In this document: positions 1 to 64,000 of the stretch, one piece after another
Layout of the letters: each line of letters starts with the position of its first letter
Position numbering within the stretch: the first letter of the stretch is position 1
DNA from: Scenedesmus sp. PABB004
Taxonomy: Eukaryota
NCBI GenBank assembly: GCA_014905635.1
Contig: JABVCE010000010.1
Span: forward strand, 372,001 to 436,000
Direction: 5' to 3'
DNA: 64,000 nucleotides
Made by a program: the position numbers and the translations under genes
Notes under the pieces: generated by a model
What the model saw: only the letters and a program-made list of their open reading frames with translations
The model's database searches: none
What the model was told of the DNA's origin: nothing

Positions 1-167
1 GCGCGTGCAGGTCTTCTCCAGCGCCTACGGCCAGGTGCGTGTGTGCGTGTGTGCTGCGTGCGCTGTGTGTGCTGGGCTCATGTGCTGGGTTCATGTGCTG
101 GGAGGGGTGAGGTTTGAGGCCGGCGGGTGCCCCGCCGCGCGCGCGGCCGCGGCGCGGCCGCCCCAGC

Positions 168-204
<37 letters not shown>

Positions 205-3200
205 GGACTCTGCGACGCCCGGCGCCGCCTGCACGACCGACGACGACGGCACGTGCGCACTCGACCTGCCGCCGCCGCCGGGCGGCGGCTACGACGGGAC
301 GTCCAAGTCGGCGGTCGTGACGGCGGAGGGGCACGGCCCGCTCGTGCTGCCGAGCGTGGCGATCAGCTACGTGTCCCGCTGGCCCGCGCACGCGGCGGCG
401 CTGGTGCTGGACCGCGCCGTCGTCAAGCCGGGCGACGCGCTGCACGTCACGGGTGCGCGCGCTGCTCCGGCCCCGTGGCACGGCCAGGCACGCTGGGCGC
501 GCCGGCCCGCCGCGCCCGCCTCCTCACCTGCCGCCGCCCCTCGCCGCGCGCGCGGCCCGCCAGGCTTCATCCAGCGCCGCGATGGCACTGCGCTGCGCGT
601 GGACCGCGGCCTGAAGTCGGTCGTCCTGCAAGTCAACCCCGGCTTTGGCGGCGCCGACGGCGACGGCGGCTCCACGCGCGTGACCGCGGCGGTCGACGCG
701 TCGTTTGGCAGCGTGCACGCCGTCATCCCCGTCCCCCGCAACGCCACACCCGCGCAGTACACGCTGCAGCTGGTCGTGCCCGCGCCCGGCGCCGCGGCGC
801 CCCCGCCCGGCGGCGCCGCGCCCGACGGTGTCATACCGCCGGCCGCGCCGCCGCCAGCGCCGCCGGCGCCAGAGGAGCTCGCCGCGACCGTGGGCTTTGC
901 CGTGGCCGACCCGCGCCCGCCGACGGCGGCGCTCGTGCTGTCGGCGCCGCCGTGGGCGCGCCCGGCCGCCGCGGTGCCGGTCACGCTCGCCGCCGAGTCG
1001 TACCTCGGCACGGACGTTTCTGGCGCCAACGTCACGCTCGCCTGGGAGACGCGCCGCGCGCGCGGCAGCCTCGTGGCCACGACCAACGCCTCGGGCGTCG
1101 CCACGGCCGTGGTTGAGCTGGGCAAGCTGCCGGCCGCCAACGCGAGCGAGCCGGGCGACACCCTGACGCTCCGGGCGACCTGGATCGGCCCGACGCGCGA
1201 GGCGATCGTGCAGAGCAAGACCGTCAGGTGGGGCGGCGTGCGGCGCGGCTGCTGCTGCCGCTGCTGCGGCTGGCCGGCGCGGCGCGGCAGCAGCCGCTGC
1301 TGGCGCCGCCGCTGGCCGGCGCGGTCGGGCGCGAAACGGCGCGGGCCGGCGCCGCCGCCGCTGCGCGCTTGCAGGATCGAGGACGGCCCCGTGCGCGTGC
1401 AGCTGGCGCGCACGCTGCTGACCGACGTGCCCGGCATCCGCTGGGGCGTGCGTGCCGACGCGTTCAGCAACGACGACGACGCCCCGGTGCTCGGTGCGCG
1501 CGCGCGCGCGCCTTGGCGCATGCCGGCGCGCGCGGCACAGCGGATCCCGGCGCGCGCGCCGCCGCGCCGAGCGCGCCGACCCCGCGCGGCGCCCGCCCGC
1601 GCCCTGGCGGCGGCGCGCGCAGGCGTGGACGTGGACGTCACGCTGTCAGCGGCCAACGGCTCCGCGTCGCTCGCCAACTGCTCTGCGGCGGCGCGCGCGG
1701 CGCTCGCGGCGCAGCGCTGCGTGATCCGCTCCGGCGACGCCGCCGGCCCCGGCGCGTGCCAGCTCGCGCTGCCCTGCGCCGGCGAGTTTGAGCTGCGCGG
1801 CTGCGTCGCGGGCAGCGTCGCGGGCAGCTGCGGCCGGCCGCTGCGCCTCGGCCACAACGCGTCGTGGTGGGCGGCCAGCCCGTGGAGCACGCCGCCGCGG
1901 CTCAACCTGCTGGCTGATCGCCCCAACGTCACGCTCGGCGGCGAGGTGGCTCTGTCGGTGCAGAACCCCTGGTGGGGCCCCACAAGCGGCCTGCTGGTGT
2001 GGGGCAACGCCGCCAAGCGCGTCGTGCGGCAGCTGCCGCAGGTGGGTCCGCGCGCGCGCCGCCTCGGCCCGGGGGACCGCGCGGCGCCGCGCCCGCGCGC
2101 GCGCCCACCGCCCCCCCCCCCCCCTCCCTGCCCGCGCGCAGATCCCGCCGGGCGCCTCGACCGTGACGGTGTCGGGCATTGGCGAGGAGTGCGTGGGCAG
2201 CTGCCGCTTCGTGCTGCTGCTCGCCGTGGCGCGCGCGGCGCCGCCGGCGGGCGCGTCCGCGGCCGCGCAGCTCGGGCGCTTTGTCGGCGGCGCCCAGGCC
2301 CCGGACGCCCGCCCGGCGGGCGGCGGCGTCCGCATCCGCCTCGCCCTGCCCAGGCTCGGCCTGGGCGCGCGCTTTGCCTCGGCCGGCGGCGCCAGCGGCG
2401 CGGCGCTGGGCGACGGCGCGGAGGGCTTTGCACTGCCGGACGTGCCCACCAGCAAGCTGTTCGACCCCCTCGCGCCGCGCACGGTGTCGGCGGAGCTGCA
2501 GCTCGCGGGGCCGCCGCCGCCGGCGCTGGCCGTCGGCGTCGCCGTCGCGGGGCAGAGCAAGGCCGCGGATGGCACGGCCGTGGTGGAGCCCAAGGCGCGC
2601 CGCACGCGCCCGCCGCGGGCGGGCAGGGAGCGACACGCCGTGCCCGCTCTGTGTGCGCGCGCGCGCCCACGTGCCGCCCGTCCGCCGCCGCCGCGCCCGC
2701 GCGCGCAGAGCGGCCGCGCCGAGCTCAGCGTGCGCGTGCGCGACGCGGCGGGGCGGCCGGTCGCGGGCGCCGAGGTCACGCTGCTCGTGGTGGACCGGGC
2801 CATACTGGATCTGGTGCCCTACCCCCTGCAGGCGCGGCGCGGCGCGGGGCGCGGGGCGCGGCCGCGCGGGGCGGAGGCCTCGCGGCGCCACGCGGCGCCA
2901 CGCGGCGCCCTGCGCCGACCGCGGCGGCGCGCCCCGTGCCGCGCCGCCCGCGTGCACGCAGAACGTGAGCGTGGCGCTCGCGCCCGACCTGGGCGCGTCG
3001 TTTTCGGTGACGGATGTGAACGACCTCCGCGTGACGCGCGCCGCCATCAACGCCACCTTCTCCGCGCTGCAGCGCCGCCTGCGCCTGGACGCGTGGCTGC
3101 CCGCCGACACGGGCGTGAGCCCGGCCAGCCCCTACGTGCCCGACGACGGCGACGGCGGGCGCTGGGCGGGCCCGGCCTGGCCGCCGAGCGCCGCCGCGGC

Positions 3201-6200
3201 GGACGTGCCGGACGCGTCGTACCTCGCCCGGTTCACGACGCCGCTCACGCCGCTGCCGTCGCGCGTGTGCGCGTGGGGCGGGCCCTGCCCCGGCGGCGTC
3301 GGCTACGGCGGCGTCGCGGTCGCGGCAGAGGCGGTCGCGAGCGACGCGATGGTCTCGCTCGCGGCGGGCGCGCCGCTCGCCGCGCCGGCGCCACGCGCCG
3401 CGGCGGCGGCCGCCAACGGCGCCGTGGCCAAGGCCGCCGCCCCTGCCGGCGGCGCCGCCGCCGCGCCCGCGCGGCGCCGAGCTGCGCGTGTCGGGCGACT
3501 TCAAGGTCACCGTGCTTTTCCGGACGCTCACGGCGGGCGCCGACGGCGTCGCGCGCACGGAGCTGGCCGCGCCCGACAACGTCGGCCGCTTTGCCGTGCG
3601 CGCGTACGTCGCCGCGCCGGCGCCCGGCGGCGGCGCCGGCACGGTCGCCGCCGGCGGCTCGGAGCTCTCGTACGGCGCGGCCGAGGGCGCCCTGGTGGTG
3701 CGGCGGCGCGTGTCGCTGTCGCCGTCGCTGCCGCGCGCGGTGCGCGTGGGCGACAACTTCACCGCCGGCGTGCTCGTCGAGGCGCCGGGGCTGGAGCGCG
3801 AGACCACCGTGTCGGTGGCCGCGGCGCTCGCGGCGCCGCCGGCCGGCAGCGACGGCGGCGCGCCGCCGCCGCCGCTCGCGCTGGCCGGGCCGCAGCGCGT
3901 CTCCGTGGTGCTGCGCCCCGGCGCGGCGCAGGCGGAGGCGCGGTTTGCGTTTGCCGCGCGCGCGCTTGGCACCGCGGCGATCACCTTCACCGCCGCCGCC
4001 GCGGGCAGCGACGGCGCGGCCACGGCCGACGCGGTGCAGCTGAGCGTGCCGGTGCTGGGCGTGCAGTCGCCGGTGTGGCTCGCGACGAGCTTTGCTGTGG
4101 CCGGCAGCAACGTGACCGGCGCGGCGAGCCGGGTCGAGGGGCTCGCCCTGCCGGCGGCCGAGGCGGGGAGCGGGGCCATCTCCCTCGTCGCCGGCGTCGG
4201 CTACCTGCCCGCGGTGCAGGTGCGGACAAGGCGGCGTGCGCCGCGCCGCGACGGGGCCGGCCGGGAGCCGCCGCGCCGCGCGCGCCCCTCGGCATGCACA
4301 CGCACACACACACGCGGCACATCACACCGCCCCACGCGCGCGCGCCGTGCGCAGGGCACGTACGAGGCGCTCGTGCGCGCCGGGGTGTCGCCGTACCGCG
4401 GCTGCCCCGCCGCGACCGACGCGGTCGCGCTCGCGCTGCTGCCCTCGCTGCTGGCGACCTACCGCCCGCCCGGCACGCCGCTCGCGTCCTTCCTCACCGC
4501 CAGCCAGCTCAACGTGAGCGCGGCGGCCGCCGACGCGGCGGCCGGGCCGATGACCGACGCGGCGCTGGGCCTGATGCCGGGCGAGCCGCGCTGCCTGTAC
4601 CCGGCCGGCCCGCCGCCGTCGCGCGCGGACGTGGCGCTCAACGCCTGGGCGGCGTGGCTCGTCGCGGGCGCGGCCAACGCGAGCCGCAGCGGCGCGCCGC
4701 CGGCGGGGCCGCTCGCGGCGCTCGCGCGCGCCGCGCCCGGCTGGCGCGCCGCGCTCGCGGCGCAGCTCGTGGCCGACGCGGCGGCGGCACGCCGCGGCGC
4801 GCCGCCGGCGCCGTACGCCGACCTGGAGACGCTCTCGTGGGCGCGCCTCGCGCTCGGCGCGGGCTGGGCGCCGCCGGGCGCGGCGGGGGCCGAGGTGGCG
4901 GCCGACCTGGGCATGCCCCGGCTGGCCGCGGCGGCGGCAAACCTCTCGGTCGGGGGCCAGGCGCGCGTCGGGCTCGCGCTGCTGGCCGCCGGCGGCGCCG
5001 GCGCGGCGCAGGTCGGAGCGATCACGGACCGCCTGCTGGGCGCGGTGCGCGTGGGCGGCCGCACCGCCTACATCGCGTCCGGCGGCGGCGCGCGCGGCGC
5101 GGCGGGTGCGTGCGCCCGAGCCGGCGCTGACGCCTGCGGCCCGCGCCAGCCGCTGCGCCCCGCTCCCAACCTGCTGGCGCCGCTGAGCGCACCGCCCCGC
5201 GCCGCGCCGCGCGCAGGCCTGGCCGACCAGGCGCTCGCGCTGGAGCTGCTGCTGCGGAGCGGCGCCGCGCAGGGCGGCGCCGCGGCGCTCGTGCAGAAGC
5301 TCGCCGCGTGGGTGGCGCAGGGCGCGGCGCCGCCGCCGATGCCCTTTGCGGCGCTCTGCCCGAGCAGCACGGCGTGGGACGGCGCGCTGCGCGCCGCGGC
5401 CCTCACGGCCTACGATGCCGCCGCCGGCAGCGCCACGCCCGACCTCGGGTTGACCGTGTTTGCCGCGGTGCCGGCCGCAGCGCCCGCCGGCGGCGCGCGG
5501 CGCTTCGCCGACGGCGCCGGCGGCGTGGAGCTGCTCGGCGCGCGGTTCAATGCGAGCAACGCCGGCGCGGTCGCGCGCAGCACGACGCGCTGGGACCGCG
5601 TGCCGCGCGGCGCGAGCCTCGTGTTTGCGGCGCGCGGGCGCGGCGAGGTCTCGGTCGCGGCGTCGCTCAACTTCACGCCCGCCGCGCTGCTGCCCTTCCC
5701 GACCTACCGTGGGCTGTGGGTGCAGCGCGCCGTGCAGGCCGCGCCCGGCGGCGGCGGCGACCTCGCCGCGGCGCCGCTCGGCGCGGTGCTGTCAGTCGCG
5801 GCGCAGGTCACGAGCCCCGACGACCAGGCCGGGCTGGTGCTGGAGGTGCTGCTGCCGGGCGGCCTGGAGCCGCTCGACCCAACGTTTACACCGACCCAGA
5901 CCTCGCCACGCTCTGCAGCTCGGGCGCCGACGAGACCGACCTCGCCGCGCCCGCGCCGCCGGGCGGCCCGTTCGGCGGCGGCGGCGGCGTCGGCGTCGCG
6001 GCGCCGCGGCCGGCCGTCGCGCTGCCGCTGCGCGGCGGCGCCAAGCCGCGCGGCGGCGCGCGGCGGCGCCTCGCGTCGCTGCCGGCCGTCGCCGTCGCGG
6101 GCGCGAGCGGCGACTTTGCCGGCTATGCCGGCCCGGCGTGGCGGTGGCGGCCCTGGCCCGCCTGCCCCGCGGTGTCGACCAGCCCGTCGGTCGTGACCTT

Positions 6201-6542
6201 CACCTGGGCCTGGTTCCCGGCCGGCACGGCGACCGTGCGCTTCCGCGCCGTCGCGGCGACCAGCGGCACGTTTGTGCTGCCGCCGGCCAAGGCCTCCGTG
6301 CGGCAGCAGCCCGAGGTGATGGGCCTCAGCCCGGCCGGCGCGTTTGTCGTGTGCCCGACGGCCGCGGCCTGCGCGCCGCCGGCGGGCGCGCCCGGCGCGC
6401 GCGCGGCGGCGCGTCGTCGCCGCCCAAGGCCTGCCCCGCCGGCTGCAGCGGCAGCGGCGCGTGCGACCTCGGCAGCGGCGCGTGCGTGTGCGACGCGGGG
6501 TTTTCGGGGCCGGACTGCAGCGCGTTCAGCAGCGCCGGGTGA
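1..6542 (+). CDS. Bacterial-type alpha-2-macroglobulin family protein with C-terminal EGF-like module (5'-truncated by the window, ~10 exons)
   Basis: The spliced product has MG2-like LDRAVVKPGDALHV, VTLLVVDRAILDL, DFKVTVLFRTLTAGADGVARTELAAPDNVGRFAVRAYVA, PSLPRAVRVGDNF, LEVLLPGGLEPLDPN and TFVLPPAKASVRQQPEVMG. It ends CPAGCSGSGACDLGSGACVCDAGFSGPDC...TGA (6542). Apparent 1-nt frameshifts near 3470, 5880 and 6410. Confidence 0.85.
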
Positions 6543-6736
6543 GCGCGGCGTGGGCGCGGGGCGCGCTGAGCGCTGTTGAGCCGGGTTCAGCGCGCCGCCG
6601 ACCTGCTGCTGCGGGAGGGCGAGAGTTACGTCAGGATTAGTAGTGACTCGCGCGCGCGGCGTGCACACACGTCAAAACCCGCCCTCGCCCCGCACGAACG
6701 ACCAGGGGTGGGGTGGGGAGGCCGCTTGTGCAGCTG
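6497..6736 (+). repeat. Inverted duplication A, copy 1 (last codons and 3' UTR of the A2M gene)
   Basis: ggttttcggggccggactgcagcgcgttcagcagcgccgggtgag...gagagttacgtcagg...aggggtggggtggggaggccgc is the reverse complement of 18823-19070, with scattered substitutions and indels. Confidence 0.9.
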
Positions 6737-7982
6737 CCGAGGGGGGTGTGGGACTATTTGGCACGCGCCGACGCGGGACAGCCTGCCCCGTCGTCGCCGC
6801 GCCCGCGCAATCGGCCCACGAACGCAGTAGTAAGCCGCAGCGCGATTGTGGAAAACCCGCCCTTGCCCGCGCAAGGGGCGCCGCAGCCCCGCGGCGCGCG
6901 ACCGCGCGTGCGATGCTGCCCAGCTGCCTAACGCCGTCGTCCGCCACGCCGAAGCTTGCCTGGTACTAAGCTGCCGCTGCGTGCGAGCCCCCACCCCCGC
7001 CTCCCCCGTAGTAATGAGACCCAGCAGGAATGCCGCCACTTTGACCGCCGCGCGCCGGACGCTGCGGCCAAACCCCTGGGCGCCGCGCTCTGCGCATGCA
7101 GCAGGCATGAGGCGCGCAGGCAGGTGGGCTGAGCAGTGCAAGCCGAGCCGAGCTCGGAGGGGGGAGGGGAGAGGCGTGGTGGTGCGGCAGGGCGCACGCG
7201 CGAGGGCGCACCTCGGCGGCGGCCCTGCCGGCCATCGCCGGTCGCCCGCCGCCGATCGATCCCGTCGTCTTTAGTACAAGTGCGCTCCAAATACTCCTCC
7301 CCCCGTTGTAATACGACCACACAAACACGAGACCAGTACAGGCGGGGGGCGCAGCGCCGCCGCCGCCGCCGGCATGCGCCGGCGGCCCAATCAACGTAAA
7401 CCGCGCACGTGCCGGCGGCACGCTGCAGCGCCGGCGCCGCGGCCGCGGCCCTGCGCGCGCGCGAGCGCGCGCGCGCGCGCGCGCGCGCGCGGCCGCTGGC
7501 CGCTGGCCGCCGCCGCCCAGGCGGGCAAACCAATCCTGGGCTGCATGCGCGCGGCGCCCAAGCAAGCAGCAGCATGCACAGCGCGGCCGCGATTCCCAGG
7601 CGCGCACCAGCGGCGGCCGCACGGCGTGGCAAGGGCAGGCGCCCGTGCCGCCGCCGCCGGCGTGCCGCCGCAGCCGCGCACACACAGGCAGGCGGCGGGG
7701 GCCGCAGCCACGCGCACAGGGTGCGGCTCCGCACCCTTGCTGCCACGCTCGGCCATAGTAGGCTGTTTGTACGCGAGTTGGGGTTCAGGCGCTCAAGGGG
7801 AGGCGCTTCTTCACCGGCACGCCGCTGTGTCAAAAACACACGCGCCCGCGCTGCCGTATCGCGGCGGCGCTCGCCGCCCACGCTCCTCGCTCGTGCGCGC
7901 GCGCCGCGCCCGCTGCCTCGCTGGCTGGCTCACAGAGTTGGGTTGGGTTTGGTGGCGGCGGCCCCGGCGCCGCAGGGGCGCG

Positions 7983-10918
7983 TCAGGCGGCCGGCTGCGC
8001 GGGCGCGCCGCTGTCGCCATCAAAGGTCAGGAACTCAGACTCGGTCGCCAGGGCCTCGCCGGCGCCGTCGCCGGCGCCGCCGAGGGGCGCGTGGGAGGCC
8101 TCGCCGCCGCCGAGCGGCGCGCGCGCGCCGGCGCAGCTCGAGCGCTCGCGCGGCGCCGGCGCGGCGCCGGCGGGCGGCGGCTCGGCCACGGGGCTGCACT
8201 GCATCAGGTGCTCCTGCAGCACGGCCATGAGCTGCTCCGCCACGGGCGTGGCGTGTGGCAGCGGCAGGTGGTATGCATCGGCGAGCGCGTCCTGCAGCAG
8301 CCGCTGCATCTCCGCGGCACGCGGGTAGCTCTCAAAGCCGCGCCCCGCGCCGGCGGCGGGCGCCTGCGCCTGCGCCTCGCCGTCGGCGGCGGCCGCGCTG
8401 CTGGAGGAGCGCAGCAGGCCGCTCTGCGAGCGCAGCAGGCTCGCGGCCTCGCCGTCGACGTGCGCGGCGAGCTGCAGCAGCGCCTCCTGCGCCTCCGTGG
8501 GCGGCGGCGTGTCGGCCAGGCTGGCCACCGAGCCCGGCAGCGGGCCGTCGCCGCTGCTGCACGCGGCCGCGCCGGCCGCCGAGGGCGGGCGCGGCGGCGT
8601 GCCGGCGGCGGGCGCCAGCGCGCGGCGCTTGGGCGCGGCGCCGTCGGCGCTGCCGGGCGTGTCGTCGCCGAGCGCCTGGGAGGCGGTGCGCTTGGCGCCG
8701 GCCGGCGTGCGGCCGGCGTCGCCGTCGCCCCCGAGCTGGCTGCAGCTGCTCGCGTGCACCAGCCCGCCGCCGGCGCCGGCGCCGGCGGTGGCGCCCGGCG
8801 TCGGCGCGGCGCCGTCGCCCGCGGCGCACGCGCCGGCGCGGCTGTCGGGGCTGCTGCCGCAGCTGCTGCCGCCGCCGGCGCGCGGCGCGCCGCACGCGTC
8901 GCGCTCGCCGCCGTCCAGCGCGGTGCAACTGCCGCTCATCGAAACGCGCAGGCTCTCCAGGGCGGCCTTGAAGTCTGACACGATCCGCGCCGCCGCTGCC
9001 GGCCAGTCGCCGTCGGCGGCGGGCTCCGCCTGCGCCGGCTGCGCCGCCGCCGCGGCGTCCGCGCCGCCCGGCGCGCCGTCCAGCGCGGGCGACGCGGGCG
9101 GCGGCGCCGCGCCGGTCGCGGCGCTCACAGACGAGGCGATCGCGTCGAAGCGCGCCAGGCCGTCGGCCGCCGGCGCCGCACCGGCGGCGGCGGGCTGCTG
9201 CTGGTGGCCGCCGGCCGAGGCGCAGAGCGCGCCGGGGCCGAGGTACGGCGAGCGGCCGCCGGACTCGAGCTGCCAGGTGGTGTTGTGGGTGCTGGCGCTG
9301 TTGTTGCTGCTGTACCCGCCCAGCCCAGAGAAGCAGGGCGCGCCGCCGGCGTGCTGCGCGCCGCCGTAGCCGGCAGCGGCGCCGCCGCCGTAGCCATGCA
9401 GCGGCGCGGCGCCGGCGTGGGCCAGCAGCGCGGCGTGGTCGCCGCTGCCGCTGCCCCTGCCGTGCTGCCAGGCGGCGCCGTCGTGGCCCGGCAGCGCGAG
9501 CACGGGGGTGGGCCTGTGGACGGCGCCGCCGCCGCTGCCGTCGCCGCCGGTGGACAGGCGCGGCAGGCCCATGTGCACGTGCTGCTGCTGCGCGTGCTGC
9601 TGCTGCACGTGCTGCTGCTGCTGCGCGTGCTGCTGCGCGAGCTGGTGCTGGTGCTGCGTGAGCTGCTGCTGCTGGTGGTGGTGCTGCAGCAGCTGCTGCT
9701 CCAGCTGCTGCTGGTGCGCCATCTGCGCCATCTGCTGCTGCACGTGCAGCGGCGGGTAGCTCTGCACGCCCTGCTGCGGCGCCTCACCGATCATCAGCGG
9801 CGCCGGCGGCGGCACGACGGCGCCGTGGTGCACGCCCGACGTCGCCGGCGGCGGCCACCAGGGCGCGGAGGGGTCGGGCTGCTGCTGCATCAGCGCCGCG
9901 TGGTGGTGGTGCCCCATCGGCGCGCCGACCGTGGTGCTGCTGACCGCCCAGGGGCTGATCAGCATGCCGTCCTGCTGCCGCGCGCCGTGCGCCGGCGGGG
10001 GCGCGCCGCCGTGCTGGCCGGGCTGCGGCAGCCCGCCGCAGGCGCCGTGGTGCTGGCCCGGCGCGGCGTCGCCGTGCATGCCGCCGTGCATGCCGCCGTG
10101 CATGCCGGCCAGGCCGCCGGGCGCGGCCGAGGCGTAGGCGAGGCCCGCGTGGGGCATGAATCCCTGCAGCGGCAGGCCCATCAGGCCGGGCAGCCCGGGC
10201 GGCGCGGCCGAGGCCCCGCGCGAGCCGCCGCCCGCCGAGTTGTTGCTGCGCGCGCGCTGCGGAGCGGCGCGGCGGCGGGCGGGGGGTGGCGGCGGGGGTC
10301 AGCACGGGTCGGCGGCGGTCGTCGCGCGCGGCCGCGGCCGCCGCGGCGCGCGGCGCCGTCGCGCGCTCACCCCCGCCGCCTGCGCCGCGGGCCCCGCGGA
10401 ACACTTGTGGTACTTTACGTCCCGCAGGTCGAGGGAGCAGAGGGGGCAGAACGGCAGCTCCATGCCGTGCCCGCGCTCCACGCCGCTGCCGCGCGCGCCG
10501 GGGTCGGCCCGGTAGTGGACCTTGAGCCTGCAGGGTGGCGGCGGCGCGGGCGGCGTGGGTGCGTGGGCGGCGGCGCGCGCAGCGGGGCGGCGCGCACAGC
10601 GGGGCGGCGCGCGCAGCGGGGCGGCGCGCGCCCACGCGCGGCGCGGCGGCGCGCAGGGGCTGCGCGGGCCGGGCCCCCCGGTGCGCCCCTCAGCCGTGGC
10701 GCGCGCCCCGCGGCCCGCACGCACCGCCAGAAGTCGCGGAAGCTGCGGGTGCAGCCCGGGTGGGGGCACACGTAGCGCATGGGCTTGGGGGCCTCCAGCT
10801 CCAGGCCGTGGTGGGGGTGGGGGTGCATCGGCGGCGCCGGAGCCAGGGCGCCGAAGCCGAGCGGCGCCGGCGTGATGTCCTGGCACTCCAGCGCCGCCCA
10901 GGGCCGCGCGTTCGCCAT
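7983..10918 (-). CDS. CIA5: CCM1/CIA5-like zinc-binding transcriptional regulator with Gln/His-rich region (3 exons)
   Basis: Spliced N-terminus YVCPHPGCTRSFRDFWR|LKVHYRADPGARGSGVERGHGMELPFCPLC closely matches my recollection of the Chlamydomonas CCM1/CIA5 zinc domain (CPYPGCNRSFAELWRLKVHYRAPPDIRGSGKERGHGTELTHCPKC). A poly-Q tract follows at ~9570-9745. Ortholog versus paralog is unresolved. Confidence 0.75.
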
Positions 10919-11288
10919 GGCGCCGCGCGGTGGCGCCGCTCCTGGGGGCGGCGGGGGGCGTGGACCGGCGTGGGAGGCGAGCCGAGGGCTGTTGCTGTTG
11001 GAGGGCGCCCGTCCCGCGCACCGCGCGCGCGGGGCACCGCGCCGCCCGCAAGGCATGCACCCTGCGCACCTGAGGCCTCGCGCTGCTCAGCGAGGGCAGC
11101 CGCCGGAGCTGGGCGCGCCGGCGGAGACGAGCATCCCTTGACCGCGGTCTCGGCGCCGGTGCGCGCGGTGCGGCTCCGCGATGGCAGCACTGGCGCGTTC
11201 CCAAGAACTGCGCTGCTATGCCGCGGCTGCGCCGGACGACGAGGGCGCGGGCGTGCGAGCGCCCGAGTGGTAGGATGAGGTCGGTGCC

Positions 11289-12356
11289 CGCGTTCGCTCC
11301 TCGCCCCACGGGCGCCGCACGGGGGTGAGGCCCGCACGTTCACGATCCGTCTGCGCCCGCCGCCGCGCTGGGCGCGCAGGGGCGGGCCGCGCGCGCCGCG
11401 CGCGAACGGGACCGGCGCGGTCTGTAACAGGCGTGCGTGGTTCGACGACGCGCGCCCGTGTGGGCTGGAGCCGCGCGCACGGCCCTCCGCGCCGCGCGCT
11501 GGCCGCGGCGGCGCCCGCCGCGCGGGCCGCCCTCCGCCCAGGTATCTGGCGGCGCCGGGCCGCCGGTCGCCGCCGGGGCCGGCGGCGCGCGCGGCGCGGG
11601 CGGTCAACCAGCGCGCCGCGGGGTGCTGGCCGCCGCCGGACGGCAACGACGAGGGGCGCAGCGCCGCGGCCGGGCGAGCGCGCGCTGAGCTCCGCCCGCT
11701 CGTGCAGTGTGCGACGCGCCGCGGCGTGCGCGCGCGGGCTGCGCGGCGCGGCTTGCGCGTGTCGGAGCCCCAGCAGCACGTGCGACTCCCACGCTTCACG
11801 CTCCCAGCCGCGCCGCGCCCGCTCCACAGCGCCGCGCCCGCACGAGACGCACACACGCTCTTCACGCCACGCACCGCGCCTCCCGGGAGGCCGCGCGCAC
11901 CGCTCCCTCACTCAGCTCTGCTGCTCCGGCATCGCCGAGTGCTGCCGGTGCGGGGCCCCGCGGTGCAGGCGCCTGGCCCCGTCGGCGTCTGCCAGCTCAG
12001 TGACGGCCAGGGCGGCGCGGTCGCAGGCTGCCGCCGGAGTTGCATTCGCCGCCGCCTGCCCGCCCGCGCGCAGAGATGGCGGCCGACGGCAAGCGCTACT
12101 GGTCGTATGAGCAGGTGCACGAGCTGGTGCGCTGTGCCGTGATGGAGGAGCCGTGGTGGGACGAGTGGCGGCTGACGCTCATCATCTGCATCGCCGCCGG
12201 CGGGTGGGTTCGCCGGGGCGCGCTGCTCGCCAGCGGCAGCAGCCTGCCTGCCTGCCGACGCCGCGCCCGTCGCGCCGCGTCCCAGCTTTGTGCCGACGCG
12301 CATCCTGCGGTCCTTCCTTAAGCACAAGCTCGGCGCCAACGTGCCCATCCAGACCA
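11289..12356 (+). repeat. Inverted duplication B, copy 1 (~1.07 kb; upstream region and 5' part of the PRTase gene)
   Basis: Near-identical reverse complement of 14884-15961; the ORF track shows mirrored peptides on both copies. Confidence 0.95.
12076..12356 (+). pseudogene. 5' fragment of the purine phosphoribosyltransferase gene (truncated duplicate)
   Basis: MAADGKRYWSYEQVHELVRCAVMEEPWWDEWRLTLIICIAAGG|FVPTRILRSFLKHKLGANVPIQT; homology stops at 12356, before the PRPP-binding motif. Confidence 0.85.
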
Positions 12357-12371
12357 GAATTGAACAGCGGG

Positions 12372-12975
12372 GAGTGCGGGGAGAGGTGGCGTGGAGCGGA
12401 CCGCGACCCCGCGCCGGCTGCGCGCCGGCCGGCGCCGCCAGGGCTCACCGCGCAGCTTCGCTCCGCGCCGGCTCGCGCGCACCGCCTGCAGCTGCCGTCG
12501 CCACGCACACAGTCACTCCCCTGCCGCACCAAACCACTCAGCAGCCTCCAGCGATCCGCGGCGAGCTCCCGGCCCCGCGAGCCGGCCGCCGCCCGCCGCG
12601 CCTGCCGCTGCTGGCCGGGCCTGCACGCCCAGCGGCGAGGGCCGCACCGCAGCCGGGTCGATCATGCAGGCGGCCAGCGGCCGTCACGTGGGCCATCCAA
12701 GCCCCGCCCTGGCGCGGCCGGCAGGTGGGGCGGGCACGCAGCAGCGCTGCAGCAGGCGCCGGCACGCCCAGCTCGGCCCCTGGCGCGCGGCCCGCCCGCG
12801 CAGCGCGGTCACACGCACTGCCTCCGTCTGCGCCACCCCTCCCGCGCCTCCAGCCGCAGCAGCAGGGCCGGCCGCGCGCGGCGCGGCGGCGCAGCGGCGG
12901 CACCGGCGGCCCCTGCCCGCGGCCGCGGCGCCAGGCAGCGCTGGCCCGGCCCAGGGGCCGGCCCAGCCCTGGCTA
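12372..12975 (+). repeat. Inverted duplication C, copy 1 (5' region, ATG and transit-peptide coding sequence)
   Basis: Reverse complement of ~24990-25594; both copies encode MQAASGRHVGHP(S/G)PALARPAGGAGTQQRC. Confidence 0.9.
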
Positions 12976-13761
12976 CTGCTCCAGAGCCGGCGATCGCTGC
13001 TGGCCGTGCTGCTCGCCGCGCTCGGCAGCGGCGCCGCGCGCCCCGGCAGCGCGCGCGCGCGGGCCGCGCCGGCGCCGCGGACCTCGACGGCCGGCGACAA
13101 CGTCGGGCTGCTGTCGGACGCCGAGGTTGACCGGAAGCGCAAGAAGTGCGGCGAGCAGCAGCCGCCGGCGCAGCGCGGCGGCCCGCTCCGCGCGGCCCGC
13201 GCCGCTGAGGCCGCCGCCGCCGCCGCCGCCGCCCGGCGGGCGCAGGGGCGGCTTCCTGCGCGCCCACGACGGGCACGTCGCGATCCAGAGCAGATACACC
13301 AAGGCCTGGGTCGACATCAAATGCGACCTGCAGGTGCCGGGGCTGCTGCTGCTGCGTGAGCCAGGCGGCCAGGTGTATTACCTGGGGTATGCAGGGCTCA
13401 AGCAGGTGAGGCCCAAGGCCTGCACGCGAGCCCCCGCCGCACGCCCAGCGCCCCGCCGCGAGCCTCCCCCGGCGCTGCGCCGCGCCGCCCAGCCGCGCGC
13501 GCCGCCGCGCGCGCGGCGGCCCGAGCGCAGGTGGACCTGAGCGACGACACGGTCGTCCAGGCGGTCGCGGCGGACGACTGGGAGGACAGCATGCGCCCGG
13601 TGCAGGCCGAGACCCAGGCGGGCGGCGTGGAGGGGCTCGTGATGTCGCGCGAGGACTTTTACGCCCTCGTGTCGCTCACCAGCGACGAGGACGCGGGCGC
13701 GCCCGCCGAGGCCGGCGGCGGCGCGGGCGGCGGCACGGGCGGCGGCCGGCGCGGGCGGTGA
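12664..13761 (+). CDS. Uncharacterised predicted thylakoid-lumen protein with bipartite transit peptide and Tat signal (3 exons)
   Basis: An Ala/Arg/Ser-rich transit peptide is followed by SRRSLLAVLLAALGSGAARPGSARA (twin Arg, hydrophobic core, AxA). Mature part: GGFLRAHDGHVAIQSRYTKAWVDIKCDLQVPGLLLLREPGGQVYYLGYAGLKQ|VDLSDDTVVQAVAADDWEDSMRPVQ. GT-AG introns begin at ~13146 and ~13406. Confidence 0.7.
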
Positions 13762-13957
13762 CGGGCGTGGCGGTGATGCGGGCAACGGCGCTCCTGCCTC
13801 AGCCGCGCGTGCTCGGCGGTCGCGTGGGCCAGCACAGCAGGGCAGGTCACGGGCAGCGGTTGCTCCTGACCAGCAGCCTGCCGCAAGTTCCCGCAGAGAG
13901 CACGAGCACTCAGCATTCGTCGTGCGCGCACACCGTGCCGCCCCCCCCCCCCCCCCC

Positions 13958-15164
13958 TCACACGCCGTTGGTCAGGGCATGCACGCCGTTCGCATGGCCC
14001 CCGTTGGCCGCGCCGTTGGCCTTGATGGCGCCGCCGCCCGCGCCGTTGGCCGAGCCGCCGGGGTGCGGCGGCGCCGGGCAGCCGCTGCTCTGCCGGCGCA
14101 CGTGCCGCCCCGGCTGCAGGCCCGCCGCCTCGGCGGTCTGCGTGTGATCGTAGATGTGGAGTGCGTCCCCTGCGGCAGGGCGGCGTCCGCGCGGCGGGCG
14201 CGCGGGGGCGCGTCGGCGGGCGCGCCGCCGCGCCGGCCGCCCGGCCCGGCGCGCCAGCGCGGCCATCTCGCGCGCAGGCGCCCGTCCCTGCCCTGCCGCC
14301 GCCGCGTCACGCACATGGGTAGACACACCAGCAGTCCTCGATCTCCAGGCCAGCCCAGTAGCGGCTGCGCATGATGTGCTCCGGGAGTGAAGCCAGCTTG
14401 GGGCGCTGCTTGTTATGCAGCACAAAGACACCCAGCTCCGGCGCCGCCCACGGCGCGCCGCCCGCGCCCTCGTGCGCGGCGCGCTCGGCCGCGACGTCCG
14501 CCTCGAGCTCCGCCAGCGCGTGCGCGAGCGTCTTGCGGCTGTCGTCGACCTGCGCGCGTGCGCGGCGGGCGGCGCCGCGTGGCGTTGTCTGCTGGCGCTG
14601 AGGCGGGCTGGCGCCAGGCAGGCGGCCGCACCTCGTCGACGATCAGAATGCGCTGGCCCTGCAGCAGCACCTGGCCGGGCCCCGTGCCGTAGCTCAGCCA
14701 CTGCGTGCGCTGCACCGGCGACGTGCTGCGGGGCGGCGCACGGCGGCGGCGAGCGCGGCGGCAGGCTCGGCCGCCGCGCACTGCGGCGGGCAGCCGCCCG
14801 GGCGCGCCCCGGCTCTCCCTCCCTGCCCCCGCAGCGCGCGTGCCTGGGGTCGCAGCCGTCCACGTCGTATAGCTGCAGGCCGATGGTCTGGATGGGCACG
14901 TTGGCGCCGAGCTTGTGCTTAAGGAAGGACCGCAGGATGCGCGTCGGCACAAAGCTGGGACGCGGCGCGGAGGGCGCGGCGTCAGCAGGCAGGCAGGCTG
15001 CTGCCGCTGGCGAGCAGCGCGCCCCGGCGAACCCACCCGCCGGCGGCGATGCAGATGATCAACGTCGGCCGCCACTCGTCCCACCACGGCTCCTCCATCA
15101 CGGCACAGCGCACCAGCTCGTGCACCTGCTCATACGACCAGTAGCGCTTGCCGTCCGCCGCCAT
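13958..15164 (-). CDS. Xanthine/hypoxanthine-guanine phosphoribosyltransferase, type I PRTase (yeast XPT1/HPT1-like, 5 exons)
   Basis: IICIAAGGFVPTRILRSFLK, PRPP-binding motif RILIVDE|VDDSRKTL, GVFVLHNKQRPK, WCVYPWD. Confidence 0.85.
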
Positions 15165-15961
15165 CTCTGCGCGCGGGCGGGCAGGCGGCGGCGGCGAATG
15201 CAACTCCGGCGGCAGCCTGCGATCGCGCCGCCCTGGCCGTCACTGAGCTGGCAGACGCCGACAGGGGCCAGGCGCCTGCGCCGCGGGGCCCCGCACCGGC
15301 AGCACTCAGGCGAGTGATTGCGGAGCAGCAGAGCTGAGTGAGGGAGCGGTGCGCGCGGCCTCCCGGGAGGCGCGGTGCGTGGCGTGAAGAGCGTGTGTGC
15401 GTCTCGTGCGGGCGCGGCGCTGTGGAGCGGGCGCGGCGCGGCTGGGAGCGTGAAGCGTGGGAGTCGCACGTGCTGCTGGGGCTCCGACACGCGCAAGCCG
15501 CGCCGCGCAGCCCGCGCGCGCACGCCGCGGCGCGTCGCACACTGCACGAGCGGGCGGAGCTCAGCGCGCGCTCGCCCGGCCGCGGCGCTGCGCCCCTCGT
15601 CGTTGCCGTCCGGCGGCGGCCAGCACCCCGCGGCGCGCTGGTTGACCGCCCGCGCCGCGCGCGCCGCCGGCCCCGGCGGCGACCGGCGGCCCGGCGCCGC
15701 CAGATACCTGGGCGGAGGGCGGCCCGCGCGGCGGGCGCCGCCGCGGCCAGCGCGCGGCGCAGAGGGCCGTGCGCGCGGCTCCAGCCCACACGGGCGCGCG
15801 TCGTCGAACCACGCACGCCTGTTACAGACCGTGCCGGTCCCGTTCGCGCGCGGCGCGGGCGGCCCGCCCCCACGCGCCCAGCGCGGCGGCGGGCGCAGAC
15901 GGATCGTGAACGTGCGGGCCTCACCCCCGTGCGGCGCCCGTGGGGCGAGGAGCGAACACGC
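14884..15961 (-). repeat. Inverted duplication B, copy 2
   Basis: Reverse complement of 11289-12356. Confidence 0.95.
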
Positions 15962-16249
15962 GTGACGGAGGATTGGTACGTGGAAACATGCATGCTTCCA
16001 GATGGCCGGCCGCGGGTTTTTATGTTGACTCGTTGACGAGCGCCGCCTCATGCGAGGCTGGCACTGCAGTGCGCGACTCGACTCCGCTGCGACGAGCAGA
16101 GCACACACGCCCGCCCCGCGTGCGCGCGTGCTCCGTGCATTGAGTTGAAGGTGTGCCCTCGAAAAACGTTGGGTTGCGCTCAAAACACACTCGCGCCGGC
16201 CCCCCTCCACACGCCCAGCAGGTGACAGCAGCCTGCCCGCAGCGCCGCG

Positions 16250-18382
16250 TCACAGCAGGACGGCCAGGCCCCCCGCGAGCGCGGCGGCGACGGCCGCGAG
16301 CGCCGCGGCCGCGCGCCCGCGCGCCGCGCCGGCGGCCGCGCCGCTCGTCGGCGTGGGGCAGTTGAGCGCCTGCGTGCTGCCAAAGGTCCCGATCTCGGAC
16401 GGGCTCACCCCCAGCTTGGCGTAGGTGGACTCCAGCGCGGGCTGCACGATGCGCAGCACGTTGGGCGGCACCGGCGCGCCGGGCGTCATCACGGCCTTGA
16501 CCGCCGCGGCGCTGCGGTTGTTGGCCGCCGCAACGAGCGGCTCGATCGTGCGGAAGAACGCGGCGCCCTCCGCCTGCGCGGCGCGGCGCGGCGCGCGGCG
16601 CGGCAGCTTTGTTTTTTGTGTACGCAGGCATGCGCGCGGCCGGGGCAGGGGGGCGTCGCACGCGGCAGACGGCGGGGCGCGCGGCGAGGGCGGCGGGTGC
16701 TGCGGCTCTCCCGGGGCGCGCGCGCAGACGCGCTGGCCCCCCGCCGCCCCACGCCCGCCGCGCCGCGCCGCGCCGCGCCGCGCCGCACGCGCCTGGTCGG
16801 CGTCGAGCGTCTCCTTGTCGTTGTTGGCGACCGCCCGGTCCATGAGCGTCGCGTACTTCAGCGTCGCCTGCGGCGCGCGGCGCCCCGGCGCGCGGCGCGG
16901 CGGCAGCGGCGGGGCGTCAGGCCACACCCCGCGGGGCGGGCGCGCCGCCGCCGCCGCCGCCGCATTGACACCGCCGCGCCGGCCACGCGCCGCGTTCAGG
17001 CGCGGCGCGCGCCTGGATGTAGGTGACGACGAAGAGGCGGACGACCTCGGCGCGCGCGGCCTCAAACGCGCGCAGGTTGCCCTCGCTCGCGGCGGCGTAG
17101 AGCTGGCGGTGCGCGGCGAGCATCGCCGCGTTGACCATGCTGCGGCGCGGCGCGGCACGCAGAGCGGGAGGGGCGCGGGGCAGGGGGCGTCGGCGAGCGC
17201 GCGCACGCAGGCGCGCTGCGCTGAGCGGGCGCTGAGCGGGCGCTGAGCGGGCCCGCGCCGCGCGCCCGCGCTCGCCTGGTGTCGCAGCCCTGCAGCGTGC
17301 CGAACTCGCGCGCGCGCCGGTGGCTGGCGCCCCAAAGGCTGCAGTCGGGGCGCTCTCCGACGTAGATCGCCCAGGTCTCGTCCACGTTGTGGGGCGCGCC
17401 TGCGCGGCGGCGGCGGTGCGCAGCGCGTGGACGCCCCCGGCGCGGCGCCTCGGGTGCGGCCCCCGGCCCGCGCGCCTGCGCGCCCGTGCTCAGCGCGCGC
17501 CGGCGCGCGCCGCACCGTCCTTGGGCGAGAGCTTCTTGGCCTTGATCTTCTCCGCCGCCTCGTCCAGCTCATGCAGCAGGTACACCTGGGCCGCCGCGCG
17601 CAGGGAAGGCGGCGGCGCGGGGCGGCGCACGCGTCGGCCGGACGCCCAGCGCCGCGCCGGCGCCGAAGCGGCGCGCCCCGCCCGACGCCCGACGCCCAGC
17701 GCGCCGCCGCCGCCGCCGCGGCGCGCCGTCTGCAGGTTGCTCTCGAGGCCCTTGACGATCGTCTCGTTGCGCTGCCCCGTGGTGAGGTACGGCGCGTCGC
17801 CGGCAAAGGCAAAGCTCACGGGCTGGTCCAGGAACGCGGCCGTGCCAAAGTGCTCCGCGTAGAGATCAAACACCGGCTCGCCCGCGTAGCTCTTGGTCGC
17901 CAGCTCTGGCGGTGCGCGGCGCGCGGGCGCGCGGTGGGGCGCGGCGCGGACCGCGGCGGCGGCCGGGGCGCCGTGCGCGGCGCGGCGCGGCGCGCGCACC
18001 GCGCAGCGTGCGGATCGTGCCGTCGCTCTTGTACGAGTTCTTGCCGTCGATGTAGATCTTACGCGCCTCAGCGTAGTCGGGGTTGGCGTCGGGGCTGCGC
18101 GCGCGGCGCGCGGCGGCGCGCGCGTGGGCCGGCGCGCGGCGGCGCGGCGGCGCGCCTGGCGGCTCTTTTGATGTTGCACCCGATGGCCTTCTTGATGTCG
18201 CAGACATCCGTCGAGAGGCGCAGGTAGCCCGCCACGTCGCTGCCAAAGGTGTAGCCCGGGGCGTGGCTGATCTGGGAGCCGGTGGTGTCGGTGTAGCCCG
18301 CGGGCGCGGCGCCGGCGGCGCCGGCGGCGCACAGCGCGCCCACGAGCGCGGCCGACAGCAGCGTGCGGGCGAGGCGGGCCAT
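16250..18382 (-). CDS. FEA1: FEA1/H43-family iron-assimilation protein with signal peptide and putative GPI-anchor tail (8 exons)
   Basis: Signal peptide MARLARTLLSAALVGALCAAGAAG. Family-like motifs AEARKIYIDGKNSYKSDGTIRTL, VYLLHELDEA, HNVDETWAIYVG, RRAREFGT, VTYIQATLKYA and AEGAAFFRTIEP. Hydrophobic C-terminus SGAAAGAARGRAAAALAAVAAALAGGLAVLL. Confidence 0.8.
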
Positions 18383-18822
18383 GGCGGCGCTGCTGGGGAG
18401 GCCCGGGAGAGGTCGGGGGCGGGCTGGCGGGCGGGGAGGCGTCGCGGACGGGGAGGCGCGTGGGCTGGGAGGCGGGAGGCGTGGATTGGCGCGACGGGTC
18501 AATGGAAAAGGCAGGCTGCGGCGTGGTGTGGTCGATGGGAGAGCTGGACCGCGTGGCCTCTGAGCCCGCGGAGGCGCGTGCCGCCCGGGCGGGGCGCGTG
18601 CGGGCGCGTGCGGCGCGCGCTTCCTCCAACCGTGCGGTCGCACGCGCGACCTGCGCCCTTGAAGCGGCAGCCTTCACTGACGCTCCCCGGCCGCGGGCCG
18701 CGGCGAGGGAGAGGCGCGCGCGGCGGCGGCCGGGCGTCACCGGCGCCGGTGACGTCTGCTGCTGCACACGCTGCCTCTCAGGGGGCAGGCGCAGCGCCGT
18801 TCGCAGGCGCTGAGGTTCGCCC

Positions 18823-19070
18823 CAGCTGCACACGCGGCCTCCCCACCCCACCCCTGGTCGTTCGTGCGCGGCGAGGGCAGGGTTTGACGTGTGCACGCCG
18901 CGCGCGAGTGTCACTACTAAGCCTGACGTAACTCTCCCCCTCCCGCAGCAGCAGCACCAGGTCGGCGGCACGCTGAACCCGGCTCAACTGCGCTCAGCCC
19001 GCCCCGCGCCGCAACCGCGCCGAGCTCACCCGGCGCTGCTGAACGCGCTGCAGTCCGGCCCCGAAAACCC
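18823..19070 (-). repeat. Inverted duplication A, copy 2 (orphan A2M 3'-end fragment)
   Basis: Reverse complement of 6497-6736, including GFSGPDCSAFSSAG-stop. Confidence 0.9.
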
Positions 19071-19309
19071 ACGCCCGCCAGCACCACCGGGCACGCGCGC
19101 GCGCTCGAATCGCACGCGATTGCAGCGCCCCGCGCGCGGCGCGGCGCGCCCACGCCGTGCTCCCGCGCGGCAGACACTGAGGGTGTCCGCCGCCGCCGGT
19201 GCGCGTCTCGTGGGCGCTCGAGCCCTTATTCTTGCTCATTCAGCAGAGCCGGCGTTGACCGGAGCCGTGCGTGGTCAACGGCGTTGACCAGACGTTGACC
19301 CATCGCCCC

Positions 19310-20852
19310 TCACCAGCCGCGCACGTTGACCAGGTAGCCGTAGACGTTGCCCGACCCCCAGCCCGGGCCGCACGCGTTGCCGACGCACGGCGCCGCGCGC
19401 GCGGCCGCGAGCATCACAGAGTAGGGCCCCGCCGCCGACGTCGCGGCGCCGCCGCGCAGCGCGCACGCGCCCGCGAGCGCGCAGCGCGCAAACGCGCCCG
19501 TAACAAACGGCGTCGCCATGCTGCGGCGGCAGGGCGGCGGCGGGGCGGCGGGGGTGAGGCGGCGTGATCGTCAGCGCGGCGCTCGGGTCGGCGACGGCGC
19601 CCGTGTGGCAGCGGCCAACGGCCTGCGCGGCGCGGCCCCGCCGCGGCCGCACCTGGTGCCGCTGAGGGTCTTGTACGAGCCACCGATGTAGGTCGAGTAA
19701 ATGTTGGACCCTGAACCGCGGCGGACGTACGTGCGCGCGGCGGCGGCGGCGTCAGGGCGGCAGCCCGCGGCGCTCGACGCGGGCCCAGGCCTGGGCCTGG
19801 CTGCGTGCCTGGTGCCCGCGGCGGGGCCCGCGCGCGCGCGTGGGGTTTAGGCCCCAACCCTTCAGCCCTAAACCCCGCGCACCCGGCGCGGCGATCAGGA
19901 AGTGCTTGGCGCTGCCGGGCGCGCCGTAGTTGCTGAACGACGACGGCGCGCTGTCCGACGTCAGCGACGTCACCGTCATCGCGGCGGCGCACTGCGCGGG
20001 GATGGTGGAGCCGTAGTTGGTCCCCTCGTTGCCTGCGCGCGCGCGTGAGCGTCACGTTGAGGCGGGCGGCACATGGTGGGGGCGGCCGGCGGCGCGGGGC
20101 CCGACACGCGGCGCGGGGCTCGGCACGTGGTGCGCGCGCTCGGCGGCCGGCCGCGCGCGCCCCGCGCGCCGCGCCGCCCCGCACCCGCCGCGACGGCGAC
20201 GGCGGTGCCGTACGCGGCGATGCGGGAGACCCAGTCGCACTCGGTCTGCACCGTCGCCGCGTCCGACACGGCCGCGCCGAGGCTGAGGTTGACCGACGCG
20301 ATCGCCTCGCCGCCCTGCAGGCGCTCCAGGACCTTAGCATACGCCGTCCACACGCGGTCCTGCGCGCGCGACGGGGCGGCGGGCGGCGGGGGCGCCCGCA
20401 GACAGAGCCCTCTCAGCCCCGCGCTGCCGCGCACGCTGCGCGCGCTGCGCGCCCCGCGCCGCCCGGGGGAGCGCCGGCCGCGCCCGGGCCGGGCGCGCAC
20501 CACGGCGCCGCTGCCCGAGGCGCTGAGCGTCTTCATCGCGACGATGGGCAGCCCCGGCACGACGCCAAACACGCCCGACCCCTGGTTGCGCGCGCCGATG
20601 ATGCCCGCGACGTGCGTGCCTGGCGGCCGGCGCGGCGCGGCCGCGTGGTCGGCGCACGGGCCGCGCCGCGCTCGCACTCGCGCGCGCGGCGCGCGGCGCG
20701 CGGCGCGGCCGTGAGGGCCGCCAGCGCAGCCGGCTGGCCGCACCGTGGCCGTTGCCGTCGCGGCCGTAGTAGGTGCTCCCTGGCTGGTCCCACAGGTCAA
20801 TGAACTCCACCACGTTGATGTCGGGGTGCGACTCCACACCTGCGCGGCGGCC

Positions 20853-20885
<33 letters not shown>

Positions 20886-23244
20886 ACGGGCGCGGCGGCC
20901 TCGGCCCAGCCCGGCCCGGCCCAGCGCGGGCCACGGCCCAGGCGGGGCGCGGGGGGCTCAGGGCGCGCGGGGCGCGCGGGGGCGCACCCGTGTCGATGAC
21001 GACCGACTTGATGCCGCTCGCGGCGATCGCCGCGTCGGGGTTGATCGTCGTGCCGGCGATGCTGTCGTACGCGCCGATGCGCGCGAGGCCCCAGTTGGCC
21101 CGGCTCTCGCCCGGCAGCAGCGGCCCGACCGGCAGCGGGGCGGGGCCGGGCGCCGGCCCGGCGGCGGCGGCCCCGGCGGCGCCGGCGCCGGCGGCGGCGG
21201 GCCGGCCGGCGGCGGCGGCGGCGGCCCGGCCGGCAGCCGGCCGCACACGCGGGCAGGGATGCCGGCGACCTGGAACGGCGGCACGCCGCACTGCCCGAGC
21301 CAGTCGGCCTGTTGCTTCGCGTTCAGGCTCGCGCGGCTCAGTGCCTGGCAGGGCGTGCCCGGCAGGGCCATGGTCTGCCACTCAATCAGGGCGCCGTTGG
21401 GCCCGCAGGGCGTGCCGGAGTAGGTCACGGCGCGCGAGGAGGAGCCGGCGCAGAGCGGCGCGCTGGCCGTGACAGCAAAGCTGCCCAGCTTGCTCGCGTC
21501 CACGCACGCCGAGTCTGCGGCGCGCGCCGGCGCGGCGGCGCGGCGGCGGCGCGCGCGTCGGCGCGTGCGCGTGCCTGGAGAGGGCGCCGCCGCGGCCGCC
21601 GGGCCGCGGCGCGCCGGGCGCCCGCCCGGCGCCGCGCCGCCGCGCACCCGCGGTCTCGGGGCAGACGTTGGTGGGCACGCCGACAAAGAGGCTGGGCGGC
21701 ACGCCGCAGTCGCCAAAGTACATGCCCAGGGCCGTCGCGTTGCGCTCGCGCGAGCGCAGGTACAGGCAGCCGCCGACCTGCTGCCCCGTGGCTGGGGTAT
21801 AGGCAAATATGCCGGTCCACCTGGCGGCGGCGGTTTTGTTTTTTTGCGGTTCAGGCCTAGAGCGGCAGCGGCGGCGGCGGCTCGAGCCGCGCGCCCCCCG
21901 GCGCGCGCCCGGCCGGCCGCGCCGCGGCGGCGCGCTTGACGCAGGCCGCTGGTCCAGGCCGCTGCGGGGCGTGCGGCGGGGGCGCACCTGAACTTGTCGA
22001 GGCTGGGGCCGCAGCGCTCGCCAAACAGGGCGAGCGCGGTGCTGCCGGTGAGGCAGTTTGGCCACTGAATGTTGGCGCCCGGCGCGGGCGTGCCGCGCAC
22101 GGCCGCCGCCAGGTTTGCCGGCCAGCAGGTGGCGGCGGCGCCTGCGCGCCCGCGGCGGGAGGGGCGTGGCTCCGCGTGTGAGGGCACTGGCCGCGCGGGG
22201 AGGCGGGCGCCGCCCGGCCCCGCGCGCGCGCGCCGTGCGCCGTACCGTCGGCGGCCGGCTCGGCCGTCTGCGCCAGCCCGCGCCGCTCTACCCGGACCAC
22301 CCTGTTCTGCACCACCGCCGCCACCTCGGGCAGCACGCGCACCGCGGCGGCCACGCTGGCCGGCGCCAGCTCGGCGGGGGCCTCGAGCACGGCGGTGCTG
22401 GGGATGCCGCGCGGCGTCGCGGTCGTGCGCAGCACGCGCACGAGGCGGCTCACGTCCTCGGCCGTGACCAGCGAGCCGCTCTCGATGGCCTCGGCCGCGA
22501 CCGCGGTCGCGCGCGCGTGCGCGCTGCGTGGCGCGCGACGGGGGGCGCGCGCGCGTGAGCCCGCTCTGCGCCGCCGTGCGGCGCGCGTGGCGGCCGCGCC
22601 ACCCCGCTGCCCAGCTCCAGCCTCACCGCGCCGTCGCGGCCGCCACGTCGTCCACGGTGTCCTTGTAAACAACAATGAACTCACCCTCAATGGCAGCCCC
22701 TGCGCGCGCAGCGCAGCGCAGCACGGCCGTGCGGCGGCCCGCAGGGCTCAGCGCGCGGGCGGGGCGCGCGCTCGAGCGCGCGGCGCGGCTCGACCGAGTA
22801 CATGCCGCGGGCTGGAGGTCTCCCGTGAGCTGGGCGGGGCGCCGCTGGCGCTGCGAGCTGACAGGCGGCCGCCAGCCGCGCGGCGGCGGCCAGCCCTGCG
22901 CGGCCGCGCTGGCAGCTGCCGCGCTGAGCTGCCACCGTCGAGTGAGGGGGGCGCGCGCGCGCAGCTGCGAGCGGCGCCGCCGCACCCGCAGGCAGGTCGT
23001 CGGCGATGGCCGAGGACGTCCGCGCCCGCCGGCTGCGCGGCCGCGCGGTGACCAGCGGGCTCGGCAGCAGCCGCGCCGGCGCCGCCGCCGCCGCGCCCGC
23101 AACGGCCGACGTGCTGCTCTCCAGCTCTGCCGTGAGGCGGGTGCGACCACTGGGACCGCTCGCGAGCGGCAGCGTCGGCTGGGCGGCCGTGAGGGCCAGC
23201 CCGGCCGCGAGGGCCAGCAGCAGCGCCCCGCGCCGCTGAGGCAT
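19310..23244 (-). CDS. Secreted subtilisin-like S8 serine peptidase with I9-like prodomain and duplicated Cys-rich insert (~12 exons)
   Basis: Signal peptide MPQRRGALLLALAAGLALTAA; prodomain IEGEFIVVYKD; catalytic motifs VVIDTG, DGNGHGTHVAGIIGA, VAAGN and LSGTSMATPFVTG. An alternative in-frame ATG lies at 23262. Confidence 0.9.
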
Positions 23245-23678
23245 CGCGCGTGGGGCGCGCATGGCTGAAATGAATGGTGGAAGTAAACTACGCGTCCAGT
23301 CGCGAGCGATGGACCCGGGGTGGCGCGTGGGCGCGGAGCGGCCTCGCTCGATTGGCGCGCTCGGGCTCGCTCGGCGCGGGGGCGACGGAAACTAGCTCTG
23401 CGCCGCGCTGGGATGACGGAAACACAAGCTTCTGGGTGATAGGGGCCACCGCGGAGCAGCTCGGGCGGCCTGCGGAAGTGCAAGGGTGGCTGTTCGCGCG
23501 CCGCGGAGCTGCTGGCTGCGGGCCCTCCCGCCGCGCCTGGGCGCGAGGGGTACCAGTCGGGGGAGCTCCTTACAGATCTCCGGGGAGAGTACCCGCCGCG
23601 CCGCCGCCTGCGCGCAGCCGGCGTCATCGCGCCAGCCCGCCTCCGCCCGCCACGGACGGCGCGCGCGCGCGCGCGCGC

Positions 23679-25304
23679 TCAAAAGTCCACGTGGATGCGC
23701 ACGCGGGACAGCTCGGCGAGCGGTATCATGATCCGCGCGGCGCGCTGCTTCTTGGTCAGCCCGCGGCCCTTGACCGCGGCGTTGGCCTTGACGTCGGCGA
23801 GCTCCCACGTGCTCGACCCCTCCGCCTGGTCCAGCTCCACAAACCGCAGCACCGCACTCGCCTGCTTGCCCACGTCGCTCACGTAGTCGACGCGCATCGG
23901 CAGCTCCTGCGCGCGCGCAGCGTGCGGGCGTCGGCGGCGGCGCCACGGCGGCGGCACGGCGGCGGCACGGCCGTGCGCAGCCGCGCCGGCAGCATGGGCC
24001 GGCCGTGCGCGGCCGCGCGCACCTTGAAGCGCTGCAGGTCCTGCGGGATGATCAGCGTGCGCTCCGCGCCGGGCGACGACACCTCCAGCATGATCGCGCC
24101 CGCCTCCTCCGCGCCCAGCTCAGCCTCGAGCCCCTGCCGGCGGTGGCGCGCGACGCGGCGCTCGGGCGGACGACGCGCCGCCGGCCCCGGCCCCGCCGCC
24201 GGCCCCGCGCCGCCGCTCCCGCACTGGCCCCCGCCCCGCCGCCGACCCCGCGCGGCCGCCGCCGCACCGCCGCAAAGGCGCGGCTGAAGCGTTCGATGTC
24301 CTCCAGCTCTGGGGAGCCGTAGGGGTCGTCGAGGCGGTCCAGCCGCACCTCGATCGTGCGGCTCGGCACGACGGCGCGAAAGAGGTACAGCCGCAGCGAG
24401 CCGTTCTCCGGCGCGTCCAGCACCGCGCGCGCGACGCCCAGCGCGGCGTCGCCCCACGCGACGTTGCCGGTGAGGACGCCCGGCCCCGCGTCCTCCTCCA
24501 GCTCGGCGAGGAGGCCTGGTGGCGGCGGCGCCGGCGGCGCCGGCGGCGGCGGCGCGGTCGGCGCGGCGGGGCGGTCAGCCCGCGGGGCGGGCACGGCGGC
24601 GCGGCACGCCCTCGCCCCTGCCGCCGCCGGCGGCGCGGCCCCGGCGCCGCCCCTGCTGGCCGCGTCCGCGCACCCTCCTCGTCCGCGCCGAGGACGCCGC
24701 CGCCGGGGCCGCCGTCGCCGTCGCCAAACTCATCCTCCTCGTCAAACTCCTCAAACTCTTCAAACTCGTCCTCGTCCTCATACTCGTCCAGCAGCAGCGC
24801 CGTCTCCTCGTCCTCGTCGCCGATGAGGATGACGTCATCCATGCCGTCCATGCCGTTGGTCACGTCGGGCGCCGCGCCGCGTGCCGGCGGGCCCCGGCGG
24901 CGGCGCCGCCGCCGCGGGCGCCCGCGCGGCACGGCGCCGCGCCGCGGCGGCGGCCGGCGGGCGCGCGGCACGGCCGCGGCCAGGGCTGCGGCCAGGGCTG
25001 GGCCGGGCCCTGGGCCGGGCCGGCGGCGCCCGGCGCCGCGGCCGCGGGCAGGGGCCGCCGCCGGTGGCGCCGCTGCGCCGCCGCGCCGCGCGCGGCCGGC
25101 CCTGCTGCTGCGGCTGGAGGCGCGGGAGGGGTGGCGCAGACGGAGGCAGTGCGTGTGACCGCGCTGCGCGGGGCGGGCCGCGCGCCAGGGGCCGAGCTGG
25201 GCGTGCCGGTGCCTGCCGCAGCGCTGCTGCGTGCCCGCCCCACCTGCCGGCCGCGCCAGGGCGGGGCCTGGATGGCCCACGTGACGGCCGCTGGCCGCCT
25301 GCAT
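23679..25304 (-). CDS. rimP: Ribosome maturation factor RimP-family protein, organelle-targeted (4 exons)
   Basis: IEVRLDRLDDPYGSPELEDIERFS, LEVSSPGAERTLIIPQDLQRFK|ELPMRVDY, WELADVKAN...KGRGLTKKQ...VRIHVDF. An acidic N-terminal tract precedes these. The 5' end lies in duplication C. Confidence 0.8.
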
Positions 25305-25594
25305 GATCGACCCGGCTGCGGTGCGGCCCCTCGCCGCTGGGCGTGCAGGCCCGGCCAGCAGCGGCGGGCGCGGCGGGCGGCGGCCGGCTCGCGGGGCCGG
25401 GAGCTCGCCGCGGATCGCTGGAGGCTGCTGAGTGGCTTGGCGCGGCAGGGGAGCGACTGTGTGCGTGGCGACGGCGGCTGCAGGCGGTGCGCGCGAGCCG
25501 GCGCGGAGCTGCGCGGTGAGCCCTGGCGGCGCCGGCCGGCGCGCAGCCGGCGCGGGGGTCGCGGTCCGCTCCGCGCCGCCTCCACCCACACTCT
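24990..25594 (-). repeat. Inverted duplication C, copy 2 (5' end of the RimP gene)
   Basis: Reverse complement of 12372-12975. Confidence 0.9.
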
Positions 25595-25694
25595 CACCTG
25601 CTCGTGTCCCTGATCTGCGGCCGCCTCACGGCGCCGCGCAGTGTAGGCGCGCCAATCGTTTTGGCCTCACCTCCGGCCAGGCGCATCAGCAGCG

Positions 25695-27547
25695 ATGGCG
25701 CGTGCGATCGTGGTGCTCCTCGTGATCGGTGAGAGGTCCACAGGGGCCTGCGCGGTACCGCGCGGCGGGGCGCGGCACCGCAGCAGCACTCGGAGCTCAT
25801 CATGCCCAGGTTGCCTCCAGCCCCGCGCCGCGGCCGCCCCGCTGGTCGCGAAGGGCAGTCATAGTGCGGCTCGCTCAGACCAGCTCGGCACTGGCCGCGC
25901 CGGCGCACCGGATCGCGCCGTGCCGCGGCGCCGCTGCCCAAAGCTCACCCGCCGCCCGCGCTCTCCCTGCTCACCCGCCGCCGCCGCCGCCGACGCCGCT
26001 GCTGGCACGTGCCGTGGCGCGCCCGCAGGCGCCGCGACGGCCGCGGCCGCGCAGCAGACGTCGGCCGCGCCGACGGCGTGGTGGGGGTCCAAGCCGACGG
26101 ACAAGTGCACGCCGTACAACGTCGAGGGCTACCGCAGCCTCGACAGCGTGTGCGCCATCCTGGACGGCGCGACGACGGCGCAGCTGGACAGGCTCTACCT
26201 CAGCGCCAAGCCCCCCACGGCGGGGCAGGGCTTCCCGCTGCGCGGCTGCACCTACGGCTGCGTGCCGGGGAGCAACGGCGTCGAGGCGATCACGCGCCTC
26301 CCGCAGGCGCGCCGCGCCGCGCCGCCCCGCGCCGCCGCGCCGCGGCGCCGTCCAAGGGCCGCGCAGCCGCTGCCCGCCCTCGCGGCCGCCCGCCGCGCGC
26401 CGCTGCCCGCCCTCACGGCCGCGCCCGCCGCGCCGCCGCCAGACCAACATGGGGTGGAGCGGCAAGTGCTTCAGCTTCCAGATCAACGCCACGACCGGCA
26501 CGCCGATGACGCTCCTCAACGCGTTTGCCCCAAAGTGAGCACACGGGGGGCGTCTGCCCGCTCGCAGCGCCCTGCCGCGCGGCGCACACGCCCGCGCGCG
26601 CGAGCCCCGTCCTGCTCCCCGCGCCCGCGCCGCGCGCCGCTCGCGCGCCACGCCCGCCGCCCCACCGCGCCCACGCAGGTACGAGTACGCCGTCGACAAG
26701 CAGGCGGCCCGCGTCAACGGCACCATGGCCGGCTTTGCGAGTGCGCGCGGCGGGGGGGGGGGGGGGGGGGGCGGCGGGGCCCGACGCACCTCGCTCGCGC
26801 CTCGCGCGCGCGCCGCCGCCGCCGCCGCCGCCGCCGACGGCACGCCCGCGCCGTGCGCCCGCGCCCGCCCCTCCCCCAGACGTGTACTGGGAGCCTAAGA
26901 GTTTCAGCGACGGGCGGCCGGTGTGGACGTTCAACTACACCAACTCGGCCGACCTCTTTGACCCGTCGCTCGACGACGCGGTGGAGGTGCAGAGCATCCG
27001 CGACGAGGCGCGCCTCATCTCGCCGGGCTTCATCCTTGGTGCGCCCTGCGCCGCCGCCGCGCCGCGCAGCAGGCCCCGCGCGGCAGCCCCTGCGCCGCCG
27101 CACCGCGCGGTCTTGCACGCCGCGCCTGCGGCACCGAGTCGCTCGCTCGAGCGCGCGCCCCGTCGGCCCTGCCGGCGACAACCACGCTCCAGGCCGCATG
27201 TACATCCAGACCAGCGCCAAGAAGGGCGTGGAGGTGCCCATATACTTTGCCCTGTTCCAGGCGGTGAGCTGCGATGCGGGGTCCATGGTGGTGCTAGCAG
27301 CTGGCCACGCGGCGGCCGCCCGGGCGGCGCGCCGCGCGCGGCGCGGCAAGCCCCTGCGCCACGCCCTGCACGCGGCCGCCGGGCGCGCGCTGCGACCCGG
27401 TGCCGGACCGCAGCCCCGCCGACCGCGCCCGCGCCCGCGCCGCAGTGCACGGCCAACGGCCAGTACGCGACCACGCCCGGCGCGCGCGCGCTGCCGCCGC
27501 TCGGCGGGCTCACGCTGCCCGGGTCCACCGTCGGCCTCGGCGTGTGA
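25695..27547 (+). CDS. Secreted hypothetical protein resembling an uncharacterised bacterial family (7 exons)
   Basis: Signal peptide MARAIVVLLVI...; motifs QLDRLY, GWSGKCF, VYWEPKSFSDGRPVWTFNY, IRDEARLISPGFILGRMY and IYFALFQ, which recall bacterial WxGKxF...SxxDG...RDExRxxxPGxxLG hypothetical proteins. Confidence 0.65.
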
Positions 27548-28385
27548 GGACGACCCTCCGCTGCTTCGCTGTGGGCGTTGATGGTCTTCGTTTCAGCGCT
27601 GCGCTGTGTCTCCGTCGCTCAACAGACTGGCTGCCGCGCATGCCGAACAACCCTGACCCCCTTCCTGCACATCGCTCCTTCGTTCCTGCACGGCTGCTCC
27701 TGCTGGTCGGCGCGCGGCGATTGCCGTTGCTCTCGAGCAACGAAACCAACGACTGCCGGCGTGAACGCTCACCGTTGGAACGCGTGGTGCCGGCTCACCA
27801 CTGACCGCGCGGGGCCGTCGGCGGCGACGAATGCGCGCCGGCGAGGCGCGAGGCTTTTTGTTGGGTCCCGTGAGTTCTTTTTACAGCATGTGTAAGGCAT
27901 CCCCGGGCACCTCGTCGCAGTCCCTGGGCCACACGCGCCCGCCGCGCTCGTCGTCGACGCAACGCAGCGGGCGCGGCGCTAGCAGTCAGTCAGCCGCCGG
28001 CGCGCGTGCGGCCGGCCGACCGTGGCAACAGAAAAAACAATGGCAGTGCGGTGCGGTGCGGGCGGTCAGGCGACCGGCCGGCCGGACAGATGACGGACCG
28101 GCCGCGCACCGTGCGCCCTGCGGGACTCGCCGTGGTCGTGCATAGTCAGGCCATGCGTGGCCCTGCTGCTCCCGCTGCCAGTGGCTCCCCACCCACCCAC
28201 GTCGTCAACGCGCCACATCCCTCGCGCTGACAGCGCCTGCTGCTGCTGCTCTGCTGGTCTCGACCAAAAACACCGCCGCCCGCCTGGCTCAAAAAGGCAA
28301 GGAAAAAACGCGCCGCGCGTCCGCCCCACAAAAATCCCCCACGCCCCGCCGAAGCTTCCGGCCGCGCCGCGCCGGGCGCGCGGCC

Positions 28386-29952
28386 TCACGCCCGGCCCGC
28401 GCCCGCGAGCGCCGCCGCGCCGCCGGGCCCGCTCGGCAGCCCGGCCGGGGTGAGGCGCACCGGCACGAGGCTGAAGCTCATGGTCGGCCAGAGCCCCGAC
28501 GGCGGCGCCGCGCCGCCCCACTCGTCGCGCACGTTGACCGCGCGCCGCGGCGGCGCCGGCGCCCGCGCCGCTTGCGGCGGCGTCGCGGGCGCGCCGCCCT
28601 GGGCGCCCGGCGCCTCCAGGCCGCTGCCCTCCTCAAACTGCCACTTGGGCTGGCAGGTGAGGCGCATCGACATCATCGGCCGCAGCATGCGCGGCGACGC
28701 GCTCGGCCCGAGCCGGCCAGGCTGCCCGCCAGCGGCGACGCGACGGGCGAGGCGGCCGGCGCGCCGGCGCCGCGGCCCGTCGCGAGCGGGCTCAGCGGCG
28801 GCAGCGCCGCGCCCGCCCACGACGCGGCGGCGCGGCCCGGCGGCGCGGGCGACGTGAGCGGGCCCTGGTCGGCCAGGCCGTGGCTGCGCGGCGCGCCCGC
28901 GGGCGCGGGCGCGGGCAGGCCGCTCGCCGCCGCCGCGGCGGCGGGGTCGACCTCGGCCAGCTGCTGCAGCGCGGCGTCCAGCGCGGCCTGCATGCTGCCG
29001 CTGCGGCGCAGCTCCTCGTCCTTGCTCAGCGCCTCGCCGCCGCCGGGGCCCTCCTCCGCCAGGCTCTGCAGGCCCGCGCTCGGCGAGTGCGCGACCGGCG
29101 CCGACAGGCTGAGCGAGAGCGCGAGCCCCGCGACCGGCCGCGTGGGGCTGGACGGCGCGCTGATGCGCTCCCACACCATGTCGAAGCTGCCGTCGCGCGC
29201 GGCGCCGCCCGCGGCGCGGTCGCGCTGAACGGGCTGCGCTGGACGGCAGGCGGCTCCGCATCGCCGCCGGCCGGGGCGCCGGCCGGGCGGGCGGCGCCGC
29301 TGAAGGACATGGGGCTCAGAGAGGGGCACTCCCTGACCATCTGCCGCAGGCCTGGCGGCGGCGCACGGGCGGCGGGCGGGCGGGCGCGGCGCGGGCGCGC
29401 GTCAGCACATCGCGCGGCGCCGGCGGGCCGCGGCGCGGCGGCGGCGCGGCGGCGCACCTGCGAGCAGGCCCGAGCGGCCGCTGCGGCCGGCGCTGCTGCT
29501 GCGCCGGCGGAGGTGGCTGTCGGCGCCGGGCGTGCCGACCGCGGGCGTGAGCGCGGCGGCGCTGAACTGGATGCGGCCGCCCAGGTGCTTCTCGTGGAGC
29601 ACAGTCAGCAGGTAGCCAAAGCCCAGCAGCGCCTGCGTCGCGCGCTTGGCCATGCTGTCCACGGCGGCGCCCAGGCGCGGCCTGCGGCGGCGGCGGCGGC
29701 GGGTGGCGCGTCGGCGTCGGCGCGGCGGCGGCGGCGGCAGTGGCGGCGCCGGATGCGCGGCGCGCGCGGCGCTCACTTCTTGGCCGAGTTGGTGCGGGTG
29801 ATCTGGGCGCTGCCGGCCTCCGCATCGTCCACGCTGACCAGCACGCGGGGCGCGGTCTGCTGCCCCGCGCCGGGGGCCGCGCGGAGCTGCGCCGCGGCGG
29901 GCGCGGCCGCCTGCTGCGCGGGCGCGGTGCTGCAGGGGCACGCGGGGCAGCA

Positions 29953-29986
<34 letters not shown>

Positions 29987-30968
29987 GTCAGCGCGTCAGC
30001 GCGGCCCGCCCTGGCCGGGCGCCGCGCCGGCGCCTCCCCTCCGGCCGCCCCTCGCTCCCGCGCGGCGCCGCTGGGCTCACCCGGCCTGCTGGGCGCCGCC
30101 GCCGCCGCGGGCGATCTGGTTGAGCTCGGCGCGGTTCTGCTCCAGCATGCTCATCACGCGCCCGAGGTTCATGCTCAGCTGCTCGTCGAGGTCGGGCGGC
30201 GCGGCGATGCACGCGGCAAACTCGAGGTCGGCGTCGCTCAGCGCGTCGGCCGCGGCCTGCAGGTCGGGCGCGGCAAAGGGCGTGCCGTACGCCTGCATGC
30301 GGCAGCTCAGCGCGTGGTGCGCGGGGACCTGCGGCGGCGCGGCGGCGCAGTGAGCGGACGCCGGCGCCGCCGGCGCGCACGCGGCGCGTGCCCGGCGCGT
30401 GCGCGGCGGCGCGGCGCCGCTCTCGCCTGCAGCGTGGCCTGGAAGACCACCTCGCTGTCGACGCTCGACTTGACCATGTCCATGTTCTCAAACAGCGCGA
30501 GGCTGATGTCGAGCAGGAACGGCAGCGCCTGCGCGGCGGCGGCGGCGGGGCGCGACAGCGTGGTGTCAGGGGGCACACACAGGTGCTGGGGGCGTCCGGC
30601 GCCTGGCCCGACACTCGGCGCCGGCGGCGCTCGGACGCTCCGCGCGGCGCGGCCCGGTCGCGGCGGCAGCGGCGCGCGCGCGCCTGGCAGGCCGTCTCGC
30701 GCGGCGCCCGCTTGGCCATGGTCCACTGCCGCCGGATCGGCGGCCCACCCAGGCCGGTCTGCGGCGGCGGCACAGGGCCTGAGGCGCGCGGGGCCCAGCG
30801 CCGGCCCGGCAGCGGCTCTCGGAGCGCGCGCGCATGCCGCACCCCGCATCCTGGCGTCAGCGCGCCCGGCAGGCCGGAGGCGAGGCCCAGGCCCTTGGGG
30901 CCCTTCACGGTCGTCGCCGCTGAGACGGCGCGGCTCGGAGCGAGCGTGGCGACGCCGGTGCCGCCCAT
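28386..30968 (-). CDS. Hypothetical protein (~7 exons)
   Basis: Exons with coding-like composition splice in frame: ALPFLLDISLALFENMDMVKSSVDSEVVFQATLQ|VPAHHALSCRMQAYGTPF..., AVDSMAKRATQALLGFGYLLTVLHEKHLGGRIQF. No domain recognised; start codon uncertain. Confidence 0.55.
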
Positions 30969-31370
30969 TCTGTGCTCCAGGCGCGCGCGCCCGCGTGGCG
31001 CGAGTGCTACCGCGCGGCGTCCGGTCGCCGGGGGGCTGGCGCAGCACCTGGTGCGCGTGTGATCGGGCGGGCGCGCTCCTGCGAGCCGGCTGGCTCTCTC
31101 TTCTGCGCGGCGTCGGCGTGCGTCCTGCTGGGGCAGCGTTTGTGTGTGCGCGAAGCGTGGTCCGGCGCGTTGTGGGTGCAGTCGTGTGCGCCGCATCTAA
31201 TGACTTTGGGCAGCGGTGCCTGCCGGGCTCCCACGCGCGCGCTCCGCTGCAGCAGACCGCGCCGACCGCTCGATCGTGCCGCTCCCCGTCAGCGCTTGAG
31301 TCCGCGCCGCTCGGCCGGATCCCCTGCTGGCCCGGCGGCGGCGGCGCGCGCGGCGGCGGCGGCGCGCAGC

Positions 31371-33871
31371 ATGCACCGCCCGCCGCCGGCCCAGCTGCAG
31401 GCCGCGTCCTGCCGCGGCAGGTTGCCAGCGCGCTCGCGGCCGGCGGCGGCGCGCGGCTCGCGGCCGACAGCAGCAGCTGCGGCGGCCGCGGGCGCGGAGG
31501 TGCCGCCGGAGCTGCCGGAGCGGGGGCAGCGCGCGGCAGCGGAGGAGGTGCCGAAGGAGGAGGCGTGGGACTACGTGGCGCCGCCGGAGCTGCTCGCGCG
31601 CAACCGCGTGTGGGCGGACGCCGCGCTGCGCGGCCGGACGCTGCTCGCGCCGCTCACCAAGGGGGGCAACCTGCCGTTCCGCCGGCTCTGCGTCGACTTT
31701 GACGCCGAACTGCGGACGATGAGCGAGATGGCCTTCGCTCGGAAGCTCGTCAAGTGCGCGCTCCGCAGCTGCCGCCGCCGGCGGCCAGGCGCGCGGTCGC
31801 GCGGCGCACTCGCCCGCGCCGCGGCGCAGCTCACGCGCGCGCACCCGCCGCGCCGCCGGCGGCCGGCCCGGCCCGGCCCGCCGGCGCAGGGGCGACCGCG
31901 TCGAGAACGCGCGCATGTACCGCGCGCCCAACGAGCTCTGCTTCGGCGTTCAGGTGCGGTGCGCCCGCCCGCGCCGCCGCGCGCGCCTGCCGCCGCGCCG
32001 GCTTCACAGCGCCCCCTCTGCCCCGCGCTGCCGCCCCCTCTCTGGCCGCAGATCGCGACCAACAGCATCGCCGAGGGCCTCGCCGCGTCGCGTGCGGCCG
32101 CCCGAGCTGGCGCGTCTTGGATCGATTTGAACTGTGGTGCGGGGGCCATGGCGGGCGCGCGCCCTGGGCAGGCGCAGCGGCGGCGCCCGCGCCCGACCGC
32201 CGCGCCCGGCCGCCGCGCCGCGCGCGCTGGCATGGCAGGGTGTCCCATCTTTGAGGCGACGCGGCGCGGGCTCGGCGCGGCGCTGCTGCGCAAACCCACA
32301 AAGCTGGCCCGCCTGGTCGCTGGCATCGCGGCCGGCTCAGAGCTCCCCGTCACCGTGAAGATCCGCACCGGTGCGCCGCGCCGCGCCCCCGCCGCGCGGC
32401 AGCCCCGCCCCGCGCGCCGCCGCCGACGGCGCCGCGCTGCGCCCTGTGACTGCGCCGTGTGACCCGCGCCCCGCCCCCGTGCGACCGCGCCCCGCGCCCG
32501 CGCCCGCGCCGGGGCCAGGCGAGTCCGACCGAAAGGTCAACGCGCCGCGCGTCGTCGCGCTGCTGGAGCAGGCCGGCGCGGCAGCGGTCACCGTGCACGG
32601 CCGCACAATGGAGCAGCGGTGCGCCCGCGCGCCGGCGGCGCTCGCCGCGCCGCGCTGCCGGCGACGCGCGCCGCTCTGACCCGCATGCCGCGCCCGCCGT
32701 ACCTAGCTACAAGAAGGCAGCTGACTGGGCGCTCATTGCGTCGCTCGCGGCCGCGCACCCGGGGCTGGCGCTGCTGGGCAACGGCGACCTCCTGACGCAC
32801 TATGAGGCGGACGCGCGGCGCCGCAGCGGCGTCGCGGGGCTGATGGTCGGCCGCGGCGCGCTGATCAAGCCCTGGATCTTCGAGGAGCTGCGCGAGGCGC
32901 GGCGCGGCGCAGGGGGCGGGGCGCGGCAGGCGCCGGGGTCATGCGACGCACCGCGCCGCGCGCCGCCGAGCGGCGCCGAGCGCGCCGGGCGGCCGCCGCC
33001 GCGCGCCGCAGGGCCGCGAGCTGCTGCTGACGGCGGCGGAGCGCGTCGGCGTGTATCGCCGCCTCGCCGGCCACATGAAGGTGTGTGGCCGCGGCGCGGG
33101 TGCCGCTGCCCGCTTGCCACAGCGCGCCGCCGCGCTGAGCGCGCCGCCCCATGACATGACCCGCGCCGCGCCCCGCGCCGCCGCGCCAAGGCGCACTTTG
33201 GCGACGACGCCTGGGGCAAGCGCAAAGCGTTCTACTTTTTCCCCTGGCACTTTGCCTTTTTCTCGAGGTGGGCGGCTCACTGCGACTGCCTCGCCGGTCC
33301 TGCGCGTGCAGGCGGTCTCCTGCGAGCTGTGTGTGCCCTGGGGCAGCGCCGCCGACGGCCGCCCGCCTCGCCACGCCTGCTCCTCCGCCTGCCCCCCCCC
33401 CCTGCCTCTCGCCGCCGCCAGGTACCGGCCGCTGCCGGCCGAGGTGTACGCCGCGGACGCGGCGCGGCACCCGCTGATCGCGACGCGCAGCGACCTCGCC
33501 GACCCGCGGGCGAGTGCCGGCGGCCGCGGCGGCGCCCGGCTGCTGCGGCCCGATCGCGCCGGCGCGGCGCGGCGCGCGCGCGCGAGCGCGCGCGTGCAGC
33601 ACGCGGCCGACGCTGGGCCTGCCCCTGCCGCTGCCGGCAGGTGGGCGAGAGCGAGGCGGAGCTGCCGCTGCTCGAGAGGCTTCTGCGCTGCGAGGCGGAG
33701 GCAGCGCACGGCCCAATCGCAGAGGCGATCTGGGACGCAGCCAGCGACGCCGACGCCGTCACCGCGCTGGAGGCGCTCGCCGCGTCGAGCCTCGCGGGCT
33801 GGGAGGAGGAGCTGCGCGCGGGCGGGCGCGACGGCAGCGGCCGCGACGACGACGCGGCGGTGGAGGGCTGA
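31371..33871 (+). CDS. tRNA-dihydrouridine synthase, DUS3-like (10 exons)
   Basis: LAPLTKGGNLPFRRLC, FGVQIA, IDLNCGCP, PVTVKIRTG, VTVHGRTMEQRYKKAADW, GNGD, GLMVGRGALIKPWIFEE, HFGDD. Confidence 0.92.
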
Positions 33872-33986
33872 CTCACTTTACGCAGGCACGCGAGCGGAGC
33901 GCATGCAACGCACGCGCTGCAAGAGACGCGCCAACGCCGGACGCCCGCGACCGCGCCGCCCTGCCGCCGCGCCGCTCCAGCCGCCG

Positions 33987-35325
33987 CTACCAGCCGCCGC
34001 GCTTCTTCTGCCGCTCGCGCGCGATGTCCTGCGGCCAGGCCGGGGCGCGCGGCGTGAGGCGGGGCGGCCCCAGCCAGGTAGCCGCGTCGGCGCGGCCGCG
34101 CGCTGGCCCAAGCCCCTCCACCCTGAGCCCCCCCCCCCCCCGGCGGCGGCTGCGCAGCCGCGCGCGCGCGCGCGTGCCTTGAGGTCGCGCGTCCGCTCTG
34201 TGATGAACCGGCGGCGCTCGTTGAGGTGCTCCGGGTCGATGCCCTCGTAGCGGCGCACCTGCGATGAGGCCCGGCGCGGCGCGGCGCGGCGCGGCGCGGC
34301 GCGGCGCGGCGCGGCGCGGCGCGGTGTGGCGGCCTGCGCCAGCCGAGCCAGCGGCCGGGGGCAGCGGCGGGCGTGAGCAAGCGACCACTGCGCGCACCGT
34401 CTGCTTGCCAAAGCTCATCGCAAACTGGCCGCGCCGCACGGCGCCGCCGGCGCCGTCGTCGTCGTCCCTGCGGCGCGGCGGGCGCGCTCGGGGCGGCGCG
34501 CCCCGCGTGCGCCGCGCGCGCCCTCCCCGCCCGCCGCCCCGCGCGCGCGCGCCTCCCTCCCCGCCCGCCGCCCCGCGCGCGCGCGCCTCCCTCCCCGCCC
34601 GCCGCCCCGCGCGCGCGCGCGCGCGCACCGCCCGCCGGTGCGCTCCGCGAGCATGCGGGCCTTGGCCGCCTCCGTCTCAGCGATGCGCCGCATCTTGCTG
34701 TCCTTGCCGACCTCCACCTCTGTAATCGCCGTCATCATGCCCGCCAGCGTCACCTCCTGCGTCACGTTGGCCTGCGCGCGGGCGCGGCGCCGCGCGGCGC
34801 GCCGCGCGCGTCGGCGCGTGCGCCGCTGCCGGGCGCCCCTCTGCCGCCGCCGCCGCGCGCCGACGCGCCCAGCCGCCGCCGCCTCGCGCCGCCGCGCGCC
34901 GCCGCGCCGCCGCGCCGCCGCGCCTGCAGGCCCTCCGGCAGGCTGTACAGCTCCAGCTCGGCCTGCTGCGCCTTGGTGAGGCTGCCGCCGCGCTCCTCGA
35001 CGCTCTTGCCGAGGCGCTTGGCGAGCTCGGTCTCCACGTAGCGCGCCATGTGGGCTTCCTCGTCCATGAGCTGGCTCTTGGCCGCGCCCTCGGCCTTGAC
35101 GTACTGCGACTCCAGCAGCTCGTTGTCGTCGCCGTCGCGGTCGTCGTCCGCCGCGCTCGGCACGAGGCGGCTCGCGTCGATGCCAGCGCCGCGGCGGCGC
35201 GTGCGCTGCAGCAGCTTCAGGTCCTCCAGCGCGTCGCGGCGCACCTCCGGCGCGCCCTCATCGCCGGGGCCGTCCTCGTCCTCGTCCAGCGCCCGGCGCT
35301 TGCGCAGGTGGCGCTGCTTCGACAT
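33987..35325 (-). CDS. C9orf78/Tls1 (HCA59)-like spliceosome-associated protein (5 exons)
   Basis: MSKQRHLRKRR, LEDLKLLQRTRRRGAGIDA, DEEAHMARYVETELAKRLG, LYSLPEGL, MTAITEVEVGKDSKMRRIAETEAAKARM. Confidence 0.75.
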
Positions 35326-35986
35326 GCCGCCGCGGCTGCGGCGACCGCCGGCGGCCGCGCGTCGGCGCTGCTGCCGGCGCCGCGGCGCGTGCGCCGCTGC
35401 TGCCGCTCGGGTCGGCCGCAGCTGCTGCCCGGCGCCGGGGCGCGGTCTGGCCGGGCTGAGGCGGGTGGCGCTGCGGCTCGTGGGGCGCGGGGGGGCTGCA
35501 CGCGGGTGCAGCAGCACGCGGCCGGGCGCGGCTGGGGAGCGCTGCACCGTGTGGCGTGGTCGTGATGCGAGGATGCGGTGTGCAGCGCGCGGGACCGGAA
35601 AGGGCGGCAGGGCCGCGGCGCGCCGCTGCTCGTCACGCAACCAGGGCTCGCCGCCGCGGGCGGGCCTCCCCAGAGCTCGCTGCAGCCGCCGGCGTGCTGC
35701 ACATCGCCCCCGCGCTCCTCCTCCTCCAGCAGCCGGCAAACAGCGCCGTCTCGGCCTGCGCCGCCCAGCTGCTCGGCAGCGCCGGGACACGCGAGCGGCG
35801 CTGCTGCCGCGCCGCCGCGCCGCAGCCGCCGCACGGCGGGCGCAGCGGGGAGCCCGCCCGCTCAGCCTGAACTACGCTTCACGCCCCAGCGGCGGCAGCA
35901 GCCGGCGCCGCCGCGCACCGGACAACCCCAGCGCCGGCGCGGGAGCAGCTCGCGGGCAGCGGCCGGCGGCCGGCGCGGCGGCCGCC

Positions 35987-36918
35987 ATGGGCGCCGGCAG
36001 CGACCAGGAGGAGGACGAGCCGCCGCTCGAGGGGGCCGTGGGGCTGCTGCTGCCGCCGCCGGGCGGCGCCGACGACCCCGGCCGCGCCGACGCGGTCGCG
36101 CGGGTGCTGAACCGCCGCCTGCTGCCCATCTTTTTGGTCATGTCCACGCTCTGCTACATTGACAGAACCAACACGTGCGCGCGCAGCGGCGGCGGCGGCG
36201 GCCGGCCTCCCCCGACGCGCCGCGCCGCGCCCGCTCACGGCCGCCTGCGCCCGCCGCAGCGCGTTTGCGAGCCTCCAGATGAATCGAGACCTCGGCTTCT
36301 CGCCCAGCGTGTACGGCCTTGGCAGCGGACTGTTTTTCGTAGGCTACTCGCTCTCGATGGTGCCCAGCCAGCTCGTGCTGGTGCGCGTCGGCGCGCCGCG
36401 CTGGCTCGCAATCATCGTGACCGGCTGGGGCCTGACGGCGATGGCCTTTTCGCTCATGCAGACCAAGTGCGCGCACGGCGGCGCCGCGCCGCGCGCCGCG
36501 CGCACGGCGGCGCCGCGCGGCTGCGCGGCCGCGCCCGACGCGCGCGCGCGCGCGCGCGGCCGGCCTAGAAAGAGGGCGCCGCCGCCACGTGCGTGACGCA
36601 GGGCGCAGTTCTGGGCGCTGCGCGTCATCCTGGGCGTGTTTGAGTCGGGCGCCTTCCCCGGTGCGCCCAGCGGCGGGCCCCGCCCGCAGCGCCGCGCCCC
36701 CGCGCGCCACCCCTGCCGCCGCCCAGGCCTTCCGCCGCCGCCGCCGCGCAGCGATGTGGCACTGCCTCAACTCCTTTTACCCGCCCGGCGCCATCACGCT
36801 TCCCTATTCGCTCATCGAGGCCGCGGTGGGCCTGGCCAACGTCGTGGGCGCGCCGCTCGCCGCCGGGCTGCTGCTGATGGACGGCGCGCGCGGCTGGGCG
36901 GGCTGGCGGTGCGGCGCG

Positions 36919-36953
<35 letters not shown>

Positions 36954-36960
36954 CGCGCCT

Positions 36961-36995
<35 letters not shown>

Positions 36996-38100
36996 TGCGC
37001 CTGCGCCTGCGCCTGCGCCTGCGCCTGCGCCTGCGCCTGCGCCTGCGCCTGCGCCTGCGCCTGCGCCTGAGCCTGCGGGGGTGCGGCCGGCCGGCCGGGG
37101 CGCTTGTTCGGCAGCGCGCTTGTTCGGCAGCGCGCGCGAGCCCCGACGCCGCCATCGCCGCCGCCGCCGCCGCCGCTGCAGGTGGCTGTTCCTGCTGGAG
37201 GGCCTGCCCAGCGTGGCGACGGGGCTGGCCATGCTCTACGTGCTTCCCCGCAACGTCGAATCGGCACGCTGGCTCTCGCGCGACGACCGCGCCTGGCTCA
37301 CGGCGGTGCACGCGACGGGGCGCAAGCACGCGGCCGAGGGCGCGGCGCGCGGCGCGTGGTCGCTGCTGGCCGAGGCGGCGGCCGACCACCGCATCTGGGC
37401 CATCGGCACCGCCGCGCTGCTAAAGAACATGGCCATGGTCGGGCTGCTCTTCTGGGCGCCCGCGATCGTCAACGCCATACTCAAGGGCGGCGGCGCGGTC
37501 GACCTCGCCGCGCCCGGCGCGGGCGGCGCCGCCCACCACCACGGGCGGCGCGTCGCGGGCTGGTGGTGGGCGCGCGCGCCGCCGCCGCCGCCGCCAAACC
37601 CCGCCGCGAGCGCGCCGGGCGACCGCGGCGTCGCGGCGGTGCTGCTCACCGGCGTGCCGTTCATCGTCGCCGCGGCCGCCGCGGTGGCGCTGGGCGCGCT
37701 CTCCCAGCGCCGCCGCGAGCGCTGCCGCCACGTCGCGCTGCCGTACGCGGCCGCGGCGACGCTGCTCGTCGCGTTCCCGTTTGCGGCGCTCGCCAGCGGC
37801 GCGGCGGGCGCGTTTGCGTGTCTCGTCGCCGCGATCGCGGCGCTGACCGCCCCCAACGCGCTCGTCAACAGCCTCGCCGCGTCGGCGAGCGCGGGGCCCG
37901 CGAGCGCGGTGTCGCTCGCCCTCTACAACGCCGTCGGCAACCTGGGCGGCCTGCTCGGGCCGTGGCTCATCGGCGCCGTCGTCGCGGCGCGCGGGTCGGC
38001 GGGCCTCGCGCTGCAGGCGCTCGGCCTCTGCGTCGCCGCCGCGGGCGCGATGGTCAACTGGTGGTTCAGGCGCTGGGGCCTCGACCCCGGAGTCGCGTGA
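35987..38100 (+). CDS. MFS transporter, anion:cation symporter family (tartrate/nicotinate/allantoate-permease-like, 6 exons)
   Basis: RRLLPIFLVMSTLCYIDRTN, MNRDLGFSPSVYGLGSGLFFVGY, RVGAPRWLA, LRVILGVFESGAFP, GWAGWRWLFLLEGLPS, NAVGNLGGLLGPWLIG. Confidence 0.88.
36919..37068. repeat. Hexanucleotide microsatellite (GCGCCY)n, intronic
   Basis: About 25 tandem gcgccc/gcgcct units inside an MFS intron. Confidence 0.9.
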
Positions 38101-39080
38101 GCGGGGTGAGGACGCGAGCCGTGAACGCGCGAGCCGCCGCCGCCGGGCAGATCTGTGTGTGCGGGCAGCACCTGGCCGAGCTGTGTGCGGCTGCAGCAGC
38201 TGTGGAGCAGCCGGGGCCAGCCCTGGTTGGGCAGCTGCCGGCACCGGCACGTCGGGCGCGGCGCGCGCACCGCTGCCGCCGCCGCCGAGCTTTCCAGCTG
38301 CGCCCCAGCTGCGGCGCTAGCTGCCGGCGGGGCGGCCAGGGGCGCGGCCGCGCGTGCGCGCCGGCAGCCAGGCTGGCGCGGCGGACCGCGGCGCGCGGCA
38401 CGCGCGCTTGCGCGTGCGCGCTCCAGCGATCGCGCGCTGCCGTCGCGCTGGCGGCTGGTGACGAGGAGAGGAGAGTCCGGCGCGACAGCCGGCTGCGCGC
38501 GCAGGGCGCCAGGGCGCGGCAGCCCGGGCGGCGCGCCTGTCGGCCGCGCGCGCTCCCCGCCCGCGCCACTGTGCGCCCCGATTGCACGCAACGCGTCCAA
38601 GCCAGTGATTGAGCGAAGCCGAACACCCCACTCGCCACGCGCCCAGCCGGCCTACCCGCTCTCCAGCAGCGCCGCCGGGCTGCGCAGGCGCGCGCTCTGC
38701 GACGGGAGCTGCTCCCCGCTGCAGACCGGACCGCCAGGTGGGCACGCGGCTGGCCCGGCGCGCGGGACCCCGCCCGGCCCGCCCTCCCTCGCCCGCGCGC
38801 GAGCCTGCGCCGCACCGCGCCCGCGCGGCGTGATCCCTGGCAGGTCCCGCGCCGGGACGAGCCCGCGGGGCGGCGAGCGGCGCGCCCCTCACCCCGCGCT
38901 GCCCGGCCCCGGCGCTCGCAGGCCCGCTCCCCGGCGCGGTGCGGCCGCCGGACCGCGCGGCGCTGGGCCTCGGAGCGGCCAAGCGCGCGGCCGCAGCGCT
39001 CACGCCGGGGCGGGGGCAGGCGGCGGCGCGGCGCGCTCCGGCGGAGCGCGGCGTCGGCGCTGCTGCGGTGGCGGGCGTCG

Positions 39081-39865
39081 ATGCCGCGCCTCAGGCAGCA
39101 CCCCCACCCCGGGGAAGACGGCCCCGCGCCCTGGGGCAGCAGCAGCAGCAGGAGCAGCTGCAGCAGCAGCGCCTGGAGCGGCAGCAGCGCCTGGCGCGGC
39201 AGCGGTAGCTGCGGCAGCGGCCGGCCGCGGCGGCGCGGCGCCGCGCCGGCGCCGCGGCTGGCGCTGCTCCTCCTGCTCGTCGCGGCGGCGCTGGCGCCGC
39301 GCCCGGGCGACGCCGCGGCGCAGCAGCCGTGCATCGAGTGCGACCAGTGCCTGACCGCGAGCTGCCAGCGCATCTGCTCGCCCTCGTGCCGCACCGGCCG
39401 CGCGGCGGGCGGCGGCGGCGGCGTGATGATGAACGGCGACCGCTGCCGCGCGATGGGCGAGGACGCGGCCGACCAGGTCGCCGACGCGGCCTGCCGCACC
39501 ATCCAGGCGCGCGCCGCGCGCGGGGCGCGGCGCTGCGCCCAAACGCGCCGCGCGGGGGTCGGCGCGCGGTGCGGCGGCGGCCGCGCGGCGCCGCCGCCCA
39601 CGCCGCGCGTGCGCCGCCCGCACCGCAGGCCGCCTGCAACGCCGGCACCAAGTCGCCGCTCGCGTTCCAGAGCTCGGGCCCCGTGTCGGCGAGCGAGTGC
39701 GGCAGCATCGCCAACGGCGCGTGCCAGCGCGCCGCGCTCGGCAGCACCAACACGCCGTGCGGCGTGTACCTATATTTCGGCTTCCGCAGCTGCAGCGGCC
39801 GCCAGTTCAGTGACATGTACAAGGGCCGCGTCGTCACGCTCTGCCGCGGCGCGACAAACCTGTGA
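39081..39865 (+). CDS. Small secreted Cys-rich protein (2 exons, GC-AG intron)
   Basis: Hydrophobic RLALLLLLVAAALAPRPGDAAAQ is followed by PCIECDQCLTASCQRICSPSC...CRTIQ|AACN...ECGSIANGACQ...PCGVYLYFGFRSCSGRQFSDMYKGRVVTLC. Start codon uncertain. Confidence 0.65.
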
Positions 39866-40626
39866 GCGCCAGCGCGCGGCCGCGCGCCGCGCCTCGGGCG
39901 TCGGCGCCGGCGCGGCGCCGGCGCCGCAGGGAGCGGCCCCGCGCGCGCGCGAGAGAGAGAGCAGCAGCGCCGCGGCCCCGACCTGGTTGGCGGCCGCACG
40001 GAACGACGGCGACGCTGGCGGCACTGGGGCACTGACGGGCACTGGCGCGGGGGTGTTGTTGATGCTGCGGCGGCGGCAGCTTGCAGCAGCGCGGCGGCGC
40101 GCGCCGCCGCCCGGTTTTGCACGCACACGCAGCGGCGCACAGCAGGTTGGCCGGGCATTGCTCGCAGGGGGCGGGGATTTGCAAAGGAACGGCCCTGATT
40201 TACACGCGCCAACCGCGCTCCACACATATCTCGCTGCGCTCGCTCGCTCGGGACAGGCCGGCGCACGCCCGTGTCGCAGGGCGTCGCACGCTCGCTCTCG
40301 CTCGCCCAGGCCACGCCCTGCCCCGCTCGCTGCGCAGCAGCAACAGCACGCGGGGCCAGCGGCCGTGCTGCGCCTGCTGCGCCCCGCCCGCCCGCCAGCA
40401 ACGCAGCACGCGCTGCCCGGGGCAAACAGAGAAGGCTCAATGCAAGTGCTGCGGCCCGCCGGCTCGCGTGCGACGCGCGGCGGGCAGCCTGCTGAGCTGA
40501 GCTGCCCAATTGCTGCCTGCCGACCCGCCCGCGCCGCCGCGCCGCCAGCCGGGCGCGCGCGCGGGTGGATGATGCCGCCGCGCAGGGCCGCCGGCCGGCC
40601 CGCGCTGCCCCCGCCCAGCTCGCCGC

Positions 40627-41766
40627 TCAGCTCGCCAGGACGCGCACTGGCACGCCGGCGGGCAGCGCCTCGGCGGCGGGCGCCTCGCGCGGCGCGAATA
40701 TCTGGGGCAGCACCTCTGGCAGCTGCGTGAAGCTCGCGATCACGAGGTCGGCGCCCTCGTGGTGGTGCGGGTGGTGCCCCGGCGATGCCGCGAGGCTGGG
40801 CGAGACGAGGACCGAGAAGATGCCGACCTCCTTGGCCGCCGCGACGTTGCGCGGCGAGTCGTCGACAAAGATTGTGCTGCTCGCGCGCGCGCCGAGCTGC
40901 GCCAGCACCAGCTCGTACACCTGGCGGCGCGGGCGGCGCGGCGCCGGTGCGCGCGCGAGTGGGGGCATGCGCACAGCGGCGGAGCGCTCGCGTGCGCGGG
41001 AGGGGCCGCCCAGATGCGGGGCGGGCCCGTCCGGCCGGCCGCGACGCACCTGCTTGGCGGGCTTGCACATCACAGGCGCTTCTGCGCTGAGCGCGCCCTT
41101 GGCGGCGGCCAGCTCCATCACGCTCTCGAAGCACCACACGCTCTGCGCGGCGGCCCGGCCACGCGGCGGCCGCTGAGCCAGGCGCGCGGCGGCGGCGCCG
41201 TCGCCGCCTCCCTGCCGCCGCCCCTGCCGCCGCCGCCCCTGCCGCTGCCGCCCGGGGCGCGCCTGGAAGCAGTCGGCAAGGCCCATGCGCTCGAGGCAGG
41301 CCGCCGTGTGCGCGGCGTCTGCGTTGGTGAGGATGTGGCGCTGCAGGTTGAGGTCGAGCAGCACCTGCCGCGTCGCGGGCTGCGGGGACAGCAGGCGGGC
41401 GTAGTCGAGGCTGCCGTGCACCTCCGCGTGCCAGTGGTCCCAGTCGAGCGCGTGCCCCGTCGCGGCGAGGCCCGCCATCGTCGTGCCGTGCGCCGCGTAA
41501 AGCTCCGCGGTGAGCGCCGCCGCGGCCTCCGCCGGCACGCCCAGGTGCCGCACGATGTACGCTGCAGGCGGTGGCGGCGGGCCGGTCAGGTCAGGGCGGG
41601 TCGGCCAGGGCGTGCGGCCCGCCCGCGGCGCCGCCGCACCCGTGATGTTGGCCCGCACGGTGGCGGGGATCTCGTCGTTGCGGTAGAGCGTGTCGTCGAG
41701 GTCTATGAGGATGGTGTCAAACTCGCGGCCGTGCGGGAAGAGCGGCGCGCCGCTGAGCTGCTGCAT
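40627..41766 (-). CDS. HAD-superfamily pyrimidine 5'-nucleotidase (SDT1-like, 4 exons)
   Basis: Motif I ILIDLDDTLY; LYAAHGTTMAGL; ILTNADAAH; MCKP; IFVDDSPRNVAAAKEVG. Confidence 0.88.
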   Translation of the reverse strand: MQQLSGAPLFPHGREFDTILIDLDDTLYRNDEIPATVRANITGAAAPRAGRTPWPTRPDLTGPPPPPAAYIVRHLGVPAEAAAALTAELYAAHGTTMAGLAATGHALDWDHWHAEVHGSLDYARLLSPQPATRQVLLDLNLQRHILTNADAAHTAACLERMGLADCFQARPGRQRQGRRRQGRRQGGGDGAAAARLAQRPPRGRAAAQSVWCFESVMELAAAKGALSAEAPVMCKPAKQVRRGRPDGPAPHLGGPSRARERSAAVRMPPLARAPAPRRPRRQVYELVLAQLGARASSTIFVDDSPRNVAAAKEVGIFSVLVSPSLAASPGHHPHHHEGADLVIASFTQLPEVLPQIFAPREAPAAEALPAGVPVRVLAS

Positions 41767-42310
41767 TGGGCCGGTGCGGCGGCGCCTGCGCGGGGGCGGG
41801 GGCGCCTTAGGGGCAGCGGTCGTGGCGCAGCCCGCCCGGCGGCGGGCGGCGGCGCGCTTGCTGCGGCGCTCACACCGCGCGGCGGAGCAGCGCCGCGCGC
41901 GCGGCGGCGGGCAGCGATTTGGACCCCGCCGCGCCGCTCACCGGCTCTGAAGAGCGAGACCGCGTGTGACGCCTGCGCGCGAGCCGGCGCCGGGCTGCTG
42001 GGCCGCGGAGCTGGGAGGACCTGACCGCGCTCGACCGCCGCGGCCGACCGCTGCGCACTGGAGGTGCGCTAGGTACCGGTGGTGCTGCGTGAGCCGCACG
42101 CCACGGGCGCCGGGCTGCCCTGCTGCCGCTGGAGCGAATGAGCTGCTGTGCTGCTTGCAAGATGCTCAGCACCTCGCTGCTGCAACGATTGCGGTGTGTC
42201 TGGAGACTGTGTGGACGCACGAGAGCGGGCGCAGCGGCTTCAGCGCCCGCGGCGCGGCAGGACACGCCCCCCGCCACTGACGACGCGTCGTTGCCTGCTC
42301 AGCCGCTGGC

Positions 42311-42766
42311 TCACCCGCCGCCCGAGCCGCCGCCGCCATCCTTGCCGCCGCCCAGGGCCTCCAGCAGCGCGGGCGGCGGCGCCTGGCCGCGCGTGGCATA
42401 GTGCTCCAGCACCCTCTCGCGCAGCTCGGCCGCGCGCGCGGCGCGCTCCTCGCGCCCCTCCTCCCACGCCGCCGCCTCGGCCTGCGTCACGCTGGACGGA
42501 GCGCGTGGCGGGAGCGGAGCGGAATGGGGCGCGGCGCGTGAGCAGCGGCGCGAGCGCACGGGCCGCGCGCGCTGGCCTGGCGCGCCACCGGCCTGGCGGC
42601 CCCTGCGCTGAGCGCCGCTCCCCGGCGCTGCTGGCGGCGGCAACAGGCGGCAGGCCGGCCCGCACATGCTGTAGAAGCCGGTCTTGATCATGAACAGCTC
42701 GATGCCAGCGCCGACGGCAAAGCACGCGACCGCGAGCTGCGCGTAAAAGCCCCGCGTCAGCGCCAT
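42311..42766 (-). CDS. Small single-TM protein, UPF0640/SMIM4-like (2 exons)
   Basis: MALTRGFYAQLAVACFAVGAGIELFMIKTGFYSI|VTQAEAAAWEE; the GAxxELFMIKTGFY motif resembles small mitochondrial membrane proteins of this family. Confidence 0.55.
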   Translation of the reverse strand: MALTRGFYAQLAVACFAVGAGIELFMIKTGFYSMCGPACRLLPPPAAPGSGAQRRGRQAGGAPGQRARPVRSRRCSRAAPHSAPLPPRAPSSVTQAEAAAWEEGREERAARAAELRERVLEHYATRGQAPPPALLEALGGGKDGGGGSGGG

Positions 42767-43228
42767 GGCGCGCGCCAGGGCGGGGCCCTGCCGCCGGGCA
42801 GCGCCCCTGGCCAGGCCCGGCGGCCTGGCCGGGCCGCGGACCCGACGCCGCGAGAGGCCGGCGCTGCTGCCCGTCAGCTGTCGCCGCTCCTGCCGCCGCC
42901 GCACGTGCTCGGGGTGGTTCGAGGGAGTGAGAGAGCCGTCCTCTACGGGTGTGCACGGCGCGGGGGGCGGGCGGGCGTGTGGGGAGGCGCGCGTGGCAGG
43001 GCGGAAAGTCGTGGTGCCGCCGCTGCTTGCGGTTCACCGGTTCTGGGGGCCAGGCGGGCGTGTGATGGGCCCTGGCAGCGCTCCCAGAGAAGCACTAATC
43101 TCGCCCGCGACGACCGCGCCGTGCCGCGCCGCCGAAGCAGCCGGCCCCCGCGCGCCGCACGCCCGGCAGCGGCGCGCGCCCGCCGCTGCCATGCGCCGCT
43201 AGGCCGGGCGCCGCGAGGCTCGGCGCTC

Positions 43229-44159
43229 ATGGTGAATGCGCTGTATGCTGCCGGCGTGCTCTGCACAGTTCTGGCCGGCGTGGCGCTCGCGGTGCAGGTG
43301 CTCGGCGGGCGGCGCGCGGGCGCCGCTGCTGCGCGCCGCAGCGACGGCCGCTGCCGCCGCCGGCTTAGCCGCCCCACGTGGACCGCGCCGCCGCCGCCAC
43401 TGTCACCGCCGGCAGACCGGCACCAACGCCACGCTCGCGGCGGTCGCGGGCAGCCGCCCGTTCTCGGCGGTCGTCTCGTTCGCCGTCGGCACTGCCGCAT
43501 GCGCAGTGTACTTTGCGGTCGACTGCCTCGCGCTCCGGCACGCGCCGCCGACGGCGCCCGGCATCGCGGCCGCGCCGTGGTGGAGCTGGGCGGGCGGCCT
43601 CCTGGGAGCGTACTACGTCGTCGTGGTCATCATCTTTGCGCAGGTCGGCTTGCGGCGGAGCGCCGGCGGCAGCGGGGAGCGGTCGCGGGCAGCCACCGCC
43701 GCGGGCGCACGGCGCGGCGTTCGAGCGGCGCGCCCGCGCGGCTGGGCCACGCCGCCGCTTGCCGCCGCGCCGCCGCCGCAGGCGCTCGGCGCGGGCACGC
43801 TCGTGAGCGTGTTTGTCACCGCCCAGCTCGCGACGTCGGTCGCCCTGGACCTGGCGGGCCTCGCCGGCTTTTCGCGCCGCGCCGTGAGCTGGCCGCGCCT
43901 GCTGGGCGTGGGGCTCATGGTCGCGGGGGTCGTGCTCGTCACGCGCTGGCCGGGCGCGCTGCTCGCGCCGTCGGAGCTGCAGCTGCGCGGCGCGAGCGTC
44001 AGCGGCGAGAGCCGGCGCACGCTGCTCGCGCCGTCGGCGGTGCAGCTCGCGGGCGGCGGCGGCAGCAGCAGCGGCGGGGCGCGCGGCGCGTGGCGGCAGC
44101 CGCTCGGCGCGTGGCGGCCGCCAGCGCAGGGGGGCGCCGGCGCGGGCGCGCCTGACTGA
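43229..44159 (+). CDS. DMT-superfamily transporter, YdcZ/DUF606-like (3 exons)
   Basis: LAGVALAVQ|TGTNATLA, SFAVGT, PWWSWAGGLLGAYYV, LGAGTLVSVFVTAQLATSVALD, RLLGVGLMVAGVVLV. Confidence 0.85.
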
Positions 44160-44489
44160 GCGGCGCGCCCGGCGGCGCGGCCCGCTGAGCCCCGCCGCGT
44201 GACAAGCGCGCCGGCGCGTGGGTAATCCTGCGCCTTCCGCGCTCGGGCACGCACTCGACAGCACCGCGAGGACCCCACCAGCAGGCGCGCCCGCCCCCGC
44301 GGCCGCCTAGCGTGCGCCGACTCGAATCACGCGGCCGGCGCCGCGCCCGCAGCGCCCGCCCGCGCGTCCACCGAGCGTTTCGAGCTCCGGGAGCCGTCCG
44401 AGCGAGGCCTGGGCGCTCGCCACGAGCGGGCCGCGCTGCGACAGCGCACCGCGCCGTGTCGCCGCCGCGCGCCGCGCCGAGCAGCGACG

Positions 44490-47152
44490 ATGCCGCCCCT
44501 GCGAGGAGCCTCACTGATCGGCGCCCTGCTGCTCCTCGCCGCCGCCGCGGCGCCACCGGCCGCCGCGTGTGAGCGCTGCGTGCGCCGCGCCGCCGCTGCG
44601 CGTGCCGCGCCGCCGCCGCCGGCGCCCGCAGCGCGCAGCTGCTGACGCGGGCCGCGCCGCCGCCAGTGCCGCACTTCATGGGAGCCAACGCGTACTGGAT
44701 GCCCTCCTCGGCCGCCGCGGGCGACACCGGCGCGGTGGACAGCGTGCTCGATGGCCTGCAGCGCCTGGGACTGACCGTCGTGCGCACGTGGGCGTTTGGC
44801 GACGGCTTCCCCGCGGCGCCGGGGGAGTACGACGAGGCGCAGGCGCGGCGGCGGCGGCGGCGGGGCAGCGCCGGGGTTAACTTGCGCCGCGCCGCCGCCC
44901 CGCCCGCTGGCGCCGCCGGCTGTACTGACGGCCAGCCGTCACCCCCAGGCTGCGCGAGCGGCGGCTGAGTGGCTCGGCCCTCGCGCGGCGCCGCGCCGCG
45001 CCGCGCCGCGCCGTGCCACGGCAGGGCCGCGGGCTCGACTACGTCGTGGCCGGCGCCGCGCGGCGCGGCCTGCGCGTCGTCCTCGCGCTCGGCAACTTCT
45101 GGCCGGCGTACGTCGGCCCCGAGCGCTGGCTCGCGTGGGCCGAGGGCAGCGCCGAGGGCAAGACCGTTGCCGACTTCTACGCGTGCGCCACCGCCGCTGG
45201 CCGTGTCGCTGGCTGCGGCGCCCGCGCCCCGGCGCCGCGCGCGGCGTCGCGCCGAGGCGGCGGCCCGCCCGCGCCCGCGCCCCCACGCCGCGCGCAGGAG
45301 CGGCCGCGCGGCGGCGCTGTTCGAGGCGCACATGCGCAGCGTGACGGCGCGCGTGAGCACGGTCAGCGGCGTCGCGTTGCGGGACGAGCCGGCGGTCATG
45401 GGGTATGACATCCTCAACGAACCCAGGTGCGCGCCGCATGCGCCCACGGCGCCCAGGCGGCGGGCGGGGGCGGGCGCGGCGCGGTGCTGGCCGGCGGCCC
45501 GCGCGCGGCCGCGCGCCGCGCCGCAGCGCCGCCAGACGGCCCCGCGCCGCGCAGGTGCCCCGGCTGCGACGCCCGGGGCATCGCGGCGCGCGACGCGTGG
45601 CTGCGGCGCATGGTGGAGGCGCTGCGCGCCGCGGCGCCGGGGCAGCTGATTTTCAGCGGGACGGAGGGCTATTTCGCGCCCGGCGACCCCCGCGCGGCGT
45701 ACAACCCCGGCGCAGGTGCAGGCCTGCGCGGCGCACGGCGCGGCGCGCGGCGCGGCGCGCGGGCCCGAGCGCCGCCGCGGCGCCGCCCCGGGCCCGCTCC
45801 GCAGGCGGGCAGTGCGAGGGCGAGCACTGGTCGCAGGAGGTGGCCTACGCTGACGTCGCGACCGTGCACATCTACTACAGGCGCGCGCGCCCCATGGGGC
45901 AGTGGCCACTGCCGCCCCGCCGCCGCCACCCCGCCTGGCCGCGGCCGCGCCGCGGCGCGCCACCCGGCCGCGCCGCGCGCGACACCGCCGCGCTGCGCCG
46001 CCGCGGCGCCGCGGCAGGCAGCTCGAGTCGCTCGCGCACCTGGGCTGGTCAAAGCCCGGGTTTGACGCCTACGCTGCCTTCCTCGCGGCCAAGCTGCGAC
46101 TCTACGACGACGACGCGCGCGCGGCGGGCAAGTGCGTGGCGCGCCGGCGGGCGGGCGCCTGGCGGCGGGCGCCGGCCCCGCCAGCTGGCCTGCAGGGGGT
46201 GCCGCGCCAGGCCCGCGCGCGCGCAGGCGGCGCCCCGCGCGCCCCGCCAACCCCGCCCGCACCGCCCCGCCCCCGCCCCCGACCGCGCCAGGGAGCTGGT
46301 GATCGAGGAGGTGCGTGCGGCTGGCCGCGTGTGGGCTGCGCGGCACGCGGCGCGCCGGCCGCGCCGGCCGCGCCCGTGAGCGCCGCCCGACCGGCGCGCC
46401 GCCGCGCGCAGTTTGGCCTGTCGCGGCGCTTCTTCGGCGAGGAGGAACGCAAGGCGCGCGCGCGCGCGCCGCGGTCTGGCCCGCCCCACCATGCCTCGCC
46501 TCACGCGCGTGCGGCCCCGTGAGCGTCGCCGCCGCCGCCGCCATCGCCGCAGGTGGTGTTTGCCATCGTCGGCGCCGCGCTCGTCGCGGCCAAGCAGCGC
46601 GGCGGCAACCTGCGCGGCGCGCTCATCTGGAACGCCGCGCACCCGGGTGCGCCCGCCGCCGCGCGCCGCTGCTGGCCAGCCATGGCGCCGCGACCGCGTG
46701 CTCCCCCTGCCGCGGCGGTCAGCACCACCGCCGCGGCTGCCCGCCGCCGCCGCCGCCGCCGCTGCGCAGGGCAGCCGGACGTGGGTGGCTACAACGTGGA
46801 CGTCACGCGCCCGCCCAGCGCTGGCGCGGCCGCCAGCCTCGGCGCCCGCCTGCGCGGCGGCGGCGGCGGAGGCGGCGGCGGCAGCGGCCCGCGCCCCAGC
46901 CCGCGCCCCAGCCCGAGCCCGCAGTTTGGGCGGCGCCTCGCGCAGCTCGTCGTCACGCCGGGGGACGACGTCCTGGACGCGTTCCGCCGCGGCCCCGCGC
47001 GCGAGGCGTGTGCGGCGGCCGCGGCCGGCAGCTGGGCCCTGGCCCCCGACGCGCGCGGCGGCGGGCCCGACGTCGGCGCGCTGCGCGCCGCGGTCGCGGG
47101 GGTGGACGTGGTGGACGTGATCGCCCAGGTCACGCGCGCGCTCGCCGCCTGA
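44490..47152 (+). CDS. Secreted GH5 endo-beta-1,4-mannanase-like glycoside hydrolase (~11 exons)
   Basis: Signal peptide; FMGANAYW, GLTVVRTWAFGDG, GLDYVV, LRDEPAVMGYDILNEPRC (acid/base Glu), TVHIY, ELVIEE|FG (nucleophile Glu), GALIWN. Confidence 0.88.
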
Positions 47153-47597
47153 TCAGGGCCCATGAGCCCGGCCCGCCCCGGCCGCGCCACATTGGGCGCG
47201 GGCGCGTGGGGCGCGGGGCGCACGGCGGCAGGACGCGCGCAGGCGTGGGCGGGGCGCATCCAGGTGTGAACGCGGCTGGACAACAACAGCAGGATGGGGC
47301 GGCTGATTGGCGCCTGTGCCCGACTCACGCGTGCATGCCGGCTCCTTTGGTTTTCATGCAGCAGTGAACCCACGCGCGCGCAGTCGTCTGCCGCGCCGCC
47401 ATGCATGTAGTCCCGCAACCAATCAGTCTGCCGGCGCGCGGCGTGGAGGTACCCGCATTTCGTGTCTGCGCACGTGTGTGTGTCGTGTTGGTGGTGGGCA
47501 GCGGCGACCGAGGTTTGGGGGGGCGGCGGCGGAAGCGCTCCGAGAGCTCCAGGCGCTCTTTATTGGGGGGCAAGGGGGTAGACCAGCAGTGGCAGTG

Positions 47598-48421
47598 TTA
47601 CCCGGGCAGGCCGAGGTCGGGCGTGAGCGTGAAGGTCAGCTTTGGCCAGCAGCGCGGCCGCGGCAGCCCCAGCGCGCCGGCGCCGTCCATGGGCAGCGCG
47701 AGCGCGACGCGCCAGCAGCCGCCGTTTGCCGACAGCGCGAGCGGGGCGCCGGGCTTGCCGTCCAGCGCCGCGCGCAGCGCTCGCAGGCGCCAGCCGCCGC
47801 TGCCGCCGAAGCGGCGGGTCGCCGACGCCAGGGGCAGGCCCGCGCGCAGGTTGAACCCCAGCTCCAGCTGCAGCCCGGGCGCCTCAAACGCCCGGCCGGG
47901 CGGTGCTGCAGCGCCGGCGTCGCCGTCCTCGTCCGCCGCGCCGCCCGCGCCCGCGCCGTCGCCGCCCTCCCGCCAGCCCGCCGCGCCGCCGCCCGCGGGG
48001 CCACCCGCGGGGCCCAGGAGCAGCGCGAACTGGTGCAGCGCGTGCGGCGAGCCCGAGAGGCGCAGCTTGTGCGACGAGCGCCTGCGGCACGGCCGCGGGC
48101 GCCCGCGTGAGCCGCCTCGCGCCGCCGGCCGGCCGCGCGGCGCGCCTGCCAGCTGCCGCGCCCGCCCCGGCGGCGCGCGCGCACGCGCCGCCGGAGGGCG
48201 ACCGTCAGGTCGAAGGCCAGGCTCCGCGGCCGCCGCTCGGCCCACGTGACCTTCACGCGTGCCGGCTGCCCGTCCAGGCGCGTCGTCCAGGTCGCCTCCG
48301 CCGTGGTCCGCCGGTCCTGCAGGTCCACCGCCGCCTTGAGCTGCAGCCTCTGCGCGCCGCGCCCCGCCCCGCCGCCGCCGCCGCGCGCCGCCGCCAGCGC
48401 CGGCCCGGCGCCGCCGCGCAT
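47598..48421 (-). CDS. Hypothetical protein with amphipathic beta-strand pattern (2 exons)
   Basis: LQLKAAVDL, AEATWTTRL, RVKVTW, LQLELGFNL, WRVALAL, KLTFTLTPDL; an intron spans roughly 48200-48083. Confidence 0.45.
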
Positions 48422-48600
48422 CGAGGGGCGGCGGGCGCACTCCGGCGGCGGCAGCAGCGCGCTGGCAGCGGCAGCGGCGGCGGCGGTCCCAGGGCGCACC
48501 CCTCGGTCGCGGCCTGGTCGCCAGGCGAGTGGAGATCGAGGGGATGGCTCACGGGGCGACTCGTGGCGCGGTGGCGACTGCGGCGCGGGCTGCACACATG

Positions 48601-49752
48601 TGCCTCTCTGGAAACAAGGCGATTTTGGCCGGGATTCGCGTTTGCGAATTAAGGCGCGCGCCGCCTTGTTTCCCTGAATCCCGGCAATCCCCGCCTTGGT
48701 TCGTGGCCTGCGGGCGCGCCTGCAGCGCCGGCCGCGGCCCGAATCGGCGCCCCCCGCGCTGCACAGCGTCAGCAGCGGGCCCTCCCGACGCATTGTCGTC
48801 CCCCGCCGCCCGGAGAGCGGCCGCCCGCGCCCCCTGCGCCTCTGAGCCGCACAGCAGCAGCCCGGATCAGAGGAGCGCCGCGAGCTCCGCAGCTGAGCCG
48901 CCGTCCTCCGGCTCTGCAGGGCGCTCGTCGTCCCAGTCGACCGCCATGTCGTCGGCAACAGCGCTGTCGGGGGCCGGGCCCACAGCACGCGGAGCTCTAG
49001 GGCCCCCGGCCTTGCCGCGGCCGGCGCGGGGGCCCCGCTTGACGACGCCCATGCTGCTGATCTTGCCGCCGCCGCGTCTCGGAAGCCTCGGCATCGCCTT
49101 GAGGGCCCTGAGGTGCGCCTCGTGTTCCTGCCGGTGCTGCTCCAGCTCCTCAGCGACGGCGCGATCCCTGGCTGCGTGGGGGCTTTCACAGGCTGGCAGG
49201 GGGCAGAAGGTGGTCCCTGTGAGAGTGGCTGTGAACTCTCGAAGCACAGCTAGTTGTTCCTTGCTGATAACGTCCTTGTATACAGCGCCTGCGGGCGCCC
49301 GAGCTGCTGCCCGAGCTGCTGCCGCAACCGCTGCTGCCGCTGCTGTGCGGCTCAGAGGCGCAGGGGGCGCGGGCGGCCGCTCTCGCTCTCCGGGCGGCGG
49401 GGACGACATTGCGTCGGGAGGGCCCGCCGCTGACGCTGTGCAGCGCGGGCGGCGCGCGGGAGGGCCGGGGCGCTGATTCCAGCTGATCCGGGCTGCTGCT
49501 GTGCGGCTCAGAGGCGCAGGGGGCGCGGGCGGCCGCTCTCCGGGCGGCGGGGGACGACAATGCGTCGGGAGGGCCCGCTGCTGACGCTGTGCAGCGCGGG
49601 GGGCGCCGATTCGGGCCGCGGCCGGCGCTGCAGGCGCGCCCGCAGGCCACGAACCAAGGCGGGGATTGCCGGGATTCAGGGAAACAAGGCGGCGCGCGCC
49701 TTAATTCGCAAACGCGAATCCCGGCCAAAATCGCCTTGTTTGGGACGAGGCA
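48601..49752. mobile_element. Putative non-autonomous DNA transposon with ~260-bp terminal inverted repeats and an internal ORF
   Basis: 48612-48870 is an essentially perfect reverse complement of 49484-49741, extending imperfectly to tgcctc (48601) and gaggca (49752). A third partial TIR copy lies at ~49341-49450. An internal 180-aa ORF runs 49409-48867 on the minus strand. No transposase motif recognised. Confidence 0.7.
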
Positions 49753-49932
49753 GGGTTGCACATGCAGCGCTGTCGTAGCGTCGTTTGGGGCGCAGGGCTG
49801 CAGCCGCAGGCCCGCGATCGAGCCCACATCGGCGCACGTGCTCAGCTGGACTGAAAAGAGCCAGCCAGACCTCTCGGCCGCGCTCGCCCACCGCACCGCT
49901 GCTGCCGCCGCACCCGCTGCTGCCGCGCGCGC

Positions 49933-50832
49933 ATGGCGGCGCCGCCGCCGGAGCCGGAGCCGGAGCCAGCTGGTGATGGGGGAGGCCGCCGTGACGACGC
50001 GGCGGTGCCGCCGGCGATTGCGAAGAGCTGGGTGCCGCACGCGCACCGGCTCGGCGGTGGCGCGGCGGTCTTTGTGCACGTGCACAACGGCCCCGGCGAG
50101 CCGTGGCTCGGCGGCGAGCTCATGGTCTCGCTGCTGGTGCGCGGCAGCGCGGCGGCGTGCCTCGCGGCGCTCACGCGCGGCGGCGTCACGCCGCTGGGGC
50201 CGGGCCGCGCGAGCGCGGCGCGCTGCGACGGGCGGCCGGTGCTGCTGGTGCAGCTGGCGCCGCCGCCTTGCCGCTGGGCCGCCGCACTCTGCGCGCCGCG
50301 CTGGGCAGCGCTGCGCCTGACCGTGCTGCGCCGCGAGGGCGGCACCGTGTGCGTCATGTTCCAGAGCCTCGAGCGCCGCGCCGCGGCGCGCCTGCTGCAG
50401 CAGCAGCGGCGGCGGCAGCGCGAGGAGCGGCGGCGGGCGCCGCCCTGCCGGCAGCGGCGGCAGCGGCAGCAGCAGCAGGGGACCGCCTGGGGGGCCGCGG
50501 CCCCGGCGCCGCGGTCCTGGGCCGCGCTGGCGGGCGGCCTGGGCGCCGCGCTGTGGCCGCCGGAGCTGCTGGAGGTCTCCGGCGGCTTCACCTTCTGCGC
50601 CCTGCCCGAGCCGGGCGGCGGGGAGCTGGGCGGCGAGGCGCCGGCGGGCGGCGAGGGGGCGGGCGAGTGCCTGGTGACCAGCATCCTCAAGGCCGACCTC
50701 GGCGGCTGGCTGTCGGAGCGGCGGCGCCTCGGCTGCTGGGCGCGGCGCCTCGGCGTCGCGGACGCGCTGCGCGAGCAGCTGCTGAGCGCGGCGGTGCTCG
50801 TCAAGCGGCGCGTGGAGCAGCAGGCGCGGTAG
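49933..50832 (+). CDS. START/lipid-binding-domain-like protein (single exon)
   Basis: ELMVSLLVRGSAAACLAAL, LRREGGTVCVMFQS, VSGGFTFCAL and ECLVTSILKADLGGWL resemble START-domain strands. Confidence 0.5.
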   Translation: MAAPPPEPEPEPAGDGGGRRDDAAVPPAIAKSWVPHAHRLGGGAAVFVHVHNGPGEPWLGGELMVSLLVRGSAAACLAALTRGGVTPLGPGRASAARCDGRPVLLVQLAPPPCRWAAALCAPRWAALRLTVLRREGGTVCVMFQSLERRAAARLLQQQRRRQREERRRAPPCRQRRQRQQQQGTAWGAAAPAPRSWAALAGGLGAALWPPELLEVSGGFTFCALPEPGGGELGGEAPAGGEGAGECLVTSILKADLGGWLSERRRLGCWARRLGVADALREQLLSAAVLVKRRVEQQAR

Positions 50833-51280
50833 GGAGGGAGCGCGCGCGGCGCGCCAGGTAATGCAGCGCAGCTGCGTGCGAGCCGCGCTGCTGGGCGCGG
50901 CAGCGGGGGCGGCAGCGGCAGCGTGTGCGGCGGCAGCGGCAGGGCGGGAGAGCTTGCGGTTCGTGCGTGCTCTGTGCCCCCGGCCTGCCAGCACGCTGCG
51001 CAGTCGGCCGTGCGCGGCGTTGTGCCGCGTCGCTCACGACGACGGGCGTTGTTGTGCCGCGACGTGCCCTCGCGCCGGCTGCACCGTCGCGCGGCGTCCG
51101 CCGAGACAACAGCGCGGCCCGTGCCGCTGGCCATCGCCCGCGGCGCCAGCATCTGTCGCCCATCCGCGCGCCGCGTCGACCACCTCCGGGGTTGACTGCT
51201 CGCCGCCCGCTCCAGCCGCGCCCGTCGCGCGCCGCACATGCGCTGATCGCGCGTCGATTCCCGCCGGCTGTCGGTCCGGC

Positions 51281-52594
51281 ATGGCGCCGGGGCGGTCCGG
51301 CGCCGGCAGCCTTTTGGCGGGCCGCGGCGCGCTGCTGCTCCTGCTCTCGGGTGCGCGGCCGCCCGGGCACAGGGCTGCCGCCGCAGTCACCAGCGCACAC
51401 CACTCACGCCCCCGCCCCCGCCTGGCACTGCCGCCGCCCGCCACGGGCGCCGCCGCGCAGTGCTGCTGGGCGCCGCCGCTGCGGCGCCCCTGCTGACCGT
51501 GACCGCCAACAGCGGCGCGGGAGCTGCTACCCAGCTCTGGACGGGCGAGTTGCGCTGGGCAGCGGCGCCCGGCGCGCGCGCCGCCTGCTGCGCGGGAGGC
51601 CGCAGCGCGCTGCTGCCGACGGCCCGCCGCCGCCGCTGCCGCCGCCGCAGCCCCCGGCGGCGTGCCGTACCTGCTCGAGGGCGCAAATGTGACCTACACG
51701 CTCGTCCTCACCAACGGCGTGGGCGACGCGGAGGTGGGGCCCGGCCTCGCCGCGACCACGACCCTGCCAGGCGACCAGCCGGCGTTCGACTGCAGCGCCG
51801 GCGGCGTGGCGGTCGACCTGTCGGCCGCCACGCTGGCAGCAGACAACGGCACCATCACCTGTACCTTTGTGGTGGCGGTCAGCGCCGCCGACATGGACGC
51901 GGGGGCGCCGGCGGCGTTCAACGTGTCTCTCGCGACCACGTCCCCTGTGGCGGACGCCGTCGCGGACACCAGCGCCGTCCGGCTGTGCAGGCCGAGCCTG
52001 GCCGTGAGCCTGGGCGCGCTCAGCCCCGCCGGCGCGGTCAACGCGAGCGGTGCGCGGCGGCGGGGCGCGTGTGCGCCCCGGCGCGCGCTCAGCTCCCCGT
52101 CCCCCGCGTGCCCCGCTGCTAGCCGGCTCACGCCCGCCCGCCCGCCCGCCGGCGCGCCTGCGCTCGCTGCTGTCACCGCGCGACAGGCGGGGGCGTGTCG
52201 GTCGGTGTCTGCGCCGCTCACGCTCACCGCGGGCAGCACCCCGCTCACCGGCCTGGCGTTTGCGGTTCTCGGCACGCCCACCGCGACGGTGCCCGCGCAC
52301 GCAGCCGTGGCCTGTGGGGCGACCCCTGCGCTCGAGCCACAGCTCACCCGCGCCGCGCCGCGCGCCACCGCAGGCGCACCGCCAGCGTGGACCCCGCTCC
52401 GCGTGCCGCGCCGGCGCCGCTCGTCGCGCCCGCGCCCACCCACGGCGTGCGCCTCGGCGCCGGGCCGGCGGGCGGGCTGGGCCGCGCCGCGCACCGCGGC
52501 AGCGAGCCCGGTGAGCAGCCGGCGCTGTCCTGGCCGGGGATGCGACGCAGCGTCGACAGCAGCCCCGGCTCTGGCAGCGGCGGGCACCGCGTGA
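51281..52594 (+). CDS. Secreted protein with DUF11/DUF7507-like Ig-fold repeat; 3' part appears degenerate
   Basis: Spliced signal peptide [31 protein letters not shown]...TLAADNGTITCTFVVAVSAADMDAG. A second partial repeat (TLTAGSTPLTGLAF) follows, then coding character is lost. Confidence 0.45.
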
Positions 52595-53305
52595 GCGGGC
52601 GCGGGGCGGTTGCTCCCGCCGAGGCGCGCCAGTCCGGCAGCGGCGGCGAGAGCGCGCGCACGCGGTCCTCGCTGCGCGAGTCCCCGCGCGCCGCGTGGTG
52701 AGCGCTGGCGTGGCCGTGCGGCAGCGCCCCGACGCGCCAGGCACACACATTGAGGCCGCGCGCAGGCAGCCTGAGCTCTGAGCATGGGGGGGGCAGGGGG
52801 AGGAGGTCTGCGGCTGGCCGGCGCGCGTGTACGTGCGTGCTGTGACCGGTCGGCCGCTGGAGTTGCTGGGTCGTTGCAACCCAATTGGGCCCGCTGCCAG
52901 CGCGCAGCGCTGGTGACTGTGCGTGGCTGCTGCACTGTAGTGCCGGCGCGCGCCCCCGCGGCGTGCCGCTGAGCTGGAGCTGGTCTGATGCTGCAACCCA
53001 ACTCGCGTTTCGTGGCCGTTTTGGCAGCTGGCATTCTTGGGCAGTCAGCCGTTCTCGACCCCACAAGTGTCTGTCTCCGACAGAGAACCACCACCCTCCT
53101 GACGCACCGTCTGCTCTCGGCTGCACTGCGCTCAGGCTCGGACTGTGTTGCGCATGCTCGGTGCGCCTGGTTGGGATGCAATGCGCCGGCAAGTCTGGTT
53201 TTGGGGCGGGGCTTTGGGGCGCGTGGGGGTCTGGGCATGGGGTCCCGGCGGCGATCAGGGCTGTCAGTTTCAGTGAAACCGTCGCACCCGCGCTCGCGCG
53301 CCCGG

Positions 53306-54016
53306 TCAGCGCTTGGCCTTCTTGGCGGCGCTCGGCCGGCTGACGTTCTTGGCTTTGCCGCTGCAGGGACGGGACGGCAGGCGGCGGGCGGCAGCGGTCA
53401 AGCAGCAGCGGCTGGGCGCCGTGCGGCGGGGCGCGCCGTGCCCCCGCAGCGCGCGCTCACGAGCTCTTGGTGCCGCCGACCTTGGCCTTGGCCTTGGCTG
53501 CGGCCTTGGCGGCGGGCTGCTGCTGCTGCTTGCCGGCCTTGGCGCCGCCCGCGCCAGCCGCCGCTGCTTTGGGCTTGGCCTTCGGCTTCTGCTGCGGCTG
53601 CTCCTGCGGCTGCTGCTGCTCCTGCTGCGGCGCGTCGTCCTCGTCCATGGCCTCTGCGCTTGCAGCGGGCGGCAGCGGCGGCGCGCGTGAGCGCTGGCTG
53701 CCCGGCCGCGTGCCCGCCCCGCTGCCAGCGCGAGGCTGCCACCCGAGCTCCCCGCGCGGCGGCGCACCTGCGCCGCCGTTGCTGTCGTCGCTGCCGGACG
53801 CGGCTGCGCCGTCCGCGTCCATCGCGCCGCCCGCCTCGTCGTCGCTGCCGCTGCCGCTGCCGCTGGCGCCCTCGTCGTCGTCCTCCTCCTCGCCGCTGCT
53901 GCGCCCCTCATCCGACGGCACCCAGAACGCGGGCTCGCCGCCGTCGCCCGCCTCGGCGGCGCCGGCCGCCGCGCCGGCGCCCTGCTGCTTGCGCTTGTGC
54001 TGCTGCGGCGCCTGCT

Positions 54017-54083
<67 letters not shown>

Positions 54084-54942
54084 GCGCGCCCGCGCCCGCG
54101 CCCGGGCCCTGCTTGTCCTTTGGCAGCCGCACGCCGAACGACTCCAGCGTGGGCTCCGGCTTGAGGTCAATCTCATCGTTGGTGAAGCGCTCTGCGCCGG
54201 CGCGCGGTGCGGCGCAGCACACGGCGGCGGCGGTCGGGGCCCGTGCCAATGGGGCAGGCCCAGCTGCCGCCGACTGCTGCTGCTGCCGCTGCCGCAGGCA
54301 GCAGGCGCCAGGGCCCGGCTGCGCTCCGCACCCTTGGCACGCTGGAACTTCTTGCCGGCCATGTGCTTCTTCACCGCCTCCACGCTCTTGTCCATGAGCT
54401 GCCCCGTCAGCGCGCAGTACAGCATGAGCCTGCGCAGGCGGCGGCAGCGGCGGCGGGTGGGCGGCAACGAGCAGCGGCCGCCGCCGCCGCCGCGGCGCGG
54501 CCGGCGGGAGCGGCGGCGTGCGCGCGGGCGCGTGGGGCGCGGGAGAGTGGCGGGCGCCGCTGACGTGGGGGCCGGCGCCGCGCCGGGCGCCGGCGGCGGC
54601 GCGACGCACGGAAAGTTGGCGCTGGCGACGATGAACGGCTCGTACTTTTTCAGCGCCGCCTCCGCCTGGTGCCGGCGCAGCAGCTTCTGGAACTTGGCGC
54701 CCCTGCGGTCACGGGGCGCTGGGCGCGGCGCCCCGGGCGCGCCGCCGCCGCTGCCCGAGCGCCGCCAGCCGCCGGCGGCCATGCGGGCGGCGGCCGCACC
54801 CGACGAACGCCTGCACCACGTCCAGCCGCGCCGGCAGCGTGTGGCCGTTGATGTCGCACTGCACTTTGCCGCTGTCGGTCACGCTGAAGCAGCCCGGGTG
54901 GGCGGCGAGCAGCTGCCGCAGCGCGGGGTCGAGCGCCTCCAT
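53306..54942 (-). CDS. SURF2: Surfeit locus protein 2-like (5 exons)
   Basis: GKVQCDINGHTLP, GAKFQK, KKYEPFIV, LYCALTGQLMDKSVEAVKKHMAGKKFQRAK, FWVP, and an acidic/basic tail. Confidence 0.8.
54019..54102. repeat. (GCGCCC)n coding microsatellite encoding a GA dipeptide repeat in SURF2
   Basis: Tandem gcgccc units with one phase slip near 54085. Confidence 0.85.
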
Positions 54943-55218
54943 CCTGCGCGTCGGCGGCGGCGACGGCGACTGCCCGAGCTCACGGAGATGTGCGCGTGCC
55001 GGGCGCGGGTGCGCGTGCTCCGCATTGCGGCGGGCGTCACGTAGCGCGTCGGGCGTGACGCGTTCCTGCCGCCGTCCCGCGCCGCCGCACTCCCGCCCGC
55101 CGGCCGCCTGCCCACGATCGCCGCGTGCCCACCGCAGCGCGCCTGCGCACCGGCACACGCTCCCGCCGCCGCCGAGCCCGCCGCAGCAGCGCCGCCCGCC
55201 GCCGCTGCTTCGCGCGCG

Positions 55219-56117
55219 ATGCCGTGCATCCAGGTCACCACGAACGTGCCCCTTGGCGCCAAGCCGGCGCTGGCGGCGGCGCTGACGGCGCTCTTCAGCA
55301 CGGCGCTGAAGGTTGGCGGCGGATGTCGACCGCGCGCGCTGTCGCGCGCGCGCGCCGACCCGCAGCGCGCGCCGCAGGCCGCGCCGGGGCACGTCCACGT
55401 CGCCATCATCGACGGCGCCTTCATCTCGCTCGCGGGCGACGCCGACAGGTGCGCGGCGCAGCTCAGGCCCACAGGCCCACCGCTGCGCGCCCCTCGCTCC
55501 ACGCCCCCCCCCCCCTTCCCCTGCCGCCAGCGCCGCCGCGCTCGTGAGCGTCAAGGCGGCCGACGGCAGCATCACCGCCGACGCGCGCAAGGCGATCACC
55601 GCCGGCATCGGCGCCGCGCTTACGCAGGCGCGCGCGCGTGCACGCGCGGGCGCGCGCACGGCCGCGGCTGTGGACGCTGCCGCCGGCTGCGCGGCGGGGA
55701 CTGGCGCGGCAACGCACCCGCCCGCGTCCACGCCCGCCCACGTCCGCGCCCGCCCACGTCGCGCGCAGCACGTGTCGCCGTCGCTGCAGGCCGGCCGCTC
55801 GTACATCACGTTTGAGGTCGGCGCGGCGGGCGCGCGGGCAGGCGCGGCAGGGCGCCGCACCCGGCACCCGCCGACCGCCCGCGCCGGGGCCCCGCCCGTC
55901 TCGCAGGACCTGCCCGTGCAGAACGTCGCCGTGGGCGGCAGCATCATGACCTTCAGCACCATGCACACGTGCGCAGCGCGCGGCGCGCCGCGGCCGCGGC
56001 CGCTGGCGGGACCTGCGGGCCCTCGGGACCAGCGCCGGCGCCGCCCGCCGCTGCCCGCCCGCCGCGCCCAGCAGCGCGAGGAGCGTCGACGTGCCAATCG
56101 ACGACATCGCGCCCTGA
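55219..56117 (+). CDS. MIF/D-dopachrome tautomerase-family protein (6 exons)
   Basis: N-terminal catalytic Pro in MPCIQVTTNV; HVHVAIIDGAFISLAG, AALVSVKA, RSYITFE|DLPVQNVAVGGS. Confidence 0.8.
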
Positions 56118-56327
56118 GCTGCGTGCGGCGGCGCGGTGACGGCCGGCCGGGCTGGCACGCCCCCCTGCAGTCGGCGCCCGGGAGCTGCGCGCGGTGTGGC
56201 GGCGGCGGCTGGGGGGCGACGGCGGCGCTGGCAACTGCGCTCGTTACTGCAGCCACGGGGGCAGCCGCCGACCCCACAGCACGCGCGCACGCCCGCTTGC
56301 GGCTCGCTGCAACTGCCGCGCCGCGCC

Positions 56328-56870
56328 TCACGCGCGCCGCCCGCCCTGCCAGCCGCCCATGCCCTGCTGCTGCTGCCTGTAGAACGCCTGCTGCTGCTGC
56401 TGCTGCGCCCACTGCTGCTGCTGCGCCTGCTGCTGCTGCTGCTGCTGCCCGCCCGGCGGGAGCGCCAGCTGCTGCCGCGGCCCGCCGCCGCCGCCGCCGC
56501 CGCCGCCCTGCAGCTGCGGCGCGGCGCCGCCGGGCGCCATCCAGGGCGGCATGGCGCGCGCCGCCTGCGCGCGCCAGCGCTCGTCAAAGCCCTCCGCGGC
56601 GGCGGGGTCGAGGCCGTGGGGGGCCGTGAACCTCTCCGCCGTGTGCACGCGCCCGCTGGCGTCGCGGCTGCGCGTCACGACGCGCTCCTTGCCGCCGGCG
56701 CCGCGCGTGATGGTGAGCGCCTCCTGCTCCTGCCCGGCGCGGCCGTCGCGCCAGGCGGTCTGCGTCTCGTGCACGCCGGGCGCGCGGCGCGTGGTCGTGC
56801 TGTGCGTGACGGTGCCGCCCGGGCCGGCAGAGAAGACGGTGGAGCTGCTGTAGCTGTAGCTGTAGCTGTA

Positions 56871-56953
<83 letters not shown>

Positions 56954-57368
56954 CGCAAAGAAAGGCGGCCACTGCTGCTGCGCCTGCTGCTGCTGCGGCG
57001 GCGGCTGCTGCGCCTCCTCCTCCTCCGGCGCGTCGTCGTCGTCTGCGGCGCGGCGCGGTGGGCGCGTGTGCGCCGGGCGGCGGCGCGGCGGAGAGCAGCG
57101 GCGGCGACGCGGCGCACCCGGCTCCTCCACGATGGGCCCGCTGCGCCGGGGCCCAGGCGGTGGCTGATGCTGCTGGTAGCCACCCTGCGGGAGCGTCGGG
57201 GCGCGGACATCAGGTCGCGGGAGCTTTCGGCAGAAGCCTCGGCATCGTCGACCTCCGCACCGGGTGCTGCGCGAACGGCCCGCCCAGCATGGCCTGCAGC
57301 ATCGCCTGCTGCTGCGCCAGCATGGCCTGCAGCATGTCGCCGCCCGGGAAGCCGCCGCCGCCGAACAT
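56328..57368 (-). CDS. Myeloid leukemia factor (MLF)-like protein
   Basis: GPIVEEP; YSYSSSTVFS...GVHETQTAWRDGRAG...LTITRGAGGKERVVTRSRDASG...AEGFDERW. A frame slip occurs inside the GGC tract at ~56915. Confidence 0.7.
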
Positions 57369-57541
57369 CGCTGCGGCCGCTGCTCGCGCGCAATCAACTG
57401 GGAGGCTTACCACAGGGCAGGCACGGGAGCCCAGTCGGGCCGGGCACGCAGGCATGCACATGGGGCACAGGCACGCAGGCGACTGAACCGCACAGAACAG
57501 CACTGAACCGCACACAGAACCTGGTGCAGAACCCTGGCCGC

Positions 57542-60261
57542 TCACTCGTCGCAGTCGATGCTGATCACCTCTGGCAGCTCCTCGGCGCCGTGCACCGCGG
57601 CGGCGGGCGGCGCCTGCAGTCGCTGCCGCTGTGGCGGCTGCGGCGGCGCCGCCGCCGCCGCCCCCGACGCCGCGGCCGCGGCGACCGCCGCCGCCTGCTG
57701 CAGCCGCCGCTGCAGCCGCTGCCGCCGCTTGCGCTGCTGCTTTGCCGTCCGGGCCGCCTGCGTCGCCGCCGCTGAGCGCTGCGCGGCCTTGCCCCGGCCG
57801 CTGCGCGTGCGCGCCGCGACCGGCGGGCTGCTCGCCTCGTCCCCTTCTGCGGCGCTGGCGCGCGCGCGCAGAGCCGAGGGCAGCGAGCCCGCGCCGCCCA
57901 GGTTGGCGCTCGTGCCGCCCGCGCCGGCGACCTCGCGCCCGGCCGACCAGGTCGCGAACACCGCGGCCGGCGCGGCGTCGCAGCTGTCGCACGCGTCCGA
58001 CTCGCCCCCGGCCGGCGGCGCTCCGCGCATGGCCGCGACCGCTGCGGTCGCCGCCGAACCGGGCGGCGCCGGCGCCGTGCGCGCGGGCGGCGGCGGCATG
58101 TGCACCACCGCCGCCGCCGCCGCCGCCGGGTCCTCGCCCTCGCTGTCGCTGTCGCTGAGCGTCAGGTCGACGCGCGCGTGCTTGCCGGCGCGCCGCGGCT
58201 CGCCGTCGGCGTCGTCGCCGTCGCCGTCGTCGCGGCCGCGCTTGAGCCCGGCGCCGCCGGTGAACGCGCCGCGCAGCGCGGCGGGCGCGGGCGGCGCGAG
58301 CACGTCGAACCAGCCGCAGCCCGCGGCGGCGCCCTTGGGCCGCCAGCGGCCGTCTGCGCGCCGCACGTGCGCGCGCGCGGCGCGGGGCGGCGGCGCGGCC
58401 CACGGCTCAGCGCGGCTCAGCTCGCCGGGGGCTCGCGCGGCGCGGCCGCAGCGGCGCGCCCCGCCGCGGCGCCCCCCCCCCCCCTCGCCCCCGCCCCCAC
58501 CTGGGGCCACCTCGACCTCGTCCACCGTGTCCAGCCCCGCGCCGCGCAGCGCCGCGAGGACCGCGCCGGTCCACGGCTCCACCGCGACCTGGCCCACGTG
58601 CCCGAGCGCCATGCTCGTGGGGCAGCGGCAGCAGCCAGTGCGCTGGGACACCGCCAGGAAGGCCGGCAGGTCAAAGCAGGCCAGCCCCGGCGCGGTCGTG
58701 AGGTGCGCGGGCTCCGACATGCGCACGCCGGCCAGCGGGCAGCGCAGCGACAGCGTCGTCGTCGACAGCTCCACGTCGCCGTCGCCGGCCAGCTGCGCGC
58801 GCGCGCCGGGGCGGCGAGCGTGGGCGGCGGGCGCGCGGCGGCGGCGGCGCGCGGGCGGCGGCGACCCCGGGCGCGCGCGCGCGCACGCACCTTGGCCTTG
58901 ACGCTCGCGACCGCGTCGGCGAGGCTCGGCGTGGGCGCCATCATCGCGCGCACGCGGGCCTCGCTCGCGCCGCGCACCAGGCGCAGCACCAGCACGTACG
59001 CCGACGCCGACCGGGGCGACGCCGCGAGGCGCACCGCGACCTCGCCCGCCGCGAGCGCCGTGACGTCGGCCGGGCGGTCGACCTGCTGTGCGCCCAGGGG
59101 CTTCACGCGCCTGAGCACGGTGATGAGGCGGCCGTTCACGCTCAGCGCCGCGCCCGGCGGCCAGTGGCAGCGGTGGGGCTGCGCGTCGCCGACCTGCAGG
59201 CATACCAGCTGCAGCGTCGCGGTCTTGGCCGCCAGCATGTTGAGCTGGCGGCTGGCCAGCTCGACCGTCATGGCACAGCTCGGACTCGGCGGCGGCGGGT
59301 CGCCGGCCGCGGGCGGCGGCGCGGCGGGCAGGTGCGCGACCGCGACCACGCCCGCCTCGTCCAGGGTGGCGCTGCCCAGCCAGGGGTCCAGCAGGCGGAG
59401 ACGCCACCGCAAGTAGGCCTCAGGGCTGTCGCTGCCGGCCTGCGCCGCACCGCGCTGGGGCGACCCCTGCTGCACCTGCCGCGGCTGCGGCGGAGGGGGC
59501 TGCTGCGGCGGCGGCGGCGGCGGGACCACCTGCTGCTCCTGCTGCTCCTGCTGCTGCTGCTCCTGCTGCTGCTGCTCCTGCTGCTGCTGCTCGTGCTGCT
59601 GCTGCAGCTGCTGCTGCTCCTGCTGCTGCTGCTGCAGCTGCTGCTCCTGCTCCTGCTGCTGCGCCAGCTGCTGCTGCTCCTGCCGCCGCTGTGCCTCTGC
59701 CTGCTGCTGCTGCTGCTCCTGCTGCCGCTGTGCCTCTGCTTGCTCCTGCGCCTGCTGCCGCCGCTGCGCCTCTGCTTGCTGCTGCTGCGCCAGCCGCTGC
59801 GCCAGCTCCTGCTGCTGCTGCTGACGCTGCTGCTGGCGCTGCGCCTGTGCTTGCTGCTGTTGCTGCTGCGCCAGCTGCTGCTGCTGCTGCTGCTGACGCT
59901 GCTGATGGGGCTGCGCCACTGCTTGCTGCTGCAGCCACTGCTGTTGCTGCCAGCCGCTCGAGCCGCCGCCGCCCCCCCACTGGCGCAGCGGCGGCGGCGG
60001 CGGCGGCGGCAGCGGCAGCGGCGGCTGCTGGTACGCCTGCGGGTGGCCCAGGAGCGCCGCCGCGTAGCTGCCGTATGCGGGCGCGTAGCTCGGCGGCGGC
60101 GGCACCGCGGCGAACTGGCCGGCCGCCTGGTGGTGCGCGTGCGGCGCGCCGCCGGTGCCGCCGTAGGCCTGCGCGTACAACCCGAGGCTGTAGGGGTCGG
60201 GGAAATAGGTGCTGTAGCCGTTGTTGTAGCCCCCGCCGCCGGGATAGGGCGGGAAGGCCAT
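57542..60261 (-). CDS. SIZ1/PIAS-like SP-RING SUMO E3 ligase homolog with poly-Q N-terminus (3 exons)
   Basis: PINIT-like LQLVCLQVGDAQPHRCHWP...SVNG...DRPADVT; SP-RING-like LSLRCPLAGVRM...CFDL...CRCP; EVEVAP|DGRWR; SIM-like VDLTLSDSDSE and EVISIDCDE. Confidence 0.75.
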
Positions 60262-61104
60262 GCCGCCACTGCTCACAGCAGCAGCGCTGAATGCCGCTGC
60301 GCCGCTGGCGCGGGCGCCGCTGGCTCGGGCGCCGGCCGCGCGCCGCCGCCGCGCATGCCACGGTGGCAGGGCCCCCGGCGCGTGCTGCTGCTGCTCGCAG
60401 CGGGTGCGGCTCGCGGGCGGCGGCAAGGGGCGGCCCTGCGGGGCGGGCGCGCCGCGTGAGCAGCGCCAGCCAGCGCGCGCGGCATGCGCCGGGCCGGCTG
60501 CGGTGAAGGCTGGAACTGGGCGGATGCAGCGCCCGGACGTCCCCGGGAGCCGCTCCTGCGAGCTGGCGCGGCGCGGCTGCCCCGGGGCGGCCGCGCGTGC
60601 GACGCCGCCGCCGCTGCGACTGCCGCCGCGCTGGCGCGGGGCCCTGCGCGCCCGCTGGCCAGCTCCACAGCGTGCTTGCACCCCCGTGAGCATCCCGCGG
60701 GGCGCACCTGGGAGGCTTGCGGGGCGGGCTGCGCCGCAGCTGCGAAAAAAAGCTGGCTGTTGGCACCAGACGAGCTGCCAGGGCCCGTGCCGGCCTTGGG
60801 ATGGAGGCGCGGGCGAGTGGGGGCGACGTAGCTGCTGGGAGGCAGGCGCGACCCTGGGGCTCAGGGCGCACGACCTCCCGTGCGCCGCCGGTGCCGCTGC
60901 TGCTGTGGTGCCGCCACGGGCGCCGGCAGCCAAAAACTCTGCTCTTCCAGGTATTACTTTGGACTCGGCCGCCCGCGAGGGGCTATCGAGCACGCCGCCT
61001 GCCGGCGACAGCAGCGCCGAAACTGCCGCATGCGCGCGCGGTCGCCGCCGCGGGCCTCCCTGGCGCGGCGCCGCGCGTGCAGCTAGCCCCAGAGGTTTGC
61101 GGCC

Positions 61105-62379
61105 ATGGCGGCCGCCGAGCCGGAGCTGAGCGGCATCCAAGTCTGCGTCCGGGTGCGCCGCGTAGTGCCGGACGCCCGAAACTAGCGCGGCGGCGCGCTG
61201 ACCGCAGGGGCAGCCCTTTGCAGCCCCTCCCTCCCTCCCCCGCTGGTGCTCAGCAGCGCCTCGCCAGCTCCCGCGCGCCGCCGCCGCGGCGCGGCCGTGC
61301 GCGCTGTGGCCGCCGGCCGCGCTGCGGCCGCCGGCCGCGCTGCGACCACCGGCCGCGCGCAGGTGCGCCCCCTGAGCGACCGCGAGCGCGATGCCGGCTT
61401 CCGCAACTGCGTCAGTTTCGACGAGGCGACGCAGCAGGTGGTGCTCACGGTGAGCTCGGCGGCCGGCGCCCGACGGCGCGGGCAGGCCGCGCCGCGCGCT
61501 GCGCGACGCGCGCCGCGCGACCCGCGCGCCGCCCAGCGCGGGCCCAGCGTTCGTCGCGCGCCGCACCCCCGCGCAGGCTGTGGACCGCGGCACGCTGCTG
61601 CAGCTGCGCGGCCAGGCGGCCAAGGGCTTTGCGTTTGACCGCCGATTCGGCCCCGAGCACACGAGCGACACGATCTACGACGACGTCGTCTGCCACCTCG
61701 TGGACAACCTGTTCAAGGCGCGGCGCGGCGCAGCACGCGGCGCGGCGCGGCGCGGCGGGCCCTGCCTGCCCGCCCGCGGGGACGCGCGCGCAGCGCGGCG
61801 GCGGCGGCGGCGAGGCGCTTGTGTGCCGCGCGCGCAGGGCTACAACGCGACGGTGCTGGCGTACGGGCAGACGGGGTCGGGCAAGACGCTGACGATGTCG
61901 GGCGGCCGCGGCATCCACGGCGTCAGCGAGTCGGGTGCGCGCGCGCGCGCGCGCGCGGCGGCCGCGGCCGCGGCGGCTGGCCCGCGTGTGCCACGGGCCG
62001 CCCCGGCGCGCGCGCAGCGCACGACCCGCCGCGGCTGCGCCGCGGCCGTGGCGCCAGGCATCATCCGCCGCGCCGCGGAGCACATCCTCGCGCTTGCCGC
62101 CGCGGCGCGGTCCAAGGCCAAGCCCGGCGAGAGCGTGGCGGTGCGGGCGTATGCGCTTGAGCTCTACAACGAGGAGCTGCGCGACCTCAGCAGCCGCGTG
62201 CCCGCGGGCGCGCCCGCAGCGGGCGACCGCGAGCCCGGCGGCGGCGGCGCCGCCGAGCCCGCCGTGCGCATCGCGGAGCGCCCGGTCGGCAAGGACGGGC
62301 GCTGCGTGCCCGAGGTGCGGCGCGGGCGCGGGCGCGGGCGCGGGCGCAGCCACCCCGTCCTAGGGTGCGCGCGCGGGTC

Positions 62380-62412
<33 letters not shown>

Positions 62413-64000
62413 CCGTCGGCGCTGCGCCAGCGCAGGTCGTGGGCGTGAACACGGTGGAGGTGGGCGACGCCGAGTCGCTCGTCTCGTTCTTTGCCGGCGC
62501 GTTTGAGAACCGCGCGGTCGCGGCGACCAAGATGAACGGCAGCAGCAGCCGCAGCCACGCGATCTACACCGTGCTGCTCAGCCGCACGCTGCCCGACGTC
62601 AGCGAGGGCGGCGACAAGGCGCGCGCACGGCGCGGCGCGCGCCCCGCGCGCCCACCGGCGCCTCGGGCCTCGCGCGCGCGCGCGTGGTGGCCTTGCCCCG
62701 GCGGCCAGCGCCCTCTGCTCGCTCCCTCGGTCTCTTGGCCCCACACTCACATGCACGCGCACGCGCACACGCGCACACAACACCCGTGTGCCTGCAGGTG
62801 CGCACGGTGCGCGTGGAGAGCCGGTTCAACCTGGTCGACCTCGCCGGCAGCGAGCGCGTCAAGCGCAGCGGCGTGACCGGCGCGGCGTTCAAGGAGGCCG
62901 TCCACATCAACGGCGGCCTGCTCGCCCTTGGCAACGTCATCGTCGCGCTCTCGGGCGGAGCACACGACCCCGCGCCGCCGCCGCCGGCGCCGCCCGGCGA
63001 GCGCGGCGCGGCGCCGCCGCCGCAGGGCGAGCCGCCCGGCGGCGGCGGCGCCAAGAAGCACATCCCCTACCGGTGGGCCGGGGCCCGGGGCGGCGGCCGC
63101 TCCGCCGCGCCTGCCGCCGCGGCCGCCCGCCGCTGACCGACCGCGCCTGGGACCGCACCCGACGCTCGCGCCAGGGACTCCAAGCTCACGCGCCTGCTGC
63201 AGGACAGCCTCGGCGGCTCCGCGCTGACGGTGCTCGTGTCGTGCGTGTCGTGCTGCGAGGCCGACTTTGAGGAGACGAGCTCGACGCTCAAGTACGCCAA
63301 CCGCGCGTGCCGCATCAAGAACTCGCCCCTGCCCAACGCGCAGCTGCTGCTGGAGGAGGACCTGCTGCCGCTGCTGCCGGGCGGCGCCGGCGGCGGCGGC
63401 GGCGGGGGCGGCGGGGGCATGTCTATGATGCAGATGCAGGTGGGCGCTTGGCCGGCGGGCAGCCGGGCAGCTCGCCGGCGATCCATCCAGCGGCGCGAGC
63501 TGGCGGGAAGCCGCGCCGGGGGCGAGGTTCAGCGCGCCGCGCGGCGCCCGAGCCGAGCCCCCGCGGCCCGCCGCGCCGCCGCCGCCGCCGCAGCTGCTGC
63601 TGGCGGAGCACGCGCGCATGAAGGAATCGCGCGACCGGCTGGAGGCGGAGCGGAAAGAAAAGGAGGAGAAGCGCGCGGCGGACCTCAGGCGCGGCGCGCG
63701 CTGGGCGTGCTGGGCGGTGTGGGCGGCGGGCGGCGGCGGCGCGGCGCGGCGCGGCGGAGGGTGGCAGCGTGCGTGCGTCAACACGGCGCTGCGCGCGCGC
63801 AGGGCGATGCGCGAGGCGGAGACCAAGGCGCCGGGCTTCCAGCGCCTGCGCATGGCGGCGTATGACGAGCTGCGCAAGAAGGCGGCCAGCAGCCACGGCG
63901 GCCGCCTCGGCAAGGGCGAGGTGCGACGCGCGCGCGCGCGCGGGCGGCGGGGGACCCACGCTGCCGCGGCAGCCCGCGCCGCGCCGCGCAGCGTGCGCGC
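61105..64000 (+). CDS. Kinesin motor protein (kinesin-4-like), 3'-truncated by the window
   Basis: [109 protein letters not shown]. Confidence 0.95.

Follow-up and report, generated by a model that had tools for sequence, protein, structure and literature searches.

Genes and GC-AG introns in the window

The window is a 64-kb stretch of genomic DNA from the green alga Scenedesmus sp. PABB004, two of whose deposited proteins match exons in it. It is 79% GC overall and 77–81% GC throughout; the matching genome is reported to be 78.5% GC (PMC12571836). We found multi-exon genes for an alpha-2-macroglobulin-like (A2M-like) protein, a Fea1-like protein, DUS3L, a HAD-type phosphatase, the GH5 mannanase MAN4 and a kinesin. 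A Pfam search of 426 stop-to-stop ORFs of at least 90 aa named the genes and left the joins unplaced. GC occupies 13,683 of the 63,999 dinucleotide positions (about 21%), versus 2,476 for GT, and is thus so abundant by chance that homology was required to back the donor calls. We therefore call an intron supported when it is placed by spliced alignment to orthologues or by its fit to solved structures, which was the case in five genes. The features are collected in Table 1.

Table 1. Introns and gene features of the window; a slash marks the exon–intron boundary
Feature	Positions	Strand	Donor	Length (nt)	Remark
A2M-like, GC-AG	2595..2708	+	AAG/GCGCGC	114	probable
A2M-like, GC-AG	2832..2961	+	CAG/GCGCGG	130	
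Fea1-like gene	16574..18155	-			gene model only; GC donors in 5 of 7 modelled introns
GC donor	26307..26442	+	CAG/GCGCGC		gene model only
DUS3L, GT-AG	32137..32238	+	G/GTGCGG	102	example of the local GT consensus
DUS3L, GC-AG	32897..33011	+	GAG/GCGCGG	115	
DUS3L, GC-AG	33510..33640	+	CGG/GCGAGT	131	
GC donor	39507..39628	+	CAG/GCGCGC		gene model only; gene strand uncertain
HAD-type phosphatase, GC-AG	41143..41262	-	CAG/GCGCGC	120	
MAN4, GC-AG	44843..45024	+	CAG/GCGCGG	182	
MAN4, candidate GC-AG	45881..46017	+	CAG/GCGCGC		rival GT donor at 45902
MAN4, candidate GC-AG	46454..46552	+	AAG/GCGCGC	99	follows a 42-nt exon
GC donor, small gene	55628..55768	+	CAG/GCGCGC		gene model only
Kinesin, GC-AG	61718..61837	+	AAG/GCGCGG...CAG/	120	
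Kinesin, GC-AG	62619..62797	+	AAG/GCGCGC	179	frame-changing
Kinesin, GC-AG	63689..63802	+	CAG/GCGCGG	114	

Spliced alignment to orthologues gives the kinesin gene nine introns, three of them with GC donors (61718, 62619 and 63689). A 25-residue orthologue stretch runs unbroken across the join at 61718, the aligner picked this donor with P0001, P0002, P0003 and P0005, and every in-frame GT alternative lies upstream, inside a conserved exon. At 62619, picked with P0001, P0002 and P0003, the orthologues keep the joined sequence VSEVGDK-VRTMRVESRF, of which the GT alternative at 62598 would remove seven residues. The donor at 63689 was picked with all four orthologues used, and a 20-residue orthologue stretch is continuous over its join. 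A search for kinesin proteins in the range of 614–2000 aa returned none named for Scenedesmus sp. PABB004.

The DUS3L gene also has nine introns, and two of them have GC donors, both present in the deposited model P0011. The donor at 32897 was picked with P0012, P0013, P0017 and P0024, and the sole GT within this intron (32938) is out of frame. The donor at 33510, picked with 4/4 orthologues, is the single supported GC donor without an A at −2. P0011 keeps the 102-nt GT-AG intron at 32137 in frame, while the orthologues are continuous over this join as NCG-CPIYEAT.

In the A2M-like gene, two of the eight consistent introns have GC donors. The donor at 2832 was picked with four of five orthologues, and its join is bridged by five residues, as in P0090. 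The donor at 2595 is probable: it was picked with two of five orthologues, whereas in this region of low conservation the other three took sites close by that lack the consensus, and it is also present in the gene model with a motif score of 8.1. Four further gaps in the A2M-like alignments (2235-2423, 33xx-3481, 59xx-6107 and 636x-6428) have inconsistent donors. On inspection, their sequence resembles low-complexity insertions that keep the frame, and they are excluded from every count. The HAD-type phosphatase gene has three introns, one with a GC donor (41262), for which there is no in-frame GT alternative. When this gene is spliced at GC 41262 and GT 41049, the net gap of its product against PDB 7ef6 (residues 132-164) is zero. 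In MAN4, the join at 44843, PGEYDEAQ/GRGLDYVV, shows no gap against PDB 9m20_A and 1rh9_A.

Altogether, the 30 supported introns have 21 GT and nine GC donors, so that GC is the class of every non-GT donor, and all 30 acceptors are AG. The five genes were chosen partly for GC sites already claimed, and 9/30 (30%) is thus not an unbiased rate; at a rate of 2%, the probability of at least nine GC donors among 30 would be 5e-9. In-frame GT donors were tried at all nine GC sites and none yields a collinear protein. When 15 dinucleotides were tried as alternative donors, GC gave the biggest alignment gain in both genes tested (101 vs 68 and 141 vs 117 for the next-best dinucleotide), and restricting the alignment to GT lowered the scores by the same 101 and 141 units. 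Five of the nine GC introns (62619, 32897, 33510, 2832 and 44843) have a length that is not a multiple of three and must therefore be removed for the conserved downstream exons to be reached. The other four (61718, 63689, 2595 and 41262) are in-frame and stop-free, and their retention is a formal possibility. The median intron length is 120 nt in the GC class and 123 nt in the GT class. At the level of sequence, these results confirm that the window has genuine GC donors, in a share well beyond the 1-2% that is usual, the exact splice bases being those predicted from protein collinearity.

Gene models of the window and the deposited MAN4 protein

A window-wide count was obtained from a self-trained gene model. 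A first run (123 introns, 46 with GC donors) was rejected for wrong-strand and fused genes (7574-10137 and 36804-41766), and the model was retrained. The retrained model contains 115 introns, 33 of them with GC donors, and the motif score is at least 5 in 24 of these 33. This is close to the roughly 24 of about 110 introns counted in a preliminary description of this DNA; the GC donor matrix was seeded with five of the claimed sites, so the count is not independent of the motif. Remaining errors of the retrained model include 63916 instead of 63689, 32092 instead of 32137, a call at 5833, and fusions at 30981 and 44146. The multi-exon genes have about 5-13 introns each in this model. Overall, the share of introns with a GC donor in the window is put at between about a fifth and a quarter.

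The 12 plus-strand positions named in the preliminary description all read GC, 11 of them after an exon-terminal AG as had been described, and all 12 are donors in plus-strand models. For the gene containing 39507, the plus-strand model scores 79.5 versus 57.8 for a minus-strand model. The donor at 55628 belongs to a plus-strand model (55219-56117), but when overlaps were resolved automatically a minus-strand model was preferred to it. The GC donors modelled in the Fea1-like gene are 18155, 17726, 17275, 17012 and 16792; a per-exon Pfam search gave two weak matches among eight pieces, too weak for fixing the joins.

MAN4 illustrates how gene models biased towards GT fail here, as had been anticipated. 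Instead of the GC donor at 44843, the deposited model uses GGG/GTTAAC at 44876 and thereby gains 11 extra residues. It also takes the GT at 45902, which adds seven residues relative to the candidate GC donor at 45881. The gene model chooses the GC site (motif score of 7.4 vs −0.8), and no orthologue or structure settles the choice: PDB searches with the C-terminal exons gave no mannanase match, and a MAN4 protein search returned the organism's own model and no orthologues. Finally, the deposited model omits the 42-nt exon whose sole in-frame donor is the GC at 46454. No in-frame GT occurs there, and an in-frame TGA lies at 46520. The FG encoded by this exon may be the end of the GH5 'EEFG' motif.

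Donor consensus and possible explanations

The supported GC donors read AG/GCGCG(C or G), with a single GG/GCGAGT. As had been described, their GCGCG is the counterpart of the local GT consensus GTGCG: G occupies +3 and +5 in all GC donors (9/9) and all GT donors (21/21), and C occupies +4 in 8/9 GC and 14/21 GT donors. The exon ends in AG at 8/9 GC but 9/21 GT donors (Fisher p = 0.042, with only nine GC sites), in line with the proposed role of the exon end; the lone exception has the intron start GCGAGT. In the 16 higher-scoring gene models, the numbers of donor and non-donor occurrences are 15 and 3 for GG/GTGCG, 1 and 86 for GG/GCGCG, and 15 and 11 for AG/GCGCG, all of these counts being model-dependent. 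Counted against the canonical U1 5′ end, from which the alga's own U1 may differ, GC donors form 4-6 Watson–Crick pairs and one wobble, and GT donors form 4-7. These ranges overlap, so unchanged machinery can explain the data.

We consider it probable that these are ordinary GC-AG introns of the major (U2-type) spliceosome, raised to about 20-30 times their usual frequency by extreme G/C pressure. The T at +2 would be among the few T's that the genome must keep. A T-to-C change at this position would be tolerated, and would persist, where the remaining donor pairs well enough with U1, that is, where an exon-terminal AG is combined with G at +1, +3 and +5, or alternatively where +4 is A and +6 is T. 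Removal by the major spliceosome and compensation through U1 pairing are inferences, and so is GC pressure as the driver, which is suggested by the GC content of the window (79%) and by published parallels.

The preliminary description had proposed relaxed or altered donor recognition by U1 and U6. We regard it as unlikely that this lineage has a changed splicing machinery (for example in the U1 5′ end, U1C or the U6/Prp8 contacts at +2) such that C at +2 is nearly equal to T. The very high GC fraction of the supported set would fit such a change, as would a local consensus (GTGCG/GCGCG) that differs from GTAAGT at +3, +4 and +6. However, compensation at −2 is still required of GC donors and GG/GCGCG is hardly ever used in the gene models, both of which fit a penalty on C at +2 under unchanged rules, and the pair counts of the two donor classes to the canonical U1 overlap. 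An Rfam search of the window returned no matches and no snRNA gene, and nothing else in the window informs on splicing proteins. An altered U1 or U6 is not needed to explain the GC donors. A bolder version, to which we likewise give little weight, is that the spliceosome has co-evolved with what is perhaps the most GC-rich eukaryotic nuclear genome described, and that through an altered U1 5′ end, U1C or U6/Prp8 contact, C at +2 has become a regular donor base if the exon ends in AG. If so, this would be a natural shifted 5′ splice-site code inside the green plants.

Slightly less likely still is an inflated tally, in which few GC donors are real and the others are chance GCs at places whose true structure has a GT donor, inserted residues in frame or other exons. 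The abundance of the dinucleotide favours such errors, and the aligner does create GC 'introns' at lineage-specific insertions. Nine of the 33 modelled GC calls are low-scoring, three of the 24 higher-scoring ones are wrong or doubtful, 45881 competes with a GT donor, and the five Fea1-like sites are seen in the gene model only. On the other hand, nine sites in five different genes stand on homology by itself, and even if all the model-only sites were false, 9 of about 115 introns (about 8%) would still be several-fold above the usual share. An assembly or polishing error, in which the C at +2 is a false call for T in GC-rich context, is very improbable. Nothing was found in its favour, it would hit +2 in about a quarter of the introns yet leave the coding sequence intact, the deposited proteins are matched exactly by exons, and the two donor classes also differ at −2, which is not expected of a base-calling error.

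If ordinary GC-AG introns have accumulated here, one of the most conserved bases of introns, the T at +2, has been lost in a fifth or more of the donors. This bears on the limits of mutation bias acting on a core signal, and the donors form a natural series in which the amount of U1 pairing required can be studied. The informative contrast is that AG/GC is used and GG/GC is unused, whereas AG/GT and GG/GT are both used. For annotation, GT-biased models of such genomes will add junk residues or lose exons; the deposited MAN4 model does both.

Comparison with known GC-AG introns

U12-type introns have the extended donor motif (A/G)TATCCTT. Like GC-AG introns, they are a non-GT-AG class missed by gene finders. 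None of the nine supported GC donors has this motif; they read GCGCGC, GCGCGG or GCGAGT and, unlike U12-type donors, conform to the local major-type consensus. Metagenome scans for orthologous loci of relatives gave none in a first scan and 80 kept loci in a second, with 38-55% identity and matched spans that suggest few or no introns, so they do not serve for a donor comparison. Among green algae, Chlamydomonas and Tetradesmus have few GC-AG introns, and Scenedesmus sp. NREL 46B-D3 has about 57% GC.

The GC-AG share is about 1% in human and 0.3-2% in plants and metazoans (PMC3167603; bioRxiv 10.1101/2024.10.30.620910). In animals and in land plants, GC-AG introns resemble those of the window in their AG acceptor, in a consensus that elsewhere follows the GT class and in their stronger flanks, but those of the window are about 20-30 times more frequent and have the motif GCGCG(C or G) rather than GCAAGT. 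Frequent GC donors are already known from GC-rich algae, and within the literature searched the present green-algal case extends reports from haptophytes and pelagophytes. Searches of the literature outside subscription journals turned up no green alga described as having a high GC-AG share, and a paper that names PABB004 (PMC12571836) contains none of the terms 'splice', 'intron' and 'GC-AG'.

In the haptophyte Emiliania huxleyi, 56% of 241 curated junctions have GC donors in a genome of 65% GC; the authors ascribe the donor shift to GC content and report that GT-biased finders mispredict junctions (PMC4028052). As in the window, the acceptors of this GC-rich alga remain AG and GT-biased gene finding fails. 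GC is the majority donor in E. huxleyi but a minority donor in the chlorophyte window despite its higher GC content, and the E. huxleyi junctions are backed by ESTs and RT-PCR while those of the window are known from sequence. With more GC donors in E. huxleyi at lower genomic GC, GC content alone does not fix the GC-donor fraction. GC-AG introns make up about 14-17% of the total in two pelagophytes, Aureococcus anophagefferens and Pelagomonas calceolata, which is ascribed to GC content, and a low-GC relative has 0.32% (bioRxiv 10.1101/2024.10.30.620910). The fraction and the proposed cause are comparable to those of the window, but these stramenopiles have few introns per gene. The pattern of GC-rich algae, high GC content with at least 10% GC-AG introns and invariant AG acceptors, is thus found in one 64-kb window of a chlorophyte, in 9 of 30 supported and 24-33 of 115 modelled introns.

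Splicing of conserved genes at GC donors

The G+C content is 77-81% in all 4-kb bins of the 64-kb window, and the Scenedesmus sp. PABB004 genome is reported at 39.8 Mb with 78.5% GC (PMC12571836). Because stop codons are so rare, long open frames run in all six frames of the window (426 stop-to-stop ORFs of at least 90 aa). Pfam searches of these ORFs revealed a set of eukaryotic genes cut into short exons: alpha-2-macroglobulin-like (A2M-like), Fea1, subtilase, dihydrouridine synthase (DUS), MFS transporter, HAD phosphatase, YdcZ, SURF2, MIZ finger protein and kinesin. The closest relatives of the kinesin are chlorophycean (Scenedesmus, Tetradesmus and Chlamydomonas). A DUS exon query retrieved 'DUS3L [Scenedesmus sp. 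PABB004]', whose exons match the window exactly, and a mannanase exon query retrieved 'MAN4' of Scenedesmus sp. PABB004. The window thus belongs to this genome or to a nearly identical one.

The preliminary description had proposed twelve plus-strand GC donors, mostly after an exon-terminal AG. GC is indeed found at all twelve and the AG at 11. GC occupies 13,683 plus-strand positions versus 2,476 for GT, and is therefore so common that the dinucleotide by itself proves nothing. Donors were tested by collinearity of the spliced product with the proteins of relatives, using a spliced protein-to-DNA aligner written for this analysis, with GT and GC donors at equal cost.

With two kinesin orthologues (P0002 and P0003), the aligner placed nine introns, six GT and three GC; two others (P0001 and P0005) gave the same introns except at one or two points where conservation is weak. 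Reading three frames by eye against tblastn alignments gave eight of the introns that the aligner later placed. At the first GC donor, the orthologues are continuous across the join, and every in-frame GT candidate sits further upstream, inside a conserved exon. At the second, the frame changes, and the upstream GT alternative would remove seven residues kept by the orthologues. When only GT was allowed, the intron at the first GC donor was retained, two GT alternatives were used and 106 score units were lost. In DUS3L, all four orthologues, P0012 among them, support nine introns (seven GT and two GC). Both GC donors are also spliced in the deposited protein (P0011), which retains a GT-AG intron in frame (102 nt) and thereby inserts, after NCG and before CPIFEAT, 34 residues that are absent in all DUS3L orthologues.

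As a chance control, each of the 14 other non-GT dinucleotides was swapped for GC as the allowed second donor. GC gave the largest alignment gain in both genes controlled (kinesin, 101 vs 68 with CG, the next best; DUS3L, 141 vs 117 with GG). A slip of one codon carries only a small cost, which keeps the margins modest, and GC wins at exactly those bases yielding gap-free joins.

Features in the window
Gene or feature	Position (strand)	Basis or remark
Proposed GC donors	2595, 2832, 26307, 32897, 33510, 39507, 44843, 45881, 46454, 55628, 61718, 62619 (+)	preliminary description
Kinesin GC donors	61718, 62619, 63689	aligner
Kinesin GT alternatives	62598, 63707	GT-only alignment
DUS3L GC donors	32897, 33510	aligner
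DUS3L retained intron	32137-32238	P0011
A2M-like GT donors	453, 1228, 1494, 2042, 4220, 5106	consistent, five orthologues
A2M-like GC donors	2832; 2595	picked with 4/5; 2/5 orthologues
HAD phosphatase	GT 41639, GC 41262, GT 41049	net gap zero vs PDB 7ef6
MAN4 GC donor	44843	gap-free vs PDB 9m20 and 1rh9
MAN4 deposited GT donors	44876 (GGG/GTTAAC); 45902	11; 7 added residues
MAN4 candidate GC alternative	45881	to GT 45902
MAN4 42-nt exon, GC donor	46454	sole in-frame donor
Deposited MAN4 (P0089)	43229-47152	YdcZ-type part, 43229-44089
Fea1-like gene	16250-18382 (-)	gene model
Inverted repeat	11977-12356 / 14884-15266	~390 nt, 98% identity
Small gene	55219-56117 (+)	predicted
MIZ-finger gene	57542-60261 (-)	first exon 1371 nt

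Further genes and the window-wide estimate

In MAN4, the GC donor joins PGEYDEAQ/GRGLDYVV, and the deposited model takes GT donors at two places that add residues. It also omits a 42-nt exon, beyond whose only in-frame donor lies an in-frame TGA. The deposited protein links a YdcZ-type membrane protein to the GH5 mannanase across a 542-nt intron, and our self-trained model likewise fuses them, via a doubtful GC donor at 44146; these are probably two genes. Four further gaps in the A2M-like gene, at which the choice of donor was inconsistent, resemble low-complexity insertions that keep the frame and were excluded from the counts.

The homology-supported set comprises 30 introns, 21 GT and nine GC, all with an AG acceptor. 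At a 2% rate, nine or more of 30 would have a probability of 5e-9. The 95% interval of the GC share is 15-49%, which is not an unbiased rate, the genes having been partly chosen for claimed GC sites. For the whole window, a simple self-trained gene model was seeded with 17 kinesin and DUS3L introns (five GC). Once retrained and with strands resolved, the model contained 115 introns with 33 GC donors, 24 with a motif score of at least 5 and nine low. Three of the 24 are faulty or doubtful: 63916 was called in error for 63689, which is also GC, and 30981 and 44146 lie in doubtful gene fusions. About 22 GC donors in about 104 introns then remain, near the 24 of roughly 110 tallied previously, and all twelve proposed sites are donors in plus-strand models; the model is error-prone and not motif-independent, so its count is an estimate only.

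The model predicts GC donors in five of seven introns of the Fea1-like gene, which, if confirmed, would be spliced mostly via GC donors. Elsewhere, two convergent genes have exons 1 and 2, with the intron separating them, inside an inverted repeat, and both products begin with the same ~65 residues (MAADGKRYWSYEQVHELV...). A small gene flanked by the SURF2-like and Mlf1IP-like genes of the minus strand was dropped by automatic strand resolution; its predicted product begins MPCIQVTTNVP... and may resemble MIF/tautomerase proteins. The first exon of the MIZ-finger gene is very long and rich in glutamine repeats.

Donor anatomy and a proposed role of GC pressure

Donor properties in the supported introns
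Property	GT donors	GC donors
G at -1	20/21	9/9
G at +3 and +5	21/21	9/9
C at +4	14/21	8/9
A at -2	10/21	8/9
Exon-terminal AG	9/21	8/9
Median intron length	123 nt	120 nt

Exon-terminal AG is enriched at GC relative to GT donors (Fisher p = 0.042, 30 supported introns). The sole GC donor lacking A at -2 is GCGAGT, in which the pairs at +4 and +6 are regained. Heptamer counts (donor, non-donor) from the 16 higher-scoring gene models, which are model-dependent, were 15 and 3 for GG/GTGCG, 14 and 4 for AG/GTGCG, 15 and 11 for AG/GCGCG, and 1 and 86 for GG/GCGCG. Against the canonical U1 5' end, which may differ from the organism's own, GC donors form 4-6 Watson-Crick pairs plus a wobble, and GT donors 4-7. 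Thus, a minimum-pairing rule with an unchanged U1 explains which GC sites are used, and altered snRNAs are possible but not needed; an Rfam search found no snRNA gene in the 64-kb window.

We regard these GC-AG introns as the ordinary major-spliceosome type at unusually high frequency, with GC pressure as the likely cause. Extreme genomic GC pressure would act on the T at +2, among the genome's few obligatory T's, and its loss may be tolerated where neighbouring bases compensate, presumably through U1 pairing.

Comparison with other algae

We found no publication on a high GC-donor share in a green alga in the literature searched, and the available part of a PABB004 paper does not mention splicing (PMC12571836). 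The deposited DUS3L uses GC donors; thus, the depositors' pipeline met them. Metagenome scans gave no orthologous loci from relatives suited to comparing donors. Frequent GC donors and their attribution to GC content are already in print for three other algae. According to the accessible text, 56% of 241 curated junctions in E. huxleyi have a GC donor. RT-PCR confirmed some of these junctions, gene finders mispredicted them, and GC content was blamed for the shift (PMC4028052). The available portion of a preprint likewise attributes to GC content the ~14-17% GC donors of Aureococcus and Pelagomonas, compared with which a relative of low GC content has 0.32% (bioRxiv 10.1101/2024.10.30.620910).
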